Shown here in pieces: positions 1-64,000 of a DNA stretch of 64,000 nucleotides. The notes under the pieces were generated by a model. That model saw nothing but the letters and a program-made list of their open reading frames with translations. It did no database searches and was not told the DNA's origin. Position numbers and translations under genes: made by a program. Location of the stretch: the NCBI GenBank assembly GCA_036389395.1, contig DASVPY010000087.1:1774-65773 (forward strand), read 5' to 3'. Each line of letters starts with the position of its first letter. Position 1 is the stretch's first letter. Origin of the DNA: Pyrinomonadaceae bacterium (lineage in GTDB: Bacteria > Acidobacteriota > Blastocatellia > Pyrinomonadales > Pyrinomonadaceae).

Positions 1-226
1 CCCCCGGAACCGACGGCCGGCGGCACGCAGTAAGAGCCTCGCCGACGGTGAACCCGGAAGTTCAAGCTGACCGGGCGGTCGTTCGACTTCCGTCCAACGG
101 TTCGCCGGATCGGCACATCCTAAGACCGGCATGAAGCGGGCGCGCCCCGCATCGTGCCCGGCGCGGTCGGCAGTCTGCCGGCGCGCGGTCTTTACACGGC
201 GGGCGCGCACGCTAAGGAGAATCCCG

Positions 227-778
227 ATGTTCAAGCAACTCCCCCGCACGCTGGTCGGCTTCGCGCTGACGCTCGCGTTGGTCTGCGCGCAGGCGCTCGC
301 GCCCGGCGCGGCGGCGGCGCAGGAGCAGCAGCCCGTCACCTTCTCGCTGCGGACGGTGGACGGCGGCGCGATCACCGCCGAGATGCTGCGCGGCGACGTG
401 GTCGTGCTGGCGTTCGGCGCGTCGTGGCTGCCGCTCTCCGGCGATCAGGCGCAGGGCGTGCAGCGGCTCGCCGACGAGTACGCCAACCGCAACGTCCGCG
501 TCTACTGGATCAGCACCGACTCGGAGTCGCCCAAGTCGAAGAACTACGCGACCGACGGCCAACTGCGCGACTTCGCGCGCCGCAACAAGCTCAAGGTCGC
601 CGTGCTGCGTGACCCCGACGGCGCGCTCTTCAAGCACATGGGCGTCGAGCGCAACCAACTGCCCGCGGTCGTCATCCTCGACCGCCAGGGCAACATCGCC
701 GGCACGCCCATCGGCGGTCTCGACCCCGAAACCAACCTCGTCACCCAACTCGCGCCCCGGCTCAATCAATTGCTGTGA
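227..778 (+). CDS. Secreted thioredoxin-fold (TlpA/redoxin-like) protein lacking the CXXC active site
   Basis: Within ORF 131..778. ATG at 227 follows AAGGAG (214-219). Signal-peptide-like N-terminus (FALTLALVCAQALA). TlpA-like segment VVVLAFGASWLPLSGDQ sits where FWAxWCxxC is expected. Confidence 0.75.
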   Translation: MFKQLPRTLVGFALTLALVCAQALAPGAAAAQEQQPVTFSLRTVDGGAITAEMLRGDVVVLAFGASWLPLSGDQAQGVQRLADEYANRNVRVYWISTDSESPKSKNYATDGQLRDFARRNKLKVAVLRDPDGALFKHMGVERNQLPAVVILDRQGNIAGTPIGGLDPETNLVTQLAPRLNQLL

Positions 779-781
779 AGA

Positions 782-940
782 GCAGTGGGCAGAAGTTAGA
801 AGTCAGTAGTCAGTAGGAAGACAGTTCAAAGTTCAAGGTTCAACGTTGAAGGTCGGCTGCGTGCTCAACCTTGAACGTTGAACCTTGAACAGTTAAACCG
901 TCTTCCTGCTGACTACTGACTACTGGCTTCTGCCTACTGC
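782..940. repeat. Long imperfect palindrome (about 70-nt arms) built from CAGTAGT/CAGAAG and GTTCAAC/GTTCAAG words, between convergent genes
   Basis: The reverse complement of the right arm (867-940) aligns with the left arm (782-852). Arms are tandem 7-nt words. Confidence 0.85.
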
Positions 941-946
941 TTTCCC

Positions 947-1576
947 TCACACCTCGCCGCTCAACTGGTAGACGAGGCGGATGGGGAGGCCGACGACGTT
1001 CCAGAAGTCGCCGTCGAGCGCCTCGATGAAGAGCGCGCCGCGGCCCTGGCCGGCGTACGCGCCGGCCTTGTCGGCCGGCTCGCCGGTCGCCACGTACCAG
1101 TCAACTTCGTCGTCCGACATCGGCGCGAAGCGGACGCGCGTGACGGCGTGCGCCGTCGCCGCCCGCTTCGTCTCGGCGCGCACCAGCGCGACGCCCGTCA
1201 AGACCTCGTGCCAGCGCCCGCGCAGCCGCCGCAACATGCGCCGCGCGTCCTCTTCGTCCGCCGGCTTCGCCAGAATCTCGCCGTCCACCACGACGGTCGT
1301 GTCCGCGCCGAGCACCAGCCCGAACAACCGCCGCGCCGCCACCGCCTCGGCCTTCTCGCGCGCCAGCCGCTCGACGTAGTGCGCCGCGCGCTCGCCCGCG
1401 CGCAGGGTCTCGTCCACGTCCGCCGCCTCCGCCTCGAACGGCCAGCCCACGGCGCGCAGTATCTCCGCCCGGCGCGGACTCCCCGACGCCAGCACGAGCC
1501 GCTCGCGCGCTTCCGGCGCTAACGCCCCCGCCGCGCGCCCGCGCCCTTCAGTTTGTGACGCCCGCTCAGTTTCCAT
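947..1576 (-). CDS. maf: Maf-family nucleoside triphosphate pyrophosphatase (septum formation protein)
   Basis: 209 aa. N-terminal LVLASGSPRRAEIL and C-terminal KAGAYAGQGRGALFIEALDGDFWNVVGLP are Maf hallmarks. Confidence 0.9.
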   Translation of the reverse strand: METERASQTEGRGRAAGALAPEARERLVLASGSPRRAEILRAVGWPFEAEAADVDETLRAGERAAHYVERLAREKAEAVAARRLFGLVLGADTTVVVDGEILAKPADEEDARRMLRRLRGRWHEVLTGVALVRAETKRAATAHAVTRVRFAPMSDDEVDWYVATGEPADKAGAYAGQGRGALFIEALDGDFWNVVGLPIRLVYQLSGEV

Positions 1577-1591
1577 GCTACACTCCCCTCA

Positions 1592-1716
1592 CGATTGCGG
1601 ATTTCGGATTGCGGATTGCGGATTAACAACGCCCGGCAGCTTAACGCTTGTGCCTGCCCCGGCATCTTAGTTTTCACGCCCGCATTCCGCAATCCGAAAT
1701 CCGCAATCCGCAATCG
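1592..1716. repeat. Inverted repeat of GATTGCG/GATTTCG heptamers (33-nt arms, about 60-bp centre) between divergent start codons
   Basis: Left arm cgattgcggatttcggattgcggattgcggatt (1592-1624). Right arm attccgcaatccgaaatccgcaatccgcaatcg (1684-1716). Confidence 0.85.
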
Positions 1717-1718
1717 AG

Positions 1719-2216
1719 ATGGACGCACTGTTCCGGGCCATGCCTGAGTTGTTGCGCGCGGCCGGCGACGCCGAGGAGGTCGCGGAGGCGGCGGCCTGCG
1801 CCGCTTGGCGGCGCGTCGCGGGCGAGGAGTTGCGCCGCCAGGCCGTGCCCTTCCGCCTCTACCGCAAGACGCTGACCGTGGCGGTGGCGGACGCCACCTG
1901 GCAGCGGCAGCTCGAACAGATCAGCGGGCAACTGCTCTTCCGCCTCAACTCGCTTTTGGGGCAGCCCGTCGTCACCTACATCGAGTTCCGCGTAGACCCG
2001 CGGACGGTGGCCATCGAACGCGCGCGGCTGCGCGGCAACCAGCCCGACAAGGTCGTGCAGGAGCTACGCGCGCTCGACCGCGCCCGCCCGCTCGACCAGG
2101 ACGCCGCCGCCATCCACGACGAACAACTGCGCCGCCGCTTCCTGCTCGCCGCCGGCAGCTACCTCGACGCGCAAGAACACCAGGAGTCAGGAGCCAGGAG
2201 TCAGAAGCCGGAATGA
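1719..2216 (+). CDS. DUF721/DciA-like protein
   Basis: 165 aa. The N-terminal pattern (AWRRVAGEEL..PFRLYRKTLTVAVADATWQRQL..) resembles the DUF721 family. The last 11 codons lie in the repeat arm 2181-2213. Confidence 0.65.
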   Translation: MDALFRAMPELLRAAGDAEEVAEAAACAAWRRVAGEELRRQAVPFRLYRKTLTVAVADATWQRQLEQISGQLLFRLNSLLGQPVVTYIEFRVDPRTVAIERARLRGNQPDKVVQELRALDRARPLDQDAAAIHDEQLRRRFLLAAGSYLDAQEHQESGARSQKPE

Positions 2217-2285
2217 AAAGATGCCCTTCTGCCTTCTTCCGGTTTCCTGCTTCTGGCTTCTGACTCCTGGCTCCTGACTTCTGAC
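2181..2285. repeat. Palindromic element of CAGGAGT/CAGAAGC words
   Basis: Left arm caggagtcaggagccaggagtcagaagccggaa. Right arm ttccggtttcctgcttctggcttctgactcctggctcctgacttctgac. Confidence 0.85.
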
Positions 2286-2288
2286 ACT

Positions 2289-2585
2289 ATGCCCATCACC
2301 GAAGCCGACATTGATAAGATCGCGCAGCTCGCGCATTTGGAGATCACGGACGCAGAGCGGCGCGCGCTGACGCCGCAGATCGCGTCCATCGTCGCCTACG
2401 TCGAGCAACTCAACGAGTTGGACACGAGCGCCGTCGCGCCCGCCCTCGGCGGACTCACGCCCGAAGGCGAACGCACCGCGGCCGTGCGCGACGACACGCC
2501 GCGCCCCTCGCTCGGCCAACAACTCGCCCTCCAAGAAGCGCCCGACCCGGCCGCCGGCCACTTCCGCGTGCCCAAAGTATTGTGA
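2289..2585 (+). CDS. gatC: Asp-tRNA(Asn)/Glu-tRNA(Gln) amidotransferase subunit C
   Basis: 98 aa. ITEADIDKIAQLAHLEITDAE...YVEQLNELDT is typical of GatC. Sits immediately upstream of gatA. Confidence 0.9.
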   Translation: MPITEADIDKIAQLAHLEITDAERRALTPQIASIVAYVEQLNELDTSAVAPALGGLTPEGERTAAVRDDTPRPSLGQQLALQEAPDPAAGHFRVPKVL

Positions 2586-2728
2586 GCAGTAGCCAGGAGT
2601 CAGAAGCCAGAAGTCAGAAGCCAGAATGAAAAGCTGGCCTTTCATCTTCCTTCTTCTTTCTTCTTTCTTCTTTCTTCAGACTCCCGGCTTCTTTCTTCTG
2701 ACTTCTGACTTCTGACTCCTGACTTCTG
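2586..2728. repeat. Palindromic CAGAAGC/CAGGAGT element plus a CTTCTTT x4 tract, filling the gatC-gatA spacer
   Basis: Left arm 2586-2626. Right arm about 2690-2728. Central cttctttcttctttcttctttcttc. Confidence 0.85.
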
Positions 2729-2732
2729 TTTT

Positions 2733-4193
2733 ATGTCCGACAACACTATCGAACGGATCAGGGCGCGGCGCGCGGCGGGCGCGGGCGTGCGGGCGACGGT
2801 CGAGGCCGCGTTGACCGCGGCCGAGGCTTTGAACGAGACGCTGAACGCGTTCCTGCAAATTGATCGGGCGGGCGCGTTGCAGCGCGCGGCCGAGTTGGAC
2901 GCGGGCGCGGCGCAAGACTCGCCGGGCGCGCTCGCGGGCGTGCCCGTCGCCGTCAAGGACAACATCTGCGTGCGCGGCTTGCAGACCTCGTGCGGCTCGC
3001 AGATTCTCGGCGACTACCACCCGCCTTACGACGCGACCGTCGTCGAACGGCTCGACCGCGCGGGCGCGGTCGTCGTCGGCAAGACCAACTGCGACGAGTT
3101 CGCGATGGGATCGTCGAACGAGAACTCTGCGTTCGGCGTGGTGCGCAACCCCTGGGACACGGCGCGCGTGCCGGGCGGCTCGTCGGGCGGCTCGGCCGCC
3201 GCGGTGGCTGCTCGCATCGTGCCGGTGGCGCTGGGGTCGGACACGGGCGGGTCTGTGCGCCAACCCGCCGCGCTGTGCGGCATCGTCGGCCTCAAGCCGA
3301 CCTACGGGCGCGTCTCGCGCTACGGGCTGGTCGCCTTCGGCTCGTCGCTCGATCAGGTCGGCGTCTTCGCCACCAACGCGCGCGACGCGGCCGTCACGCT
3401 CGGCGTCATCGCCGGGCGCGATACGCGCGACGCGACGACCGCCGACGTGCCCGTGCCCGACTACGCGGCGCTGCTGACCGGCGAGGTGAAAGGCGCGCGC
3501 ATCGGCGTCGCGCGCGCGCTCCTGGGCGAAGGCCTGGACGCGGAGGTGCGCGCGGCCGTCGAGGCGGCGATTGAGACTTACAAAGAACTGGGCGCGGAGA
3601 TCGTCGAGATCGAGTTGCCGCACGCGCGCTACGCCATCGCGGTCTATTACATCATCGCGACCGCCGAGGCGTCGTCGAACCTCGCGCGCTACGACGGCGT
3701 GCGCTACGGCTTCCGCGCAGAGGAGGCGGACGAACTGCGCGCCATGTACCGGCGCACGCGCGAGCAGGGCTTCGGCGCGGAGGTCAAGCGCCGCATCATG
3801 CTCGGCACTTACGTTCTGTCGTCCGGCTACTACGACGCCTACTACCTGAAGGCGCAGAAGGTGCGCGCGCTCATCAAGGACGACTTCGCCCGCGCCTTCG
3901 AGCGCTGCGACGCGGTGCTGACGCCCACGTCGCCGACGACCGCGTTCCTCATCGGCGAGAAGACGGACGACCCGCTCGCCATGTACCTGAACGACATCTA
4001 CACGGTGACGGCGAACCTCGCGGGCGTCCCCGGCATTTCCGTCCCGTGCGGGCTGTCGCGAGACGCGCTGCCCATCGGTCTGCAACTGCTCGGCCGCCAC
4101 TGGGGCGAGCCGGACATCCTGCGCCTCGCCCACGCCTACGAACAGGCCCGCCCCTTCGACACGCGCCCGCCCGTCTGCGCGGCCGGCGAGTGA
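2733..4193 (+). CDS. gatA: Glutamyl-tRNA(Gln) amidotransferase subunit A
   Basis: 486 aa. Amidase signature [13 protein letters not shown], plus [26 protein letters not shown]. Confidence 0.95.
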
Positions 4194-4200
4194 AAGGGAC

Positions 4201-4290
4201 TTAACCGCAAAGGGCGCGAAGCGGGCCGCAAAGGACGCAAAGGTTTTTCTTCGCGCTCTTTGCGGCCCGCTTCGCGCCCTTTGCGGTTAA
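4201..4290. repeat. Perfect 33-bp inverted repeat TTAACCGCAAAGGGCGCGAAGCGGGCCGCAAAG with a 24-nt loop
   Basis: The reverse complement of 4258-4290 is identical to 4201-4233. Sits between convergent gatA and ORF 4312..4716. Confidence 0.9.
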
Positions 4291-4311
4291 ATCCGGGCGC
4301 GCGACCAACCT

Positions 4312-4716
4312 CTAACCCGCGTCCTTGTCCGGGATCAGATCGCCCGTGAACAACTCGACCACGTCCTTGACCGTGCCGACGATGGGCGTCAGGTCAAGCC
4401 CGACGTGGATGAGACCGTTGCGCAGACCCTTCTTCCTGATCTCGTAGCCGGCGAGGCCGAGGACGACCGCCGCGCCGACGAAAGGGATCGGCTTGATCAG
4501 ACGCTTGGCCAGTTTCCAGCCGCCCGCGCGCGCCGCGCGCCGCGTCAAACTCGGCCGCGCCGCCCTGCCGTGCATGATGTTCGTGGCCACAGTCCGCACC
4601 TCCCCGTCGTCAAAAATTCTCCGCCCGCCTGAGCCGAACAAGTCCGCCGCCCGTTTTAGCTGAACAGGATTGCCGCCCATTCTAGCCGAAGCGTCGCCTT
4701 CGTAGCCACCTCGCAC
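4312..4716 (-). CDS. Small hypothetical membrane protein (start uncertain; ATG at 4680 or 4575 also possible)
   Basis: High-GC3 ORF. One hydrophobic helix (IPFVGAAVVLGLAGY). No recognisable family. Confidence 0.5.
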   Translation of the reverse strand: MRGGYEGDASARMGGNPVQLKRAADLFGSGGRRIFDDGEVRTVATNIMHGRAARPSLTRRAARAGGWKLAKRLIKPIPFVGAAVVLGLAGYEIRKKGLRNGLIHVGLDLTPIVGTVKDVVELFTGDLIPDKDAG

Positions 4717-4786
4717 GCCGCGCCGTCGGCGTCGCTCGCCGCGCGCGCCGGGCGCGTGCTACATTGCGGCGCAAACGCTTAAGACG

Positions 4787-5278
4787 TTGCGGCGCGCGCC
4801 TATGTTGCCTTTCTTACGCTTCCGCTGGCCCGAGATGCGCCCGGTGGCGCACGCGCTCGTCGCGCACGTCCAGGCGGGGCACGCCGCCGGGCCGTTCACG
4901 ATCCCGGTGACGGAGTTCGTCGGGCTGTTCGCGCCGCGCGCGACCGCGGCGGAACTGGCGAAACTGCGCGCGCGCGGCGACATCGCGTTCACGCCCGACG
5001 CGCCCGACGGCGGCACGTTCGCGCTCGCGCCGGGCGCGCGCGTGCTGCTCGACCTGCACCGCGAGGGGCTGGTCATACGCGTGCCCGCGCGGCTCGCCGG
5101 GCGCTACGCCGTGGCCGCCGACTCTGTCCGCGTCACCTTCACGCCGGGCGCGGAACTCGAAGGCTGCAAGCGCGTCCTGCTGCTCGTCTGCAACCGCCTC
5201 GCCAGCGTCGAGATCACGCACGCACACGTCGAGGCCCGCTCGCACCACCGCGTCTTCGATCTGCTTGTAGAGTTTTAG
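4787..5278 (+). CDS. Hypothetical protein
   Basis: 163-aa ORF with codon bias like its neighbours. No recognisable motif. Start is TTG at 4787 or ATG at 4802. Confidence 0.5.
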   Translation: MRRAPMLPFLRFRWPEMRPVAHALVAHVQAGHAAGPFTIPVTEFVGLFAPRATAAELAKLRARGDIAFTPDAPDGGTFALAPGARVLLDLHREGLVIRVPARLAGRYAVAADSVRVTFTPGAELEGCKRVLLLVCNRLASVEITHAHVEARSHHRVFDLLVEF

Positions 5279-5318
5279 CTGACTGCGCGCGTCAGAGTTC
5301 TAGCCGCCGGGCGCGGGC

Positions 5319-5669
5319 TTACGCCTGCTGACCTTCCAAGCGCGCCACGCGATCTTCCAACTCACGCGTGTCCGCCATGACATTCAAGACGCGTGCTTCA
5401 AACCGATCCACGCGCGTCATCAGCGCGCGCAGGTCGGCCCGAAGACCGCGCACCTCGCCTTCCAGTCCGCCCACGCGCGCCTCTAACGCGCTGATGCGTT
5501 CTTCGACTGCGCCCACTTTAGCTTCGAGCGCGCCGACACGCTCTTCAAGCGCGCCGATGCGTTCTTCGAGCCGATCAAAGCGGGCGTTGACTTCAGAGCG
5601 CAGTAGGCCGACCTCGCGGCTGATGGCGCTGACGTGGTTGAGTATTTCGGTTAGCCGGTCGCTGCTCAT
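5319..5669 (-). CDS. Small heptad-repeat coiled-coil protein
   Basis: ATG at 5669 is preceded by GGAGG. Nine consecutive heptads: LEERIGA LEERVGA LEAKVGA VEERISA LEARVGG LEGEVRG LRADLRA LMTRVDR FEARVLN. Confidence 0.7.
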   Translation of the reverse strand: MSSDRLTEILNHVSAISREVGLLRSEVNARFDRLEERIGALEERVGALEAKVGAVEERISALEARVGGLEGEVRGLRADLRALMTRVDRFEARVLNVMADTRELEDRVARLEGQQA

Positions 5670-5849
5670 CGTGTCCACCTCCGGGCGTGAGAGTTCCGCG
5701 GCCCGGTTCACAGAGGTGGCGGCATTATACGCGCGCCGCGCCGTTGCCGCGCGCTTCGAGTTGCTTGCCGCTTGCGCGAAAGTTGCAAGACGGGGGGACG
5801 GGCACACGACCTTGCGTCGTGTGCTCGCGGCAAGGGTCGCGTCGTGCGT

Positions 5850-6353
5850 TCACTGTTCGAGCTTGGCGCGGGCGCGTTGGAGGAAGGTGCGCATCATCTG
5901 GGTGACGCCCTTCTGCATCTCGGCGCTGAGGCGCGTCTCGCCGAGGAGGCCGGCGAGCATGTGCAGGTCGCGCGCGTGCGGGCGGCGCAGCTCGACGCGC
6001 TGCGCGATGCGGACGAGCACGCGCGCGCCCTGCTGCTCGAACTGCGCGACGTAGCGCAGGAAGTTGTCGCGCGCGTGCGGCGCGGGCGACCACTCGATGC
6101 GTTCGGGCCGGTCGTCGGTCTGCGCGACGGCGAACGCCTGCCGGAGCGCGCCGACCACGGGCACTTCGGCCCGGATCAGCCAGCGCACCACGCCGCCCGC
6201 CTCCGCCTTGATCGACTCCACGCCCGGCATCAACTCGACGAAGTTGCGCAGGTCGCCGAAGAATGCCCGCGCCACTTCCATCGTCGTCCTAATCTCCAAC
6301 TGCTCGTCGTAACCCGCTCTGATCTGAAACACGGCTAATAACCTCGTGAACAT
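5850..6353 (-). CDS. SRPBCC-superfamily (polyketide cyclase/CoxG-like) protein
   Basis: 167 aa. Size and pattern (EIRTTMEVARAFFGDLRNFVELMPGVESI...) resemble SRPBCC ligand-binding proteins. Confidence 0.6.
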   Translation of the reverse strand: MFTRLLAVFQIRAGYDEQLEIRTTMEVARAFFGDLRNFVELMPGVESIKAEAGGVVRWLIRAEVPVVGALRQAFAVAQTDDRPERIEWSPAPHARDNFLRYVAQFEQQGARVLVRIAQRVELRRPHARDLHMLAGLLGETRLSAEMQKGVTQMMRTFLQRARAKLEQ

Positions 6354-6355
6354 TG

Positions 6356-6460
6356 ACAGGTGACAAGTGACAGGATAAAGCTTTTACTCGTCACCTGTCA
6401 CCCGTCACGGTTTACGGCTTTTCTCCTGTCACCTGTCACCCGTCACCCGTCACGGCTTTT
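6356..6460. repeat. GTCACCC/GTCACCT heptamer element (short hairpin plus a direct repeat ending CACGGCTTTT)
   Basis: gacaggtgacaagtgacagg pairs with cgtcacctgtcacccgtcac. A second cctgtcacctgtcacccgtcacccgtcacggctttt follows. Confidence 0.8.
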
Positions 6461-9383
6461 AAAACATGAACGAGTTGAAGAAGAGGCGCGTGGTGCCGCG
6501 GAAGATGGCGCGGTAGTTGGGGTCTTCGGCGAAGAGGACGACGTGCCCGCGGCCCAGCGGCTCGTCGAGCACGTAGGCCGTGCCGTGCAGGAGGCGCTCG
6601 GTGTTGTCGGGCCAGACGAAGCCGCTCAGGCGCAAAGGGCCGTCGCCGGTGAAGACGAGTGCGTTCGTGCCCTCTTTGGACGGGCGGAAGAAGAAGGCGG
6701 AGTCTATGAGCACGGGCAGGGTCGGGTCTTCGTAGCCGTAGGTGAGCGGCGTGGTGCGATCCACGGTCGCGCGGAAGATCGCGCCGGGCACGGCTTCGGG
6801 CACGCGACCGGGCCGCGCCGACGGCGAGACGATGGGCGGCAGCACGGGCGCTATGCCTTCGAGCTTCTCGGTCTGGTTCGCCACCTCGCGCTGCTGCTCC
6901 GTGCCGGACTGCGCGGGCTGCCCCGTGCGCCGGTTGCGCGCCGCCACCTGCTCTTGGCGGACGTTGGTGTCCTGCGGCGTCGGGCTGGGGCTAGGCGTGG
7001 GCGTCGCCTTGCCTTCCGCGTCGCCGCGCCCCGAAGCTTGATCGTCGTCGGCGCTGCCGACCAGCCGCGAGGACGTGAAGCCCACGTCCTTGAGCGTGGC
7101 GAAGACGGCCGCGCCCTTGACGCAGACGAGCGTGCCGCCGCGCTCGACGAAGGCGCGCAGCGCGTCCACGCCCGGCTTGCCCAGGGCGGCGAAGTAGCCG
7201 CCCGCCGAGCCGTCCGGCATGATGACGACGTTGTAGTCGGAGAGGTTCGCGCGGCGCAGGTTCGTGAGCGTCATCGGCGTGAAGTCCACGCCGTAGCGGT
7301 CGAACGTCCACCACATCGCGCCGTAGCTCAACTGGCTGACCGCCTCGTCGGCGACGACGATGATCTTCGGCCGCCGCAGCGAGACGACGTTCTCGCCGCC
7401 GACCGGCGTGTTGCCCGTCTCGGCAAAGCCCGTCTGCACCGCCGTCACCTCGACGCCCGTCTCTGTGGCGAGCCGCGCGATGGCGTCGTGCAAAGTATCG
7501 GGGTTGCGCGAGACGCGCGCGACGACCGTGCCGCGCGGCCAGTCGCGCCCGCCCGCCGTCAGCGTCCGCGTCGCCACCGCTAGCTTGAAGCCCTCGCGCA
7601 GCAGACGGTAGACGAGCGCGGCCGCGCCGTTGCGCTCGTAAGGGATGACGTAGGCGACCTGCGCGCGCCCCGTCACGCCGCCCGGCGTCGGCGGCGCGAA
7701 CGACAACGTGCCGAGTTGGCGGGCCGGATCGCCCGAACGCTCCGCTGTGTGTATCAGTGTGGCCGGCGCGGCGTTGACGCTCGCGGCGTCTTCCGTCCAG
7801 TAGGCTTCGACGTTGAAGGCGAGCGGAAGCGCCCAGGCGGTGATGTCGTAGAAGCCGTAATCCTCGGCTTGCGCGTTGCGCCCGCGGCGCTGATTGCGCT
7901 CGAAGCGCGCGAGCTGTTCGCGCACAAACGCCGCGTCCTGCTCGGTGTTCGGCTCAAGCAGGGCCTTGGCGAGCCGCTTCTGCGGCTGCGCCAGCTCGAC
8001 GACGTAAGCGCCCGCCGGGAACTGGCGCGCTGACGTAGCGCCGCCGAAATAATCGTGCGCGCGCTCGGCGCGGAACGGTTCGCGCGCGACGCCGACCTCG
8101 ATGCCGGCGCGCAACAGGTTTTCGACCAACTCGGCCGCACGCCCCGGATCGCGCCCCGGCAAGATCACGAAGCGGCGCACGGGGCCGTTGCGTCCTTCCT
8201 CGACCGCGCTCTTGCGGAACTGATAATAGTCGCTCAAGCGTGCGGCGTGATTCGCGGCGGCCGTGTCGAGCGTGGTCATCGAGGCGATGAAGTGTTTGGC
8301 GACGCCGGAGCGCAGGGTGACGATGGTGTCGTCGTCGCGCCGCCAGGCGAGGCCCTTCGTGCCGCCGCCGTCGGTCTCGTAGGTCATGCCGGTCGCGCCG
8401 TTCAAGGCCGGCCAGGAGTCCCAGTAGCCGGGGTAGAAGAGGTCGTACACGTCGCGGACGTAGAAGTCCCAGTTGCGCTGATCGAACTGCGCGGCGTTGG
8501 CGCGGCCGAAGGCTGTCAGCCAACGCTGCGTCTGTTCGGGCGGCAGGTTTGGGTTGATCGGCAGCGCCGCGGGCGGGAAGAAGAACTGCGAGGGCTGCCC
8601 GTGGTGATCGACCGAGACTTGCGGATGCCACTCCAAAAAGGCGCGCTGCATGTTGCGCGTCTCGACCTGGCTCGTGGCGATGTTGTCGCGGTTCAGGTCG
8701 AAGCGGTAGCGGTTCGAGCGCCCGTAGACCGACCAAGGTTCGCGGTGCTCGGCGGCGAGCGGTTCGGGGTTGCCGACCGCGACCGAGTTGTACCAGGTGA
8801 CGAAACGCTCGTGCCCGTCCGGGTTCTCGCAGACGTTCACGAGCACGACGCAGTTCTTCAGGATGTCGAGCGTCGCCGGCTCCTGCGACGCGGCGAGTTG
8901 GTAGACGACCTGCATCATCGCCTCGAAGGAGGCCGACTCGTTGCCGTGGATCGTGTAGGCGAGCCAGACGGCGAGCGGCGTCTGGGCGAGCAGTTGTTGT
9001 GCGTCGGCGTCCGACACGTTGCGCGGGTCGCTCAGGCGCGCGAGGTTGGCTTTGATCTGGTCTATGCGTTGCAAGTTCTCCGGCGCGGTGATGACGACGA
9101 CGTGCTGCATCCTGTGCTCGTTCGTCTCGCCGATGTCGGTCACGCGCACGCGGTCGGGTGCGGCGGCGGCGACGCGCTCCAACCAGCGTTCCATCGTGGC
9201 GTAGTTGGTGTGGAACGCGCCCACGTCGAAGTGCGTGACGGCCTGCGGGCGGGGCACTTCGGCGCGGTAGGGGCCGCGGGCGTAGAAGTCGAAGCGCGCG
9301 TCGTCGCGCTGGGCGAAGGCGTCGGGCGCGGACGCGAGCAGGCACAGCAGGACGAGCGCGAGGCGGCGGCCGGACTTGGGCAT
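6459..9383 (-). CDS. Secreted M14-family zinc carboxypeptidase-like protein with a C-terminal GATase1-like domain
   Basis: 974 aa with a signal peptide. Zinc-ligand motif TIHGNESAS and ENPDGHERF. Later IIVVADE...VVIMPDGSAG...GGTLVCVKGA. Confidence 0.85.
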   Translation of the reverse strand: MPKSGRRLALVLLCLLASAPDAFAQRDDARFDFYARGPYRAEVPRPQAVTHFDVGAFHTNYATMERWLERVAAAAPDRVRVTDIGETNEHRMQHVVVITAPENLQRIDQIKANLARLSDPRNVSDADAQQLLAQTPLAVWLAYTIHGNESASFEAMMQVVYQLAASQEPATLDILKNCVVLVNVCENPDGHERFVTWYNSVAVGNPEPLAAEHREPWSVYGRSNRYRFDLNRDNIATSQVETRNMQRAFLEWHPQVSVDHHGQPSQFFFPPAALPINPNLPPEQTQRWLTAFGRANAAQFDQRNWDFYVRDVYDLFYPGYWDSWPALNGATGMTYETDGGGTKGLAWRRDDDTIVTLRSGVAKHFIASMTTLDTAAANHAARLSDYYQFRKSAVEEGRNGPVRRFVILPGRDPGRAAELVENLLRAGIEVGVAREPFRAERAHDYFGGATSARQFPAGAYVVELAQPQKRLAKALLEPNTEQDAAFVREQLARFERNQRRGRNAQAEDYGFYDITAWALPLAFNVEAYWTEDAASVNAAPATLIHTAERSGDPARQLGTLSFAPPTPGGVTGRAQVAYVIPYERNGAAALVYRLLREGFKLAVATRTLTAGGRDWPRGTVVARVSRNPDTLHDAIARLATETGVEVTAVQTGFAETGNTPVGGENVVSLRRPKIIVVADEAVSQLSYGAMWWTFDRYGVDFTPMTLTNLRRANLSDYNVVIMPDGSAGGYFAALGKPGVDALRAFVERGGTLVCVKGAAVFATLKDVGFTSSRLVGSADDDQASGRGDAEGKATPTPSPSPTPQDTNVRQEQVAARNRRTGQPAQSGTEQQREVANQTEKLEGIAPVLPPIVSPSARPGRVPEAVPGAIFRATVDRTTPLTYGYEDPTLPVLIDSAFFFRPSKEGTNALVFTGDGPLRLSGFVWPDNTERLLHGTAYVLDEPLGRGHVVLFAEDPNYRAIFRGTTRLFFNSFMF

Positions 9384-9489
9384 GTGGCTGGTAAACTCTC
9401 TTCAGTCTGGGATGCGTTAGCGCGGCGATATTAACGCGCCGCCCGCGCCCGACTCAAATCCGCGCCGCCGTTCGGGAGGAGGAGTTGTT

Positions 9490-9738
9490 GTGAAGGAAGA
9501 GTTCGGAGACGTGCGGGACGAGTTTCGAGACGACGTGTCGGACGGGCCGCGCGGGGGCGCGTGCCCGCGTTGCGGCGCGGCGCGGCTGCGCGCGTGGGCG
9601 GAGTTGACGGAAGCGGAGCGCGAGGTCGTGCGCCGCCTGCCGGCCTCGGCCGACGCGCCGCTCGCCGAGCGCGCCGCCGGCCGCCGCTGGTGCACACGCT
9701 GCTGGCACGAAGCGGCCGACGCGCCGCGAACAGCTTAA
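9490..9738 (+). CDS. Small putative zinc-ribbon protein
   Basis: GTG at 9490 follows GGGAGGAGGAG. CPRCG...CTRCW cysteine pairs. 82 aa. Confidence 0.4.
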   Translation: MKEEFGDVRDEFRDDVSDGPRGGACPRCGAARLRAWAELTEAEREVVRRLPASADAPLAERAAGRRWCTRCWHEAADAPRTA

Positions 9739-9773
9739 GAGTGGTCGGGGGTTTGCGGTAACGCGCGGCCGGT

Positions 9774-9824
9774 GGAGACACAGAGGGCACAGTAAAGACT
9801 CTGTGTCTCCTCTGTGCCCCTGTG
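9774..9824. repeat. CACAGAGG-family hairpin with a CACAG-TAAAGACT-CTGTG core
   Basis: ggagacacagagggcacag / ctgtgtctcctctgtgcccctgtg. Confidence 0.8.
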
Positions 9825-9977
9825 TTGATCTTTCCGCCGGCTAGACTCAACCGCAAGACGATCTAAGGCTGGTAGTGGTTTAGAAATTCGTCCACGGTGT
9901 AGAGCGTGCCGCGCGGGCCGTAGCCCATCCAGTAGTCGGCCGCTTGGCGCGGTACCTAGCAGCCTGCACCCGGCTTC

Positions 9978-10910
9978 CTATTTCCGAACATTGCTCAGCT
10001 TTGCCTGAGTCACTTCGATTCGGAAATCGGGTGCTGAGGTATTATGTCTACTCCGGATGTTCCGATGGAAGAGCCATGAAGCACTCTTTAAGCTGCTCCA
10101 GCCTGTTAATATCGGAAAGTCTCCGTATTGGGTCTGAATATGATCTACGTCGCCGTTGCCATCTGCTACCCACATGGATCTAAACGTAGCGAACGGGTAA
10201 TTCATACTGTAGTCAACTTTCACCGATACGGCCGCGTGTAGGCGGTCGACGGAGGGGCATAGCTGTGCGCTGCCGCCTCCTCTATAGGTCAGCTTAAGGC
10301 ATTGGGTGGAAGGGTTGAAATCAACCTCCTGAATATCAACATAAGGGCGCTGCGTGGGAGCAGCCGGGCCGATGACAATCGAACTGCCGAAACAAACGTC
10401 CGCCCGTCCGAGTGGCGGATGTGGCTTGAGCCGCATATTCCCATCCTCGTATAAGACCATGAATTGAGGCCAGGATGCCTCGCCCTCAATCTTCTTCGAC
10501 AAAATTAGCCAGTGCCCGATGGCCTCTGTGCCGTTCACTAATACCCTCATACTGTAGGGACGCCACCAGTTCGGCTCACTGCATACCTGCACCACATTGA
10601 CACCGTCGTCCCAGACTGTCTGACAGAGAGTCGCGGTTTTAAGCGAACCCAGTACAGCCATTAAGTTGCACCCGGAAAAATCGGCCGCACAGTTATCATC
10701 TCCGACTTCAAACGCCGGGTGTTCGGCTACCACTCTGAAACTATTTACAGACTGAGAGTAAAGGCTAACATTCACATTGTCCTCTTCCGCGCAAGACGAC
10801 GCGTAAGAGCGGTTTACAGCTACAGGACTTTTCCAAGCAGCCCTTGCCGTACAACATGAAGAATAAATAATCACATGTATAAGCAGGATAATAAAACTAC
10901 ACCTTCTCAT
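9978..10910 (-). CDS. Cys-rich secreted or lipoprotein ORFan in a low-GC island
   Basis: Internal ATG at 10910 gives MRRCSFIILLIHVIIYSSCC (signal/lipobox-like). About a dozen Cys. A/T-rich codons unlike the flanking genes. Confidence 0.6.
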   Translation of the reverse strand: MRRCSFIILLIHVIIYSSCCTARAAWKSPVAVNRSYASSCAEEDNVNVSLYSQSVNSFRVVAEHPAFEVGDDNCAADFSGCNLMAVLGSLKTATLCQTVWDDGVNVVQVCSEPNWWRPYSMRVLVNGTEAIGHWLILSKKIEGEASWPQFMVLYEDGNMRLKPHPPLGRADVCFGSSIVIGPAAPTQRPYVDIQEVDFNPSTQCLKLTYRGGGSAQLCPSVDRLHAAVSVKVDYSMNYPFATFRSMWVADGNGDVDHIQTQYGDFPILTGWSSLKSASWLFHRNIRSRHNTSAPDFRIEVTQAKLSNVRK

Positions 10911-11236
10911 GCCACATCTCCTTTCATCCAGTCTAAGAGCCGGGGGCCGAGGCTGGAACCAACCATCACAGTAATTGAAGGAACGCTGACGAGACCAAGC
11001 TCGCACCGGCAGAAAAGCGAGGGTGAGATCGCAGTCACAATATTACCGCCGGAATACCATGTCAATGTTTCGCTATGCCCGCCGCTTATGGGCGGCGCTG
11101 TATGACATCGGGCTTCAAGGCTCCGTGCGACGATGGTCTGGCATCTCGACTGCAAACCGCTACAACGCGCGGCGGCTGGCGAGGCGGCAAACCCCCGTCG
11201 CGCGGGCCGCCGGTCGGCCGCGCCGCACGTGTCGCT

Positions 11237-14200
11237 TCACGCCCCGGCCGTGATGCGTTCGTAGGCGGTGCGGATCGCGTGCATGTGGGCGGCGACTTCG
11301 GCGAGCAGTTGTGCGACGGAGGCGCGGCGGGTGGCGCGCGCGAGGTCGGCGAGGAGCGGGTGGTCGGGCGCGGCGGGCAGGCGCGTGGAGCGGCCGGCGA
11401 TGAGGCGCAGGTGGTGGTCGAGCGCGCGCAGGTTGGCGTAGCCGTCGGCGAGCGCGCCGTAGTCCGCTGCGGCGAGCGCGCCGTGCGCGCGCAGGCGCGC
11501 GAGCGTGGCGGCGGTCGAGCGGTCTGCGCCCTCGTCCGGCACGTCCGCGCGCAGTTGCAGGTAGCGCGTGGCGAAGTACACGTCGAGCATCCCGCCCGCG
11601 CCGAACTTGATGTCGAGACCGCGCGCGCCGCGCCCCGCCCGCTCGCGCTCCAAGCGTTCACGCACGCGCCGCGTCTCGGCGCGCAACGTCTCCGGCTCGC
11701 AACGCCGCGCCGCGTCGTGGACGGCCCGCCGCGCCGCGCGCTCGACCGCGCGCCCGAACTCAAGGTCGCCGCCCACCGCGCGCAGCTTCACGTAGGCCAG
11801 CCACTCCCACACGCCCGTGCGCGCGCTGAGGTATTCGACGAACGACTCCGCGCTGCGTACCAGCGGCCCCGCCTGCCCGTCCGGGCGCAGGCGCAAGTCC
11901 ACGCGGTACAGATGACCTTCGCGCGTCGCGCTTGAGAGCGCCGCCGTCAGCAACTCGCCGAGCCGCGCGTAAGCCTCGTCGCGCGTGCGCCCCGCGACGG
12001 GCGAGCGCGCCGCCGCGTCGTAGACGAGCACGAGGTCTAAGTCCGAGCCGTAGTCCATGCCGCCGCTGCCGAGCCGGCCCAAGCCGAGCACGGACAGGCG
12101 CGGCCCCGCCGCCAGGCCCCCCGTGCGCCGCGCCAGCTCGCGCCGCGCGACGAGCAGCGCGACGTTGATGCTCGCGGTCGCCAACTCCGTTTGCAGCCGG
12201 TTCGACTCGGCGAGCGGGAGCGCGCCCGCCGCGTCGCGCGCGCCGACCTCCAACAGCAGACGCGCCCACGCGCGCCTGAGCGCCGACAACTCCGCCGCGA
12301 AACTCCGCTCCGCGTCCACCGCCGCGCTCAACCCCGCGCGGTAGTCGCGCGCCGCCGGGTCAACTTCGGCCACGCTCGCCAGCGCCGGCACGAGCGCCGG
12401 GTTACTCGTCAGCATCTCGCCCAAAAACTCCGACGCGCCGCACAGAGAGACGAGCACGTCCAACGCCTCTTCGGTGAGACTGATCTCAGCCTCCGTCTTA
12501 TCGAGCGACGCGGCGACGCGCGCCGCCGACTGCAACGCACGCCGCGGGTTCAACGCCGCACGCGCCGCCGCCCACACGCGCCCCGCCACCTGCGCCTCAT
12601 CGGACGCCCTCCCAGCGCCACTCCCATCAACCGCCCCCAAGTGCGCCGCGAACACACGCGCCGCCGCCCACAACGCCCCCGACTCCGCCACGCCCTCCGG
12701 CAACGACGCAAGTTCAACGCCCGAACCCGCCGACGATGAAACCGCCTCCGTCGCTGACGCTGCTTCTGTCGCCGCGTCCTCTTCCGTCGGTTCGGTCGCC
12801 GAAGTGATCTTCGTCGCGTTGATCGTCATCGTGGCCGCATCTTCGTCCTCTTGTCCGAAGATGCGCGCGAAGGCGGCGTGGACGTGGGCGGTGTGCTGGG
12901 CGAGGGCTTGATCGAAGGCGGCGCGCGCCTGTGCGTCCGCGCCCGCGAAGCCCATGCGGCGGGCGACGAGTGTGCGGCGTGCGGGGTCGTCGGGCACGGC
13001 GTGCGTCTGTAGCCCGTGCTCCATTTGCAGGCGGTGTTCGAGCGTGCGCAGGAAGTCGTAGGCGTCGGAGAGTTCGGTGCGCTCGCGCGCGGTGATGAGG
13101 TCGCGGTCGGCCAGGCGACCCAGGCTGATGAGCGTGTGCGGCGCGTGCAGCCAGGGGTCGCGCGCGCCGTGCGCGAGCTGAAGCGCCTGCGCGATGAACT
13201 CGATCTCGCGTATGCCGCCGCGGCCGAGCTTGACGTTGTAGCCGCGCGCCTCGCCGCCGTGCTGCCGGTCGATCTTCTGCTTGGCGAGCCGCACGTTGCG
13301 GAGCGCCTGCGCGGCCGTGCCCGCGTGCCCGTAGACGCGCGCCCGCACGCCCTCGGCGAAGCGCGCGTACAGCGCCGCCGCGCCCGCCGCGGCGCGCGCG
13401 CGGATCAGGGCTTGCAACTCCCACGCCTGCGCCGTCGCGCGGTAGTAGCGCAGGGCCTCGGCGAGCGAGACGCTCAATGCGCCGTCGCGCCCGTGCGGGC
13501 GCAGGCGCAAGTCCACGCGGTAGGCCGCACCCTCGCCGGTCGGCTCGCCCACGGTGCGCGCGACGCGCTCGGCCAGGCGGTTGAAATACTCGCGGTTGCT
13601 GGTCGCGCCGCGCGCGCCCGCGCCCGAAGTCTCGCCGTCGTCCGAGTAGAGGAACAGGAGGTCTATGTCCGACGCGTAGTTCAGCTCGCGCGAGCCGAGC
13701 TTGCCGAGCGCGACGACGCAGAAGGCGGCCCGCGTCTTGCGCCCGCGCTCGTCCACGCACAGCGGCGGGCCGTAATGGTTGTCCAACTCTTGGCGCGCGA
13801 GGTCGAGCGCGTAGGCGAGCGCCGCGTCGGCCAGGTTCGAGAGTTCTTCGGTCGTCTCGACGACGGCGTGGCGGCGGCGTATGTCGTGCAGATAGATGCG
13901 CAGCAGCTCGCGGCGGCGGAAGCGCGCGAGGCGCGTCTGCGGGTCGAGCCGCGTGTGCGTGAGGGCGAAGCGCGCGAGCGACTCGGCCAACTCTTCGGTC
14001 GTGCGGACGTGCGTGTCGGCGCGTTCGCGCGCGAGCCAGGCAAGGTACTCGTGGTTCTGCGCGAGCGTGGTGGCGAGCAGAGGACTCCAGGCGGCGAGCG
14101 CGAGTGCGTCGGCGCACAGGCCTTCGTCGCGCGCGAGGCGTTGGGCGGCGCGGGCGTCGTCCGCCGCGAGCTGCTCGTAGAAGCGGAGGGCGGCGGCCGG

Positions 14201-14251
14201 GTCGGGCAGGTCGCGCGCGCGCGCCTCGATCTTTTCGTCCACGCGGGCCAA
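11237..14251 (-). CDS. glnE: Bifunctional glutamine synthetase adenylyltransferase/adenylyl-removing enzyme
   Basis: 1004 aa. Two nucleotidyltransferase motifs: LGKLGSRELNYASDIDLLFLY and LGRLGSGGMDYGSDLDLVLVY. Confidence 0.9.
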   Translation of the reverse strand: MARVDEKIEARARDLPDPAAALRFYEQLAADDARAAQRLARDEGLCADALALAAWSPLLATTLAQNHEYLAWLARERADTHVRTTEELAESLARFALTHTRLDPQTRLARFRRRELLRIYLHDIRRRHAVVETTEELSNLADAALAYALDLARQELDNHYGPPLCVDERGRKTRAAFCVVALGKLGSRELNYASDIDLLFLYSDDGETSGAGARGATSNREYFNRLAERVARTVGEPTGEGAAYRVDLRLRPHGRDGALSVSLAEALRYYRATAQAWELQALIRARAAAGAAALYARFAEGVRARVYGHAGTAAQALRNVRLAKQKIDRQHGGEARGYNVKLGRGGIREIEFIAQALQLAHGARDPWLHAPHTLISLGRLADRDLITARERTELSDAYDFLRTLEHRLQMEHGLQTHAVPDDPARRTLVARRMGFAGADAQARAAFDQALAQHTAHVHAAFARIFGQEDEDAATMTINATKITSATEPTEEDAATEAASATEAVSSSAGSGVELASLPEGVAESGALWAAARVFAAHLGAVDGSGAGRASDEAQVAGRVWAAARAALNPRRALQSAARVAASLDKTEAEISLTEEALDVLVSLCGASEFLGEMLTSNPALVPALASVAEVDPAARDYRAGLSAAVDAERSFAAELSALRRAWARLLLEVGARDAAGALPLAESNRLQTELATASINVALLVARRELARRTGGLAAGPRLSVLGLGRLGSGGMDYGSDLDLVLVYDAAARSPVAGRTRDEAYARLGELLTAALSSATREGHLYRVDLRLRPDGQAGPLVRSAESFVEYLSARTGVWEWLAYVKLRAVGGDLEFGRAVERAARRAVHDAARRCEPETLRAETRRVRERLERERAGRGARGLDIKFGAGGMLDVYFATRYLQLRADVPDEGADRSTAATLARLRAHGALAAADYGALADGYANLRALDHHLRLIAGRSTRLPAAPDHPLLADLARATRRASVAQLLAEVAAHMHAIRTAYERITAGA

Positions 14252-14330
14252 GGCGCGTCTATCTTACGCGCCCGGCGCGCGCCGATGCCAGAGGCACGCG
14301 GACGGAAGATGACAGACCCGCTGCCTCTGC

Positions 14331-14421
14331 GTCCTTTGCGGCGCTGCTTGGCGGCCTTTGCGGTTAAGTCTTAAAGCTCTAACCGCAAAGGTCGCAGAGA
14401 GGGCCGCGAAGGCCGCGAAGG
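14331..14421. repeat. CCGCAAAGG-family palindrome with a GCGGTTAAG...CTAACCGC core
   Basis: cctttgcggcgctgcttggcggcctttgcggttaag / ctaaccgcaaaggtcgcagagagggccgcgaaggccgcgaagg. Confidence 0.8.
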
Positions 14422-14440
14422 GTTGAGCCGGATCGTCGTG

Positions 14441-14534
14441 CTAGAAGCCATCTCATAAATATGTGCCGCCTGCTTTTGAGCCAATGTTTATGCGCCTTTC
14501 AGAAACCAAAAGGTATTTATGAGATGGCTTCTAG
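14441..14534. repeat. AT-rich 94-bp element with perfect 21-bp terminal inverted repeats (MITE-like or structured RNA)
   Basis: ctagaagccatctcataaata (14441-14461) is the exact reverse complement of 14514-14534. Interior is 52 nt. No target-site duplication seen. Confidence 0.7.
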
Positions 14535-14563
14535 TAATTTTCAGGCGGCGGCTTGAAAAATAC

Positions 14564-14592
14564 TTGCAAGGCGGGGTGAAACTGAATATAGT
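14564..14592 (+). promoter_or_regulatory. Near-consensus sigma70-type promoter TTGCAA-N17-TATAGT facing the S8 peptidase gene
   Basis: TTGCAA at 14564-14569, 17-nt spacer, TATAGT at 14587-14592. It would give a leader of about 300 nt before the ATG at 14907. Confidence 0.4.
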
Positions 14593-14906
14593 GCCGGCCT
14601 CACCGGACGCGGTCGGCTGTTGGGGCAGTCCTTGCGACCTTGCGTCCGCCCCGTTTTGCATTCATCTCTAACGACTTGAGTTAAGGCCGCGGACAGACCG
14701 GGCGGGACGGCGGCGGAGCCGTCCTGCCGGGTCGGTCTCGGAGACAGGGCGGCGCGTCCTTCTGCGACGCGCGCCCGAGCGGCCGCTCTGCGGGTTCCCT
14801 TTATGACCGGCTCTCCTACCTTCCGCGCGGGGCGTGTGTCATGCCGACGGGCGTGCCGCCGCCCCGCGTTCGCTGTCAACTCCTCAAGACACTTACAGGA
14901 GGCCCA

Positions 14907-16124
<1,218 letters not shown>

Positions 16125-16146
16125 CGGCACAGCAACGAGCCTAAGC

Positions 16147-16187
16147 AAGACGCCCGCCGTTTCGCTTGAGAACGGCGGGCGTCTTTT
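16147..16187 (+). terminator. Rho-independent terminator after the S8 gene
   Basis: 15-bp perfect stem aagacgcccgccgtt / aacggcgggcgtctt, 9-nt loop, run of four T at the 3' end (16184-16187). Confidence 0.65.
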
Positions 16188-16220
16188 GGCGGCGGGTGAT
16201 TGTGCGTTTCCGGCAAAATC

Positions 16221-17354
16221 TTATGCTATGCCGTACGGAGAAACGAAGCCGTCGCAATAACATCCCGGCACATGGCAATAAACTGTATCCCCGTCTTCCT
16301 CATCCTCCGCCTCCGAGTGCATACGTTCTATATGATCACAACGCACGCACCGCAATAGGCCTTCAGCTTCCTCTTCAGATCGGACGCGCGACAGGTCTTC
16401 TCTATATGGTTCATGTTTAGGCACTGCCGTCACGCCTACGTAGGTCACATTCGGGCCTCGATACTCAATGAACTGCCGCGAAGTTGCCTGCGGCAGCCCG
16501 ATGAGGTTGATATCAAACTTCAGAGAAGGCTCGACCCGTGAACTAGCGTTATGAATGCGAAAGGAGACTTGCCAACCTTGATCGAAGTACATCATAAGCG
16601 TCGTTTGCGAGTCGGGCTTCAGGGATATTTCAACAATCCGCGTCGGCATGCGCAGCCTAGTGCCCCAAAGCAGCGTCCCATCAATGTTGAATGACGTGAC
16701 CGAAACCGTACCGTTCTCTTTAATAACCTTGTAGTAGTCAAACCGGCCGAGAAGGTATTTAACCAACGCCTTCGGGACTATCTGCGGTTCCCGCGCGAAC
16801 AGATGCTGCATTTCGGTTTGAAACGCCTGAATGATTGGCATGTAATATCGCTGTTTCTTATCTAATATCCCGCTCCATCTCTCACCTTGCTCCTTGCGCC
16901 GACGGAGTTCATCAAAGATTGGCGAAACCCGGTTAAAGTAGTCGGCTGAACAAGGCACACCTAGCCAGTCGGCGCCAAAATCGATCCGCCCCGAGAGCCG
17001 GGAGTGTTTGACAGCGAAATGGCGATTCTTAGCAGAGATACCGACATCCGCGTTCAGCGCGCTGTTGTGAACGACGATGTCACGCACGTCACCCTGCTTA
17101 CCTAGCTGATCAGATTGCAGGTATACGGAGCACCCTTTCTCTGACAGGCGCTTGTCATGAGCGATGAGAAATAAAGCGGCTTCGTCTGCGGCGGCGTTGA
17201 TGTGCTGCTGCTCATTGACGGAACACGCCCGATAGCACCGCTGGGCCGTTAGCAGGGTCGGACTGGCTCGGAGAGGTGCTGGCAGGTGACGTGAGAGGCT
17301 TGAGGCAAGGCCGTACTCGAAGGCCCTGCCGGAGTCATTCTGTGAGAGTGTCAT
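16221..17354 (-). CDS. Putative type II restriction endonuclease (family and specificity not assigned) with a Cys/His-rich C-terminal tail
   Basis: Overlaps the upstream methylase stop by 4 bp (ATGA). Low GC. Possible PD-(D/E)XK-like GDVRDIVV...GISAKNRHFAVKH. Tail is CVRCDHIERMH...CHVPGCYC. Confidence 0.55.
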   Translation of the reverse strand: MTLSQNDSGRAFEYGLASSLSRHLPAPLRASPTLLTAQRCYRACSVNEQQHINAAADEAALFLIAHDKRLSEKGCSVYLQSDQLGKQGDVRDIVVHNSALNADVGISAKNRHFAVKHSRLSGRIDFGADWLGVPCSADYFNRVSPIFDELRRRKEQGERWSGILDKKQRYYMPIIQAFQTEMQHLFAREPQIVPKALVKYLLGRFDYYKVIKENGTVSVTSFNIDGTLLWGTRLRMPTRIVEISLKPDSQTTLMMYFDQGWQVSFRIHNASSRVEPSLKFDINLIGLPQATSRQFIEYRGPNVTYVGVTAVPKHEPYREDLSRVRSEEEAEGLLRCVRCDHIERMHSEAEDEEDGDTVYCHVPGCYCDGFVSPYGIA

Positions 17355-18226
17355 GCGGCTAAGTTTACATCAGGGCTTGCGATCAAAACCTCTTTCGACT
17401 GCTTGTTCTTGGACATGCCATATATCCATTCAATGGAGACGATGGTTTTATCCTTGTAAAGCTCCCTGACTTCCGGGCAATCGTTGTAAGACATAATCCA
17501 TCGGTCGCGCTTGTGCAGTAAGTCGGCGAGCGCTTCATGGTCGAATGATTTATGCGTGTCCCCCTTAACGCCGTATAGCCCCTGACCATTCAGGTAGGGC
17601 GGGTCTAAGTACAGAAAGGCGTCTTCGTGTTTGGGGATAACTTCCCTGTAGTCGGCGTTCTCGACATGGAAATTATCCACCTTAAAAGATTTGATCCGTT
17701 CAATAGCCGACTGGGTGAAGCGTGGGTGGCCTGGGGACATACCGCCGGACAACGTGGTGCCGGAGAACGATGAGCGGTTTAGGACGAAAAAGGCTGCCGC
17801 TCGCTCAACTTCATCAGTGAGATGGATGAAACGCTTCTGAAGATTATAAAATTGAGTCCTTGTCAATGAATGCAAGTATGGCTCGACGCGGCGGGCGAGC
17901 ATTTCTGGGTCTCTAAGTAGCACGCGCCAGAAGGCGACAAGCGGCTCGAAAATATCCGCGCCGTAAACTTCCATCTTCGTCGTGCAGGCTAGTTCGATAG
18001 AACCGCCTCCCAAAAAGGGCGAGCAAAGTTTTTTCTCGTCCGAAGGGATTTGGGCGAAGATCAACTTAGTGATGGCCTTGACGGCGCGATTCTTTCCGCC
18101 TGGATATCTCAAAGGGGAGCGAGGAAATTTTTGAGGGAATTCCACAATCCTGTCCGAGCCTGAATCCGCTTGCCGGACGAGCACCTGACTCGGATCGATC
18201 ATGTTAGCGAAACTCTGCTGACTCAT
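17351..18226 (-). CDS. Dam-family (D12 class, alpha-type) N6-adenine DNA methyltransferase
   Basis: 291 aa. N-terminal LRYPGGKNR (AdoMet motif) followed by LYLDPPY (DPPY catalytic motif). Low GC. Confidence 0.85.
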   Translation of the reverse strand: MSQQSFANMIDPSQVLVRQADSGSDRIVEFPQKFPRSPLRYPGGKNRAVKAITKLIFAQIPSDEKKLCSPFLGGGSIELACTTKMEVYGADIFEPLVAFWRVLLRDPEMLARRVEPYLHSLTRTQFYNLQKRFIHLTDEVERAAAFFVLNRSSFSGTTLSGGMSPGHPRFTQSAIERIKSFKVDNFHVENADYREVIPKHEDAFLYLDPPYLNGQGLYGVKGDTHKSFDHEALADLLHKRDRWIMSYNDCPEVRELYKDKTIVSIEWIYGMSKNKQSKEVLIASPDVNLAA

Positions 18227-18416
18227 AAGTTAGCATCCTGAGCGGATAGAATTGAACCATCGGATCGGCGGTGCTGCGCGTCAGGGCGAACGATAGCACA
18301 ACCATCACAGTCAGCGCGAGCGATTTTCACTGCACAAGTTGTTAGGTAATGAGGTAATAGCTAATTGGTGGCTATTACCCCATCACCTGTTTTTTGCGTG
18401 TGCTTTTGGAACACGC

Positions 18417-19841
18417 TTAAATGTCGTAGTAGAGCGCGAACTCAAGCGGGTGCGGGCGCATGCGCAGGGGCGTGATCTCGCGCTCGCGCTTGTAGGTGAT
18501 CCAGCGCTCGATCAGTTGCGGCGTGAACACGTCGCCTTTGAGCAGGAAGTCGTGGTCGCGTTCGAGCGCGTTGAGCGACTCGTCGAGCGAGCCGGGCAGG
18601 GAGGGCACGTCTTTCAACTGCTCGGGCGAGAGATCGTAGATGTCTTTGTCGAGCGGCTCGCCCGGATCGATCCGGTTCTGGATGCCGTCGAGACCCGCCA
18701 GCAGCATCGCCGAGAAGGCGAGGTAGGGGTTGCAGGACGGGTCGGGCGGGCGGAACTCAAGCCGCTTGAGCTTCGGACTCTGCGAGAACATCGGGATGCG
18801 GATCGCGGCCGAGCGGTTGCGCGCCGAGTAGGCCAGGTTCACCGGCGCTTCAAAACCCGGCACGAGCCGCTTGTAGCTGTTCGTGGTCGGCGCGGCGAAG
18901 GCGACGATGGCGGCGGCGTGCTTGAGCAGCCCGCCGATGTAGTAGCGCGCCAGTTCCGACAAGCCCGCGTAGCCGTCGCCCGCGAAGAGTGGCTTCTCGC
19001 CCTTCCACAAGCTCTGGTGACAGTGCATGCCCGACCCGTTGTCGCCGTAGAGCGGCTTGGGCATGAAGGTCGCCGTCTTGCCGTACTGGTAGGCGACGTT
19101 GCGGACGACGTACTTGAAGAGTTGCAGGTTGTCGGCCGTGCCCAGCAGGGTCGAGTAGCGGAAGTCGATCTCGCACTGGCCGGCGGTCGCGACCTCGTGG
19201 TGGTGGCACTCGACCGTGATGCCGCAGCGTTCGAGGGTGAGCGCGATCTCGGAGCGCAGGTCAATGAGCGAGTCGGCGGGCGAGACCGGCACGTAGCCCT
19301 CTTTGCCGCGAATCTTGTAGCCGAGGTTCGGGCCGTTGATGTCGTCGCCCACGCGCCCGCTCGACCAGTGCGCCTCGTCCGATTCGATGGCGTAGCCGGC
19401 CGAGTTCTGATCAGAGTTGTAGCGTACCGAGTCGAAGACGAAGAACTCGGCCTCGGGGCCGAAGTTGACCACGTCGGCGATGCCGGAGAAGCGCAGGTAG
19501 TTCTCGGCGCGCTGCGCGACCGAGCGCGGGTCGAGCCAGTAGCCCTGCTTCGTGATCGGATCGACCGCGTTGGCGACGATGCACATCGTCGGCTCTTCGG
19601 TGAACGGATCCATCCAGAAGCGGACGGGGTCGGGCACGAGCAGCATGTCGGACTCGTGGATCGAGGCCCAGCCGCGCAAGGACGAGGCGTCGAAGCCGAA
19701 ACCGTCCTCGAACGAGCCTTCGTCCAACTCGTGGATGGGGAAGGTCAGGTGATGCCAGGCCCCGACCAGGTCGGTGAACCTGACTGACAAGAATTTCGCC
19801 CCTTGGTCGTCGGCGTACTTCAAGGCCGTTTTCGCGTCCAT
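18417..19841 (-). CDS. glnA: Type I glutamine synthetase
   Basis: 474 aa. [15 protein letters not shown]..., [33 protein letters not shown] and RIPMF motifs. Confidence 0.95.
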
Positions 19842-19974
19842 GATCTCTCCTGAAAGTTGTATTTGGGAGTGTGGGGTCTGCGTGCCGCCCTAATCTGGCG
19901 GGGGCGGCGGCGGTCGGCGTGCGGGCAATGCTTGGGCGGCGTCATCAAACTCACTGCGCCACTAAAAAGCTCGC

Positions 19975-20002
19975 ATTATAGAGAGCCGGGGCGGGCTGTC
20001 AA
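19975..20002 (-). promoter_or_regulatory. Perfect-consensus sigma70 promoter TTGACA-N16-TATAAT directed at glnA
   Basis: The minus strand reads ttgacagcccgccccggctctctataat. -35 at 20002-19997, -10 at 19980-19975. Leader of about 125 nt to the glnA ATG (19841). Confidence 0.6.
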
Positions 20003-20255
20003 GGTTTCACGCGCGGCGCACGGGGCGGGAGGCGCGGCGCGCGCGGCTAAGTCGTTCGCAGGCGTCGGCTTACCCGCCGCGGCGCGGGCGAAAAAAGTTA
20101 TAGACCGGGGCGGCGCTTTTTTGTTACATTGCACGCCTTAGTTTTTCCAACCTGAAACTTGACCATGACGACAGCCGAGCGCGTGCCGCGGCCGACCGAC
20201 CGAGGCGGGCGCGTACAGCGGGCACCGGACGGAGACAAGGGGAGCGAAGCGGAAG

Positions 20256-22202
20256 TTGACCACGGCCATCGAACAGACGCTTGAGACCTACGGCATAGAA
20301 AACTGGGGGGCCGGGTACTTCGGCATCAACCGCAAAGGGAACCTCATCGTGCACCCGTCCGAGGCCGACACCAAGGCGGCGGCGGACGTGAAAGAGATCA
20401 TAGACGACTTGCAGCGGCGCGGCATTTCGACGCCGGTGCTGCTGCGCTTCCCGCAACTCGTCACCGCGCAGGTGCGCAAGCTCCAGCGCGCCTTCCGCAA
20501 CGCCATCCGCGAGTTCGACTACCAGGGGTCGCACATGTGCGTCTACCCGATGAAGGTCAACCAGCAGCGCGCGGTCGTCGAGGAGTACCTGCGCGAAGGC
20601 GCGCGCTACGACTTCGGCCTCGAAGCCGGCTCGAAGGCCGAACTCTACGCGGCGCTCGCCTTGGAACAGTCGCCCGACTCTTTGCTCGTGCTCAACGGCT
20701 TCAAGGACGAGGAGTTCATCGAGCTGGCGTTCACGGGCGCGCGCGCGGGCAAGCGCGTCATCATCGTGATCGAGAAGATGTCGGAGTTGGGTCACGTCCT
20801 GCGCATCGCCGAGGAGTTGGCGGACGAAGGGGCGGGCGGCGACCTGCCGATGCTCGGCATCCGCGTCAAGCTCTACTCTAAAGGCTCCGGGCGCTGGGAA
20901 AAATCCGGCGGCGAGGCGGCGAAGTTCGGGCTGACGACGACCGAGATTCTCGAAGTCATCCACCGCTTGCAGGAGGCCGGGCGCATCGAGCTTTTGCGCC
21001 TGCTGCACTTCCATATCGGCTCGCAGCTCACCGACATCAAGCGCATCAAGAACGCGATGAAGGAGGCCGCGCGCGTCTACGCCAAGATTTACCAGATGAA
21101 GGTGCCGATTGACCTGTTGGACGTGGGCGGCGGCATGGCCGTTGACTACGACGGCTCGAAGACGGCCTTCGACTCCTCGGCCAACTACAACGCGCAGGAG
21201 TTCGCCAACGACGTTATCTACACGATCAAGCAGGTCTGCGACGACGAGAATGTGCCGCACCCGACCGTCATCCAGGAGTCCGGCCGCTTCCTCTCCGCCT
21301 ACCACGCCATCCTCGTCACCAACGTGCAGGAGGAGATCGAGACGGTCGTCGAGGACACGCACCAGCCCATCAAGCTCGACGACGACGACCCGCAGGTCGT
21401 GACCGAACTCTACGATCTGCGCGAGACCATCGGGCCGAAGAACTACCGCGAGTACTACCACGACGCGCTCGAACACCGCGAGGAGTTGTTCACGCTCTTC
21501 AACCTCGGCCTCATCTCGCTCGAAGACCGGGCCAAGGGCGAGGTCTTGTTCTGGGACGTGTGCGAGCGCGCCGACCGCTTCGCGCAGGCCGCCGAGTACG
21601 TCTCCGAGGAGTTCGACGATCTGCGCCGGCTGTCGCGCGCGAAGTATTTGACCAACTTCTCGGTCTTCCGCTCCGCGCCGGATCACTGGGCGCTCGATCA
21701 GCTCTTCCCCATCGTGCCGATCCACCGGCTCAACAAGCCGCCGACCGCCTACGCCACGCTCTGCGACATCACCTGCGACTCGGACGGCGTGGTGGACAAG
21801 TTCGTCGATCTGCACGACGTGAAGCAGGTCTTGGAGTTGCACCCGCTCAACGCCGGCGAGCCGTACTACCTCGCCTTCATGCTCGTCGGCGCGTACCAGG
21901 AGGTGATGGGCAACAACCACAACCTCTTCGGCACGCCGCACGAGGCGCACATCCACATAGACGAGGACGGCTACCTGATCAAGAAGGTCATCCGCGGCAT
22001 GACGGTCGGCGAGGCGGTCGAGAGCGCGCGCTACGAGCGCGGGCAGTTGCACGACAGCTTCCGCCGTCAGGTCGCGCAGCGCGTCAAGCGCGGCGAGCTG
22101 ACCGAGGCGGAAGCCGCCCGCCTCGTCGAGTTCTACGAGTCACGCATCAGCGCCTACACGTACCTGTCGGTCAACGGGCAGCAGAAAAGCCGTAAACCGT
22201 GA
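20256..22202 (+). CDS. speA: Biosynthetic arginine decarboxylase
   Basis: 648 aa, TTG start. YGIENWGAGYFGINRKGNLIVHP N-terminus. PLP-fold decarboxylase pattern throughout. Confidence 0.9.
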   Translation: MTTAIEQTLETYGIENWGAGYFGINRKGNLIVHPSEADTKAAADVKEIIDDLQRRGISTPVLLRFPQLVTAQVRKLQRAFRNAIREFDYQGSHMCVYPMKVNQQRAVVEEYLREGARYDFGLEAGSKAELYAALALEQSPDSLLVLNGFKDEEFIELAFTGARAGKRVIIVIEKMSELGHVLRIAEELADEGAGGDLPMLGIRVKLYSKGSGRWEKSGGEAAKFGLTTTEILEVIHRLQEAGRIELLRLLHFHIGSQLTDIKRIKNAMKEAARVYAKIYQMKVPIDLLDVGGGMAVDYDGSKTAFDSSANYNAQEFANDVIYTIKQVCDDENVPHPTVIQESGRFLSAYHAILVTNVQEEIETVVEDTHQPIKLDDDDPQVVTELYDLRETIGPKNYREYYHDALEHREELFTLFNLGLISLEDRAKGEVLFWDVCERADRFAQAAEYVSEEFDDLRRLSRAKYLTNFSVFRSAPDHWALDQLFPIVPIHRLNKPPTAYATLCDITCDSDGVVDKFVDLHDVKQVLELHPLNAGEPYYLAFMLVGAYQEVMGNNHNLFGTPHEAHIHIDEDGYLIKKVIRGMTVGEAVESARYERGQLHDSFRRQVAQRVKRGELTEAEAARLVEFYESRISAYTYLSVNGQQKSRKP

Positions 22203-22363
22203 CGGGTGACAGGTGACGAGATGAAACCAGACATCAGGAGTCAGAAGCCGGCAGCCAGCAGCCAGAAGATAATGCGCCGGCCGTGCTCTTACATTGTGGC
22301 TTCCGGCTTCCGGCTTCCGGCTTCCGGCTTCATCTCGTCCCCTGTCGCCTGTCACCCGTCACG
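22197..22363. repeat. Composite nested palindrome: outer GTCACC arms enclosing inner CAGAAGCC / GGCTTCC arms
   Basis: ccgtgacgggtgacaggtgacgagatgaa ... ttcatctcgtcccctgtcgcctgtcacccgtcacg. Inner arms: ggagtcagaagccggcagccagcagccagaag versus ggcttccggcttccggcttccggcttc. Confidence 0.85.
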
Positions 22364-22372
22364 CCAAAACAT

Positions 22373-23437
22373 ATGAACAGCGTATCTCAGCGCAGACCGC
22401 GCCCCTCGAAGTACCTGACCGCGCCGACCAAGCCGGTGCAGGTGGATCGCGACCGCTCGGTGGCCGGGCTGCTCGAAAAGATGGAGGGCACGGGCTTCGG
22501 CGGCCGGCAACTGGCGGAGGCGCACCGCATCTGGCTCGACATGCTCGGCGACAACACGACCATCTTCGTCGCCGCCTCGGGCGCGCTCATCCCCGCCGGG
22601 ATGCGCCGGCTCCTCGCCTGGGTCATCAAGAACCGCTTCGTGGACGTGCTCGTCTGCTCCGGCCCGCTCCTGTTCCACGACCTGCACGAGACCCTGGGCC
22701 GGCAGCACTACCAGGCGCACCCGAACATGACCGACGCCGAGCTTGAGGCCTCGCAGATCGGCCGCATGGCGGACGTGCTGGCGAGCGAGGAGGAGTACCG
22801 CGAGGCCGAGGAGTGGGTCGGCGGCTTCGTCAATCAACTCGACCAGACGCGCCCCTACTCGACGCGCGAGTTCCTGCACCTGCTGGGGCGCGAGCTGGCC
22901 GAGATCGCCACGGACGACGGCGTCCTCACGTCCGCCTACAAGGCGCGCGTGCCCGTCTTCTGCCCCTCCATCGCCGACAGCTCGATCACGGTCGGCATCG
23001 CCGCCGCGCGCTTCGAGAAGAAGAACAACTTCAACTTCGACTTGGCCCAGGACGTGCTCGACCTCGCGCAGACCGCCGCGCGCGCCCGCGTCTCCGGTCT
23101 CATCAACCTCGGCGGCGGCACGTGCCGCAGCTTCATCCATCTCTCGGAGGCGGCCACGCAGATCGTCAAGACGCCCGCGCGCGGGCACAAGTACGCCATC
23201 CAGATCGCGACGGACGCGCCGCACCCCGGCGGGCGCACCGTCGGCACGCTCACCGACGAGGCGCTCGTCTACGGCAAGCTCGCGCGCGGCGCGACCACGG
23301 CCTACGTCAACTGCGACGCGACCATCGCGCTCCCGCTCCTCATCACCGCGCTCTCGCAGACCGGCGCGAAGTACCTCAAAGGGCGCAAGCGCCCCAACTT
23401 CATCTTCGCCCGCGAGCTGACGGTCGAAGTACCTTAA
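22373..23437 (+). CDS. Deoxyhypusine synthase-family protein (bacterial DHS-like/homospermidine-synthase-like)
   Basis: ATG at 22373. SGALIPAGMRRLLAWVIKNRFVDVLVCSG and later GGGTCRSF fit the DHS fold. Adjacent to speA. Confidence 0.75.
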   Translation: MNSVSQRRPRPSKYLTAPTKPVQVDRDRSVAGLLEKMEGTGFGGRQLAEAHRIWLDMLGDNTTIFVAASGALIPAGMRRLLAWVIKNRFVDVLVCSGPLLFHDLHETLGRQHYQAHPNMTDAELEASQIGRMADVLASEEEYREAEEWVGGFVNQLDQTRPYSTREFLHLLGRELAEIATDDGVLTSAYKARVPVFCPSIADSSITVGIAAARFEKKNNFNFDLAQDVLDLAQTAARARVSGLINLGGGTCRSFIHLSEAATQIVKTPARGHKYAIQIATDAPHPGGRTVGTLTDEALVYGKLARGATTAYVNCDATIALPLLITALSQTGAKYLKGRKRPNFIFARELTVEVP

Positions 23438-23438
23438 A

Positions 23439-23578
23439 GCAGTGGTCAGTGGGAAGACAGTTCAACGTTCAACGTTCAAGGTTCAAGGTTAGCTGCGCCT
23501 TGAACCTTGAACCTTGAACTTTGAACGTTGAACTCTTAACTGACCACTGCCCACTGACCACCGACCACTGACCACTGC
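23439..23578. repeat. Palindrome of CAGTGGT and GTTCAAC/GTTCAAG words (same architecture as 782-940)
   Basis: gcagtggtcagtgggaagacagttcaacgttcaacgttcaaggttcaagg ... ccttgaaccttgaaccttgaactttgaacgttgaac...ccactgaccactgc. Confidence 0.85.
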
Positions 23579-23732
23579 CTTTTCGCTCTTGCCTTTTGCC
23601 TTTTGCCTTGTTATCTTCCCGGCTAACCCCCCGGCACTAGCTCGGCGTGTTAAGTCCACGGCGGCCGCGGCCGCGCGGCGGCTTCCCGCGACAGTTCAAA
23701 CAAGTCGGTCAAACAAGCTTCAGGAGATAGAC

Positions 23733-25841
23733 ATGCGTTTGCCCATCCGCCTCGCTCTGGTCTTCGTCTCGACGTTCGCGCTGCTGCCGGCCTTCGCGCC
23801 CGCGCCGCGCGCCCAGACGAACAAACTCGGCACGGTCAAGGCCGGGCCGCCGGCCGCGCCGGCCGCCGCCGGCAACTACCTCGTCACGCAGACCACCGGC
23901 GCAATCGTGCCCGGCACCGCCGCCGTGCCCGGCCTCCTCTGCGGCTCGAACCCCGGCGACGACTGCACCTCGACCATCACGCTCCCCTTCTCGTTCACGC
24001 TCTACGATCAGACGTTCACGACCGCTAACGTCAGCACGAACGGCAACCTCCAGTTCGCCAGCAACACCGCCGTGCCGCCGCTCGACGTGTGCCTGCCCAT
24101 CGGCTCGTACAACTACACCATCTACCCGCACTACGGCGACCTGACCGTGGGCGGCGCGGGCGAGGGCATCTTCACCTCGGTGTCGGGTTCGGCCCCGAAC
24201 CGCATCTTCAACATCGAGTGGCGCGCCTCGTTCGTCGGCAACACGCCCGGCACGCTCAACTTCGAGCTGCGGCTCTACGAGGGCCTGGATCGGTTCGACG
24301 TGATCTTCGGCACGGTGCCGACCGCCGGGCGCAACGCTACCGTCGGCGTGCAGCGCGGCACGGGCGCGTCCTTCGTCGAGTTCGAGTGCTTCGGCTCGAA
24401 CACGGTGCGCAACGGGCAGATGCTCGTCTTCACGGGCACGGCCGACGCCTCGCTCTACATCGCCGGGCGCGCGATTGAGCCGGACGGCACGCCGATCCCG
24501 AACGTCACCGTCACCTTGAGCGGCACGAGTTCGGCCACGACCATGACCGACGCCAACGGCGACTACATCTTTTCGGGGCTGACTTCGGGCGGCACTTACA
24601 CCGTCACCGCCTCGCAGGCGGGGCAGACCTTCTACCCCACGAGCCGCACCTTCGGCGGCTCCGGCAACCGCGCCTTCACCGGCAGCTTCATCGTCAACTT
24701 CATCCACAGCGTCCCGCCCAATCCGGGCGACGTGCTGATCAGCGAGTTCCGCTTCCGCGGGCAGGCCTTCGGCGCGTCCGACGAGTTCATCGAGCTGCTG
24801 AACAACACGGGCAGCGCCATCCTCGTCAACGCGACCGACGGCTCGTCGGGCTGGCTCGTCCAGGCCTCGCGCGTCGGCGCGAACGGCTCGACCGTCTCGA
24901 CCATCATCCCGAACGGCACGGTCATCCCCGCGGGCGGCCACTACCTGCTCGGCAACGGCAACGGCTACAACCTGTTCGCCTACGCCAACGCCGACGACTT
25001 CTTCCAGCTCGGCGCGGAAGTGCCGGACGACGCGGGCGTCGCGCTCTTCAGCAGCGTCGGCGCACCCGACGCCGCGCACAAGCTCGACGCCGCCGGCTTC
25101 TCGGCCGAGCCGAACCCGCTCTACCGCGAGGGCGCGGGTCTCACCTCGCCCGGCGCGGTCAACGGCAACTACAGCTTCGTCCGCCGGCTCGTCACGGGCC
25201 GCGCGCAGGACACGAACAACAACGCGGCCGACTTCGTCTTCGTCGCGCCCGACGGCGGCACCTACGGCGGCGTCGCGGCGACGCTCGGCGCGCCGGGGCC
25301 TGAGAGCACCTCCAGCCCCATCCAGCGCAACGCCTTCGTCAAGACGACGCTGCTCGATCCGCCCGCGGGCGCGACCGCGCCGCCGAACCGCGTGCGCGAC
25401 ACGACGCCGAACGTCTGCGGCAACTCGAACGTCTGCGCGCAGGGGACGCTCGTGCTGCGCCGCCGGTTCACGAACAACACGAACGCGCCCATCACGCGCC
25501 TCCGCTTCCGCGTCGTGGACATCACGACGCGCGTGGGCGGCACAGTGCCCGCGGGGCAGGCGGACGTGCGCGCGCTCACGTCCTCGACCACCACGGTCTC
25601 GACCTCGGGCGGCAACGTGACGGTCAACGGGCTGACGCTCGAACAGGGCTTCAACACGGTGACGGGCACGAACTCGATCCCGCAAGCCCTGGGCGGCGGC
25701 TTGAACTCGTCGCTCAGCGCCGGCACGATCACCGTCTCGCAGCCGCTCCAGCCCAACGCCTCGATCCCCGTCGAGTTCCGCCTCGGCGTCCAGCAGGGCG
25801 GCGCGTTCCGCTTCTTCATCAACATCGAAGCGTTGCCGTAA
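23733..25841 (+). CDS. Large secreted protein with a NIDO-like N-domain, a CarboxypepD_reg-like domain and a lamin-tail (LTD)-like domain
   Basis: ATG at 23733 follows AGGAG. Signal peptide. LPFSFTLYDQTFTTANVSTNGNLQF (NIDO-like). VTLSGTSSATTMTDANGDYIFSGLTSGGTYTV. GDVLISEFRFRG...DEFIELLN (LTD-like). Confidence 0.7.
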   Translation: MRLPIRLALVFVSTFALLPAFAPAPRAQTNKLGTVKAGPPAAPAAAGNYLVTQTTGAIVPGTAAVPGLLCGSNPGDDCTSTITLPFSFTLYDQTFTTANVSTNGNLQFASNTAVPPLDVCLPIGSYNYTIYPHYGDLTVGGAGEGIFTSVSGSAPNRIFNIEWRASFVGNTPGTLNFELRLYEGLDRFDVIFGTVPTAGRNATVGVQRGTGASFVEFECFGSNTVRNGQMLVFTGTADASLYIAGRAIEPDGTPIPNVTVTLSGTSSATTMTDANGDYIFSGLTSGGTYTVTASQAGQTFYPTSRTFGGSGNRAFTGSFIVNFIHSVPPNPGDVLISEFRFRGQAFGASDEFIELLNNTGSAILVNATDGSSGWLVQASRVGANGSTVSTIIPNGTVIPAGGHYLLGNGNGYNLFAYANADDFFQLGAEVPDDAGVALFSSVGAPDAAHKLDAAGFSAEPNPLYREGAGLTSPGAVNGNYSFVRRLVTGRAQDTNNNAADFVFVAPDGGTYGGVAATLGAPGPESTSSPIQRNAFVKTTLLDPPAGATAPPNRVRDTTPNVCGNSNVCAQGTLVLRRRFTNNTNAPITRLRFRVVDITTRVGGTVPAGQADVRALTSSTTTVSTSGGNVTVNGLTLEQGFNTVTGTNSIPQALGGGLNSSLSAGTITVSQPLQPNASIPVEFRLGVQQGGAFRFFINIEALP

Positions 25842-25842
25842 G

Positions 25843-26123
25843 GCAGTAGGCAGAAGCCAGAAGCCAGAAGCCAGAAGCCGGTCGCGCGGTACTCGTTTTA
25901 TCGAGTGCCGCGCGACCGGCTTCTTTTCTGACCTCTAGCTCAGTTTGCGGTTGCCTGTGCCCGAAGGCCATTTCAACACAGAGGACACAGAGGGGGCACA
26001 GAGGACACAGTTAAGAACTCTGTGTACTCTGTGTCTCCTCTGTGTCCTCTGTGTGAGACCGGCCAACCGTTACAGTCAACCACCGCCCGTCTGAGCTTCT
26101 GACTCCTGACTCCTGACTCCTGC
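25843..26123. repeat. Composite element: outer CAGAAGCC x4 / CTGACTCC x3 arms enclosing a terminator hairpin and a CACAGAGG palindrome (25975-26054)
   Basis: ggcagtaggcagaagccagaagccagaagccagaagcc at 25843-25880 is complementary in word type to gcttctgactcctgactcctgactcctgc at 26094-26123. Confidence 0.75.
25874..25927 (+). terminator. Rho-independent terminator after the LTD-protein gene
   Basis: 22-bp stem gaagccggtcgcgcggtactcg / cgagtgccgcgcgaccggcttc (one G-U pair), loop tttta, then ttttc. Confidence 0.7.
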
Positions 26124-26124
26124 T

Positions 26125-27480
26125 TTATCCCCTCAACACCGGCCGCGCCTCCGTGCCGCGGACGTAGGGGCCGAAGCGGCGGTGGGTGGACATGATGAAG
26201 GCGTGCGTGCTGTGGCGCGCGGCGTTGCCGTGCGTGGCCTTGAGGCGGATGAAGCGGCTGAAGGCCGTCCAGCCGTAGTAGTAGCCGTCGCGGCAACTGA
26301 CGAGCACGTCCGCGACGTGATGGACGCGCGGGCTGTGCATCGCGTCGTAGAGGTTCGCCAGCGCGTCCGGGTAATCGTGCCCGCCCGTGCGCGCGAGCCA
26401 CACATCGTTAGCGGCGAAGCCGTCCGCGTCCAACTCGCCCGCGTCGCGCATCACGCGCAGCGTCTCGCCGAGCGCGAGCGGGTCGCCGTCCAGCGGCTCG
26501 TAACTGAAGCGCACACGCGCCCCGCCGTCGGTCGCGCGCCGCACGCGCGCCGCGCCCCCCGCGCCGCGGACGACGATGGCGTCCGCGCCGTCGCGGTACA
26601 TGGCGAAGTCCACGCCTTCGAGCGGCGCGACGGTGGCGGCGACCTCCGCCGGGTCGGTCTCGGCGGCGCAGAAGATGGCGGCGAAGCCGATCAGCCCGAA
26701 CGCGGGCAGCGCGACGCTGCGCGGGCCTGCGCCGCGCAAGACGGGGCGCAACTCGTAGCCCGCGCGTTCGAGGTGCGTGCGCAGGTGCACCTTGCGCACC
26801 TCGCCCATGCTCATGCCGTGATCGGAGAACATGACCAACTCGGTCTCCTGCCCGCACCACGCGCGCAACTCGCGCAAGATCGCGTCGAGCGATTCGAGCG
26901 CGGGCCGGAGCCGTTCGGGGCCGCGGATGTGGAGCAGCCCGTCCGTGCCCTTGAGGAAGGCGAAGTAGTCGCGGTCGCGCGGCGCGGCGCGGAAGCGTTC
27001 GCGGAAGCGGCGCATGTCCGCGCGCCACACCGCGTCCGGCGCGACGTAGACCAGGAACTCGAACGGCAGAGGCTCCTGGTAGTCAAGCTCGTCCATGTAG
27101 GACGAAGGCATCTTGTCGGGCGTGCGCCGGCCCACGTACTTGTGGACGCCGCCGCGCACCTCGCGCGCCTCGCGGTCGAAGTAGACCGTCTCGTAGCCGA
27201 GCGGCGCGCTGGCGTTGAGCATGGTGGCGAGCGCGATGTTGGTCATCGTGGGGAACGGCGAGATCAGCGCCGACGGCTCGTTGAAGCCGGCGAACAGCCC
27301 GCGCCCCTGCGCCGCGCGCATCAACTCAAGCGGCACGCCGTCGAGACACAACAGCAGCCGGCGCGGTCGTTCCTGCCCGACGCCGGGCGCGCGGTCGAGC
27401 GCGTGCGCGTGGACGCCCGCTCCGGCGGCGTGCGGCGCGGGTTCACAACAGGTCAGCCCCGGTTCGTCAATTTTCATCAT
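26125..27480 (-). CDS. Alkaline-phosphatase-superfamily protein (nucleotide pyrophosphatase/phosphodiesterase-like)
   Basis: 451 aa. LLLCLDGVP..., FPTMTNIALATML, VMFSDHGMS metal/nucleophile-type motifs. Confidence 0.7.
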   Translation of the reverse strand: MMKIDEPGLTCCEPAPHAAGAGVHAHALDRAPGVGQERPRRLLLCLDGVPLELMRAAQGRGLFAGFNEPSALISPFPTMTNIALATMLNASAPLGYETVYFDREAREVRGGVHKYVGRRTPDKMPSSYMDELDYQEPLPFEFLVYVAPDAVWRADMRRFRERFRAAPRDRDYFAFLKGTDGLLHIRGPERLRPALESLDAILRELRAWCGQETELVMFSDHGMSMGEVRKVHLRTHLERAGYELRPVLRGAGPRSVALPAFGLIGFAAIFCAAETDPAEVAATVAPLEGVDFAMYRDGADAIVVRGAGGAARVRRATDGGARVRFSYEPLDGDPLALGETLRVMRDAGELDADGFAANDVWLARTGGHDYPDALANLYDAMHSPRVHHVADVLVSCRDGYYYGWTAFSRFIRLKATHGNAARHSTHAFIMSTHRRFGPYVRGTEARPVLRG

Positions 27481-28831
27481 TTTCCTTCTTCGCCTCGGGC
27501 CGGCGGTACGGCTCGCGCAGACCCCGCTTCGCTTCGGCCTGCGAGTCGTAGACGTTCGGCCGCGCGAGCACGTCCTTGTACTCCGTGAGTGCCTCGTTGC
27601 GCTTGCCCGCGAGGTCGAGCGCCTGGGCGGCGCGCAGCCGGGCCATCGTCGCCAGGTTCGCCTCCGCGCCGGGTAAGGCCGCCGCGGCCAAAAACTCCTT
27701 CGCCGCGCGCTCGGTCTGCCCGGCGGTGAACAGCGCCTCGCCGTATTGATAGTGGATCAGATCGAGCTGGCGCGCGGCCGCGGTGCGCGTGTCGCGGTCG
27801 CGCAGCATCGCGTCGAAGATGCCGAACGCTTCGCGCTCGTAGTCGGCGACGGCGGCGGCGTTCTTCTTCTCGCGCTCGGCGGCGGCCAGCGAGGCGAGCG
27901 CGTCGGCCGTCTCCAGCCTGAAGATGTAGTTGCGCGGGTAGGCGGCCGACAGCTCGCGCGTGATGGCGAGCGCGTCGGCGAAGCGGCCCTCGCGCTTGTA
28001 GAGCGGGATGAGCAGAATCTTCGCGTCGTTGCGCGCCCACGCGCCTTCGCGCGTCACCTGTTCGAGCGCGGCCAGCCCTTTCTTCTTCGAGCCGCGATGC
28101 CCGGTCACCCCGGCGACCACGCGGAAGGGGAACGGCAGCCCGCCGAGCACGTAGTCGTACATGCCGAGCGTGACGCGCGCGTCGGCGTAGTTGGGATCGA
28201 TCTTCAACACGGCGCGGTGCTTGTCCACGGCGTCCGAGCCGTCGCGCAGCGCGGCGACGAAGCGGCGCTCGACCGCGCCCTCGAACGAAGCCTTCAAGCC
28301 TTGCGTCGCGCCGAGGAAGTAGAGCGCCTCGGCGTCGCGCGGGTTCTGCCTGAGCCGCGCTTCGGCGAGTTGCTTGGCGGTGCGCGTCCAGTCGCGGAAC
28401 TGCGCGACGATCTTCGGGTCAACCTTCTCCTCCGACTTCGCGTAGAACGACTCGGAGTTATAAAGCGACGACTGCAAGCGGCGCGACTTGTTCAGCGTCT
28501 CGATCCACAGGCTCGCGGCGAGGAACTGCGTCCCCGCCGGGTGATCCGGGTAGGCGTCGGCGAGTTCTTTAAACTTGCGCCGCGCGGTCTCGTAGTCGAG
28601 GCTGTAGAGCGCGTCGAAGCCGGCCTTGCGCAGCTCGTCGAAGCGCGCGCGGTCGGCCGGCGCGGCCGGCTTGACGCCGTCGCCGCCGCCCGCCGGCTGC
28701 AACTGCGCCGCCTGCGTCTGCCCGTGCGCGAGGCCGTAGACCGCCAGCACGATCACCAGCAGCACGACGAACCCGTGCAGCCAGATCAAAAACTTGCCCA
28801 ACCTGTAGCGCCCCAACTTCGCTCCCAACAT
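27467..28831 (-). CDS. Membrane-anchored TPR-repeat protein
   Basis: 454 aa. N-terminal TM (FLIWLHGFVVLLVIVLAVYGLA). TPR-like A/Y/L periodicity. Overlaps the downstream gene by 14 bp. Confidence 0.7.
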   Translation of the reverse strand: MLGAKLGRYRLGKFLIWLHGFVVLLVIVLAVYGLAHGQTQAAQLQPAGGGDGVKPAAPADRARFDELRKAGFDALYSLDYETARRKFKELADAYPDHPAGTQFLAASLWIETLNKSRRLQSSLYNSESFYAKSEEKVDPKIVAQFRDWTRTAKQLAEARLRQNPRDAEALYFLGATQGLKASFEGAVERRFVAALRDGSDAVDKHRAVLKIDPNYADARVTLGMYDYVLGGLPFPFRVVAGVTGHRGSKKKGLAALEQVTREGAWARNDAKILLIPLYKREGRFADALAITRELSAAYPRNYIFRLETADALASLAAAEREKKNAAAVADYEREAFGIFDAMLRDRDTRTAAARQLDLIHYQYGEALFTAGQTERAAKEFLAAAALPGAEANLATMARLRAAQALDLAGKRNEALTEYKDVLARPNVYDSQAEAKRGLREPYRRPEAKKENDEN

Positions 28832-28902
28832 TCAAGCACCTCGCACTCAAGAAGTGGCTAATTCCCTTTTGCCCTCTTCGCGCCGTTTGCGGTTAAGGCT
28901 TG

Positions 28903-29325
28903 CTACTCGCGCGGCGCGAGGATGAGGGTGGCGACCAGGAGCACGCCCGCGAGGATGCCGCAGCTGATCCCGACGATCTTGCCCGCGCGCGTGTTCGTAA
29001 AGTCCCTGACCGCGCTCTGCAAGGACGGCGTCGGGCGCACCTTCTCGACCTGCGCGTACTCGACGGTCGTCGCCGCGTTCGTCTTCTCGTCGGTGACGGC
29101 GAAGTGGTCGTCCGTGATCTCGCTGACGTAGCCGGCGAGCTTCGTCTTGTCGCGCAGCTTGACCTCGACCTTGGCCCGCGTGCCCGTGCCGAGATCGGCG
29201 ATCTGCTTCTTCACCTTCGCGATCCGCTTCGCGTCCTTGTCCTGCTGACGCGCCGCCACCGGCGCGGCGCACGCCAGGTTCAGCACCAGCCCCGCCAGCG
29301 CGACCATGAATAACTTCTTGAGCAT
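28903..29325 (-). CDS. Small exported protein with a C-terminal TM helix
   Basis: 140 aa. Signal peptide MLKKLFMVALAGLVLNLACA. C-terminal ISCGILAGVLLVATLIL. Confidence 0.6.
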   Translation of the reverse strand: MLKKLFMVALAGLVLNLACAAPVAARQQDKDAKRIAKVKKQIADLGTGTRAKVEVKLRDKTKLAGYVSEITDDHFAVTDEKTNAATTVEYAQVEKVRPTPSLQSAVRDFTNTRAGKIVGISCGILAGVLLVATLILAPRE

Positions 29326-29352
29326 TCGTCCTACGTTCCTTTGTCGTTCAGA

Positions 29353-30543
29353 TTAACCGCCGTAACTCTCCAGATACTTCACGCCCGCGCCCGTGTTGAA
29401 GAGGACGACGCGCTCGTCCCGATCAACTCGGCCCGCCGCCAACAACTGCTTGAGCGCGGGCAGGCAGGCCGCGCCTTCGGGCGCGCAGAACAACCCTTCG
29501 GCCGCGCCGATCTCGCGCGTGGCGGCGAGCAACTCTTCGTCCGTGACGGCGACGGCCGTCCCCCCGGAGGCGCGCAGGGCGTCGAGGATCAAAAAGTCGC
29601 CGATGGCTTTCGGCACGCGCAAGCCCGAGGCGGTCGTCGCGGCGTTCGGGAACTCGGCCGCGAAGCGTTGCCCCTCGTCGAAGGCGCGGACAATCGGCGC
29701 GCACCCGCTCGCCTGCACCGTGACCATGCGCGGGCGCTTCGCGTCGATCCAGCCCAGCCGCTCCATCTCGTCGAACGCTTTCCACATGCCGATGAGGCCC
29801 GTGCCGCCGCCGGTCGGATAGATGATCACGTCGGGCAGCGTCCAGTCGAGTTGTTCGGCCAGCTCGTAGCCCAAGGTCTTCTTGCCTTCGACGCGGTACG
29901 GCTCTTTCAAAGTCGAAACGTCGAACCAGCCTTCCGGCCCTTTGCGCCGCGCGACCTCCGCGCCGCAGTCCGTGATGAGACCGGGCAGGAGCGCGACGTG
30001 CGCGCCCGTCTGCTCGCACTCGACGACGTTGGCGCGGGGCGTGTCGGCCGGCATGAAGATGTGCGCTTCGAGACCGGCGCGGGCGGCGTAAGCGGCGAGC
30101 GCGCCCGCGGCGTTGCCGGCCGAGGGCACGGCCAACTTGCGCGCGCCCAGCGCCAACGCCATCGAGACGGCCGCCGTCATGCCGCGCGCCTTGAAACTCT
30201 GGGTCGGGTTCTGCCCCTCGTCTTTGATGAAGAGGTGCGCGAGACCGAGTTGCGCGCCGAGCCGTTGGCAGCGCAGGAGCGGCGTCCAACCTTCGCCGAG
30301 CGAGACGATGTGCTCGTCGCGCTCGACGGGCAGCACTTCGCGGTAGCGCCAGAGGTCGCCGCGTCGCCCTTTCAATGTCTCTTTTGTCAAAGTGCGCGCG
30401 GCCTGTTCCAAGTCGTAGCGCACGAGCAGCGGCTTGCCGCACGACTCGCAGAGGTTGTGCAACCGGCGTGCCTCGTGCTCGCGGCCGCACGCCGCGCATT
30501 CCAGATGGGTCACGTACATCGGCGGGTCTGTCCTTTCTGTCAC
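29353..30543 (-). CDS. thrC: Threonine synthase
   Basis: 396 aa. N-terminal Zn-ribbon CAACG...CESCG. PLP-lysine motif [11 protein letters not shown]. Confidence 0.9.
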
Positions 30544-30545
30544 CG

Positions 30546-30639
30546 TCTTTGCGGCCCTTTGCTCTCTTTGCGTCCTTTGCGGTTAAGGCCGAAAACTTTA
30601 ACCGCAAAGGACGCGAAGCGGGCCGCAGAGGACGCGAAG
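30546..30639. repeat. CCGCAAAGG-family palindrome with a GCGGTTAAGG...TTTAACCGC core
   Basis: tctttgcggccctttgctctctttgcgtcctttgcggttaagg / tttaaccgcaaaggacgcgaagcgggccgcagaggacgcgaag. Confidence 0.85.
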
Positions 30640-30796
30640 TATGATACGCCCGCCACGCGCCGCCCGTCAGGTGGAGTGTTACTGCTGCACCCCGGCGCGG
30701 AGATAAAACGAGAGGGTCGCCGGCCCGGCTATAGCTCCGGGGCGGCGACCCTCGCGGCAGAACGTTTGGGGTCGGGGAGTTTCGGCTCGCGCCGTG

Positions 30797-32008
30797 TTAG
30801 TTCACCTCGCGCATGAACCAGGCGAGGATCGGGTGCTCGACCTCCTGCATGTGCTTGGTGGAGAAGACGTGATCGACGTGCCCGTAGTCCGCCTTGTAGT
30901 CCACCGTGACGCTCGCGTTCGTCAGCAGTTCTTTCGTGTCCAGCATCTCAGGCCCGAAGCCGCGCCCGCCCGCGAGCATGAGGACGGGGCCGTCGAAGCT
31001 CTGTAGGTTGTCCGTGTAGGTGCGCTCCCCGGCGAGGCTGCAACTCACGTCGCGCACCGTGCGCGTCGCCACGTAGTCCACGAAGACGGCGATGTTGGCG
31101 TGTACCAGCGCCTCGTCGGCGTAGGTGAACTTGTCTTCGGCGACGCTGCCGGCGAGGAAGGCGTAGCCGGGGCGCGGCGTGGTCGGCGTGACGGGCGGGG
31201 CCGTGAGCGCCGCGACCCAAGCGCGGTGGTTGGTGAAGCCGGCGGGGAAGCCGGGCAGCGGCGTCGGCGCGTTCGGGGCCGTCTCGGCCAAGTAGCTGAG
31301 CAGCTTGAAGCCGGGCGTGTTCTGCCCGTCGTAGTAGACGCCGTTCGCCAGTTGGTTGTCGAAGAACGAGCAGAAGCCCGCGTTGATGGCGCGCTCCTCG
31401 GCGTTCGTGGTGTAGAGCGTGCCTTCGATCAAGACGGCCCCGGCGTAGTCCTGCGGGTGCGCGTTGATGACGGCGACCGAGGCGATGCTGCCGAGCGAGA
31501 GACCGCCGACCACCGGCCGCTCGCCGGGGTGCGCCGACTCGATCTGCTGGCGGATGTAGGCCACGTCGCCGAGGATGGTCTGCATCCCCCAGTTGGCCAT
31601 CGCGGAGCAGTCAACCGCGCCGCTCTCGCACGAGCCGGCGGTCAAGCCCTGCACGCGCTGCGAGTAGCCCCACACGTCGAAGCCGCGGCGCGCGAAGAAG
31701 CCGACGAAAGACTTGTCGTAGTCGCCGCCGTCGCCGACCTCGTAGTTCTGGAAGCCGCTGCCCAAGGGCGGCAGCAGCAGGAGCGTGCCCCTGTGTGCGT
31801 GCCCCGGCGCGTGCTTCGTGACGCGGCTGACGAGGAAGCGGTCGAGCGGATTCGTGCCCACCTGGACGGTGGTGACGGTCTTCGTCAGGTCGTTGGCGAC
31901 GGTCGAGGTCTCGGTACCGACGATCTGGTAGGTCTGGGCGAAAGTAAGGCGCGCGCACGACAGCAGCGCGAGCAGGAAGAAGGCTCTGAGCGTCAGCTTG
32001 ATGATCAT
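30797..32008 (-). CDS. Secreted alpha/beta-hydrolase
   Basis: 403 aa. Signal peptide. Nucleophile elbow GGLSLGS. Fold-typical spacing. Confidence 0.7.
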   Translation of the reverse strand: MIIKLTLRAFFLLALLSCARLTFAQTYQIVGTETSTVANDLTKTVTTVQVGTNPLDRFLVSRVTKHAPGHAHRGTLLLLPPLGSGFQNYEVGDGGDYDKSFVGFFARRGFDVWGYSQRVQGLTAGSCESGAVDCSAMANWGMQTILGDVAYIRQQIESAHPGERPVVGGLSLGSIASVAVINAHPQDYAGAVLIEGTLYTTNAEERAINAGFCSFFDNQLANGVYYDGQNTPGFKLLSYLAETAPNAPTPLPGFPAGFTNHRAWVAALTAPPVTPTTPRPGYAFLAGSVAEDKFTYADEALVHANIAVFVDYVATRTVRDVSCSLAGERTYTDNLQSFDGPVLMLAGGRGFGPEMLDTKELLTNASVTVDYKADYGHVDHVFSTKHMQEVEHPILAWFMREVN

Positions 32009-32238
32009 CGTTCTCGTCTCACTTTCCGTAGCAGGGGGTTTTAAGGATCGCGCAACGGTGGCGGCCCGAGGCGGCCGCGCCGTTCCGTGCGTCAGGAATG
32101 ACTCTGCCAGCTAACGCGCAAATGACTCGTTAGGGGGATCACGCGGCGACGAAATTTTTTCGCCGCGCGCCGGCCCGCGCCCGACGACGCGCCTGTTGCG
32201 CGCGCACGGCCTCGGTGCTAGAGTCGGGGCCACCGACG

Positions 32239-33111
32239 ATGCCCATCCGTTTGCTCGCGCTCGATCTGGACGGGACGCTGCTCGACTCGCACGGGCGGCT
32301 GTCCGCGCGCAACCGGGTGGCGCTGGCGGCGGCGCGCGCGCAGGGCGTCCGCGTCGCGCTCGTCACGGGCCGGCGCTTTCGCGACGCGCGCCCGCTCGCG
32401 CTCGAACTAGGCATTGACGTGCCGGTCATCGCGCACAACGGCGCGCTCACCAAGCACGCGCGCACGCTCGAAACCGTCGCCGCCTTCCCGCTGCCGCTAG
32501 CGGCGGCCCGCGCGGTCCTGCGCTTCGGGCGCGCGCACCGCGTAGACCCGCTCGTGAGCGACGACGCAGACGGCGCGGGTCTCCTCGTCTACGACAGCTT
32601 GAACGAGGCGAACCGCCCGCTCGTCGAGTACATCGCGTGGGCGCGGCGCATCCACGGCGACGAGGCGGAGCAGGCGGTCGTGCGCGTCGCGTCGCTCGAA
32701 GAATACTTGGATCACCCGCCCGTCCACATCGCCTTTTCGGGCACGGACGAGCAGATGTTGCGCCTGAGCGAAGTGCTGCGGCGCGAGCTGGCGGGCCTCG
32801 TCCGGCTGATGGTCACGGTCTACCCGGCCAAGCGGTTCGGGCTGATCGACGTGATCCACCCAGACGTATCGAAGGGCACGGGGCTGGCGGCCGTGGCGCG
32901 CGAGTACGGCCTCGCGCCCGCGGACGTGATGGCCGTGGGCGACAACCACAACGACGTGGAGATGCTCGGCTTCGCCGGCACGCCCGTCGCGGTCGCCAAC
33001 GCCGAGCCGGCCTTGCGCGACCTGGCCGGCGTCCACCTGACTGCTTCGAACGACGACGACGGCGTGACCGTCGCCATCGAAGAGTTTATTTTAGGAGAGA
33101 GGTCAATGTGA
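32239..33111 (+). CDS. Cof-type HAD-IIB phosphatase
   Basis: ATG at 32239. DLDGTLL motif I, later VGDNHNDVEML motif. About 290 aa. Confidence 0.85.
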   Translation: MPIRLLALDLDGTLLDSHGRLSARNRVALAAARAQGVRVALVTGRRFRDARPLALELGIDVPVIAHNGALTKHARTLETVAAFPLPLAAARAVLRFGRAHRVDPLVSDDADGAGLLVYDSLNEANRPLVEYIAWARRIHGDEAEQAVVRVASLEEYLDHPPVHIAFSGTDEQMLRLSEVLRRELAGLVRLMVTVYPAKRFGLIDVIHPDVSKGTGLAAVAREYGLAPADVMAVGDNHNDVEMLGFAGTPVAVANAEPALRDLAGVHLTASNDDDGVTVAIEEFILGERSM

Positions 33112-33212
33112 GTTCAAAGTTCAACGTTCAACGTTCAAAGTCGGGCGTTGAACCTTGAACCTTGAACTTTGAACCTTGAACTTTTACTGACCTCTGACCT
33201 CTAACCTCTGCC
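33112..33212. repeat. GTTCAAC/GTTCAAG palindrome followed by CTGACCT words
   Basis: gttcaaagttcaacgttcaacgttcaaag / cgttgaaccttgaaccttgaactttgaaccttgaac, then ctgacctctgacctctaacctctgcc. Confidence 0.85.
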
Positions 33213-33228
33213 TTCAAAGGAGCAACCA

Positions 33229-33717
33229 ATGGGCAACCGCATCGCGAACATCAGGACGAACAAGGGCACGATCCGCTTCGAGTTGTTGGAGGAGGACGCG
33301 CCGAAGACGGCGGAGAATTTCCGTCTGCTGGCCGAGCGCGGCTACTACAACGGCGTGGTCTTCCACCGCGTCATCAAGGGCTTCATGATCCAGGGCGGCG
33401 ACCCGACGGGCACGGGGCGCGGCGGCGAGTCCGCCTGGGGCGGGCGCTTCAACGACGAGATCGACCGCAGCTCAAACCTCTACCGCGGCGCGTACACGAA
33501 GGGCACGGTGGCGATGGCCAACGCCGGGCCGAACACCAACGGCTCGCAGTTCTTCATCATGCACGCCGACTACCCGCTGCCGCCCTCCTACTCCAAGTTC
33601 GGGCGCGTCATCGAGGGCCAGGACGTGGTGGACGCCATCGCCACCACCCAGACCGACCGCTCCGACCGCCCCGTCCAGCCCGTCGTCATGGAGGAAGTCA
33701 CGATAGAGCAGGGATGA
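33229..33717 (+). CDS. ppiB: Cyclophilin-type peptidyl-prolyl cis-trans isomerase
   Basis: 162 aa. FHRVIKGFMIQGGDP and GTVAMANAGPNTNGSQFFI motifs. Confidence 0.9.
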   Translation: MGNRIANIRTNKGTIRFELLEEDAPKTAENFRLLAERGYYNGVVFHRVIKGFMIQGGDPTGTGRGGESAWGGRFNDEIDRSSNLYRGAYTKGTVAMANAGPNTNGSQFFIMHADYPLPPSYSKFGRVIEGQDVVDAIATTQTDRSDRPVQPVVMEEVTIEQG

Positions 33718-33857
33718 GGGAGGAAGGACTGAGGAGTCAGGAGCCAGGAGCCAGAAGCCGGAAGCCGGAAGGAGGAATGCGGACGAGCGCCCGCCTTCTT
33801 CCCTTCTGGCTTCTGGCTCCTGACTCCTGGCTCCTGTTCTTATTTCTCCCTCATCCC
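33711..33857. repeat. Palindrome of CAGGAGC/CAGAAGCC/GGAAGCC words; outer arms GGGATGAGGGAGG / CCCTCATCCC
   Basis: The left arm starts inside the ppiB stop region. The right arm ends at ...ttatttctccctcatccc. Confidence 0.85.
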
Positions 33858-34117
33858 TTAATTCTATTGCGCCCGCGCGCCCCGATCCGTTAATCTAGTT
33901 TGTGGCTGTCCGGCCGCGGGCGGCGGCCCGTATTCCTCTCCGTCGCTGCCCCGCCTGTACGCTGCTGAACGCCTGTAGCGTCAGGCTTCGTCGCCCAATC
34001 AACGTCCCGGTCGCGCCCGTCCGCCCCGCACGGGCCCGAGCCGCGAACACTGCTCCGCGCCGGGGTCGCCGCGCGTCCGCCGACTCTGCGCCGCGCCCGG
34101 CCCGCCGCTTTCAGTCA

Positions 34118-36736
34118 ATGCCGACCCGCGCCAAAGACAACGAGCCAGCCGCGCCGCCCGCGCAAAGGACGGACGTGTGCGCGCCCGCCGACGCGCCGCT
34201 CGAACCCTCGCGCGCCGCGGCGCGCGAGCCTTTGCGCGGCGCGGCGCTCGAACCTTTGCGCTCGGTCGAGGCGCAGTACCGCGCCATCTTCGAGAACGCG
34301 ATCCACGGCATCTACCAGTCGTTGCCCGAAGGGCGCTTCCTCAACGTCAACCCGGCGCTCGCGCGCATGCTCGGCTACGACTCGCCCGCCGACATGATCG
34401 CCTGCTGCAACGACATCGCCCACGCCTACTACGCCGACCCCGCCGACCGCGACGTGTTCCGCCGCCTCATCGCCCAACGCGGCATCCTGCGCGGCTACGA
34501 GGTCTTGGTGCGGCGCAAGGACGGCACGCCCGTCTGGACGCGCGAGAACGTCTACGAGGTGCGCGACGACGAGGGCCGGCTGCTCTACTACGAGGGCAGC
34601 GTCGAGGACGTGACCGCGCAGAAGCAGACCGAGGCGGCCTTGCGCGAGTCGGAGGAGCGCTACCGCAACCTGTTCGAGTACGCCAACGACGTGATCTACA
34701 CGACCGACCTGGCGGGCTACTACACGTCGGTCAACCAGGTCGGCGAGCGCGTCACCGGCTACAGCCGCGCGGAGTTGTGCCGGATGAACTTCGCGCAGCT
34801 CGTCGCGCCCGAACACCTCGCGCTCACGCAGGAGATGATGGCGCGCAAGCTGGCCGGGCAGGAAGAGACCACCTTCTACGAGATCGAGATCATCCACAAG
34901 GCCGGCGCGCGCGTGCTGCTCGAAGTCAGCACGCAGCTCATACGCGAGCGCGGCCGGCCCGTCGGCGTCCAAGGGATCGCCCGCGACATCACCGAGCGCA
35001 AGCGGGCCGAAGCGGCCTTACGCGAGTCCGAGGAGCGCTACCGCGAGCTGTTCGAGAACGCCAACGACATCGTCTACACGCACGACCTACAGGGCAACTT
35101 CACGAGCCTGAACAAGACGGGCGAGCGCGTCACCGGCTACACGCGCGCGGAGGCGCTCGGACTCAACATGGGGCAGGTCATCGCGCCGGAGCACGTGGGC
35201 CTCGCGCGCGCCATGATCGGGCGCAAGCAGGCCGCGCCCGACGCCACCGTCTACGAGCTTGAGATCATCGCCAAGGACGGCCGCCGCGTGCCGCTTGAGA
35301 TCAGCACGCGCCTCGTCTACGAGGCCGGGCGCGCCGTCTGCGTCCAAGGGATCGCGCGCGACATCACCGAGCGCAAGCAGGCCGAGGAGCGTCTGCGCCA
35401 GCACGCGCTCTCGGACGCGCTGACGGGGCTGCCCAACCGCCTGCTCTTCACCGATCACCTGCACCTCGCCGTCGAGCAGCACAAGCGCCAGCCCGCGCAC
35501 CACTTCGCCGTCCTCTTCCTCGACCTCGACCGCTTCAAGATGATCAACGACAGCCTCGGCCACGGCGTCGGCGATCAACTGCTCGTCGCCATTGCGCGCC
35601 AGCTCGAACGCTGCCTGCGCGCGGGCGACACGGTGGCGCGCCTCGGCGGCGACGAGTTCGCCATCCTCCTGAACGACCTCGCGCACTTCGACGACGCGAT
35701 CCGCGTCGCCGAGCGCGTCCTGCGCGGGCTGATGCTGCCCTTCAACCTCGACGGGCACGAGGTCTACACCACCGCGTCCATCGGCATCGCGCTCAGCAAC
35801 AACCACTACGAGACGGCCGAGGCCGTGCTGCGCGACGCCGACACGGCCATGTACCGCGCCAAGGCCGACGGCAAGGCCCGCTACAAGGTCTTCGACATGC
35901 TGATGCACGCGCGCGTGGTCGCGCTGCTGCAACTCGAAACCGACCTGCGCCGCGCCATCGAGCGCGGCGAGTTCTGCCTGCACTTCCAGCCCATCGTGGC
36001 GCTCGCCGACGGGCGCATCAACGGCTTCGAGGCGCTGGTGCGCTGGCAGCACCCGGAGCGCGGCCTGATCGCGCCGGGCGAGTTCGTGCCCGTGGCCGAG
36101 GAGACGGGTCTCATCGTGCCGCTCGACCGCTGGGTCTTGCGCGCCGCGTGCGCGCAGATGAAACGCTGGCAGGCGCTCGCGCCCGCTTATCAAGACCTGA
36201 AGCTGAGCGTCAACCTCTCCGGCAAGCACTTCGCGCAGGTAGACCTGTGCGAGCAGATCGAGCAGGTGCTTGCCGCCACCGGGTTTGAGCCGCGCCGTCT
36301 ACAGTTGGAGATCACGGAGAGCGTGCTGATGGAGAGCGCCAAGGCCATCGTGCCGATGCTGGCGCGGCTGCGCGCGCTCGGCGTCGAGCTGGCGATAGAC
36401 GACTTCGGCACGGGCTACTCGTCGCTCTCGTACCTGCGCCGCTTCCCGATCCACACGCTGAAGATCGACCGCTCGTTCATCGGCGGCACGGGCGAGGACG
36501 ACGCCGAGATCGTCCGCACCATCGTCCTGCTCGCGCGCAACATGCGCAAGGACGTGGTCGCCGAAGGCGTCGAGACCGCCGCGCAGCACGCCGCCCTGCG
36601 CGCGCTCGACTGCACCTACGGCCAAGGCTACTACTTCTCGCCGCCCCTCGACGCCGCCGCCGCCGAACACCTCCTCCGCCGCGCCCTCGCCGCCGACCGC
36701 GCCATCATCCCCGCCCCCGACGAACGCGTCGCCTAG
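34118..36736 (+). CDS. Multi-PAS GGDEF-EAL signalling protein (c-di-GMP turnover)
   Basis: Three PAS-like repeats, each ending GIARDITERK. Intact GGDEF (RLGGDEFAIL) and EAL (FEALVRW) motifs. Start taken at ATG 34118. Confidence 0.85.
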   Translation: MPTRAKDNEPAAPPAQRTDVCAPADAPLEPSRAAAREPLRGAALEPLRSVEAQYRAIFENAIHGIYQSLPEGRFLNVNPALARMLGYDSPADMIACCNDIAHAYYADPADRDVFRRLIAQRGILRGYEVLVRRKDGTPVWTRENVYEVRDDEGRLLYYEGSVEDVTAQKQTEAALRESEERYRNLFEYANDVIYTTDLAGYYTSVNQVGERVTGYSRAELCRMNFAQLVAPEHLALTQEMMARKLAGQEETTFYEIEIIHKAGARVLLEVSTQLIRERGRPVGVQGIARDITERKRAEAALRESEERYRELFENANDIVYTHDLQGNFTSLNKTGERVTGYTRAEALGLNMGQVIAPEHVGLARAMIGRKQAAPDATVYELEIIAKDGRRVPLEISTRLVYEAGRAVCVQGIARDITERKQAEERLRQHALSDALTGLPNRLLFTDHLHLAVEQHKRQPAHHFAVLFLDLDRFKMINDSLGHGVGDQLLVAIARQLERCLRAGDTVARLGGDEFAILLNDLAHFDDAIRVAERVLRGLMLPFNLDGHEVYTTASIGIALSNNHYETAEAVLRDADTAMYRAKADGKARYKVFDMLMHARVVALLQLETDLRRAIERGEFCLHFQPIVALADGRINGFEALVRWQHPERGLIAPGEFVPVAEETGLIVPLDRWVLRAACAQMKRWQALAPAYQDLKLSVNLSGKHFAQVDLCEQIEQVLAATGFEPRRLQLEITESVLMESAKAIVPMLARLRALGVELAIDDFGTGYSSLSYLRRFPIHTLKIDRSFIGGTGEDDAEIVRTIVLLARNMRKDVVAEGVETAAQHAALRALDCTYGQGYYFSPPLDAAAAEHLLRRALAADRAIIPAPDERVA

Positions 36737-36747
36737 CTCGTCTTGTA

Positions 36748-36857
36748 GTTGAGTGCAGCGGGAGAAAGATCAACACAGAGGACACAGAGTTCTTACTGTG
36801 TCCTCTGTGTGACCTCTGTGCCTTCTGCGTTAAAAACGGCCGCTCGTTACTCTCAAC
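36748..36857. repeat. CACAGAGG palindrome (core CACAGAGTTCTTACTGTG) with outer GTTGAG.../...CTCTCAAC arms
   Basis: gttgagtgcagcg...caacacagaggacacagagttcttactgtgtcctctgtgtgacctctgtg...cgctcgttactctcaac. Confidence 0.8.
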
Positions 36858-37710
36858 CTCCCTCTCCACCAATCAACACGCCGCCGGCCGTGAAGCGCAC
36901 CGCGACGTTGTGATTCAACGGGCCGTGCCCGCGCCCCAGACCGGGCGCGCTTTGGAGGGCGGCCATGACGAAGCGTTTGGCCGCGCCGACCGACGCGCGC
37001 AGGTTCAAGCCGCGCGCGAGGCAGGCGGCGACGGCGGCCGCCAGCGTGCAGCCCGTGCCGTGCGTCGAAGTCGTGTGGACGCGGGGCGCGCGGTAAAGCT
37101 CCGCGGCGTCCGTCTCGTCGAGCAGCAGGTCTATGGCGTCGCCCGTCAGATGCCCGCCTTTGAGGAGCACGGCGCGCGCGCCGAGTTCGCGCAGCCTTTG
37201 CGCCACGTAGCGGAAGTCGCCCAGGCCTTTGATCTTCATGCCGGTCAGGCGCTCGGCCTCCGCCATGTTCGGCGTGACGAGGTGCGCGCGCGGCAGCAGC
37301 TCGCGGCGCAAGGCGTCGAGCGCGTCGTCGTCAATCAGGTCGTAGCCGGAGGTCGAGCGCACGACCGGGTCGAGGACGAAGGCGGCGGCGCGCAGCTCCG
37401 TCTCATCGAGCAGGCGCGCGACCTCCGCGATCACTTCGCGCGTCGGCAGCATCCCCGTCTTCAACGCCGCGACGCGCAGGTCGGCGACGACCGGCAACAC
37501 CTGCGCGCGCACGACCTCCGCCGACTGCTGCGCCGCGCCGTAGACGCCCTGCGTGTTCTGGTACGTGAGCGACGTGACGGCGACGGCCGCGAAGCAGCCG
37601 AACGCCGTGATCGTCTTCACGTCCGCCACGACGCCCGCCCCGCCCGACGGGTCAACCCCGGCCACCGTCAGCACGACCGGCGGCGTCTCCGCAGTTTTAG
37701 CTTCTGTCAT
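36853..37710 (-). CDS. thiD: Hydroxymethylpyrimidine/phosphomethylpyrimidine kinase
   Basis: ATG at 37710. VLTVAGVDPSGGAGVVADVKT N-terminus and GTGCTLAAAVAACLA C-terminal motif. Confidence 0.9.
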   Translation of the reverse strand: MTEAKTAETPPVVLTVAGVDPSGGAGVVADVKTITAFGCFAAVAVTSLTYQNTQGVYGAAQQSAEVVRAQVLPVVADLRVAALKTGMLPTREVIAEVARLLDETELRAAAFVLDPVVRSTSGYDLIDDDALDALRRELLPRAHLVTPNMAEAERLTGMKIKGLGDFRYVAQRLRELGARAVLLKGGHLTGDAIDLLLDETDAAELYRAPRVHTTSTHGTGCTLAAAVAACLARGLNLRASVGAAKRFVMAALQSAPGLGRGHGPLNHNVAVRFTAGGVLIGGEGG

Positions 37711-37776
37711 GCGCGCCGCGATTATCGTTCGAGACGAGGGCGCGCGCCAAACGGTGCGTTGAAGAACGCGCACGCG

Positions 37777-38439
37777 CTAAAGACTCGCGTGGACTTCTTG
37801 TAAGGCGGCGACGGCGGGGGCGAGCGCGGGCGGGTCGGCGAAGAGGCGTATGGCGGCGACGCCGTGTGCGCCCGCGGCGAGCGCGGACGCCATGTTGGCG
37901 CGCGTGATGCCGCCGAGCGCGACGACGGGGAAAGGCGCGAGCGCAGCGGCGACGGCGCGGAGTTGCGCCAGCCCGACGGGCGGGCCGTAGACGCGCTTCG
38001 AGGGCGTGTCGAAGACGGGGCCGAAGACGATGAAGTCCGCGCCGCCGGCGCGCGCGGCTTGCGCTTCGGCGAGCGTGTGTGTGGAGACGCCGACGAGAAA
38101 GTCGGGGCCGAAGGCGCGGCGGACTGTCGGCGCGGGCAGCGAGCGCGTGGTCAGGTGGACGCCGTCCGCGCCGGCCGCGCGGGCGATGTCGGCGCGGTCG
38201 TTGACGAGGAGGCGCGTCTCCGTCCCGCGCACGAGCGCGGCGGCGCGCAGCGTCAGCTCGAAGATGACGCGCGGGCGCAAGTGTTGTTCGCGGAGTTGGA
38301 CGAGTGTGACGCGTGCGGCGGCGGCGGCGCGCACGAGCGCGAGCAGGCGCGCGAAGTCGGGGCCGGCGGGCGTGGTGCGCGCGTCAGTCGCGCCGCTCGT
38401 GATCAGGTAGCTGATCGGCGCGTGCAAGGGCTGGGGCAT
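37777..38439 (-). CDS. thiE: Thiamine-phosphate synthase
   Basis: 220 aa. LYLITS-like start (ISYLITSG), VQLREQHL, GADGVHL, GGI motifs. Upstream of thiD. Confidence 0.85.
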   Translation of the reverse strand: MPQPLHAPISYLITSGATDARTTPAGPDFARLLALVRAAAAARVTLVQLREQHLRPRVIFELTLRAAALVRGTETRLLVNDRADIARAAGADGVHLTTRSLPAPTVRRAFGPDFLVGVSTHTLAEAQAARAGGADFIVFGPVFDTPSKRVYGPPVGLAQLRAVAAALAPFPVVALGGITRANMASALAAGAHGVAAIRLFADPPALAPAVAALQEVHASL

Positions 38440-38743
38440 CGGTGGCGGCGGGCGGCTCGGCAGGCCCGCTCAGGTGGCGGACGGTCTGACGGAAGTGCGC
38501 GATCTCCCAGAAGGCCATGGCGAAGTTGAGCAGGCCCAGCCCCGTCACCGCGCCGCGCACCCAGCCCGAAGCGATGGCGTGCTGCAAGCCGGGCAGCCCC
38601 GTCTTGTGCACCACGTAGACGAGGAAGAAGTTGTCGCCCCAGTCGGCCAGGCCGAACGGGTGCATCCACGGCAGGAAGGTCAGCACCAGCCCGGCCTCCA
38701 GGCACAGGACAATGTAGAAGATGACGGTCAGCTTCGCGGACAT
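38384..38743 (-). CDS. Small integral membrane protein (three predicted helices)
   Basis: 119 aa. Hydrophobic segments VIFYIVLCLEAGLVLTFL, FFLVYVV, VTGLGLLNFAMAFW. Its 3' end overlaps the thiE start by 56 bp. Confidence 0.55.
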   Translation of the reverse strand: MSAKLTVIFYIVLCLEAGLVLTFLPWMHPFGLADWGDNFFLVYVVHKTGLPGLQHAIASGWVRGAVTGLGLLNFAMAFWEIAHFRQTVRHLSGPAEPPAATDAPALARADQLPDHERRD

Positions 38744-38751
38744 AACAAACG

Positions 38752-39020
38752 CCGTGACGGGTGACAGGTGACAAGGGACAGGAGAATTCTAGCCCGTCAC
38801 TTGTCACTTGTCACCTGCTACGGCTCTTTGGTAGTGGTTCGGTTTGAGGTCGCAGGTGGCGAAGGCTCAGTTCAACACAGAGGACACAGAGGTCACACAG
38901 AGGACACAGAGAGTCTTACTGTGCCCTCTGTGCTAACTCTGTGTCCTCTGTGTTAAAACGGCCGCGCGTGACTCTCAACCTGAAACTGATCTACTACCAA
39001 CTCTTTCCTGTCACCCGTCA
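38752..39020. repeat. Composite spacer: GTCACC hairpin (38752-38818) plus CACAGAGG palindrome (38842-38980) inside outer TTGGTAGTGG / CTACTACCAA arms
   Basis: Core cacagagagtcttactgtg. Ends with cctgtcacccgtcaaggctttt, similar to the end of 6356-6460. Confidence 0.8.
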
Positions 39021-39029
39021 AGGCTTTTC

Positions 39030-41636
39030 TCACTTGCTGCTGAGGACGGCGCGGCGGGTCTGAAGCTCGCGGAGTTTGTCGGCGACGCCGCGGTAGGACA
39101 CGTCTATGCCGTAGACCTCCTGGTAGGTGTCCACCGCGCGGTCAAGGTCGCCCAACTCTTCGTAGGCGTTGGCCAGCTCGAAGCGGAGCGCCTGGTACTC
39201 GGCTTCGGTGTGCCCGTGCGCGCCGAGGCCTTTCTTGAACCAGATGACGGCGGCGCGCGGCAAGCCCTGTTGCATGAAGCAGTGACCGAGCAGGTTGCAG
39301 CACTGGAGGAAGCGGGGCGTGCCGTCGCCGGGCGTGGCGAGCGCGGCCGCCGCCTGAAACTCTTCGACGGCCATGTCGAGCAGCCCCATCTCCATGTAGG
39401 CCAGCCCCGTGTTGTAGTGCGTCTCGTAGTCTTCGGCCGAGGCCGGCTCTGATTCTTCCTCGACGCTGCTGCGGAACTCGTCGAAGACGGCCGCGAGACC
39501 CGAATCGAGCGCCGCGCGCGTCTGCGCCTCAGCCCGCGCCGCCTGCGGCTGCGCGCCGTTTGCGTGAGGCGCACTCGCGCCGTTCGCGCTCGCGCCGTTC
39601 CCTTGCGCGCCGTTGGCGGGGGCAGTCGGTAGCTGGAACGCGAACGCGTCGTCAAAGTCTTCGGCGGGCGCGGGCGAGGAACTTGATGTGGGTGCGGCTG
39701 ATGAACCGGACGCGGCCGATGAGGCGGCGGGCGCGGCGGGGAGTTGGGCGCGGCGCGCGTCTATGTCGGGGCTAGCGCCGTACTGGCGCTCCAACATGTC
39801 GAGCGTGTCGCGGGCGATGTCTGTGTAGCCCTGCGCGAGATAGAAGTCCACGCTCTCAAGCTCCTGCGCGAGCAGGGCGGCGACGCGCTCGGCACTCGCG
39901 GCGGGCGCTGGCGTGGCGGCGGCGAAGGCTTGCGCGTCGAGCGCGTCGGTGACGTGAATCTCCTGCTCGTCGGGCGCGGCGCTCGCGGCGGGCACGTTGA
40001 ACTCGACGGCGGCCGGCGCGGGCGCGTCGTCGGCGAGCGCGTCGTTCAGGTCGGCGAAGGACGCGCTCGGATCGGCCGGGCGCGCCTCTCCGGGCGGCGC
40101 GCCCGCGTTCCACTCGAACTCGGCCGGGGCGGCCGGCGTCGCCGCCTGCGCCGGCGCGACGAACGTTTCGGCCGCGACGCTGTTGGTCTCGAACAGATCG
40201 CCGAAAGAGGCCGCGGGGTCGGCCGCGGGCGCGGCCGGCGTGCCGCCCGGCTCGACGTAAGTCTCCGCGAACGAGCCGGCGAACGGCCCCTCGTGTGCTT
40301 GCGGCTCGACCGTCGCCAGCGGCGCGAACGGCTCCGCCGAGAACGGCTCGACGACCGGCGCGGGCGCGGACTCGGCGGGCGCTGTACCGTACTCCGCGCG
40401 GAGCGCGCCCAAATCCGGCTGGGCGCGCGTGCCGCCCGCGCCCGCGTAGCCGCCCAGCCCCATGCCGAGTGCGTCGTTGAGCGCGCAGAGGCGTTCGGCG
40501 TAGCTCTGATCGAAGGGCACCAGGCGGACGAGGTGTTCGAGCGCGTTGCGTTCCTCCTCGAATAGCTCTTGGGCCTGCGCGGCCTCGGCGAGACGTTCGA
40601 GCGCGATGCGCATACGGTCGTCGTCGCGCTGCCAGGTGTAGATGCGCAGGAGCAGACGCAGCGCGTCTATGTTTTCGGGGTCGCGCGCGAGCGCGGTGTT
40701 GAGGAGTTCGAGCAGCGGCTTCTCCTGCCGCTTGGCGAGCGCCGGCTCGACGGTCTGCGTGAGCGCGCGGACGGCGTTCGCCGCGTCGCCTTGCTGCAAG
40801 TAGAGTTGCGCGACCTCGAAGAGCAGAGGGTAGTTGGCGCGGTCGGCGGCGACGAGCCGTTCGGCGGCGCGGTCGGCGGCGGGCGCGTCCTCGGCGTCGA
40901 GGTAGACGCGCGCGAGCATCGCCTGCAACTCCGGGTCGTCGGGCGTCTGCTTGGCGGCCTCTTCGAGCACGGCCGCGGCCTCTTCGGTCGCGCCGAGCGC
41001 GAGGTTGGCGTCCACGAGTCCTTGCAGTATCTCGTGGCTGTAAGGGCGCAAGTCGTGCGCCAGGACGAAGGCGCGCAGCGCGCCCTTGTAGTCGCCGCGC
41101 GCGTGCAGCCGCGTGCCGGCCTCGGCGAACGCGCCTGCCGCCTCGTCGCGCATACTCTCGCGCATGAAGCCTTCGGCGAGGCGCAGGCGTATGTCTGCGT
41201 TCTGCGGGTCGAGATCGGCGGTGCGGCGCAGGGCTTCGAGCGCGTCGCGCGCCCGGCCCGCGCGCATACAGGCGTCGGCGATGAACAGGTACTGCGCGCG
41301 CGCCTCGACGATCAAGCCTTGCTGCTCGTAGAGCGTCGCGAGTTTCTGCGCGACCGCCAACTCGTCGGGCCGCAGCCGCGCCACCTTCTTGTAGATGGCG
41401 ATGGCCTTGAGCGCGAAGCCCTGCTCGCGGTAGTGGTCGGCGACGCGGATGAAGCACTCTACGGCCTCGGCCTGTTTGTCGAGCCGGATGTAGAGGTCGC
41501 CCAAGGTGTTGAGCGCCGTGTAGTCGCCCTCGTCGGCCTCGACGATGCGGCGGTACTCCTGCACCGCCGCGGCGATCTTACCTTGAGTCAGGTACTTCTC
41601 CGCCGCGCTGACCGCCTTTGCCTTATCGAATGCCAT
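39030..41636 (-). CDS. Large TPR-repeat protein with a long Ala/Pro/acidic low-complexity linker
   Basis: 868 aa. N-terminal and C-terminal TPR blocks. Residues about 395-700 are A/P/E/D/G-rich and repetitive. Confidence 0.75.
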   Translation of the reverse strand: MAFDKAKAVSAAEKYLTQGKIAAAVQEYRRIVEADEGDYTALNTLGDLYIRLDKQAEAVECFIRVADHYREQGFALKAIAIYKKVARLRPDELAVAQKLATLYEQQGLIVEARAQYLFIADACMRAGRARDALEALRRTADLDPQNADIRLRLAEGFMRESMRDEAAGAFAEAGTRLHARGDYKGALRAFVLAHDLRPYSHEILQGLVDANLALGATEEAAAVLEEAAKQTPDDPELQAMLARVYLDAEDAPAADRAAERLVAADRANYPLLFEVAQLYLQQGDAANAVRALTQTVEPALAKRQEKPLLELLNTALARDPENIDALRLLLRIYTWQRDDDRMRIALERLAEAAQAQELFEEERNALEHLVRLVPFDQSYAERLCALNDALGMGLGGYAGAGGTRAQPDLGALRAEYGTAPAESAPAPVVEPFSAEPFAPLATVEPQAHEGPFAGSFAETYVEPGGTPAAPAADPAASFGDLFETNSVAAETFVAPAQAATPAAPAEFEWNAGAPPGEARPADPSASFADLNDALADDAPAPAAVEFNVPAASAAPDEQEIHVTDALDAQAFAAATPAPAASAERVAALLAQELESVDFYLAQGYTDIARDTLDMLERQYGASPDIDARRAQLPAAPAASSAASGSSAAPTSSSSPAPAEDFDDAFAFQLPTAPANGAQGNGASANGASAPHANGAQPQAARAEAQTRAALDSGLAAVFDEFRSSVEEESEPASAEDYETHYNTGLAYMEMGLLDMAVEEFQAAAALATPGDGTPRFLQCCNLLGHCFMQQGLPRAAVIWFKKGLGAHGHTEAEYQALRFELANAYEELGDLDRAVDTYQEVYGIDVSYRGVADKLRELQTRRAVLSSK

Positions 41637-42062
41637 TGGAGAATTAAGCTGCTACGTCACACGGAGATCGGGCGTGGGGTGGCACGACGAGGGAAACGGC
41701 TTGTAATAATTTGACTGTGCCCGGAAGATGCCTGCCCTCTTGCCCCTCGTCATAAGCCCGAGGGTGACGGGCAAATTTCACGTTAACACGCCGCCTCAAT
41801 CGCAGTCAACAAAGAGTTTTGCCCGTGTTTGGCACGCCGCTTTATGCGTGAAAATCGCAATCTTTGGGCGGGCACGCCGAATGGTCGGATAGTTAGACGC
41901 GGGCGAGACGGGGCGGGAGACGCGGAGCAGGGGCAGACGACCCGGCGGACGCGGCCCCTTTGTCGCCGCCGCCGAAGCCGTGCATACTTGGCCGGCGCGT
42001 GCCGCCGCCGGCAACACGCTTTAGCCGACCGCCCGCGCAGTTAGCGATTTAATTTCAGTTAA

Positions 42063-42158
42063 TCTCCGTGCCCCTCTGTGTCCTCTGTGTCTCTGTGGTG
42101 CATGATGCCGCAGCAAAATTCACCACAGAGACACAGAGGGCATAGAGGGGCACGGAGA
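42063..42158. repeat. CACAGAGG-subfamily palindrome with a CTGTGGTG...ATTCACCACAG core (38-nt arms, about 3 mismatches)
   Basis: tctccgtgcccctctgtgtcctctgtgtctctgtggtg / caccacagagacacagagggcatagaggggcacggaga. Confidence 0.85.
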
Positions 42159-42196
42159 AATAAGTCACATTAAGATAAGGCTTACAGAGAGCCGCT

Positions 42197-43735
42197 TTGA
42201 CCGACCCAAAGACACTCGACGCCGTTGAGCGATATTCCAGAGAAGACGGGCTGATGCGGTTCGCGCGCCGCGTCGGGCTGGCGGGGCTGACCTTGTACGC
42301 GGTCTTCGCCCCGCACTCGATTGCGGGCGCGTGGATCGGGCTGGCGCTCGCCTTCACGGGCTGGCTCTATTGGTCTTTTAGCACGCTGCGGCTGCACGTC
42401 CGGCGCACGCCGCTCGACCTGCCCTTCTGGCTCCTCTTCGCTTGGAGCGTGCTCTCCGCGCTCCTCTCGGCCGAGCCGCGCATCAGCCTGTTGAAGCTCG
42501 CCTCGGTCGGCACGTTCCTCGTCTACTACTGCGCGCAAGCCCTGCTCACGCACCGCACAGCCGTCTGGCTGGCGGGCCTCTTGATCCTGTCGGGCTGCGC
42601 GGGCGCGGCGCGGAGCGTCTTCGAGACCGCGCGCGGGCGCGGCGTCGTCGTGGCACAACTGACGGCGGACAGCCCTCTGCGCGCCGTGGGCCTGCGACCG
42701 GGCGACGCCGTCTGGCGCGTCAACGGCCGGGCGGTCAACTCGCCGACCGAACTCGCCGCCGCGCTCCGGGCCGCACCCGCCGACCGTCCGCTGCGCCTGA
42801 GCGTCATCACGCAGGGCGAGCACGTCGAATGGCCTGCCCCCGCGCTCGCCCCTGCGCAGAGAGACGCCGAGCCGCCCGCGGGTCTTTACGGCGGCGCGCG
42901 CACGCGCCGCTTTCGCGCCTCCGGCTGGACGCGCCACTACGAGACCTTCGCAGAGGTTTTACAGATCATCGCCCAACTCGCCCTCGGTCTCGCCCTCGCC
43001 CACTGGCAACGCCGCGCGCACGCGCAACGACAAGCACAACGCCAGGCGCGCACGCGTCTGCTCGTCGGACTCTACGCCGCGGCCTTCGTGCTGCTCGCGG
43101 CGGGGCTGGCGCTGACGGCGATGCGGACGGTGCTCGTGGCGTTCGTCGTCGGCGCGACGGTGGTCTTGTGGCGCGGGGCGGCGTCGGGGCGTGCGCGCGC
43201 GCTGGCTTTGTGTGCCGTCGCGCTCGTGTGCGCGCTGGGCGCGCTGGCGGTCTGGCGCACGCGCGCGGCCGGGGCCTTGCGCCTGCAAGACCCGAGCGCG
43301 CAGTTGCGCCTCGCCGTCGCGCGCCACGCCGCCGCGCGCGTGCCCCTGCACCCGGTCTTCGGGCACGGCATGGACGCCGTCCACCGTCACTGGCAAGAGT
43401 GGGGCTTCCCCGGCACGGACATGCTGCACGCGCACTCCACGCCCGTCCAACTCGCCTTCGACCGCGGTCTGCCCGCAGTCTTCCTCTGGCTCTGGCTGAT
43501 GCTCGCCTTCTGGCGCACAACGACGCGCGCCGAACGCGCCGGACGCCCCGACGCGGACGCCGCCGCGCACGGTCTCCTGCTCGGCGCGAGCGGCGCACTC
43601 GCAGGTCTCTTTGCCAGCGCGCTCGTCAACTACAACTTCGGCGACGCCGAGGTCACACTCCTCCTCTGGTGGCTGATGGGCGCGGTCGTGCGCGTCAACG
43701 CGGAACGCGAAACGACGCACGCGGAACAACGTTGA
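42197..43735 (+). CDS. O-antigen ligase/polymerase-family (Wzy_C) membrane protein with an inserted PDZ-like segment
   Basis: 512 aa, multi-TM. C-terminal HAHSTPVQLAFDRGLPAVFLWLWLM is Wzy_C-like. Residues about 146-212 (GVVVAQLTADSPLRAVGLRPGDAVWRVNGRAVNSPTELAAAL) look like a PDZ domain. Confidence 0.7.
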   Translation: MTDPKTLDAVERYSREDGLMRFARRVGLAGLTLYAVFAPHSIAGAWIGLALAFTGWLYWSFSTLRLHVRRTPLDLPFWLLFAWSVLSALLSAEPRISLLKLASVGTFLVYYCAQALLTHRTAVWLAGLLILSGCAGAARSVFETARGRGVVVAQLTADSPLRAVGLRPGDAVWRVNGRAVNSPTELAAALRAAPADRPLRLSVITQGEHVEWPAPALAPAQRDAEPPAGLYGGARTRRFRASGWTRHYETFAEVLQIIAQLALGLALAHWQRRAHAQRQAQRQARTRLLVGLYAAAFVLLAAGLALTAMRTVLVAFVVGATVVLWRGAASGRARALALCAVALVCALGALAVWRTRAAGALRLQDPSAQLRLAVARHAAARVPLHPVFGHGMDAVHRHWQEWGFPGTDMLHAHSTPVQLAFDRGLPAVFLWLWLMLAFWRTTTRAERAGRPDADAAAHGLLLGASGALAGLFASALVNYNFGDAEVTLLLWWLMGAVVRVNAERETTHAEQR

Positions 43736-43787
43736 AAGTGGAAACGCTGAACGGGCGATGAGGGGCGGTGCTCGGACAGTGGATGCT

Positions 43788-44612
43788 TCAGAGCACGTCG
43801 GCGAAGTTGCGGCGCGTCTTGGCGAACCACCAGTAGCCGAGGAGGAAGAGGGCGAGCGCGCAGAGCGTGAAGTAGCCGAGGCCGCGCCAGTCCGGCGGCG
43901 CGCCTTCGAGCAGCACGCGGCGGTAGCTGCGCACGAGCGGCGTGAACGGGTTCGCCTCGATGAAGACGCGGTAGCGCGGCGGCACGGCCGCCTCCGGGTA
44001 GATGATCGGCGTGAGGAACAGCCACGCCGTCAGCACCAGCCCTAGCGCCTGCCCCGTGTCGCGCAGGAAGACGCCCAGCGACGCGACGAGCCACGCCGCC
44101 CCCAGCGTCGCCAACGCCTGCGGCACGACCAACACGGGCCACCACAGCACGCTCGCGTGCAGTTCGCGTTCGATCAAAAGCGCCGCCACGAGCAGCACGA
44201 GCGTCCCGCACGCCTGCGTGACGAGCGCCGCCAGAACCTGCGCCACGGGCAGCGTCTCAAGCGGGAAGACGACGCGCTTGACGAGGTTCGTGTGCGCGAC
44301 GACGACGCCCGCGGACGTTTGCACCGACTCCTGAAACGCCGTCCACGGCAGCAGCCCGCAGAACAGGTAGAGCGCGTAATCCCACGCCGTGCCGCGCCCG
44401 CCGAAGCGCGCGCCGAACACGCCCGCGAAGATGAACGTGTAGATCGCAATGAGCACCGCCGGGTGTACGAGCGCCCACACCAGCCCCAGGGCCGAGCCGC
44501 GGTAGCGCGTCGCCAGCTCGCGCCGCGCCAGCGACTCGATCAACTCGAACCGGCCCGGCAACTCCAACAGCGGCCGCCACACCGCCCGCCGCGCTGTCTG
44601 CGCCGAAAGCAT
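43788..44612 (-). CDS. wzm: ABC-2-type polysaccharide export permease (Wzm/TagG-like)
   Basis: 274 aa. N-terminal ELATRYRGSALGLVWALVHP signature followed by six hydrophobic helices. Confidence 0.8.
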   Translation of the reverse strand: MLSAQTARRAVWRPLLELPGRFELIESLARRELATRYRGSALGLVWALVHPAVLIAIYTFIFAGVFGARFGGRGTAWDYALYLFCGLLPWTAFQESVQTSAGVVVAHTNLVKRVVFPLETLPVAQVLAALVTQACGTLVLLVAALLIERELHASVLWWPVLVVPQALATLGAAWLVASLGVFLRDTGQALGLVLTAWLFLTPIIYPEAAVPPRYRVFIEANPFTPLVRSYRRVLLEGAPPDWRGLGYFTLCALALFLLGYWWFAKTRRNFADVL

Positions 44613-44622
44613 GTCGGGGCAT

Positions 44623-44670
44623 GGTAGCAGAAGAGGAGACGGGAGTCAGGAGCCGGAAGACAGAAGAAGG
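44623..44670. repeat. Half-element (left-arm type) GGAGACGGGAGTCAGGAGCCGGAAGACAGAAGAAGG
   Basis: No partner arm in the same spacer. It is complementary (22 of 25 nt in the core) to 46795-46819, on the far side of the DUF885 gene. Confidence 0.7.
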
Positions 44671-44777
44671 AAAGACCCGAAGCTGCGTGTTCATACTCTG
44701 TCGCGAGAACCGGCACTTGGTTATAATCCTCGCCTTCACGTTGTGCCAGTAAGTTGGTCAGGTCAGTCTGTGAAGCT

Positions 44778-46766
<1,989 letters not shown>

Positions 46767-46787
<21 letters not shown>

Positions 46788-46819
46788 CCACTGCCTTCTG
46801 GCTTCTGACTCCTGTCTCC
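46767..46819. repeat. Half-element (right-arm type): CCACTG words plus CCTTCTGGCTTCTGACTCCTGTCTCC
   Basis: Encodes the last 8 codons of the DUF885 gene (YWPLPTDH*). Complementary to 44634-44670. Confidence 0.7.
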
Positions 46820-46833
46820 TATAAACTTCCCCC

Positions 46834-48195
46834 ATGGAGATCGCACTGCGCGTCGAGGGCGTGGCGAAGCAGTACCGCATCTACGAGCGGCCCGCCGACC
46901 GTCTGAAGGAGACGCTGACGCGCGGGCGGCTCAAGCGGCATCGCGAGTTCTGGGCGCTCAAGGGCATCAGCTTCGAGCTTGCGCGCGGCACGACCGCAGG
47001 GATCGTCGGCCCGAACGGGTCGGGCAAGTCCACGCTCTTGCAGATCGTCGCCGGCACGCTCGACCCGACGCACGGGCGCGTCTGGCTCGCGGGCCGCGTC
47101 GCCGCGCTGCTCGAACTCGGCGCGGGCTTCAACCCCGAGTTCACCGGCGTCGAGAACGTCTACCTGAACGCGGCGCTGCACGGCTTCTCTAAAGCGGAGA
47201 CGGCGCGCCGGCTGCCCGACATCGAACGCTTCGCCGAGATCGGCGACTTCATCCGCCAGCCGGTCAAGACCTACTCGTCAGGGATGTACGTCCGCCTCGC
47301 CTTCGCCATCGCCGTCAACGCCGACCCCGACATCCTCGTCGTGGACGAGGCGCTCTCGGTCGGCGACACGATCTTCCAGCACCGCTGCGTGCGCCGCATC
47401 AAGGAGATGCAGGCGCGCGGCGTAACCATCCTCTTCGTCTCGCACGAGCCGACGCTCGTGCGCGCGCTCTGCCAGCGCGCCATCCTGCTCTACCAAGGCG
47501 AGGCGCTCGCCGACGGCACGCCCACGGACGTGCTCAACCGCTACCAGCGCCTCATCATGGCCCGCGAGGCGGCCTACGCGGACGGCGCGCACGCGACGAC
47601 GAACGCGGGCGACGATCAAGCAACGACGGAGGTACAACAGCCCGCGCCCGAAGGATCGGCCGAGACGCAAGCCGAGACGCAGAGCACATCCGAAGCCGCG
47701 ACGTGCGCGCCGTTGCAGTATCAATACCGGCACGGCGACGGCCGGGCCGAGGTCGTCGCCGCGGAGTTGCTCAACGCGGACGGCGAGCCGTCGGCGTTGG
47801 TCGAGTCGGGCCAGCCCGTGCGCCTGCGCATGCGCTTCCGGTTTCACGCGGACGTGGAGCGCCCGGTCTGCGGCTTCATGATCAGGAGCCGGCACGGCCT
47901 CAACGTCTACGGCACGAACACGGAGCAGCGCGAGCGGCCGCTGCCGGCGGCGCGGCGCGGCGACGTGTTCGAGGCCACCTTCGCCTTCGACTGCTGGCTC
48001 GGCCAGGAGCACTACTTCGTCTCGGTCGCCGTCCACTCGCCCGACGGCGCGGCCTACGACTGGCTCGACGCCGTGCTCTTCTTCCGCGTCGCCTGCCCCG
48101 TCGAGATGGAGGGCATCGCCAACCTCGACGCGCGCGTCACCGCCCGCCGCGTCACGGCGGCCGAGCAACATGAAGCACACGCCCTCAAGGCTTAG
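46834..48195 (+). CDS. wzt: Polysaccharide-export ABC ATPase with a C-terminal Wzt_C-like carbohydrate-binding domain
   Basis: Walker A GPNGSGKST, signature YSSGMYVRL, Walker B ILVVDEAL. A C-terminal domain of about 150 aa (AELLNADGEP...VRLRMRFRFH...YFVSVAVHS). Confidence 0.85.
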   Translation: MEIALRVEGVAKQYRIYERPADRLKETLTRGRLKRHREFWALKGISFELARGTTAGIVGPNGSGKSTLLQIVAGTLDPTHGRVWLAGRVAALLELGAGFNPEFTGVENVYLNAALHGFSKAETARRLPDIERFAEIGDFIRQPVKTYSSGMYVRLAFAIAVNADPDILVVDEALSVGDTIFQHRCVRRIKEMQARGVTILFVSHEPTLVRALCQRAILLYQGEALADGTPTDVLNRYQRLIMAREAAYADGAHATTNAGDDQATTEVQQPAPEGSAETQAETQSTSEAATCAPLQYQYRHGDGRAEVVAAELLNADGEPSALVESGQPVRLRMRFRFHADVERPVCGFMIRSRHGLNVYGTNTEQRERPLPAARRGDVFEATFAFDCWLGQEHYFVSVAVHSPDGAAYDWLDAVLFFRVACPVEMEGIANLDARVTARRVTAAEQHEAHALKA

Positions 48196-48302
48196 CGCGC
48201 GGCTCGAAGCCCCGCACCGCAGTTCCGTCAGGAGCGGTATGTTTGTAGCTCACGGCATGACCTAAAGTCCGCAAGCTCCGTCAGGAGCGAAATGTTGGTA
48301 AC

Positions 48303-49367
48303 GTGCAACAGACGACAGACGACAGAGTGACGCCGCCGGCCGCCGATGCAGCGGCGCAGCCTGACGCGGCCGCGCCGCCGGCCGTCGCGCCGTCGCAGAC
48401 TGCTGCGTCCACGTCGCCGCTCGTCTTGCAAGACGTGGAGGAGCCGCGCGCCGACGGTCGCTACCGGCTCGAAGAACTGCTCGCCTATCACGACCGCGCC
48501 TTCGTCTCCTATGCCTACGCCGCGCTCGGCGACCGCCCGCCGACCGAAGCCGAATACGCCGCGACGCTCGCAGACCTGCGCTCGGGCCGGCGCGGCAAGG
48601 TCGAGATCATAGAGGCTCTGTGCGCGGCGGGCGCGCGCGCGCGCGTCGCGGGGTTGCCGTCGCCGCTGGCGCGCCGCCTGGCGCGTCTGCCCGTCGTCGG
48701 GCGCGTCGTGCGGCTCGTGCGCGCGCTCCTGCGCGTGCCACTGCTCGTCGAGCACCAGCAGCGGTTCGAGGCTTACGCGCTCGCGCAGCAGCAGCGCATC
48801 GCCGACCACCTGAACCAGACCTGCGCCGCGCTCAACCGCGCCTGCGCGGAGATTAGTCAAGCCCACGCCGACACCGTGCAAGTCCGCGCCGAGATCAACC
48901 AGGCGCTCGTTGACTTAGGCGAAGCACTCGCCATGCGCGCCGAGGAACTGGTCACGCTCGCCGCGGCGGTCGAGGCCGTGCAGGACGAGTTGCGGCACGG
49001 GCTGACCGGCGTGCAGCACGAACAGACCGGACTGTGGGACGAGTTGAGCGGCGCGCAGGACAGGCTGGCCGGCGTGCAACATAATCTGACGGCTGTGCAG
49101 GACAGGCTGACGGGCGTGCAGGACGAGTTGACCGACGTGCGGCGCGAGTTGAGCGGGCACGAAGGCTTTCTCGTGCAGGAGCAGCAGGTGCTCGTCGAGA
49201 CGCAGAAGGTCGTGCTCGACGATCTGCAAGAGCAGTTGCGCGCAGCGGACGCGCGCCACGACGAGGCGCACGCCGCGCTCGCGGCCGAAGTGGCGGCCCT
49301 GCGCGCCCTCGTCGCACAACTGCGCGGCGCTGCGCCGGACGAGGCGGCCGAAGGCGAGCAGGCATGA
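48303..49367 (+). CDS. DUF4214-like domain plus heptad coiled-coil protein
   Basis: GTG start. N-terminal FVSYAYAALGDRPPTEAEYAATLADLRSGRRGKVEIIEAL. Eight tandem heptads: LTGVQHE QTGLWDE LSGAQDR LAGVQHN LTAVQDR LTGVQDE LTDVRRE LSGHEGF. Confidence 0.7.
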   Translation: MQQTTDDRVTPPAADAAAQPDAAAPPAVAPSQTAASTSPLVLQDVEEPRADGRYRLEELLAYHDRAFVSYAYAALGDRPPTEAEYAATLADLRSGRRGKVEIIEALCAAGARARVAGLPSPLARRLARLPVVGRVVRLVRALLRVPLLVEHQQRFEAYALAQQQRIADHLNQTCAALNRACAEISQAHADTVQVRAEINQALVDLGEALAMRAEELVTLAAAVEAVQDELRHGLTGVQHEQTGLWDELSGAQDRLAGVQHNLTAVQDRLTGVQDELTDVRRELSGHEGFLVQEQQVLVETQKVVLDDLQEQLRAADARHDEAHAALAAEVAALRALVAQLRGAAPDEAAEGEQA

Positions 49368-51733
49368 AGCCTCTGGCGTTCGTCGTGCCGTGGTTCGGCG
49401 CGCGCCTCACCGGCGGCGCGGAGCAGCAGGCACGCCAAGTCGCCTTGCGGCTCGCCGCGCGCGGGCACGCCGTCGAAGTCCTGACCACCTGCAACCGCTC
49501 GTTCCAGGACGACTGGGCGCGCAACCACCACGCGCCCGGCGCGAGTACGGAAGACGGCTTGACCGTCCGCCGCTTCCCCGTGGACGAGCGCGCCGCGCAA
49601 GCCTTCGATCAAGTCAACGCCAAACTGCTCGCGCTCGACGCGCACGACCTGCGCCCCGGCGTCAGTCCTCTAACAGAAGCGGACGCGCACGTCTTCGTCC
49701 ACGAGAACATAAAATCGGCCGCGCTGCTCGCGCACCTGGCCGCGCGCGGCGCGGACTATCGCGCCTGCGTCTTCCTGCCTTACATGTTCGCGCCCGCCGT
49801 GCTGGGTCTGCCGCTCGTCGCCGCGCGCGCGTGGCTGCAACCGTGCCTGCACGACGAGCCGGCGGCGTACCTGCCCGAAACGGCGGCGCTCTTCCGCGCC
49901 GCGCGCGGGCTGCTCTTCAACTCCGAGGGCGAGATGGAACTCGCCCTGCGCCTCTACGGCCCCGGCATCTACACGCGCAGCCACGTCGTCGGCGAAGGCA
50001 TCGAGCGCCCGACGCTCGCGCCCGCGCAACTCGCCGCCGCGCTGCCCGCCGAGTTGCGCGGCGCACACTTCGTCCTCTATCTCGGCCGGCGCGACGCGAC
50101 GAAGAACGTCCCGCTGCTCGTCCGCGCCTTCGCGCGCTTCAAGGCCGCGCGCCCCGCCGACGCGCTCCGACTCGTGCTCGCAGGCCCCGGCGCGGACTCT
50201 TACGCCGACCCGGCGGCGTCCGTCCACGACCTCGGTCTCGTCTCGGACGAAACCAAGGCCGCGCTCCTCGCACACTGCCGCGCGCTCGCGCAGCCGAGCC
50301 GCCACGAAAGTTTTTCGCGCGCGCTGATGGAAGCCTGGGCCGCCGCCCGGCCCGTCGCCGCGCACCGCGAATGTTTGGCTACGGCCACGGCCGTCGAGCG
50401 CGCCGCCGGCGGCTGGCTCGCCGCGACCGAAGACGAGTGGGCGCAACTCTGCGCGCACGTAGCTGACACGACGGATGAAGAACTGTCCGCGCTCGGCGCG
50501 CGCGGCCACGCATACGCCGCCGAGCACGCCGAGTGGGTCAAGACCATCGCGCGCTACGAAACCTTGCTCGGTCTCGATCAAGACGAAGCGCCGACGCCGG
50601 ACGACGCCGCGTCGTCTTCGTCGCCGACGGAGGTGCGCGGGTTGCGCGCGATTCATCAACTGCTGCCGGACATCGTCTTCGGCGACGCGATCTCGCAGCA
50701 GGCGTGTGCGCTGCGCGCGCACCTGCGCGCGCACGGCTACGAGTCGGAGATTTTCGTCAAGCGGCGCGACCCGCGCCTCGCCGCCGACGCCGCGCAACTC
50801 GTAGACGAACAACAACCCGACGCAGACGCCGGTCTCATCTATCATCATTCCATCGGCTCGGCGGTGACGGCGTTGGCCGTTGCACACGCCGGGCCGAAGT
50901 GTCTCGTCTATCACAACGTCACGCCCGCGGAGTTCTACGCGCCTTACCGGCCCGGCTTCGCGTGGATGCTTGAGACGGGGCGCGCGCACCTGGGCCGGCT
51001 CGCGCGCCACTTCCCACTGTCGGTCGGCGACTCGGCCTTCAACGCGGCTGAGTTGGCCGCGTGCGGCTTCCGCGCGCCCGGCGTGCTGCCGATCATCGTA
51101 GACCCGGCGCGCTGGAACGACGCGCCCGACGCGGCGCTGATGGCGCGCTTGCAGGACGGGCGCACCAACGTCCTCTTCGTCGGCCGCGTCGCGCCGAACA
51201 AGCAGCAGGGGCGACTCGTCGCCGCCTTCGCGCACCTGCGCCGCCTGGACGCGCGCGCGCGCCTCGTCATCGCGGGCGAAGCGCCCGCGTCCGATCCTTA
51301 CTGCAACGCCGTGCGCGCGACCATCGCGCGGCTCGACCTCGCGGCGCACGTCGAACTGCCGGGCCAGAGCGAGGCGGCGGCGCTGCTGGCGTACTACCGC
51401 ACGGCGCACCTATACTGGTCGTTCAGCGAGCACGAGGGCTTCGGCGCGCCGCTCGTCGAAGCCATGTGGTTCGACGTGCCGGTCTTGGCCCTCGACGCCG
51501 CGGCCGTCGCCGAGACGCTCGCCGGGGCCGGCGTGCTGTTCGCGCGCGATGAAGAGTTGACGGCCGTGGCCGCGCGCGCGCACGCGCTGACGCACGACGC
51601 GGCGCTGCGGCGCGCGGTCGTCGCCGCGCAGCGCACGCGGCGGCTCGCCTTCACGCCCGCCGCCGTCTGGCCCGCGCTCGCGCGCGTCGTCGCGCGGCTC
51701 GCGGCGCAGACGCAGGCGGCCGCGGTCGCTTAA
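49364..51733 (+). CDS. Tandem double GT4-family glycosyltransferase (WbdA-like architecture)
   Basis: 789 aa. ATGA overlap with the upstream gene. Two GT-B halves with EX7E-type motifs (SRHESFSRALMEAW and SEHEGFGAPLVEAMWFDVPV). Confidence 0.8.
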   Translation: MKPLAFVVPWFGARLTGGAEQQARQVALRLAARGHAVEVLTTCNRSFQDDWARNHHAPGASTEDGLTVRRFPVDERAAQAFDQVNAKLLALDAHDLRPGVSPLTEADAHVFVHENIKSAALLAHLAARGADYRACVFLPYMFAPAVLGLPLVAARAWLQPCLHDEPAAYLPETAALFRAARGLLFNSEGEMELALRLYGPGIYTRSHVVGEGIERPTLAPAQLAAALPAELRGAHFVLYLGRRDATKNVPLLVRAFARFKAARPADALRLVLAGPGADSYADPAASVHDLGLVSDETKAALLAHCRALAQPSRHESFSRALMEAWAAARPVAAHRECLATATAVERAAGGWLAATEDEWAQLCAHVADTTDEELSALGARGHAYAAEHAEWVKTIARYETLLGLDQDEAPTPDDAASSSSPTEVRGLRAIHQLLPDIVFGDAISQQACALRAHLRAHGYESEIFVKRRDPRLAADAAQLVDEQQPDADAGLIYHHSIGSAVTALAVAHAGPKCLVYHNVTPAEFYAPYRPGFAWMLETGRAHLGRLARHFPLSVGDSAFNAAELAACGFRAPGVLPIIVDPARWNDAPDAALMARLQDGRTNVLFVGRVAPNKQQGRLVAAFAHLRRLDARARLVIAGEAPASDPYCNAVRATIARLDLAAHVELPGQSEAAALLAYYRTAHLYWSFSEHEGFGAPLVEAMWFDVPVLALDAAAVAETLAGAGVLFARDEELTAVAARAHALTHDAALRRAVVAAQRTRRLAFTPAAVWPALARVVARLAAQTQAAAVA

Positions 51734-51765
51734 AACTTTAAGGACGCTTTGAGAGGCATCGAGGT

Positions 51766-52803
51766 TTGAGTCTGACGACGAGCAGCACGGGCGAGGGCGT
51801 GGCGGCGCGGCGGCGCGCGCGCGCCGACGAGTTGACGAGCGGGGACGAGCGCGCCCGGACGCGCCCGCTGCTCGCCGTCGTCGTGCCGTGCTACAACGAG
51901 GAGTTGGTCGTCGAGCGCACCGCCGCGCGTCTGACCGAGTTGCTGCGCGCGCTCGCCGCCGCCGGGCAGATCGATCCGGCGAGCTTCCTTTACTTCGTGG
52001 ACGACGGCAGCCACGACGCGACGTGGGCCATCATCGAGGCCTTGCACGAGCAGGATGCGGGCGTGAAGGGTCTGAAGCTGGCGCGCAACGTCGGCACGCA
52101 GAACGCGCTCCTCGCGGGCCTGCTCGGCGTCAAGGAGCGCGCCGACTGCGTGGTCACGATTGACGCCGACTTGCAGCAGGACGAGGCGGTCATCGAAAAG
52201 TTTCTGGCCGAGTACCGGCAGGGCGCGCACGTCGTCTACGGCGTGCGCCGCCGGCCCGGCACGAGTTCGCCCGTCAAGCGCGCGACCTCCTGGTTCTTCT
52301 ACCACCTGATGAGCGCGCTCGGCGCGCGCATCGTCAAGCAGCACTCGGAGTACCGGCTCGTCTCGCGCAAGGCGCTCGAAGCCGTCGCGGAATATCGTGA
52401 GTACAACCTGTTCCTGCGCGGCATCTTCGTGGACATCGGGTATCGTTCGGCCGTCGTGCCGTTCGACGCGCGGCGGCGCGAGGCGGGTGCGTCCAAGCAC
52501 GACTTCCGCAAGCTGGCGTCGCTGGCGCTCGACGGCATCACGTCGTTCAGCGTCGTGCCGCTGCGGCTGGTCACGTTCACCGGGGCGCTCATCTTCCTGT
52601 TCAGTTGCGCCATGACGATCTTCTACCTGTACCACAAGGTCGCGGGGCACACGCCGCCGGGCTGGGCCGGCACGGTCATCCCGATCTACTTCCTCGGCGG
52701 CGTGCAGATCATGTTCTTGGGATTAGTCGGCGAGTACGTCGGCAAGATTTACAAAGAGGTCAAAGCGCGCCCGCGCTTCATCCGCGACGAAGAGTTATTC
52801 TGA
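51766..52803 (+). CDS. GT2 polyprenyl-phosphate glycosyltransferase (GtrB/CsbB/ArnC-like) with two C-terminal TM helices
   Basis: VVVPCYNEE, VDDGSHD, TIDADLQQD motifs. C-terminal helices VVPLRLVTFTGALIFLF and IPIYFLGGVQIMFLGLVGEYVGKIY. Confidence 0.85.
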   Translation: MSLTTSSTGEGVAARRRARADELTSGDERARTRPLLAVVVPCYNEELVVERTAARLTELLRALAAAGQIDPASFLYFVDDGSHDATWAIIEALHEQDAGVKGLKLARNVGTQNALLAGLLGVKERADCVVTIDADLQQDEAVIEKFLAEYRQGAHVVYGVRRRPGTSSPVKRATSWFFYHLMSALGARIVKQHSEYRLVSRKALEAVAEYREYNLFLRGIFVDIGYRSAVVPFDARRREAGASKHDFRKLASLALDGITSFSVVPLRLVTFTGALIFLFSCAMTIFYLYHKVAGHTPPGWAGTVIPIYFLGGVQIMFLGLVGEYVGKIYKEVKARPRFIRDEELF

Positions 52804-52805
52804 AC

Positions 52806-52903
52806 TCTTTGCGCTCCTTTGCGGCCCTCTTTGCGCCCTTTGCGGTTAAAGCTTTAAGACCTAACCGCAAAGGTCGCCAAGCGGGCCGCAAAGGAGCGCA
52901 AAG
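52806..52903. repeat. CCGCAAAGG-family palindrome with a GCGGTTAAAG...CTAACCGC core
   Basis: ctctttgcgctcctttgcggccctctttgcgccctttgcggttaaag / ctaaccgcaaaggtcgccaagcgggccgcaaaggagcgcaaag. Confidence 0.85.
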
Positions 52904-52928
52904 AAAATAAGGTCTTAAAGGAACCGCG

Positions 52929-53837
52929 TTGCCAAGCACTGCGCCTGAGTTGAGCACGAGTGTCGATCCGATCTCGCCGTCGGCCGACGAGTCGGCCGCC
53001 TGCATCGTCTGCGGGCGCGCGGGCGCGGGCGCGCCGCTCTACCCCGGCATCCTCAAGTGCCGCGCGTGCGGCTACGTCTACGCCGACATGCGGCTGACTG
53101 ACGAGGAGTTGTTCGAGTTGTACAACGAGCAGTTCTTCACCGGCGCGGAGTTCAGCGACTACGCGGCGGACGAGCGTTTCTTCCGCCGCAATTTCCAGCT
53201 CCGCTTCCGCGCCCTCAAGCCCTTCCTCGACCCGGCGCGCCACCGCACGCTGCTTGAGATCGGCAGCGCCTACGGCTTCTTCCTCGCCGAAGTGCGCCCG
53301 CACTTCGCGCACGTCGAAGGCATAGACATCACGGACGCGGGCGTCCGGTTCGCGCGCGAGCGGTTCGGGCTGGACGTGGCGCAGGCCGACTTTCTGGCGC
53401 ACGACTACGGCGCGCGCACGTTCGACGTGGTCTGCCTGTGGGACACCATCGAGCACCTGCGCGCGCCGCACCGCTACGTCGCGAAGATCGCGCGCCACAC
53501 CGAGCCGGGCGCGCTCGTCTGCGTCACGACCGCCGACGCCGACAGCCTCAACGCGCGCCTGCGGGGCGCGCGTTGGCGCATGATCCACCCGCCGACGCAC
53601 CTGCACTACTTCTCCGCCGCGACGCTCGCGCGGCTGCTGGGCAACTACGGCTTCGAGGTCGTCTACAACCGCTACTGCGGCTTCTACCGCAGCCTGGGCA
53701 ACGTCGCCTACAACATCCTCGTCCTGCGCCAGCACCGCCCGCGCCTCTACCGTTGGCTCGAACGCACCGGCTTGACCGGCTTCGGCTTCTACCTCAACCT
53801 CTACGACATCATGTACGTCATCGCGCGGCGGCGCTGA
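52929..53837 (+). CDS. Class I SAM-dependent methyltransferase with an N-terminal Zn-ribbon
   Basis: TTG start. CIVCG...CRACGY. Motif I LLEIGSAYGFF. About 300 aa. Confidence 0.75.
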   Translation: MPSTAPELSTSVDPISPSADESAACIVCGRAGAGAPLYPGILKCRACGYVYADMRLTDEELFELYNEQFFTGAEFSDYAADERFFRRNFQLRFRALKPFLDPARHRTLLEIGSAYGFFLAEVRPHFAHVEGIDITDAGVRFARERFGLDVAQADFLAHDYGARTFDVVCLWDTIEHLRAPHRYVAKIARHTEPGALVCVTTADADSLNARLRGARWRMIHPPTHLHYFSAATLARLLGNYGFEVVYNRYCGFYRSLGNVAYNILVLRQHRPRLYRWLERTGLTGFGFYLNLYDIMYVIARRR

Positions 53838-53885
53838 CGGGCGCGGCTGATTATCTTGGTGCTTGAGTTTGTCGAGCGGCCGGTC

Positions 53886-53970
53886 TTAACACAGAGTACA
53901 CAGAGGTCACACAGAGGCCACGGTAAGAAACTCTGTGCCCTCTGTGTCTCCTCTGTGTCCTCTGTGTTAA
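53886..53970. repeat. CACAGAGG palindrome bounded by TTAACACAGAG / CTCTGTGTTAA, core GGTAAGAAACTC
   Basis: ttaacacagagtacacagaggtcacacagaggccacggtaagaaactctgtgccctctgtgtctcctctgtgtcctctgtgttaa. Confidence 0.85.
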
Positions 53971-53974
53971 TCCG

Positions 53975-56911
53975 ATGACACGCCACACTCAACCGCAAGT
54001 CCGCCACACGGCGCTCGTCGTCGGCGCTTACACGCTGCTCTACACGCTCTTCTTCGCGCCCGTCCTCTTCTCTGAACGCCTGCTCGCGCCGGGCGACGGC
54101 ATCATCTACTTCCTGCCGAACTTCGCCGCGCCGCGCGCCCTCTGGGACGCGCACACGTGGGGCGGCTTCGCGGCGGTCGGCGACGCGCAGTTGATGCTCT
54201 GGTATCCGCCCGCGATCTTGTTCTCACTCCTCGGCGCGAAGGCTTACGAGCCGTTCGTCGTGGCGGCTTACGTGCTCGCCAGCGCCGGCGCATACGGCTA
54301 CGTCTACACGCGCACGCGCGCGCGCCTCGCGGCGGCCGTCGGCGGCACGACCTACGGGCTGTGCGCCTTCATGGTCGCGCACGTCGGGCACGCCGCCGTC
54401 ATACACACCGCCGCCTGGCTGCCGCTCGTCATCTGGACGCTCGCCGAGTTGCGCCGACGACAAGCCGGTCGCCGCTGGTTCGTCGGCGCGGCGCTTGTGG
54501 TCGCACTCTCGGCGCTCGCGGGTCACCCGCAGATGTTCGCTTACACGTTGACGCTGGCGGGCTGCTTCGCGCTCGTCAACGGCTGGCGCGCGGAGTGCGG
54601 GCGCTGGCGCTACTACGCGCGCGCGGCCGCGGCGGTCGCCATCGGCGTCGGCCTCGCCGCCGTGCAACTCTGGCCGACGGCGGAACTGGCCGCGCAGAGT
54701 TGGCGCGCGGCGCTCGACTTCGGGGAGTTCGTCGCCTACTCGCTGCCGCTCAGGCAAGCGCCGGTGCTGCTGTTCCCTTACCTCTACGGCGGCGCGCCGG
54801 GCACGCTCTACGGGCTGCCTTACTTCGGCGCGTGGCCGTCGAGCGCGGACGGCTGGGGGGCGGGCGAGTTGAGCGGCTACGCGGGGCTGCTGCCGCTCGT
54901 GTTGGCGTGCGCGGGCTTCATCACTAAAAGACGCACGACCGAGGCGCGCTTCTGGCTCGCCGTCGCGGCGGTCGCGTTCCTGCTCGCGCTCGGCGACGCG
55001 ACGCCGCTCGCGCGCCTCGTCTACCAACTGCCCGTGCTCGACAAGTTCCGCGTGCCCGCGCGCCACTACCTCGAACTGACGTTCGCCGTCTGCGTGCTCG
55101 CGGGCGACGGCGTCGGCGCGCTGCAAGCACAAGCCACACGCAGCAAGCTGCTCGCGCGCGTGTTGCTCGGCGCGACGCTCGCTCTCGTTGTTACCTTGTG
55201 CGGGCTGTGGCTGTTCGCCGGCAAGGTCAACGCGCTCGCGCTCGCGCAACTCAACCGCACCGTCACGCTCAAGCCTTGGGCCAACCCGGCGCTCTACGTG
55301 CCGCTCCTGCTCTTCGTCATCATCGGCGCGGCGCTCGTCTACTGGCAGCACCGGCCCGATGCGCGCGCGCGCGCCGTCCTGCTCCTCGCCGCGCTCGTGC
55401 TCGACCTCGCCAGCTTCGGCTGGTTCTACGAGTGGCACTACCGCGCGCCTTACGAGGCTTACCTCCGTATGCCCGCGGCCGCCGAACCCTTGCGCGCCGA
55501 ACTCGCCGCCACGCACCAACGCCTGCTGCCCGTGCGCGGCGGCACGGGGCGCGTCGCCGAGTTGCCGCCCAACCTCTCCAAGCTCTGGCAACTGCCCAGC
55601 GCCAGCGGCTACGGCCCCTTCATCCCCACGCGCACCAGCCGCCTCCTCACCATGCCGCCCCACGGCAGCGTGGATGAATCGTGGCGCGACCCCGCCAACC
55701 AGGCGCTCGACCTCATGGGCGTCCGCTACGTGCTCCTGCCCGCCGGCGACATTGAGCCGACGACGACCGACGAGCAAGGCGCGCGCTGGGCGTTGAGCGA
55801 CTTCAACGTTGACCTCGGCCAAGGCTGCAACCCGGCCAACCCGCAAACTTACGAGTTCGATCTGCCGCGCCCCGTACACGCCGCCTCGGTCGCGCTCGTC
55901 GGCACGCTCGCCTGCTCCGTCCAGATACCCGACGGGCAGGAGGTGTTACAACTGACGCTCGACGGCGCGGACGGCGGCGACACGACGACGCTCCCTCTGC
56001 GCGCCGGCCAAGACTTCAGCGAGTGGGCCTACGACTGCGCCGACGTGCGCCCCACGATGCGCCACGCCCGCGCGCAGGTCTTTCGCAGCTACCCGGCCGA
56101 CCGCGCAGGCGCGCGCTGCGACGCGCACACCTACGTCAGCCAACGGCTGCCCCTCAACCTCTCCACGCCGCATGATCCCGTCCGCCACGTCGCGCTCCGC
56201 TGGACAGGCCCCGCCGGCACGTTCAGCCTCAGAAAGATCACCTTCTTCGACGACGCGCAGACCTCTTACCCCGTCACCCCGGCCGCGGCAGTGCTCGGAG
56301 ACATGACGCGCTGGCGACGCGCGGGCGAGATCGACGCGGCGCACGCGGGCTACCCGCCGACGGTCAAAGCCGAGGACGTGGGCGCGAGCGTCGTCTACGA
56401 AAACCTGCGCGCACGCCCGCGCGCCTGGCTCGTCTCGGAAGTCGCGCGCGTCTCGGCCGAAGAAGCCTTCAACGCCGCACGCACCTCACGCCTCCCCGAC
56501 GGCCGCGCCTTCGACCCCGCCCGCCTCGCCCTCGTCGAAGAGCCGCCGGACTTCCCACAGCAACAATCTGATCCACAAGCCACCGCCGAAGTCGTGCGCT
56601 TGACCGCGCGCGAACTCGTGGTGCGCGTCTCGTCGCACGCCCCCGCCTTCCTCGTCACCAGCGACACCTACTACCCCGGCTGGCGCGCGTTCATCGGCGA
56701 CGCGCCCGCGCCCCTCTACCGCGCCGACTACGCCCTGCGCGGCACGCCCGTCCCCGCCGGCACACACCTCGTCCGCTTCGAGTTCCGCCCGCGCACCCTC
56801 TACTACGGCGCGGCCCTCAGCGCGCTCTCACTCCTCCTGCTCGCCGCCTACACGCTCAGACCGACGCCCGTAAACCGCCAGCCCCAACAAACTCACGACC
56901 GCAAGGACTGA
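53975..56911 (+). CDS. YfhO-like polytopic membrane protein (putative GT-C-type extracytoplasmic glycosyltransferase), paralog 1 (divergent)
   Basis: 978 aa. N-terminal GDGIIYFLP motif. About 14 hydrophobic helices. C-terminal YYPGWRAFIGD...LRGTPVPAGTHLVRFEFRP plus a terminal TM helix. Confidence 0.7.
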   Translation: MTRHTQPQVRHTALVVGAYTLLYTLFFAPVLFSERLLAPGDGIIYFLPNFAAPRALWDAHTWGGFAAVGDAQLMLWYPPAILFSLLGAKAYEPFVVAAYVLASAGAYGYVYTRTRARLAAAVGGTTYGLCAFMVAHVGHAAVIHTAAWLPLVIWTLAELRRRQAGRRWFVGAALVVALSALAGHPQMFAYTLTLAGCFALVNGWRAECGRWRYYARAAAAVAIGVGLAAVQLWPTAELAAQSWRAALDFGEFVAYSLPLRQAPVLLFPYLYGGAPGTLYGLPYFGAWPSSADGWGAGELSGYAGLLPLVLACAGFITKRRTTEARFWLAVAAVAFLLALGDATPLARLVYQLPVLDKFRVPARHYLELTFAVCVLAGDGVGALQAQATRSKLLARVLLGATLALVVTLCGLWLFAGKVNALALAQLNRTVTLKPWANPALYVPLLLFVIIGAALVYWQHRPDARARAVLLLAALVLDLASFGWFYEWHYRAPYEAYLRMPAAAEPLRAELAATHQRLLPVRGGTGRVAELPPNLSKLWQLPSASGYGPFIPTRTSRLLTMPPHGSVDESWRDPANQALDLMGVRYVLLPAGDIEPTTTDEQGARWALSDFNVDLGQGCNPANPQTYEFDLPRPVHAASVALVGTLACSVQIPDGQEVLQLTLDGADGGDTTTLPLRAGQDFSEWAYDCADVRPTMRHARAQVFRSYPADRAGARCDAHTYVSQRLPLNLSTPHDPVRHVALRWTGPAGTFSLRKITFFDDAQTSYPVTPAAAVLGDMTRWRRAGEIDAAHAGYPPTVKAEDVGASVVYENLRARPRAWLVSEVARVSAEEAFNAARTSRLPDGRAFDPARLALVEEPPDFPQQQSDPQATAEVVRLTARELVVRVSSHAPAFLVTSDTYYPGWRAFIGDAPAPLYRADYALRGTPVPAGTHLVRFEFRPRTLYYGAALSALSLLLLAAYTLRPTPVNRQPQQTHDRKD

Positions 56912-59809
56912 GACGACGGCCCCCTTGCGCGCCGCCGTCGCCGCATAACGCATCTCGACTTTGTGTCGTCCGGCCGGCAGCGCCACGCCCCGCAGCAAGT
57001 AGTCCGTCAACAGGATCGGCCGCGCCGCTCCGTCCACACGCGCCTCCCAGCCCGGATAGAACAACTCACTCACGACCAAGACCGTCGGCGTCTGCGCCTC
57101 CGTCTCGATACTCAAACGCGTCGCCTCGTAGCTCACGACGCGCGCCGTCTGCGGCACGGCCGTCTGCGACGCCGAAGGTTGACCGAGCAAAGCAGGTAGC
57201 TCGTCGGGGCGCACTTCAAGCAGCGCGGTGCGCGCCGGGTCGAATGCGTCCGCGCCCTCGCCGCGGATGCGGCGCAACGCCTCTTCGCCGTCCACCGCCT
57301 CGGCCGCGGTGACGAGCCAGGCGCGGGGCTGGGCGCGCGTGTTGCGGAGGACGAGGATGCCGTCGAAGTCGGCGGCGGACTGCCAGCGTGTGGGATCGGG
57401 TGTGGCGCGCGCGGGGTCGCGCGTGAGCGGCGCGGACTGCGCGCTGCCGGCGTCGTACAGGCTCGCCTTCCAGACGACGAGCGCGGCCGTCTGCGCGACG
57501 TTGCTGATCTCGACGCGGCTGACCCGGCCGCGCCAGCCGAACGCCAGCCGCGCCCAGTAGCGGTGCGCCGCGTAGCCGCCCGTCTCGGCCACCGTGCGGC
57601 TGTCGAAGACGGGCGCGAGTTGATGCTTAATGTTGGCCCGCACGTCCGCGCGCTCGTGCGCCCACTCGGCCGTCTCCACCCCGGCGCGCAGTTCGCGCTC
57701 GACTCGACCGCCGTCCTCCATGAAGACGCGCACGCGCCCCACCGTTTCGCCCTGGGCCACGCCGACCGAGTTGGCCAAAGACGTGACGAGGGCGAGCGTG
57801 CCGGCGGGCGCTGCCGCGGCGGCGAGCGTCGCGGTCGCGCCGGGCGGGAGTTCGATGCCGAGTTCGGCTTGGTCGAGGCCGACGCCTTCGTGCTGTTCGA
57901 GTTGCGCGGCGGGTTGTTGGAACGCTTCGCGGAAGGCGACGACGTGCGTGACGTTGAGCAGATCGAGCACGCGCGCCTCCGGGCCCGTAAAGATGCGCGG
58001 CGGCGCGACGCCTGCGCGCGGGCGCACCGCGTCGTAGTCCACGTCGCCGAGCGCGCGGCTGTAGCGCGTGAGCAGCAGTTGCTCGTAGCCGGCGGCGTTG
58101 TGCAAGCCGTAGGGCGCGGTCTGCGCGAGCACGTCGAAGCGCGGCGCGGCGGCGTTCTCGTCCAGCCCCAGGTTCGCCTGCACGAAGACGCGCCCTTCGG
58201 CGGGCGGGAACTGTTGCAGGTAGCGCGTGGCCGCGCCCGGCGTCGTGAAGCGCGCGCCGGGCTTCGCCGTGCCCGGCCACCACTGCGCGATCAGGATCAG
58301 CGGCTCGGTCATGCAGCCGACGAACAGGGCGCACAGCAACAACGCCGCGCGCACGCGCCCCGCCGCCGCGCGCCGCAGCAGCCACAGGCCGGCACACAAC
58401 GGCACGAAGCTAATGAGTTTCCAACAGACGTAAGCGCGCGTCGTGCCGACCGTCAGACCGAACGGCGCGGCGCGCGCGACCGCGAGCCACCAGAGCACGC
58501 CGACCGTCGCGCTCAACGCGACGAGCAGCGCGGCGTAGCTCAGTCGTCCGCGTGCGGTCGTCGCGTCTCGCGCGTGTGCGCTCAGGGCGTCCCAGCCGTA
58601 GGCGGCGAGGGCGGCGAGGGCGAACGTCCAGACGAAGGCGAGGCGCGAGGGGACGCGGAACAGGTTCAGGACGGGCACGCGGTAGGCGAAGCGGTAGACC
58701 GGCGTGTGCTCGCCGAGCATGAAGACGAAAGCGCAGCCGGCCGCGGCGAGCCAGAAGAGGGCGCGCGGGTCTGGCTCCTTACGCCGGAGCGCGCGCGCGG
58801 CGGCGTAGAGCGCGAGCGCGAGTGCTAACGGCACGACGTAGGTCGTCACGTCTATGTAGTGGTAGAGCGGCGCGAGCGCCGACAGCAAGGCTTCGCGCGG
58901 CGTGAACGAACCCTGGCTGAAGAACTCGTAAGTGATCTCGTGCCGGATGCTGCGCCGCGCCGCGCGCCACGTCTCGAAGAGTTGAAAGCCGGCCACGCAC
59001 GCGCCCAGCGCCAGCCCGCACGCCGCGACGAACGCCGGCCGCCAACGCGCCAGCCTGTGCCGATTGAACACGCGCGAGCTTTCGCGCCCGCGCAAGTTTT
59101 CATGCTCGCTCGTGCCGTCCTTCGCAGATGCGTCTGTCTCTTCCGTCTGCGCCGGCACGAGGGCGAGGAAGAGTGCGTAAGCCACGCCGACGAGCGCGAC
59201 GAGCAGGAAGCTTTGGGCGTGGCCCGTCAGGACGGAGAGCGCGTAAAACCCGCCCGCGCCGGCCACGCAAGCCGAGAGCCGACGCGTGCGCGCGCGCTCA
59301 AGGGCGACGAGGAGGAGCGGCAGCCACGTCATCGCGTTCGTCGGGATGCCGTTCATGCCGAGCGCGTTCGTCGTCAGCCCGCCGTAAGCGAAGGCGAGAC
59401 CGGCGAGCAGCGCGGCGAGTCGGCTCCGCCCCAGCTCGCGCAGGTACGCGTAGGTGAATACGGGCATCAGCAGGAACGGCGCGAGGACGTAGAGTTCTTC
59501 GGCCCAGTGGTCGGGCAGGAAGAGGTGCCCCCAGGTGAGCGGGTAACCGAGACCGAGTTGCGCCATCGCGAGCAGCGGGTAGCCGGAGAGCACGTAAGGC
59601 GTCCAGGTGGGCGGCACGCCCGCGCGGATCATGCGCCACGCGACGGTGCGCATCGGGTAGGTGTAGAAGAACACGTCGCCGCCGATCAGGAAGCGACCGC
59701 TGAGGAGCGCCCAGCCGAACGCCGCACCGAACGCGAGCGCGCACACACCCAGCGCACACGCGTCCACGCGCCGCCGCCGCCACACGTCTCCTAAACGCGC
59801 CGCCCGCAC
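56828..59809 (-). CDS. YfhO-like membrane protein, paralog 2
   Basis: 993 aa. GGDVFFYTYPMRTVAWRMIRAGVPPTWTPYVLSGYPLL. C-terminal FYPGWEARVDGAARPILLTDYLLRGVALPAGRHKVEMRY. Its 3' end overlaps paralog 1 by 84 bp. Confidence 0.7.
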   Translation of the reverse strand: MRAARLGDVWRRRRVDACALGVCALAFGAAFGWALLSGRFLIGGDVFFYTYPMRTVAWRMIRAGVPPTWTPYVLSGYPLLAMAQLGLGYPLTWGHLFLPDHWAEELYVLAPFLLMPVFTYAYLRELGRSRLAALLAGLAFAYGGLTTNALGMNGIPTNAMTWLPLLLVALERARTRRLSACVAGAGGFYALSVLTGHAQSFLLVALVGVAYALFLALVPAQTEETDASAKDGTSEHENLRGRESSRVFNRHRLARWRPAFVAACGLALGACVAGFQLFETWRAARRSIRHEITYEFFSQGSFTPREALLSALAPLYHYIDVTTYVVPLALALALYAAARALRRKEPDPRALFWLAAAGCAFVFMLGEHTPVYRFAYRVPVLNLFRVPSRLAFVWTFALAALAAYGWDALSAHARDATTARGRLSYAALLVALSATVGVLWWLAVARAAPFGLTVGTTRAYVCWKLISFVPLCAGLWLLRRAAAGRVRAALLLCALFVGCMTEPLILIAQWWPGTAKPGARFTTPGAATRYLQQFPPAEGRVFVQANLGLDENAAAPRFDVLAQTAPYGLHNAAGYEQLLLTRYSRALGDVDYDAVRPRAGVAPPRIFTGPEARVLDLLNVTHVVAFREAFQQPAAQLEQHEGVGLDQAELGIELPPGATATLAAAAAPAGTLALVTSLANSVGVAQGETVGRVRVFMEDGGRVERELRAGVETAEWAHERADVRANIKHQLAPVFDSRTVAETGGYAAHRYWARLAFGWRGRVSRVEISNVAQTAALVVWKASLYDAGSAQSAPLTRDPARATPDPTRWQSAADFDGILVLRNTRAQPRAWLVTAAEAVDGEEALRRIRGEGADAFDPARTALLEVRPDELPALLGQPSASQTAVPQTARVVSYEATRLSIETEAQTPTVLVVSELFYPGWEARVDGAARPILLTDYLLRGVALPAGRHKVEMRYAATAARKGAVVSVLAVVSLLGLAVYGRRSERVGGEQEE

Positions 59810-59841
59810 CCTCTTCTCCGCTCCGTGCCTGATTCGGCTGG

Positions 59842-59939
59842 CCTCCGTGCGTCCTCTGTGTGCTCTGTGCCTCTGTGGTGAATGCTGTTGAACCTTAATT
59901 CACCACAGAGGCACAGAGCACACAGAGGACGCACGGAGG
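59842..59939. repeat. Perfect 42-bp inverted repeat (CACAGAGG subfamily, CTGTGGTGAAT...ATTCACCACAG core) with a 14-nt loop
   Basis: The reverse complement of 59898-59939 is identical to 59842-59883 (cctccgtgcgtcctctgtgtgctctgtgcctctgtggtgaat). Confidence 0.9.
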
Positions 59940-59954
59940 ATTGAACTTATGCCA

Positions 59955-62900
59955 TCAACGCTCAAGCCGGGAGGCGCGCCGGTCGTACACGAAGAGCGCG
60001 CACAATGAGACGAGTGCGAGCGCCGAGACGACGGCCCCGTTGCGCGCCGCCGTCGCCGCGTACCGCATCTCGACCGTGTGCCGCCCCGCCGGCAACGCCA
60101 CGCCCCGCAGCAAGTAGTCCGTCAACAGGATCGGCCGCGCTTGTCCATCAACACGCGCCTCCCAGCCGGGGTAGAAGATTTCACTCACGACCAACACGCT
60201 CGGCGTCGGCGCGTCGGTCTCGATCCGCAGCCGCGTCGGCTCGTAGCTGACGACGCGCGCCGCCGTCTGCGCCGGCACTGCGCCCGCGGCGGGCAAGTCG
60301 GGCAGCGCCGCGGGCGCGACCTCAAGCAGCGCGGTGCGCTGCGGGTCGAACTCGTGCGCGCTCTCGCCGCGGATGCGGCGCAACGCCTCTTCGCCGTCCA
60401 CCGCTTCCGCCGCGGTGACGAGCCAGGCGCGGGGCTGGGCGCGCGTGTTGCGTAGTAGCTCGACCTGCTCCTGGTTGTAGACGGTCTGCCAGAACTCGGA
60501 GCGGGCGGCGGCACTGAGCGGCGTGGAGACGCCGGTGCGCGTGTCGTAGACAGATGCACGCCAGACGGCGAGTGCGGCCGTGGGCGACACGTTAATGATT
60601 TCGACGCGACTGATCTTGGCGTGCGCGCCGAGCGCGAGCCGCGCCCAGTAGCGGTAGAACTGGAAGCTGCCCGTCTCGTCGCCCGCGCGTCCGTCGAAAA
60701 CAGGTGCGAGGCCGTGCTTGATGTTGGCGCGCACGTCCGCGCGCTCGTGCGCCCACTCGGCCGTGTCCACGCCCGCGCGCAACTCGCGCTCGAGCATCTG
60801 GCCGTCGTCCGTGAAGACGCGCACGCGCGCGACCGGCTCGCCTTGCGTCGCGCCGACCGAGTTGGCCAAAGACGTGACGAGCGCGAGCGTGTCGGCGGCC
60901 GCGGCCGCGGCGTGCAGTGCGACGGTCGCGCCGGGCGCGACGCTCACGTCGAGTTCCGTGACCGACAGCCCGATCTGGTCGCGGTAGGTGAGCGGGTCTT
61001 CAAACGACTTCAGGTTGGCGAACGTGACGACGTGGCGCACGTTGAGCAGGTCGAGCACGCGCGAGCGCACGGCGAACAGGTCTTCGTTGTGCGCGGGGAA
61101 GCCGGCGCGCGGCGTGACCGAATCAGGCCCGACGCCGCCGAGCGCGCGGCTGTAGCGTTCGAGCACGAGCGGCTCCATGCCGGCCGCGTCGTGCAGGCCG
61201 AAGAGCGCGGGCAGGTTCGGCGCGTCGAGCCGCGGGCGCGCGTTGAACTCTTCGGCGAAGAGGCCGGCGCGCGTGTAGACCCTGCCCTCTTCGGGCGGGA
61301 ACTGTTGCAGGTAGCGCGTCGCGGGCGCGACCAGTTGCAGGCGCGCGGCCGAGAGGCTGAGCAGCCGCCCCCACCAGCACGAGACGACCGCCGCCGGCTC
61401 GGCGAAACAGGCGAGCATGATCGTCGCGCCGAGGAGCGCGTTGCGCACGCGCGCCGCGCGCAGCGTGAAGCACAGAAAGGCGAGCGCGCAGACGACGACG
61501 TTGAAGGCGAGTTTCCAGAGCCAGTAGTAGGCTTCGGGTAGCCCCGTGTAGATCGACGGGTTCGGCACGGGCGGGGCGCTCGTCGCGCGCCACCACAGCG
61601 CGGCGACGACGCAGCCGACGGCGAACAGCAAGAGCGCGACGGCGAGTCGGAAGTTATGACCGCCTCGGCCGTGCGTCGTACTGCCGCCTGCTTCGTCCGC
61701 GGCGCGGCGGCGCGCGCGGAAGTAAGCGGCGGTCGCGTCCCAGCCGTAGGCGGCGAGGACGGCGAGGGCGAGCGTCCACTCGAAGGCGTGGCGCGAGGGC
61801 ACGCGGAAGCTGTTGACGACGGGCACGAGATAGACGAGGCGGTAGAGGGGCGTGTGCGCGCCGAGCATGAGCAGGAACGCCGCGCCGGCCACGGCGACCC
61901 AGAACCAGAGGCGCGCGTCGCGCGGCGTGCGCCCGCGCCACGCGCAGACGATGGCGACCGCGGCGAGCAGCAGCGCGAGCGGCGCGAGGTAGGCGCTCGT
62001 GTCCACGTAATGATAGAGCGGCGCGAGGATCGAGAGCGCGGCTTCGCGCGGCGCGAACGAGCCTTCGCCGAACGCCTCGTAAGAGAGTCCGCTGCGGATG
62101 CTGCGGCGCGCGGCCCGCAAGGCCTCGAACAGTTGGAACGACGCCACGCCCGCCGCCAATAACAGCGCGCCCGCCGCCGTTAATACAGGCCGCCAGCGCG
62201 CTTGTGTGAGCCAAGCCAACTTGCCTGTTCGCGTCGTCTCGTCGGGCGCGCGTCGTGACGCATGATCGGACGCACCTGGTGTCAGTTCATCGGGCGTGTT
62301 CTGCGTCACGTCTTCATGCGTGCCTTGCTTCACGTTCTTAAGCGCGAGGAAGAGACCGTAGGCGAGCGCGAGCAGACCCGTGTAGACGTAGCTCTGCCCG
62401 TGCCCGGCGAGGACGGCGAGCGTGTAGGCGACGGCCGCACGCGGCAGGGCGTGCGCCAACGGGCGCGTGCGCGCGCGCTCGACGTAGAGCAGCACGAGCG
62501 GGGCCCAGAGCGAGCCGTTCGTCAGCATCCCGCTGTTCGAGATGAAGCCGCACATCATGCCGCCGTAAGCGAAGGCGAGACCGGCGAGCAGCGCGGCTAA
62601 GCGACTGCGCCCCAGCTCGCGGCAGTAGGCGTAAGTCAGCAGCGGCGCGAGCAGGAAGGGCGCGAGCACGTAAAGCTGCTCGGCCCAAGGCCCGCGGATG
62701 AAGAGGTAGCCCCACGTCAGCGGGTAGCCGACGGCGACCTGCGACATAGAGAGCAGCGGGTAGCCGGAGAGCACGTGCGGCGTCCAGAGCGGCAGTTGGC
62801 CCGCGCGGATCATGCGCCAGGCGACGGTGCGCAGAGGGTAAGAGTAATAGTAGGCGTCGCCCGCGATGATGAAGCGGTCGCCGAACAGGACGTGCGGGAA

Positions 62901-63074
62901 GAAGGCGACGAAGAAGAGCGTGACGGCGGCGACGACGCACGCGTCCGCGCGCCGCCGCCGCCACAGCGCGCGCCAACCGCGACCGTCAACGACGGCGCGC
63001 CGCGCGTCGCCGCGCACCTCGGCCCGCAACCCTGCGTCGCGCTCTTGTACGTTCATGTCTTCGCGTCTGCTCAC
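59955..63074 (-). CDS. YfhO-like membrane protein, paralog 3 (start GTG 63074 or ATG 63056)
   Basis: 1039 aa. AGDAYYYSYPLRTVAWRMIRAGQLPLWTPHVLSGYPLL. The C-terminal domain is nearly identical to paralogs 2 and 4. Confidence 0.7.
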   Translation of the reverse strand: MSRREDMNVQERDAGLRAEVRGDARRAVVDGRGWRALWRRRRADACVVAAVTLFFVAFFPHVLFGDRFIIAGDAYYYSYPLRTVAWRMIRAGQLPLWTPHVLSGYPLLSMSQVAVGYPLTWGYLFIRGPWAEQLYVLAPFLLAPLLTYAYCRELGRSRLAALLAGLAFAYGGMMCGFISNSGMLTNGSLWAPLVLLYVERARTRPLAHALPRAAVAYTLAVLAGHGQSYVYTGLLALAYGLFLALKNVKQGTHEDVTQNTPDELTPGASDHASRRAPDETTRTGKLAWLTQARWRPVLTAAGALLLAAGVASFQLFEALRAARRSIRSGLSYEAFGEGSFAPREAALSILAPLYHYVDTSAYLAPLALLLAAVAIVCAWRGRTPRDARLWFWVAVAGAAFLLMLGAHTPLYRLVYLVPVVNSFRVPSRHAFEWTLALAVLAAYGWDATAAYFRARRRAADEAGGSTTHGRGGHNFRLAVALLLFAVGCVVAALWWRATSAPPVPNPSIYTGLPEAYYWLWKLAFNVVVCALAFLCFTLRAARVRNALLGATIMLACFAEPAAVVSCWWGRLLSLSAARLQLVAPATRYLQQFPPEEGRVYTRAGLFAEEFNARPRLDAPNLPALFGLHDAAGMEPLVLERYSRALGGVGPDSVTPRAGFPAHNEDLFAVRSRVLDLLNVRHVVTFANLKSFEDPLTYRDQIGLSVTELDVSVAPGATVALHAAAAAADTLALVTSLANSVGATQGEPVARVRVFTDDGQMLERELRAGVDTAEWAHERADVRANIKHGLAPVFDGRAGDETGSFQFYRYWARLALGAHAKISRVEIINVSPTAALAVWRASVYDTRTGVSTPLSAAARSEFWQTVYNQEQVELLRNTRAQPRAWLVTAAEAVDGEEALRRIRGESAHEFDPQRTALLEVAPAALPDLPAAGAVPAQTAARVVSYEPTRLRIETDAPTPSVLVVSEIFYPGWEARVDGQARPILLTDYLLRGVALPAGRHTVEMRYAATAARNGAVVSALALVSLCALFVYDRRASRLER

Positions 63075-64000
63075 AACGTCCGCCGCGCGCGCGCGCGCCG
63101 CGCGTAGAGGCCAAGCCCGGCGAGCAGGGCGAGCGTCAGCGCCGAGACGACCGCGCCCTTGCGCGCTGCCGGCGCGACGTAACGCATCTCGACTTTGTGT
63201 CGTCCGGCCGGCAGCGCCACGCCCCGCAGCAAGTAGTCCGTCAACAGGATCGGCCGCGCCGCTCCGTCCACACGCGCCTCCCAGCCCGGATAGAAAAGCT
63301 CGCTCACGACTAACACGCTCGGCGTCGGCGCATCCGTCTCGACAGTCAGACGCGTCGCCTCGTAGCTCACGACGCGCGCCGTCAGTGGCGTAGTCGTCTG
63401 CGCGGCTGCCTGCGCCGGTTCATCAGTCGCCGCCGTTGAAGGCTGACCGGGCAAAGCGGGTAATTCTTCGGGGCGCACTTCGAGCAGGGCGGTGCGTTGC
63501 GGGTCGAACTCGTGTTGGCTCTCGCCGCGGATGCGGCGCAACGCTTCGTCGGCGTCTACTGCTTCCGCCTCAGTGACGAGCCAGGCGCGGGGCTGGGCGC
63601 GCGTGTTCTGTAGGATGAGCGTGTCGTGCTGCTCGTAGACGGGCCGCCAGGCGTCGGAGTAGAGACCGAAGAGCGACGCGGCGCGGCCCGTGCCGGCGGC
63701 GCGCAGCTTCGCGTCGTAGATGGCGAGCCGCGCGTGCGGCGAGACGTTGTCCACTTCGATGCGTTTGACCTCGGCGGGCGCGGGGAACGCGAGCGCCGCT
63801 TTGAAGCGGTGCGCCGCGAACTGGCCGCCCGCGCCGTCGCTGACCTGCGTGCTCTCGGCGACGGGCGCGAGCCGGTGGCGCACGAGCGCGCGCACGTCCC
63901 CTCGCTCGTGCGCCCACTCGGCGGTGTCTCGGCCCGCTTGCAGCTCAAGCTCGAACGTGCGCCCGTCCGCCGCGCGCACGCGCACGCGCGCCACGACCGC
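63071..64000 (-). CDS. YfhO-like membrane protein, paralog 4 (C-terminal part only; the gene continues beyond the window)
   Basis: The translation aligns with the C-terminal roughly 300 residues of paralogs 2 and 3 (RDTAEWAHERGDVRA..., FYPGWEARVDGAARPILLTDYLLRGVALPAGRHKVEMRY). The M at 63994 is not the real start. Confidence 0.7.
   Translation of the reverse strand, partial: AVVARVRVRAADGRTFELELQAGRDTAEWAHERGDVRALVRHRLAPVAESTQVSDGAGGQFAAHRFKAALAFPAPAEVKRIEVDNVSPHARLAIYDAKLRAAGTGRAASLFGLYSDAWRPVYEQHDTLILQNTRAQPRAWLVTEAEAVDADEALRRIRGESQHEFDPQRTALLEVRPEELPALPGQPSTAATDEPAQAAAQTTTPLTARVVSYEATRLTVETDAPTPSVLVVSELFYPGWEARVDGAARPILLTDYLLRGVALPAGRHKVEMRYVAPAARKGAVVSALTLALLAGLGLYARRARARRTL

Follow-up and report, generated by a model that had tools for sequence, protein, structure and literature searches.

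Word-built hairpins at gene boundaries

The window analysed here is a 64 kb stretch of a Pyrinomonadaceae (Acidobacteriota) metagenome contig from an uncultured soil acidobacterium, and 90.6% of it is coding. Its intergenic DNA contains hairpin-forming elements whose arms are runs of words of 7-9 bases. The original prediction that at least 23 spacers carry such inverted repeats is borne out: elements are located at 23 of the 43 gene junctions, and all 23 sites are among the 34 spacers that measure 40 nt or more. Twenty are complete hairpins and three are single arms. Of the 6,047 nt of intergenic DNA in the window, about 2.65 kb belongs to elements, which occur at a density of about one per 2.5 kb.

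Ungapped inverted repeats with a score of at least 18 number 17 in the window and zero in each of six dinucleotide shuffles; at a score of at least 14, the numbers are 24 and 0-2. All 17 are in or overlapping spacers, none is internal to a gene, and 16 are word-built. The MFE z-score is -4 or lower in 19 of 33 folded spacers. Intergenic self-match reaches 0.378, 0.332 and 0.319 at lags of 7, 14 and 21, compared to a baseline of about 0.27. In coding DNA this test found period 3 only. The word arrays are also listed by TRF.

Elements are about equally frequent at convergent (5/9), divergent (4/8) and co-directional (14/26) junctions. Their presence in all orientations had been predicted, and their equal frequency in divergent spacers indicates that a terminator role alone is insufficient as an explanation.

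Architecture of the elements

The elements fall into two classes. Class 1 consists of ‘slippery’ inverted pairs of tandem-heptamer arrays, with the words TCAGNNN/CAGRAGY, GTTCAAS, GTGACRG and GATTGCG. Class 2 consists of REP/MITE-like palindromes, about 100-170 nt long, whose stems have a period of 8-11 nt and whose conserved loops and flanks differ from family to family. It includes families E (CACAGAGG words), F (CTTTGCGG-GGTTAA) and G (GGTGAAT). At least seven word families are found side by side in one genome, where a small vocabulary is reused at many loci. All words and the three loop cores named in the original prediction were recovered, the latter at the predicted positions. Arm polarity is strict, with TCAGNNN on the 5' arm in eight cases and on the 3' arm in none. 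The arrays also repeat at longer, higher-order periods (14 and 21 nt), and heptamer arms slid by 7 or 14 nt still pair nearly as well (0.77-0.96, compared to 0.88-0.97 in register). The hairpins span from 0-7 nt past stop codons up to 0-10 nt ahead of start codons.

Several elements are nested. E1 (781-941) fills the convergent spacer between an ahpC-like gene and maf, with outer CAGTGG/CAGAAGT/CAGTAGT and inner GTTCAAS words (49-nt arms, 86% complementary; spacer z=-12.4). It aligns with E11 (23439-23578; alignment A1), in which outer CAGTGGT/ACTGACC words surround inner GTTCAAS arms of 32 nt that are 97% complementary, so the predicted CAGTGG plus GTTCAA composite is present at both sites. 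E10 (22199-22362; 59-nt arms), with outer GTGACRG and inner CAGRAGC/GGCTTCC words, is located between speA and the deoxyhypusine synthase (DHS) gene, for which the ATG at 22373 is the probable true start. A further nested element is found in a relative (L165:10100-10240).

E2 (1586-1722) is formed by GATTGCG/CCGCAAT arrays of about five copies each around a centre of 58-63 nt. The arms are 97% complementary, and the right one stops 4 nt short of the dciA ATG in the divergent maf|dciA spacer. At dciA|gatC, the 5' arm of the CAGGAGT/CAGAAGC hairpin E3 (2181-2283; 94% complementary) lies within the 3' end of dciA and codes for a C-terminal extension of 10 aa; DciA measures 165 aa in the window and 155 aa in three relatives. 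The CAGAAGC/CAGAAGT hairpin E4 (2587-2728) fills gatC|gatA, from 1 nt past the gatC stop to 4 nt ahead of the gatA ATG, and its loop contains a GAATGAAAAG module and a TCTTCTT run. E3, E4 and the non-orthologous L163:6787 have the module CAGAAGCC[AG]GAATGAAAAG[AC]TG in common.

E6 (6354-6458; z=-4.0) is a family C hairpin (TGACAGG/GTCACCY) with an additional GTCACCC array, and its 5' end adjoins the start of a 167-aa gene. E19 (38754-38814), also of family C (GTGACRG/GTCACTT), holds a -35/-10-like match, GTGACA-17-TAGAAT, on the minus strand. E16 (33093-33210) is a GTTCAAS hairpin followed by CTGACCT words; its 5' arm starts within the 3' end of a HAD-hydrolase gene. E17 (33725-33836) is a CAGGAGC/CAGAAGC hairpin 3' of a cyclophilin gene, in a spacer with z=-10.3.

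Family E elements contain the loop core CACAG-TAAGA-CTGTG at about 9789, 26007, 36783, 38907 and 53922 (alignment A2). They have in common a flank of about 35 nt (CAGTTTGCGGTTGAG.GT.ACG.GCGGCCGTTTTAAC), which is also present in a copy in L165. E7 (9745-9855), located after a small Zn-ribbon ORF, has CACAGAGG words, a GTAAAGA loop and a GCGGTAACGCGCGGCC flank. E18 (36762-36840) is in a convergent spacer and has a terminator-like score on the minus strand. E20 (38828-39000) has long outer arms of 82 nt, and E26 (53886-53970) stops 4 nt short of the next ATG. Another family E element (25949-26081) is part of the compound E12+E13 (25842-26124; spacer z=-15.6). Here the outer arrays, CAGAAGC x5.7 (25840-25879) and CTGACTC x3.4 (26099-26122), also enclose E12, a terminator-like hairpin (25876-25921) with a GC-rich stem of 20 bp.

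The family F loop core GCGGTTAA is found at 14356, 30575 and 52838, with an inside-out copy at 4212/4279. The corresponding hairpins are E8 (14328-14428; CTTTGCGG...GGTTAA loop...CCGCAAAGG/GCGAAG), upstream of glnE in the divergent glnE|S8 spacer, E15 (30544-30640) and E25 (52806-52904; 43-nt arms, 93% complementary). The ‘inside-out’ hairpin E5 (4197-4294; TTAACCGCAAAGG...CCTTTGCGGTTAA) is 3' of gatA in a convergent spacer, and its 46-nt arms are 91% complementary. Family G, with the loop core CTGTGGTGMAT at 42093 and 59873, comprises E21 (42063-42158) and E27 (59842-59939; 42-nt arms, 100% complementary). E21 has TCTCCGTG/CCTCTGTG words and a GGTGCAT/ATTCACC loop core, and is located in a divergent spacer 38 nt upstream of a Wzy-like gene.

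Three sites contain single arms. No partner was detected for the F-type arm at 28860-28902 (CTCTTCGCGCCGTTTGCGGTTAAGG), which is unpaired in alignment A4. The 5'-type arm E22 (44632-44663; GGAGACGGGAGTCAGGAGCCGGAAGACAGAAG) has its complement 2.1 kb away across a DUF885 gene, matching the reverse complement of 46789-46820 at 27 of 32 positions. E23 (46762-46820) consists of 3'-type arms, ACTGACC x4.6 followed by CTTCTGGCTTCTGACTCCTG, and overlaps the final 26 nt of the DUF885 gene.

Conserved positions and word turnover in relatives

We compared the window with three relatives from other samples, L163, L164 and L165 (GatA identity 85-89%). Long hairpins occur at about 3 per 10 kb in all four, compared to mostly 0-1 per 21 kb in 145 loci of other orders and phyla. 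The relatives carry hairpins at the same junctions as the window; some words are the same and many are different. The elements are non-coding and typical of this Pyrinomonadaceae lineage, and in L001 they continue beyond the upstream end of the window.

At ahpC|maf, dciA|gatC, gatC|gatA and hyp160|M14, all available relatives have a hairpin with differing words, including CAGRAGY, TCAGCNN, TTTTCAG, GTAGGCR and AGAGGTC. The gatC|gatA slot contains TCAGCNN hairpins in the relatives. The E6 junction has TCAGC words in L163 and GATTGCG words in L164, and the E7 slot in L163 is occupied by a CGCAGAG-word hairpin. Other sites keep their words: GATTGCG is retained at maf|dciA in L164 and L165. At glnE|S8, the F type is kept, with its position conserved in L163 and L165 and a CACGAAG/GGTTAA variant in L164.

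Slots are also shared with terminators. Downstream of gatA, an F hairpin is present in the window and L165, and classical terminators (A-tract/GC-stem/T-tract) in L163 and L164. Between S8 and the gene after it, the window has a terminator, L164 an F-like hairpin, and L165 both a terminator and an E element.

Proposed origin and possible roles

We favor, with a probability of about 0.5, a reading in which the elements are non-autonomous palindromic repeats remodeled by 7-nt slippage, kept symmetric by correction or selection, and serving or tolerated as stem-loops at gene boundaries. Small palindromic modules would first be copied into spacers by a process encoded outside the window. Copying between loci is suggested by loop modules and flanks that recur unchanged at non-orthologous loci. 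Replication slippage would then remodel the arms in place, in steps of 7, 14 and 21 nt. Mismatch repair is inefficient for loops of more than 3 nt (PMC4060949), and slippage loops of 7-21 nt may be poorly recognized by it. The 14- and 21-nt periods, the good pairing of slid arms and the array overrunning the dciA stop are signatures of slippage. Since words turn over at orthologous sites yet pairing stays, the arms are probably kept complementary, either through strand switching templated by the hairpin (quasipalindrome correction), through selection on the stem, or both. Slippage with palindrome correction would suffice to generate the arrays. A dedicated generating mechanism, as originally predicted, is therefore not required, although the shared loop modules and flanks do imply some process of copying between loci. 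Neutral slippage alone does not account for the strict arm polarity or for the recurrence of the same words in other phyla, which counts against this reading.

At gene boundaries, the elements would fold as long stem-loops when co-transcribed with their neighbors. Where a transcription unit ends, they probably help form or protect 3' ends, as suggested by their occupying the slots of classical intrinsic terminators in relatives. At operon junctions, folding would place the upstream stop and the next start codon a few nt apart, which could make the elements tolerable or couple translation of both genes. The genome-wide structural role raised in the original prediction is possible. Several results weigh against the favored reading. 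Elements are as frequent in divergent spacers as elsewhere, most hairpins in the window have no T-run, and sense-strand folding was no better than antisense (sense better in 3, antisense in 6, ties in 4). G:T mismatches (14) were not clearly commoner than A:C (10). An RNA-level signature was thus not found in the folding or the mismatch comparison. Paralogous copies show modest covariation: two pairs out of 32 in family E and eight out of 35 in family F.

Alternatively, the elements could primarily be selected bidirectional terminators or 3'-end protectors replacing classical GC-stem/U-tract terminators, with the words a by-product of slippage. We consider this unlikely, albeit the strongest competitor. 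It is consistent with the slot-sharing, with hairpins starting so close past stop codons, with the terminator-like scores of E12 and E18, and with a palindrome being the same on both strands, which fits convergent genes. Classical terminators are also scarce in the window; the searched motifs were found 11, 11 and 16 times compared to 16, 13 and 12 expected, with no enrichment. However, half of the divergent spacers contain an element (E2, E8 and E21 among them), where a terminator makes little sense, and those within gatC|gatA and dciA|gatC leave no space for a new promoter. T-runs follow few elements, and the folding results do not favor the sense strand.

Somewhat less probable still, families E, F, G and perhaps A may be REPIN/MITE-like. 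A transposase gene elsewhere in the genome, of the Y1 class (RAYT or IS200/IS605-type) or another, would move them in trans, and selfish spread would account for how abundant they are. Flanks and loops are indeed conserved at non-orthologous loci in both orientations, elements are nested, and all spacer types are equally populated. In addition, the family E copy of L165 lies next to a conserved terminator and is missing from the window there. However, Pfam scans of the window's genes found no transposase or Y1/RAYT domain, as the original prediction had stated, and no transposase is present in about 55 kb of the relatives' gene-listed loci. Target-site duplications were not seen, a consistent GTAG/CGTC tag was not found, and many orthologous sites resemble evolution in place rather than insertion or excision.

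It is doubtful, slightly more so, that the arrays are binding lattices for a trans-acting protein, one 7-nt word per protomer, tuning expression genome-wide. Candidate readers would be an IHF/HU-type nucleoid protein on duplex DNA or a cold-shock/OB-fold protein on single strands; binding and hairpin formation would be in competition. The strict arm polarity, and the Xanthomonas pairs described as ‘always convergent’ (PMC4692102), are as head-to-head binding would require. According to work cited in PMC4679880, CspB recognizes heptamers, each protein occupying 7 nt. In each genome few words are used at many loci, and words recur in distant phyla, including MTYCTGA (Geobacter), CTNCTGA (Nostoc L075), CAGAAG (Terriglobia L020) and GTTCAAS (Geobacter L061). 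The 3' arms adjoin start codons, as do the TAACTGA repeats of Beggiatoaceae (PMC4679880). However, the quite different words at orthologous junctions of close relatives are hard to fit to one sequence-specific reader, seven or more word families coexist in one genome, and CTGA is only joint third of the 4-mer cores in unrelated loci.

Although the source is a metagenome contig, an artefact or chimera of assembly across low-complexity repeats is highly improbable, because 21.5 kb is 100% identical between a JGI contig and one from ENA that was assembled independently with a different assembler, three other samples have elements of this type at the same junctions, and gene order is intact.

Comparison with known repeats

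The original prediction regarded the construction as far beyond ordinary repeats, a view that does not hold given the precedents. Xanthomonas genomes contain inverted pairs of tandem heptamers, with 70-75 GGGAATC pairs each (PMC4692102). In G. metallireducens, GTTGCTYN arrays form 24 pairs, TCTCCGTS arrays 21 and MTYCTGA arrays 8, and these have been proposed as IHF/HU sites (PMC2700814). The heptamers of cyanobacteria and Beggiatoa are a further precedent (PMC4679880). In many bacteria, no long simple-sequence repeat is commoner than the heptamer array, according to Mrazek 2007 as cited in PMC4679880. The elements are neither one family nor a new kind of system; the repeat type was known before, if poorly understood, and the architecture has precedent. 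What is unusual here, compared to Xanthomonas, Geobacter and cyanobacteria, is how densely the elements occur, how many word families they use, and that their build is nested and modular.

Word-built hairpins in the intergenic spacers

The window has a G+C content of 68% and is 90.6% coding. Its genes, by Pfam, are ordinary chromosomal ones. They include ahpC-like, maf, dciA, gatCA, M14 peptidase, glnE, S8 peptidase, glnA, speA, deoxyhypusine synthase (DHS), GGDEF-EAL and thiD/thiE genes, and a polysaccharide cluster encoding Wzy, Wzt, glycosyltransferases and YfhO-like proteins. The Pfam scans found no transposase or Y1/RAYT domain among the window genes, in agreement with the original prediction.

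Every spacer was read. Word-built elements, whose arms are runs of 7-9-nt words, are located at 23 of the 43 gene junctions, and thus in more than half of them as had been claimed; among spacers of 40 nt or longer, 23 of 34 are occupied. Twenty are complete hairpins and three are single arms. All spacer orientations are about equally occupied (convergent 5/9, divergent 4/8, co-directional 14/26), and the recurrent loop cores and the modular CAGTGG plus GTTCAA composite were found where the prediction had placed them.

Statistical analysis indicated that these structures are far from chance. Ungapped inverted repeats with a score of at least 18 number 17 in the window and 0 in six dinucleotide shuffles. 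At a score of at least 14 there are 24, compared to 0-2 in dinucleotide shuffles. All 17 hairpins in the higher class lie in or overlap spacers, and 16 of them are word-built. Folding is far better than that of shuffles in 19 of the 33 folded spacers (z -4 to -15.6). The intergenic self-match is 0.378 at lag 7, 0.332 at lag 14 and 0.319 at lag 21, over a baseline of about 0.27, and the coding DNA displays period 3 only. Tandem Repeats Finder (TRF) located about 30 spacer arrays of period 7, 14 or 21 nt, the latter two being higher-order periods.

Heptamer pairs and longer palindromes

Families A to D are inverted pairs of heptamer arrays, built from CAGRAGY/CAGTRGY (generally TCAGNNN), GTTCAAS, GTGACRG and GATTGCG, respectively. 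Families E, F and G are longer palindromes of about 100-170 nt. Family E contains CACAGAGG words and a GTAAGA loop, family F CTTTGCGG/GCGAAG words and a GGTTAA signature, and family G CCTCTGTG/TCTCCGTG words and a GGTGAAT loop.

The two kinds differ in how their arms pair. In the heptamer pairs, arm pairing is 0.88-0.97 in register and 0.77-0.96 when slid by 7 or 14 nt. Because slid pairing is almost as good, these are ‘slippery’ hairpins. Families E, F and G have one pairing register, with 0.89-1.00 in register and 0.4-0.8 slid. A mirror order of word variants was considered as a general feature and rejected, since heptamer pairing in register only slightly beats that slid by 7 nt; clear mirror symmetry is limited to composite elements and the 9-mer families. 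A flank of about 35 nt, CAGTTTGCGGTTGAG.GT.ACG.GCGGCCGTTTTAAC, is common to the aligned family E copies, which are found in both orientations. From their sequences, families E, F and G appear to behave as dispersed REP/MITE-like repeats.

Elements are also commonly nested. Family A arrays lie outside family B in two composites (E1 and E11), and family C lies outside family A in the speA-DHS element E10. In the compound element E12 (25842-26124), family A arrays surround a 20-bp GC-rich terminator-like stem. In the related locus L165, a family E copy holds a TCAAATT hairpin within its loop.

Several smaller features accompany the arrays. A family A loop module, CAGAAGCC[AG]GAATGAAAAG[AC]TG, is found in the dciA-gatC hairpin E3 (2203-2225), in the gatC-gatA hairpin E4 (2616-2640) and in a non-orthologous element of the related locus L163 (6779-6805). 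Its ATG opens short Phe/Leu/Ser-rich ORFs that run through the 3’ arm. Tiny ORFs from the conserved ATGAAAAG loop module were considered as a type I toxin and rejected; the ATG is lost at the orthologous position 6522 of L001, a locus that extends upstream of the window, and the peptides are unconserved. On either side of gatC, the E3 right arm and the E4 left arm are 91% complementary. Two family A single arms, 44632-44663 and 46789-46820, are complementary at 27 of 32 positions and flank a whole DUF885 gene (44754-46787). They represent either a hairpin split by this gene or long-range pairing. Family C words supply a -35-like GTGACA on the minus strand at 6372-6401 and 38786-38814. The loops of these elements hold a -10-like TATCCT or TAGAAT directly upstream of the next minus-strand gene, and a tandem run of family C words would present a -35 box every 7 nt.

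Slots and pairing persist while words turn over

The window GatA carries the label Pyrinomonadaceae at NCBI, and the organism is placed as an uncultured member of the Blastocatellia. The best species-level GatA matches, among those listed, are Pyrinomonadaceae MAGs at 68-78% identity; scans of metagenome and genome contigs gave 78% as the closest, again among the matches listed. Closer relatives were obtained through homologous GatA proteins and the contigs that encode them. Three loci from other samples, L163, L164 and L165, have GatA identities of 89, 86 and 85%. Across window positions 1-20 kb, all three have the same gene order, and their long hairpins are as dense as those of the window, at about 3 per 10 kb. 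The figure is 0-1 long hairpins per 21 kb for most of the 145 loci belonging to other orders and phyla.

Comparison of orthologous spacers, which the original prediction had proposed, revealed elements in these relatives as well. At ahpC-maf, the window has CAGTRG plus GTTCAAS, L163 has AGAGGTC and L164 has CCACCAAG-type 8-mers. The dciA-gatC hairpin is built from CAGGAGT in the window, TCAGCNN in L163, GTAGGCR in L164 and TTTTCAG in L165. At gatC-gatA, CAGAAGC in the window is matched by TCAGCNN in L163 and L164, and by a CAGTA/CTACTGA remnant beside an inserted ORF in L165. The junction between hyp160 and the M14 peptidase gene carries GTGACRG in the window, TCAGC in L163 and GATTGCG in L164. 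Some junctions are more conservative: maf-dciA has GATTGCG in the window, L164 and L165 and related GATTTTC-type words in L163, and glnE-S8 has F-type words in the window, L163 and L165 and a CACGAAG/GGTTAA variant in L164. Downstream of gatA, the window and L165 share an inside-out F hairpin, while L163 and L164 have textbook terminators (A-tract, GC-stem, T-tract). Downstream of the S8 peptidase gene, a plain terminator in the window corresponds to an F-like hairpin in L164 and to a terminator followed by a family E element in L165.

These comparisons indicate that slot and pairing persist as words turn over, and that word hairpins and classical terminators occupy common slots. We consider this the most informative result. 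Covariation among paralogous copies is modest (2 of 32 pairs in family E, 8 of 35 in family F); wholesale replacement of words at orthologous sites with pairing kept is the stronger covariation-like evidence. Around gatCA, more distantly related Pyrinomonadaceae (74-78% identity) also carry heptamer arrays, single or paired, again made of other words.

The long divergent glnA-speA spacer (19842-20255 in the window, 11683-12103 in L165) has no element and is highly conserved between the two, including GTTATAGACCGG...TTTTTTGTTACATTGCAC. Long element-free spacers may be those already occupied by conserved regulatory sequence.

A model for the elements

In the most economical account, we interpret the elements as non-autonomous palindromic intergenic repeats, of a type already met in other bacteria, that are reshaped by slippage, are kept symmetric and form stem-loops at gene boundaries, and give this reading a probability of about 0.5. 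Palindromic repeats would be copied between spacers by some process and then reshaped in place by 7-nt slippage. The symmetry of the arms would be kept by hairpin-templated correction, by selection, or by both. The likely effect is that of long stem-loops at gene boundaries. At the ends of transcription units the elements occupy terminator slots; at operon junctions, the fold would juxtapose stop and start codons. This reading and its rivals overlap, and more than one could hold.

In E. coli, the correction of quasipalindromes through template switching is reportedly established, by work of Ripley and the Lovett laboratory. As relayed in PMC4679880, Mrazek 2007 found heptanucleotide arrays to be the most abundant long simple sequence repeats (SSRs) in many bacteria and ascribed them to polymerase slippage. 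Loops longer than 3 nt are poorly handled by mismatch repair (PMC4060949).

Position at gene boundaries and terminators

A typical hairpin starts 0-7 nt past a stop codon and ends 0-10 nt ahead of the next start. Such placement is seen for gatC, gatA, dciA, hyp160, DHS and a YfhO-like gene. No Shine-Dalgarno sequence is found outside the stem at these genes; other genes in the window have clear ones. In three cases in the window, the 5’ arm reaches into the 3’ end of a gene. DciA has 165 residues in the window and 155 in L163-L165, where it ends in ...DAQEKQ. The 5’ arm of E3 (2181-2216) is translated as a 10-residue C-terminal extension, HQESGARSQKPE, and the dciA stop codon has been displaced by array growth. 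At its longest, the DHS ORF opens with GTG 22283, and its translation would include the (GGCTTCC)5 arm of E10 (22283-22372). A start at ATG 22373 leaves the DHS Pfam domain unaffected and is probably the true one. Automatic gene calls in this lineage are likely misled by the elements, which distort start-codon and ORF calling as in the DHS start and the DciA tail.

A role as terminators or protectors could itself be what is primarily selected. Like Rho-independent terminators, the stem-loops directly follow stop codons and are interchangeable with classical terminators at orthologous slots, and E12 embeds one. However, their stems are far longer and usually lack a U-tract, and the elements are also located in divergent spacers and operon-internal junctions. 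Classical terminator motifs in the window are not enriched compared to shuffles. Convincing intergenic ones are found only at 16163, at 25876 (inside E12) and in element E18; a GC-rich stem with a 3-8-nt loop and a T-run was located only at 25876-25921, inside E12, and in E18. Stem mismatches comprise 14 G:T, 10 A:C and 19 others. Among unidirectional spacers, folding favours the sense RNA in 3 and the antisense in 6, the other 4 being tied. In this small sample, neither comparison detected an RNA-strand signature, and selection on the mRNA strand is unsupported, n being small. We regard this role as unlikely to be the primary target of selection.

Relation to dispersed palindromic repeats

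REP sequences are 20-40 nt long, carry a GTAG/CGTC tag, have no internal tandem words and are linked to a RAYT gene, which the repeats often flank. Roles proposed for REP, BIME and REPIN elements include termination, mRNA stability and nucleoid-protein binding. The window elements resemble them in being short, palindromic and intergenic, in occurring singly or as inverted pairs at high copy, and in populating all spacer types. Selfish spread of the REPIN or MITE type could be considered for them. In families E, F and G the ends are conserved and copies run in either orientation; no target-site duplication, which in MITEs accompanies terminal inverted repeats and a related autonomous IS, was recognisable. 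Unlike REPs of 20-40 nt, the window elements have arms that reach 30-80 nt. The REP/REPIN signature, a 20-40-nt palindrome with a terminal GTAG/CGTC tag, was not seen in the window, where arms measure 21-82 nt. The alignments of families E and F have no shared GTAG/CGTC terminus; CGTC is present in some F copies, not at a fixed end. No RAYT (Y1 transposase) gene is found in the window or among the listed genes of L001 and L163-L165. Selfish spread is a distinctly doubtful account.

Other classes do not describe the elements. Repeats of the CRISPR type (24-48-nt direct repeats with unique spacers) were not found, the units here being 7-11 nt, contiguous and arranged in inverted arrays. A search of the window against Rfam 15 gave 0 matches at the gathering threshold; at E<=0.5 the sole matches were sub-threshold eukaryotic miRNA-precursor models, i.e., generic long hairpins. 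No tRNA or tmRNA was found in the window.

Relation to heptamer arrays and the polarity of arms

The arrays belong to the long simple sequence repeats (LSSRs; Mrazek 2007), being head-to-tail units within the 5-11-nt range of that class, longer than expected by chance and mostly non-coding. They also belong to the inverted heptamer-array pairs of the Xanthomonas/Geobacter type, with opposite-strand arrays and a fixed TCAG-core polarity. In Xanthomonas, GGGAATC heptamers form 70-75 close opposite-strand array pairs per genome, which are ‘always’ convergent and conserved in position between species, with variable length and sequence (Rehm et al. 2015, PMC4692102). The window likewise has intergenic tandem heptamer arrays as close, fixed-orientation opposite-strand pairs. 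Unlike the single G-rich Xanthomonas word with its G-quadruplex potential, the window has at least seven non-G4 word families, about 30-fold higher density, nested and modular elements, and REP-like relatives with conserved loops alongside.

G. metallireducens has 24, 21 and 8 opposite-strand pairs of GTTGCTYN, TCTCCGTS[Y] and MTYCTGA (Class 1-3 sites), each site with 3-5 tandem 7-9-mers and variable pair spacing. [quoted passage not shown] 2009, PMC2700814), as the gatC-gatA element is within its own. Of these words, MTYCTGA belongs to family A here, and TCTCCGTS is similar to the outer words found in family G. The G. metallireducens genome has about 53 pairs in 4 Mb, compared to about 20 per 64 kb in the window, and its sites are absent from the sister species, whereas the window trait is common to relatives.

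Mazel is said to have worked on cyanobacterial STRR heptamers in 1990. TAACTGA arrays in Beggiatoaceae, cyanobacteria and Bacteroidetes lie immediately ahead of start codons, almost always as direct arrays, with 1 inverted set of 170 in BOGUAY (MacGregor 2015, PMC4679880). The window arrays are similar in their spacer location and in the NNNCTGA orientation directly upstream of start codons, but most are inverted pairs that form hairpins. Individual words recur: CTACTGA, CTTCTGA and CTCCTGA at a Nostoc minutum locus, CAGAAGG/T in a Terriglobia MAG, and GTTCAAS at three loci of Geobacter sp. AOG1.

The observation made in the original prediction thus stands, and its interpretation is supported in part only: the construction that it held to be ‘far beyond’ ordinary REP/BIME-type repeats is not categorically new, as the inverted heptamer-array class had been described elsewhere. 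The window set is an extreme, multi-family and modular variant of this class. The literature search found no description of such repeats in Acidobacteria, and ours is the first case that it found for Acidobacteriota.

The arms have a fixed polarity. By a strict criterion, words with a TCAG/CTGA core have TCAGNNN as the 5’ arm and NNNCTGA as the 3’ arm in 8:0 cases, a count that takes in Terriglobales (L009) and Acidobacteriaceae (L014) loci. A looser count gave 16 TCA-left and 3 TGA-left. In both the window and Geobacter sp. AOG1, GTTCAAS is invariably found as the 5’ arm. The polarity is intrinsic and not a strand effect, since a palindrome is identical on both strands. Several rules were rejected. 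A rule requiring no stop in the 5’ arm and TGA in every frame of the 3’ arm fits families A and B (16 vs 3), fails for family C and the GTAGGC/GTAA words, and is inapplicable to Xanthomonas GGGAATC. ‘Purine-rich arm first’ fits families A, C and E and fails for F, G and TTTTCAG. CTGA is not a universal core: when the 4-mer cores of 145 unrelated loci are ranked, CTGA/TCAG comes only joint third.

A word-reading protein is improbable. The specific form in which the 7-nt words are a code for a trans-acting OB-fold/cold-shock-type or nucleoid protein, one protomer per word, is slightly more so. The element would toggle between a closed hairpin and a coated open form and set boundary behavior at hundreds of genes. 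If this were true, termination, mRNA stability or translational coupling would be set at hundreds of boundaries together. Such a reader would account for the fixed 5’-TCAGNNN...NNNCTGA-3’ polarity and for the reappearance of the same words in Acidobacteriota, Geobacter and cyanobacteria, and the elements would form a widespread, so far unrecognised regulatory layer. An assembly artefact, held out in the original prediction as an alternative, has a negligible probability and is ruled out for the repeats, since the window matches the JGI metagenome contig Ga0334913_000009 (397 kb) and 21.5 kb around gatA is 100% identical in a separately assembled ENA contig.

Inverted-pair heptamer arrays have been mentioned incidentally for at least two other phyla. 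This lineage is an unusually rich natural experiment, with about 1 element per 2.5 kb, several word families per genome, hairpins built from different words at the same junctions of relatives, and classical terminators in some slots. Dense, multi-family elements that share slots in related genomes bring three questions within reach of direct tests: do the hairpins replace intrinsic terminators, do they couple translation across operon junctions, and can both arms evolve in concert by slippage and palindrome correction? In practice, short-read Acidobacteriota assemblies will be broken or misled by these elements.

Other features of the window

Upstream of gene 48303-49367, a direct repeat, CCGCA(G/A)(T/G)(T/C)TCCGTCAGGAGCG(G/A)(T/A)ATGTT(T/G)GTA, is present at 48196-48302 in two copies about 55 nt apart; it is neither word-built nor palindromic. 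Perfect 21-nt inverted repeats, CTAGAAGCCATCTCATAAATA ... TATTTATGAGATGGCTTCTAG, surround 52 nt at 14441-14534. They are not word-built and lie within about 130 nt that are missing from the otherwise alignable glnE-S8 spacer of L163; the pair has the look of an independent MITE-like insertion.

The S8 peptidase gene is preceded by a promoter-like TTGCAA-17-TATAGT and, after it, a conserved leader that spans about 250 nt and can be aligned by eye in four genomes (window 14540-14840; L163:20880-21256; L164:19690-20042; L165:8450-8796). In relatives it ends in AGGAGGCCCA-ATG. It is a possible regulatory leader, in which Rfam gave no match. An 82-aa ORF with CxxC...CxxC motifs is located on the plus strand at 9490-9738, in a stretch otherwise read as a 594-nt spacer. 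The ORF is also conserved in L163, and Pfam gave no match for it; the minus-strand ORF that competes with it, 9431-9856, is probably spurious.

The minus strand at 16221-18226 encodes a HaeIII-type restriction endonuclease (PF09556) and a D12-class N6-adenine methyltransferase (PF02086), an odd pairing with lower third-position G+C. In L164 and L165, glnA directly follows the S8 peptidase gene, which indicates that the restriction-modification pair is an inserted island.

Follow-up and report, generated by a model that had tools for sequence, protein, structure and literature searches.

A GtrB-like glycosyltransferase and an array of YfhO-family proteins in a conserved surface-polysaccharide locus of Pyrinomonadaceae

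Introduction

Which acceptor outside the cytoplasm would be served by a lipid-sugar synthase that is encoded beside four large YfhO-like membrane proteins in a bacterium with two membranes? The question is raised by the last part of a 64,000-nucleotide stretch of DNA from a soil bacterium of the Pyrinomonadaceae (GCA_036389395.1, DASVPY010000087.1:1774-65773), here called the window. A preliminary description compared these genes with the CsbB-type GT2 and YfhO of Firmicutes, which glycosylate teichoic acid, and found that they mapped to no characterised pathway in a Gram-negative-type genome. In Bacillus subtilis, Staphylococcus aureus and Listeria monocytogenes the same two families, CsbB and YfhO, are encoded side by side. 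Teichoic acid is not expected as the acceptor in the present host, a diderm acidobacterium that, unlike those Firmicutes, has none. The statement on Gram-negative pathways does not hold, since three-component decoration of O-polysaccharide by GtrB and GT-C enzymes is classical in Shigella and Salmonella (Gtr) and is established for ABC-dependent backbones as well, among them Klebsiella O antigens (PMC11127046).

Results

Gene layout

A GT2 gene with an array of YfhO-family genes had been described at 51766-64000. All of these genes were found and all are intact, which confirms the description. The GT2 gene (51766-52803, plus strand, 345 aa) and Y1 (53975-56911, plus strand, 978 aa), a predicted YfhO-family GT-C glycosyltransferase, are separated by a SAM methyltransferase gene (52929-53837, plus strand, 302 aa) that had been overlooked. 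Y2 (56828-59809, minus strand, 993 aa), also a predicted YfhO-family GT-C glycosyltransferase, is the first of a tandem minus-strand triplet with a period of ~3.1 kb. It is followed by the YfhO-like paralog Y3 (59955-63056, minus strand), which has 1033 aa from the ATG of the public gene call or 1039 aa from an alternative GTG at 63074, and of which an identical protein is recorded on two contigs. The last member is the YfhO-family paralog Y4 (63071-64000, minus strand, stop at 63071), cut by the window end to its C-terminal 309 codons; at full length on the source contig (L001:5816-8803) it has 995 aa, and the four proteins are of about 1000 residues as described. The triplet is convergent with Y1, and the 3' ends of Y1 and Y2 overlap by 84 bp. 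Y1 alone among the four YfhO genes shares its strand with GT2, so that an array following GT2 holds for Y1 but not for Y2-Y4, which lie on the opposite strand. More copies had been anticipated past the fourth gene. The source contig, of which 7.9 kb remain after the window, shows instead that the YfhO array stops at four: the genes beyond Y4 encode a DUF4214 protein, a GT4 and then a PD40-repeat protein. The GT4 just outside the window has 378 aa.

Family assignment of Y1-Y4

The four proteins are homologous end to end, Y2, Y3 and Y4 being mutually 52-56% identical and Y1 28% identical to them. Whole-protein scores against PF09586 (YfhO; Pfam gathering score 28.5 bits) were 65.4 bits for Y1, 31.3 for Y2 and 40.9 for full-length Y4, all above the gathering score. 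Y3 scored 22.4 bits, under the gathering score, and is 56% identical to Y2 and 54% to Y4 over its full length. With the N-terminal 520 residues alone, scores were 29 bits for Y1 (above the gathering score), 12.9 for Y4 (co-linear) and 6.7 for Y2, with no match for Y3, and these segments matched no family besides YfhO. PF09586 was matched by every one of 33 family members tested (Pfam, E <= 0.01), the sole other Pfam match among them being a marginal one to DUF6044. A different family such as DUF2723 had been named beforehand as the outcome that would speak against the description. No Pfam match to the rival GT-C families (PMT_2/ArnT-like, DUF2723, Emb arabinosyltransferase) was obtained among the 33 members at E <= 0.01, and none for the N-terminal halves of Y1-Y4 even at E <= 10. 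These profile matches support the assignment of Y1-Y4 to the YfhO family and to no other. The YfhO sequence elements are present, for example as GDVFFYTYP...W...PxW.P....GYP and YPGWEARVDG.....LLTDYLLRGVALPAGRHKVEMRY; the patterns as first written fail as literal strings by regex, their spacing being shifted by about one residue. Y1 is the single-copy, more canonical YfhO type, with its GD motif at residues 40-41.

Fold and conserved residues

An AlphaFold model of Y2 (pLDDT 91.5, pTM 0.88) was searched against the PDB with Foldseek. AftD was the best match (E 2.8e-12), with further matches to EmbA/EmbB (2e-6), STT3 (2.7e-5), AglB (1.2e-4) and ArnT (1.1e-3), and the model supports a GT-C fold. 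Identity to AftD/Emb is 11-14% and TM-scores are 0.17-0.42, values so low that only the fold is shared. The helical membrane segments of the model lie within residues 3-513; residues 516-957 form a mixed/beta domain, and the chain closes with a helix at 958-992, in agreement with hydropathy. Each Y protein is predicted to have ~12-13 N-terminal TM helices, a ~440-residue periplasmic beta-sandwich domain and a final TM helix. This is the topology of B. subtilis YfhO, with its 13 TM helices and a large external loop between the last two (PMC5836110). The periplasmic domain bears a weak likeness to the AftD soluble domain (E 8e-7), but with a TM-score of 0.17 carbohydrate binding by this domain stays putative.

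In all of 73 sequences, that of Y1 among them, the GD motif directly after TM1 has the same aspartate (D45, Y2 numbering), and this loop-1 Asp is among 68 invariant columns in an alignment with all four paralogs. The Arg-rich N-terminus would place the D45 loop outside the cytoplasm, and D45 is a putative catalytic residue of the first periplasmic loop. The invariant columns as a whole argue for active enzymes.

The ranking of AftD and then EmbA/EmbB as best structural matches, over the full length and in the periplasmic domain, brings in a comparison with mycobacterial arabinogalactan. In such a scheme one polyprenyl-P-sugar donor would feed paralogs that, in place of adding single side-chain sugars, successively prime, elongate, branch and cap a second glycan domain on a cytoplasmic backbone after its export by Wzm/Wzt, in the manner of AftA, EmbA/B and AftB-D on galactan. 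Mycobacterial galactan is likewise exported by Wzm/Wzt before its periplasmic arabinosylation (PMC13649706; PMC11127046), and embCAB and AftA-D are also several large, partly tandem GT-C paralogs of the ~1000-aa kind with C-terminal periplasmic beta-sandwich (CBM-type) domains. With four to six paralogs in a locus, or still more, the set would moreover seem larger than side-chain decoration requires. Assembly of this type is nevertheless unlikely here. The structural likeness is one of fold, and no Emb/Aft Pfam family was matched, so that a sequence-family relationship is not detectable. The donor synthase is GtrB-like (hexose/HexNAc type) and not of the phosphoribosyltransferase/epimerase (DPPR/DprE) route, and nothing points to a polymerising over a single-sugar activity in the Y proteins. 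The variation in copy number, from 1 to 5 among close relatives, is also easier to reconcile with decoration that is optional than with an assembly line in which every step is required.

GT2 and methyltransferase

GT2 scored 74.8 bits against PF00535 (Pfam) and has two hydrophobic C-terminal helices by hydropathy (residues 268-286 and 304-322). Its full-length match to Synechocystis GtrB (5EKP, E 4e-55; residues 36-339 against 28-325) extends over the conserved IDADLQ motif and the two TM helices at the C-terminus. The GtrB/CsbB type proposed earlier is upheld by these matches, and GT2 is predicted to be a polyprenyl-phosphate glycosyltransferase that makes a polyprenyl-phosphate sugar. The best NCBIfam match was PgfS (223 bits against an equivalog cut-off of 500), and ArnC was matched with 122 bits (cut-off 529; PDB 9BHC, E 8e-32). 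Because GT2 reaches no NCBIfam equivalog cut-off, these two included, the donor sugar is not assignable from the family.

The methyltransferase is class I SAM-dependent (Pfam Methyltransf_23, 101.5 bits) with an N-terminal CxxC...CxxC element. It always lies between GT2 and Y1 and is 56-82% identical across related loci. Searches against the PDB gave generic matches only, and similarity to WbdD was not detectable.

The surrounding locus and its conservation

These genes make up the distal half of a surface-polysaccharide locus that is conserved in Pyrinomonadaceae (Acidobacteriota) and joins two known modules. The locus also includes a Wzy_C (O-antigen-ligase-like) polytopic protein with an inserted PDZ domain (42197..43735, plus strand; Pfam Wzy_C 51.7 bits, PDZ_2 33.8 bits) and the ABC-2 permease Wzm (43788..44612, minus strand; Pfam ABC2_membrane, PF01061, 67 bits; six hydrophobic segments). 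Wzy_C homologs adjoin Wzm in the related loci L038 and L069, and this protein is the candidate ligase of the locus. The ATPase Wzt (46834..48195, plus strand) has ABC_tran (PF00005) and C-terminal Wzt_C (PF14524, 125 bits) domains and is similar to Wzt of the O-antigen transporter from Aquifex (8DKU/7K2T, E 1.6e-82). A 354-aa coiled-coil protein (48303..49367, plus strand; weak coiled-coil Pfam matches only) is kept between Wzt and the double GT4 in related loci at 33-43% identity and may act as a ruler for chain length or as a scaffold. Its stop overlaps by 4 bp the start of the double GT4 (49364..51733, plus strand, 789 aa; Pfam Glycos_transf_1 and Glyco_trans_1_4, two stretches each, and Glyco_trans_4_4), a candidate cytoplasmic polymerising glycosyltransferase that is kept beside GT2 in relatives at 56-73% identity. 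No initiating phosphoglycosyltransferase was recognised among the window genes scanned.

A same-strand run leads from a DUF885 gene through Wzt, coiled-coil protein, double GT4, GT2 and methyltransferase to Y1, with no gap above 137 bp and a single overlap, that of 4 bp. From Wzt onwards this order, opposite the Y2-type copies, is repeated in many related MAG loci. The string that ends in Y1 faces 1-5 Y2-type copies, the number differing between close relatives. Among the more complete related loci, most have a Y1 ortholog (51-67% identity) adjoining the methyltransferase, and positional orthologs in the order Y4-Y3-Y2 are found in the closest relatives, L020 and L008. The preliminary description had set a link of GT2 to the YfhO genes against a link to the Wzm/Wzt pathway. 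Because one conserved same-strand string runs from Wzt to Y1, GT2 is tied to both together.

The ABC-dependent O-polysaccharide pathway of E. coli O8/O9a consists of WbdA, WbdD, Wzm and Wzt. The present locus resembles it in domain content, with a Wzt bearing a C-terminal carbohydrate-binding domain, a multi-domain polymerase-like GT4 enzyme, a methyltransferase and a coiled-coil element, but here the last two are separate proteins and neither has detectable similarity to WbdD.

GT2 and the YfhO-like proteins might also be mere neighbours, the former acting in another pathway (lipid A or core, like ArnC) and the latter using another donor or being non-catalytic. Besides the resemblance of GT2 to ArnC, the stretches retrieved for loci L003/L007, L006 and L010 contain Y1 and the methyltransferase but no GT2, and many Y2-type genes are dispersed at other loci of these genomes without GT2 or Wzm/Wzt nearby. 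Such independence is nonetheless very improbable, as the GT2/methyltransferase/Y1 adjacency is kept in many independent MAG loci and L004 has a second GT2-methyltransferase pair alongside an extra YfhO gene. Only an enzyme of the GT-C type can make use of a GtrB-type product, and apart from the Wzy_C protein no further member of a GT-C family was detected in the window. The invariant columns speak against non-catalytic proteins. From the dispersed Y2-type genes it follows that not all paralogs need serve the Wzm/Wzt polysaccharide.

Proteins are another conceivable acceptor. The YfhO paralogs would then transfer the sugar from the GT2-made polyprenyl-P-sugar to linkers rich in Ser/Thr/Pro, in membrane proteins or in secreted ones, separate paralogs serving separate substrate proteins or adding successive sugars. 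The YfhO-family enzymes PgtC2 and PgfM1 of streptococci glycosylate Ser/Thr-rich disordered regions (PMC11092751). PgfS, the best match of GT2, is likewise paired with YfhO-family GT-C proteins, as is GtrB with PgtC2, and the Pgf cluster of streptococci contains a pair of YfhO paralogs as well, PgfM1 and PgfM2, to which the C-termini of Y1-Y4 weakly match (NCBIfam). A conserved neighbour past the array, a secreted PD40-repeat protein of 864 aa, has the PT/ST-rich linkers TPTPTASPTPDP and ATPTASPTPTPSPTP, and the Wzy_C protein bears PDZ, a protein-binding domain. This alternative is distinctly unlikely, for the Pgf scores lie far under their cut-offs (223 against 500 for PgfS; 14-19 bits against 1400-1500 for PgfM1/PgfM2) and PT-rich linkers are common and no evidence of glycosylation. 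The tight conserved linkage is to Wzt, the coiled-coil protein and a polymerising-type double GT4 and not to a substrate protein; unlike the Pgf cluster, the locus is linked to an ABC polysaccharide exporter and has neither an epimerase nor adhesin substrates. AftD/Emb, the best structural match, also act on polysaccharide.

Flippase

A crude hydropathy scan of the window and 6 kb of contig beyond for small polytopic ORFs (at least 3 TM segments) returned Wzm only. No GtrA-like gene was found there by this filter, as had been noted for the window, and no flippase of the GtrA or MATE/Wzx type was found in 78 related loci (hydropathy filter) or in public gene calls. In Firmicute genomes the flippases GtcA and CflA are encoded elsewhere, and an unlinked gene is the norm (PMC8035078). 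By analogy, the flippase may be encoded elsewhere in the present genome.

Discussion

The reading that we somewhat favour is a periplasmic glycosylation system resembling Gtr and Gml that decorates an ABC-exported polysaccharide, with an unlinked flippase; if so, the mechanism of the preliminary description was broadly right. In a first module, the double GT4 and the 378-aa GT4 would assemble a lipid-linked glycan in the cytoplasm for export by Wzm/Wzt. Given its Wzt_C domain, Wzt should recognise a chain end that bears a cap. Candidates for the capping and for the control of chain length are the methyltransferase, as a putative chain terminator, and the coiled-coil protein. In a second module, of the Gtr/Csb type, GT2 would load a monosaccharide onto polyprenyl phosphate on the inner side of the membrane, a flippase with its gene at another site would carry the product across, and the GT-C enzymes Y1-Y4 would use the flipped lipid-sugar in the periplasm. 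It is plausible, as in the preliminary description, that one lipid-sugar donor feeds several of the paralogs.

With the CsbB-YfhO pair this system shares a GT2 with two C-terminal TM helices, a PF09586 protein and, presumably, a flippase gene at another site. It differs in having four YfhO genes instead of one (2 to at least 5 in more complete related loci), a Wzm/Wzt polysaccharide locus, a methyltransferase always between GT2 and Y1, and Y2-type copies that match the Pfam model weakly (22-41 bits). The Gtr systems of Shigella and Salmonella and the Gml system of Klebsiella O2, as is proposed for the present locus, combine a GtrB-type synthase with a GT-C enzyme acting on polymerised O-polysaccharide in a Gram-negative envelope, and the Gml backbone is also ABC-transporter-dependent (PMC11127046). 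Their GT-C enzymes, however, are much smaller and lie outside the YfhO family, GtrA is normally in the same operon, and they are usually single-copy and phage-borne or accessory, whereas the present paralogs form a conserved chromosomal set. No YfhO enzyme acting on O-polysaccharide was found in the literature searched, the characterised ones using teichoic acids or Ser/Thr-rich proteins.

The kinds of component are known, while their multi-copy YfhO arrangement in a two-membrane bacterium is unstudied. The YfhO paralogs are old and held as separate orthologous groups of variable copy number; it is therefore most likely that acceptor site or linkage is not the same for all of them, which would make the surface glycan more diverse.

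Organisation of the gene array

Genes in the window were chosen by third-position GC; its G+C content was 62-73% except in one low-GC island. The GT2 gene (51766-52803, plus strand, 345 aa, PF00535, two C-terminal hydrophobic helices) and Y1 (53975-56911, plus strand, 978 aa) are separated by a SAM methyltransferase gene (52929-53837, plus strand). Y2 (56828-59809, 993 aa), Y3 (59955-63056, 1033 aa) and Y4 (stop at 63071, cut by the window end, 995 aa when completed on the contig) are on the minus strand. Y1-Y4 are all polytopic. For Y3, exact-protein look-up returned the form with the ATG start at 63056 as the one on record, and no record for a protein beginning at the GTG at 63074.

The preliminary description of a GT2 with large YfhO-like genes was borne out, all of them being present and intact; its gene list was right for these and missed the methyltransferase. 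The array had been described as following the GT2. Only Y1 is co-directional with it, and Y2-Y4 converge on Y1 from the opposite strand. The sequence motifs proposed for the family contain real elements, with literal spacing off by about one residue, and a regular expression matched only with looser spacing. Further copies had been thought possible past the fourth gene; on the contig the array stops at four. The contig runs on for 7.9 kb past the window, and after Y4 this stretch encodes a DUF4214 protein, a GT4 of 378 aa and a PD40-repeat protein of 864 aa.

Y2, Y3 and Y4 form a tandem triplet with a period of about 3.1 kb and a mutual identity of 52-56%; Y1 is 28% identical to them. By exact-protein look-up of Y3, the window lies close to one end of a 397-kb contig (Ga0334913_000009) from JGI metagenome 3300034172. 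Recent amplification and assembly artefact were considered as origins of the array and ruled out: the paralogs are only 52-56% identical, two independent assemblies (JGI, ENA) share the arrangement, and other MAGs have positional orthologs.

The convergent Y1 and Y2 genes share 84 bp at their 3' ends (56828-56911), an overlap also present in the public gene calls of both assemblies. The Y1 and Y2 counterparts in a related locus (L004) do not overlap. The YPGW...PAGRH region, covering the last ~70 residues ahead of the final TM helix (56896-57168, 60011-60283 and 63130-63402), is 85-90% identical in protein among Y2, Y3 and Y4, versus ~55% overall, and 81-89% identical in DNA. This reflects either strong constraint or gene conversion among the tandem copies.

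Family, fold and topology

GT2 was aligned over its full length with Synechocystis GtrB (5EKP; E 4e-55), including the IDADLQ motif and both C-terminal TM helices; the alignment to ArnC was weaker. It is thus predicted from sequence to be a GtrB-type polyprenyl-phosphate glycosyltransferase. Its sugar specificity was left unassigned because the top NCBIfam match, PgfS, scored 223 bits, under the cut-off of 500.

Pfam family PF09586 was matched by Y1 (65.4 bits), Y2 (31.3 bits) and Y4 (40.9 bits) above the gathering score of 28.5, and by Y3 at 22.4 bits. All 33 family members scanned, out of a 73-member alignment, matched PF09586, the sole other match being one marginal DUF6044. N-terminal halves searched alone against Pfam at E ≤ 10 returned no rival GT-C family. 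Assignment to a different family, an outcome the preliminary description had allowed for, was therefore not what the profiles gave: Pfam pointed to YfhO alone.

Y1 had no sequence match among PDB chains even at E 10, and structure prediction with Foldseek was therefore used. An AlphaFold2 model of Y2 built from 73 sequences (pLDDT 91.5, pTM 0.88) matched GT-C enzymes, with AftD first (E 2.8e-12), followed by EmbA/EmbB, yeast STT3, AglB and ArnT. Neither sequence nor fold search found a solved structure of the YfhO family in the PDB. The model has helical membrane segments up to residue ~513, followed by a mostly beta domain of 440 residues and a last TM helix, the same topology as reported for B. 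subtilis YfhO (PMC5836110). The Asp of the GD motif straight after TM1 (D45 in Y2, D41 in Y1) is invariant in 73 sequences. By the positive-inside rule, the Arg-rich N-terminus implies that the loop carrying this residue faces the periplasm.

The periplasmic domain modelled alone (Y2 residues 516-957, pLDDT 90.9) best matched the soluble region of AftD, at E 8e-7 but with a TM-score of only 0.17; all further matches were to jelly-roll, cupin and CBM-like folds and had low probability. These are too generic to name a specific carbohydrate-binding module family. A role in carbohydrate binding is plausible.

A profile search of 1.84 billion representatives found 73,861 YfhO-like cluster representatives (50% identity) at E ≤ 1e-3 and 14,556 at E ≤ 1e-30; the best 150 of the 73,861 matches were all close relatives. 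Some related arrays outside the window (L004:5016-7016 and L003:1568-3562) encode a polytopic protein of ~665 aa that matches no Pfam family and has a GD motif after TM helix 1 and a short stretch like the FRVP region of Y3. Its sequence suggests a possible shorter relative of GT-C type that lacks most of the periplasmic domain.

Polysaccharide-locus context and proposed function

Upstream of GT2, on the same strand, are a DUF885 protein, Wzt, a 354-aa coiled-coil protein and a 789-aa double GT4, in that order, the stop of the coiled-coil gene overlapping the start of the double GT4; the string continues with GT2, the methyltransferase and Y1. Wzt has ABC_tran and Wzt_C domains (Wzt_C at 125 bits) and matches the Aquifex O-antigen Wzt (E 1.6e-82). 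Immediately before this string come Wzm and a Wzy_C protein that has an inserted PDZ domain. Neither the methyltransferase nor the double GT4 could be linked to WbdD or WbdA by sequence search of the PDB, where their matches were generic only.

The DUF885 gene (44754-46787, plus strand) sits between Wzm and Wzt here; in five related loci (L027, L038, L043, L046 and L069) Wzm and Wzt are side by side and divergent. In the Wzy_C protein (42197-43735, plus strand; O-antigen ligase or O-oligosaccharyltransferase type) the PDZ domain is inserted between TM segments, which could hint at a protein acceptor. This protein adjoins Wzm in L038 and L069 as well.

We lean, by a modest degree, towards a Gtr-like decoration of the Wzm/Wzt-exported polysaccharide, which would combine two modules of known type. 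The GT4 enzymes would make an ABC-transporter-dependent polymer, probably end-capped, and Wzm/Wzt would export it. GT2 would make a polyprenyl-phosphate-sugar donor, from which the four YfhO-type GT-C enzymes would glycosylate the exported polymer in the periplasm, different paralogs serving different attachment sites or linkages. The scheme builds on observed synteny, invariant residues, topology and assignments of family and fold; donor, site of action and acceptor are presumptive in it, and so is what the methyltransferase and the coiled-coil protein do. The preliminary description had found no characterised Gram-negative pathway to fit, which is not right: the Gtr systems of Shigella and Salmonella have the same logic, and so does the O2 modification of Klebsiella, whose target is an ABC-dependent O antigen (PMC11127046).

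A hydropathy filter, the only test applied, found no small polytopic ORF besides Wzm in the window, in the next 6 kb of the contig or in 78 fetched loci, in agreement with the earlier remark that the window holds no GtrA/GtcA-type flippase gene. In Firmicutes, GtrA-type flippases (GtcA, CflA) are encoded apart from the GT-A/GT-C pairs and are common to several of them (PMC8035078), so the lack of such a gene at this locus is not anomalous.

GT2 and the Y proteins could instead carry out protein O-glycosylation, as do the streptococcal YfhO-family enzymes PgtC2 and PgfM1 on Ser/Thr-rich regions (PMC11092751). PgfS being the best match of GT2 agrees with this, as does a conserved PD40-repeat neighbour with PT/ST-rich linkers; we nevertheless consider such a role unlikely. 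The neighbour is a conserved secreted protein of 864 aa (L001:499-3093 on the contig beyond the window, plus strand, ~5-7.5 kb past the window end) with Pro/Thr/Ser-rich linkers TPTPTASPTPDP and ATPTASPTPTPSPTP, and might be a substrate for O-glycosylation. Many related loci have DUF4214 proteins flanking it.

Conservation and paralog history

Scanning one genome per GTDB species gave 252 relatives; 73 loci from among these were fetched and compared with the window proteins by tblastn. The closest homologs were MAG proteins named as Pyrinomonadaceae, Pyrinomonadales or Acidobacteriota. A super-locus recurred: Wzt, coiled-coil protein, double GT4, GT2, methyltransferase and Y1, opposite Y2-type copies, then DUF4214, GT4 and PD40. 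That GT2 and the YfhO genes are mere neighbours is very improbable given this conserved synteny.

Y1 is present in one copy in most loci, at 51-67% identity. Y2-type copies range from one per locus (L013, L050, L059) to five (L025). L004 has a second GT2-methyltransferase pair and an additional YfhO gene, and one MAG has at least eight YfhO-like genes across three contigs (L007, L061, L065). This variation in copy number, seen between close relatives, speaks against an Emb/Aft-like assembly line, in which the paralogs would successively prime, lengthen, branch and cap a second polysaccharide domain, using one polyprenyl-phosphate-sugar donor and, as substrate, the Wzm/Wzt-exported backbone, which might carry methylated sugars. 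Such a line would be the acidobacterial counterpart of mycobacterial arabinogalactan assembly, drawn from another GT-C family. The structural matches to AftD and Emb and the tandem architecture of the paralogs are in its favour, and Wzm/Wzt also exports mycobacterial galactan (PMC13649706). The similarity to AftD and Emb is at the level of fold only, and we regard this reading as fairly unlikely.

In the closest relatives (L020, L008), positional orthologs occur in the order Y4-Y3-Y2, as here. Y2 is 62-66% identical to its orthologs elsewhere, compared with 52-56% to its own paralogs. It follows that duplication took place long ago and that the copies have been maintained, which argues for distinct functions. 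Y2-type genes with 41-43% identity and a GC of 53-58% were also found in six loci (L045, L051, L054, L064, L070, L075) from MAGs titled 'Heliomicrobium sp.', a Bacillota genus. These represent either mislabelling or a Y2-type subfamily extending beyond Acidobacteriota.

Other features of the window

Two neighbouring genes beside glnA (16221-18226, minus strand) lie in the low-GC stretch at 16001-18000 (GC 0.54 versus ~0.69). They encode a D12-class N6-adenine DNA methyltransferase (117 bits) and a HaeIII-family restriction endonuclease (273 bits). The pair is probably a type II restriction-modification system gained by horizontal transfer; an adenine methylase partnered with a HaeIII-type nuclease is unusual. 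A second lower-GC stretch (GC 0.625) contains a 342-aa ORF (9978-11006, minus strand) whose N-terminus is hydrophobic and which matches no Pfam family. Rfam at the gathering threshold gave no families over 1-64000, including upstream of thiE and thiD (36853-38469).

Significance

All components are of known families; at NCBI, several homologs already bear the name 'YfhO family protein'. What is new is a YfhO-type GT-C in a diderm acidobacterium, its fixed tie to an O-antigen-type exporter, the conserved methyltransferase partner, and long-standing sets of paralogs that vary in size. Within the literature searched, work on YfhO-family enzymes was confined to Firmicutes, where they act on teichoic acids and Ser/Thr-rich proteins, and no relevant study paired YfhO with Acidobacteria or with O-antigen modification in diderms.

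Related GT-C enzymes that share a donor form a natural series at this locus, which would be useful for decoding acceptor specificity in a family that is poorly understood. Since the family is very large (~74,000 representatives at 50% identity), an acceptor rule learned here would apply broadly. An assembly line, if real, could diversify as paralogs are gained or lost. Acidobacteria rank with the most abundant bacteria of soils and, to our knowledge, almost nothing is known of how they construct the cell surface. The YfhO array suggests a major route by which surface glycans diversify, and this may matter for escape from phages or predators, for tolerance of desiccation or for adhesion to soil.
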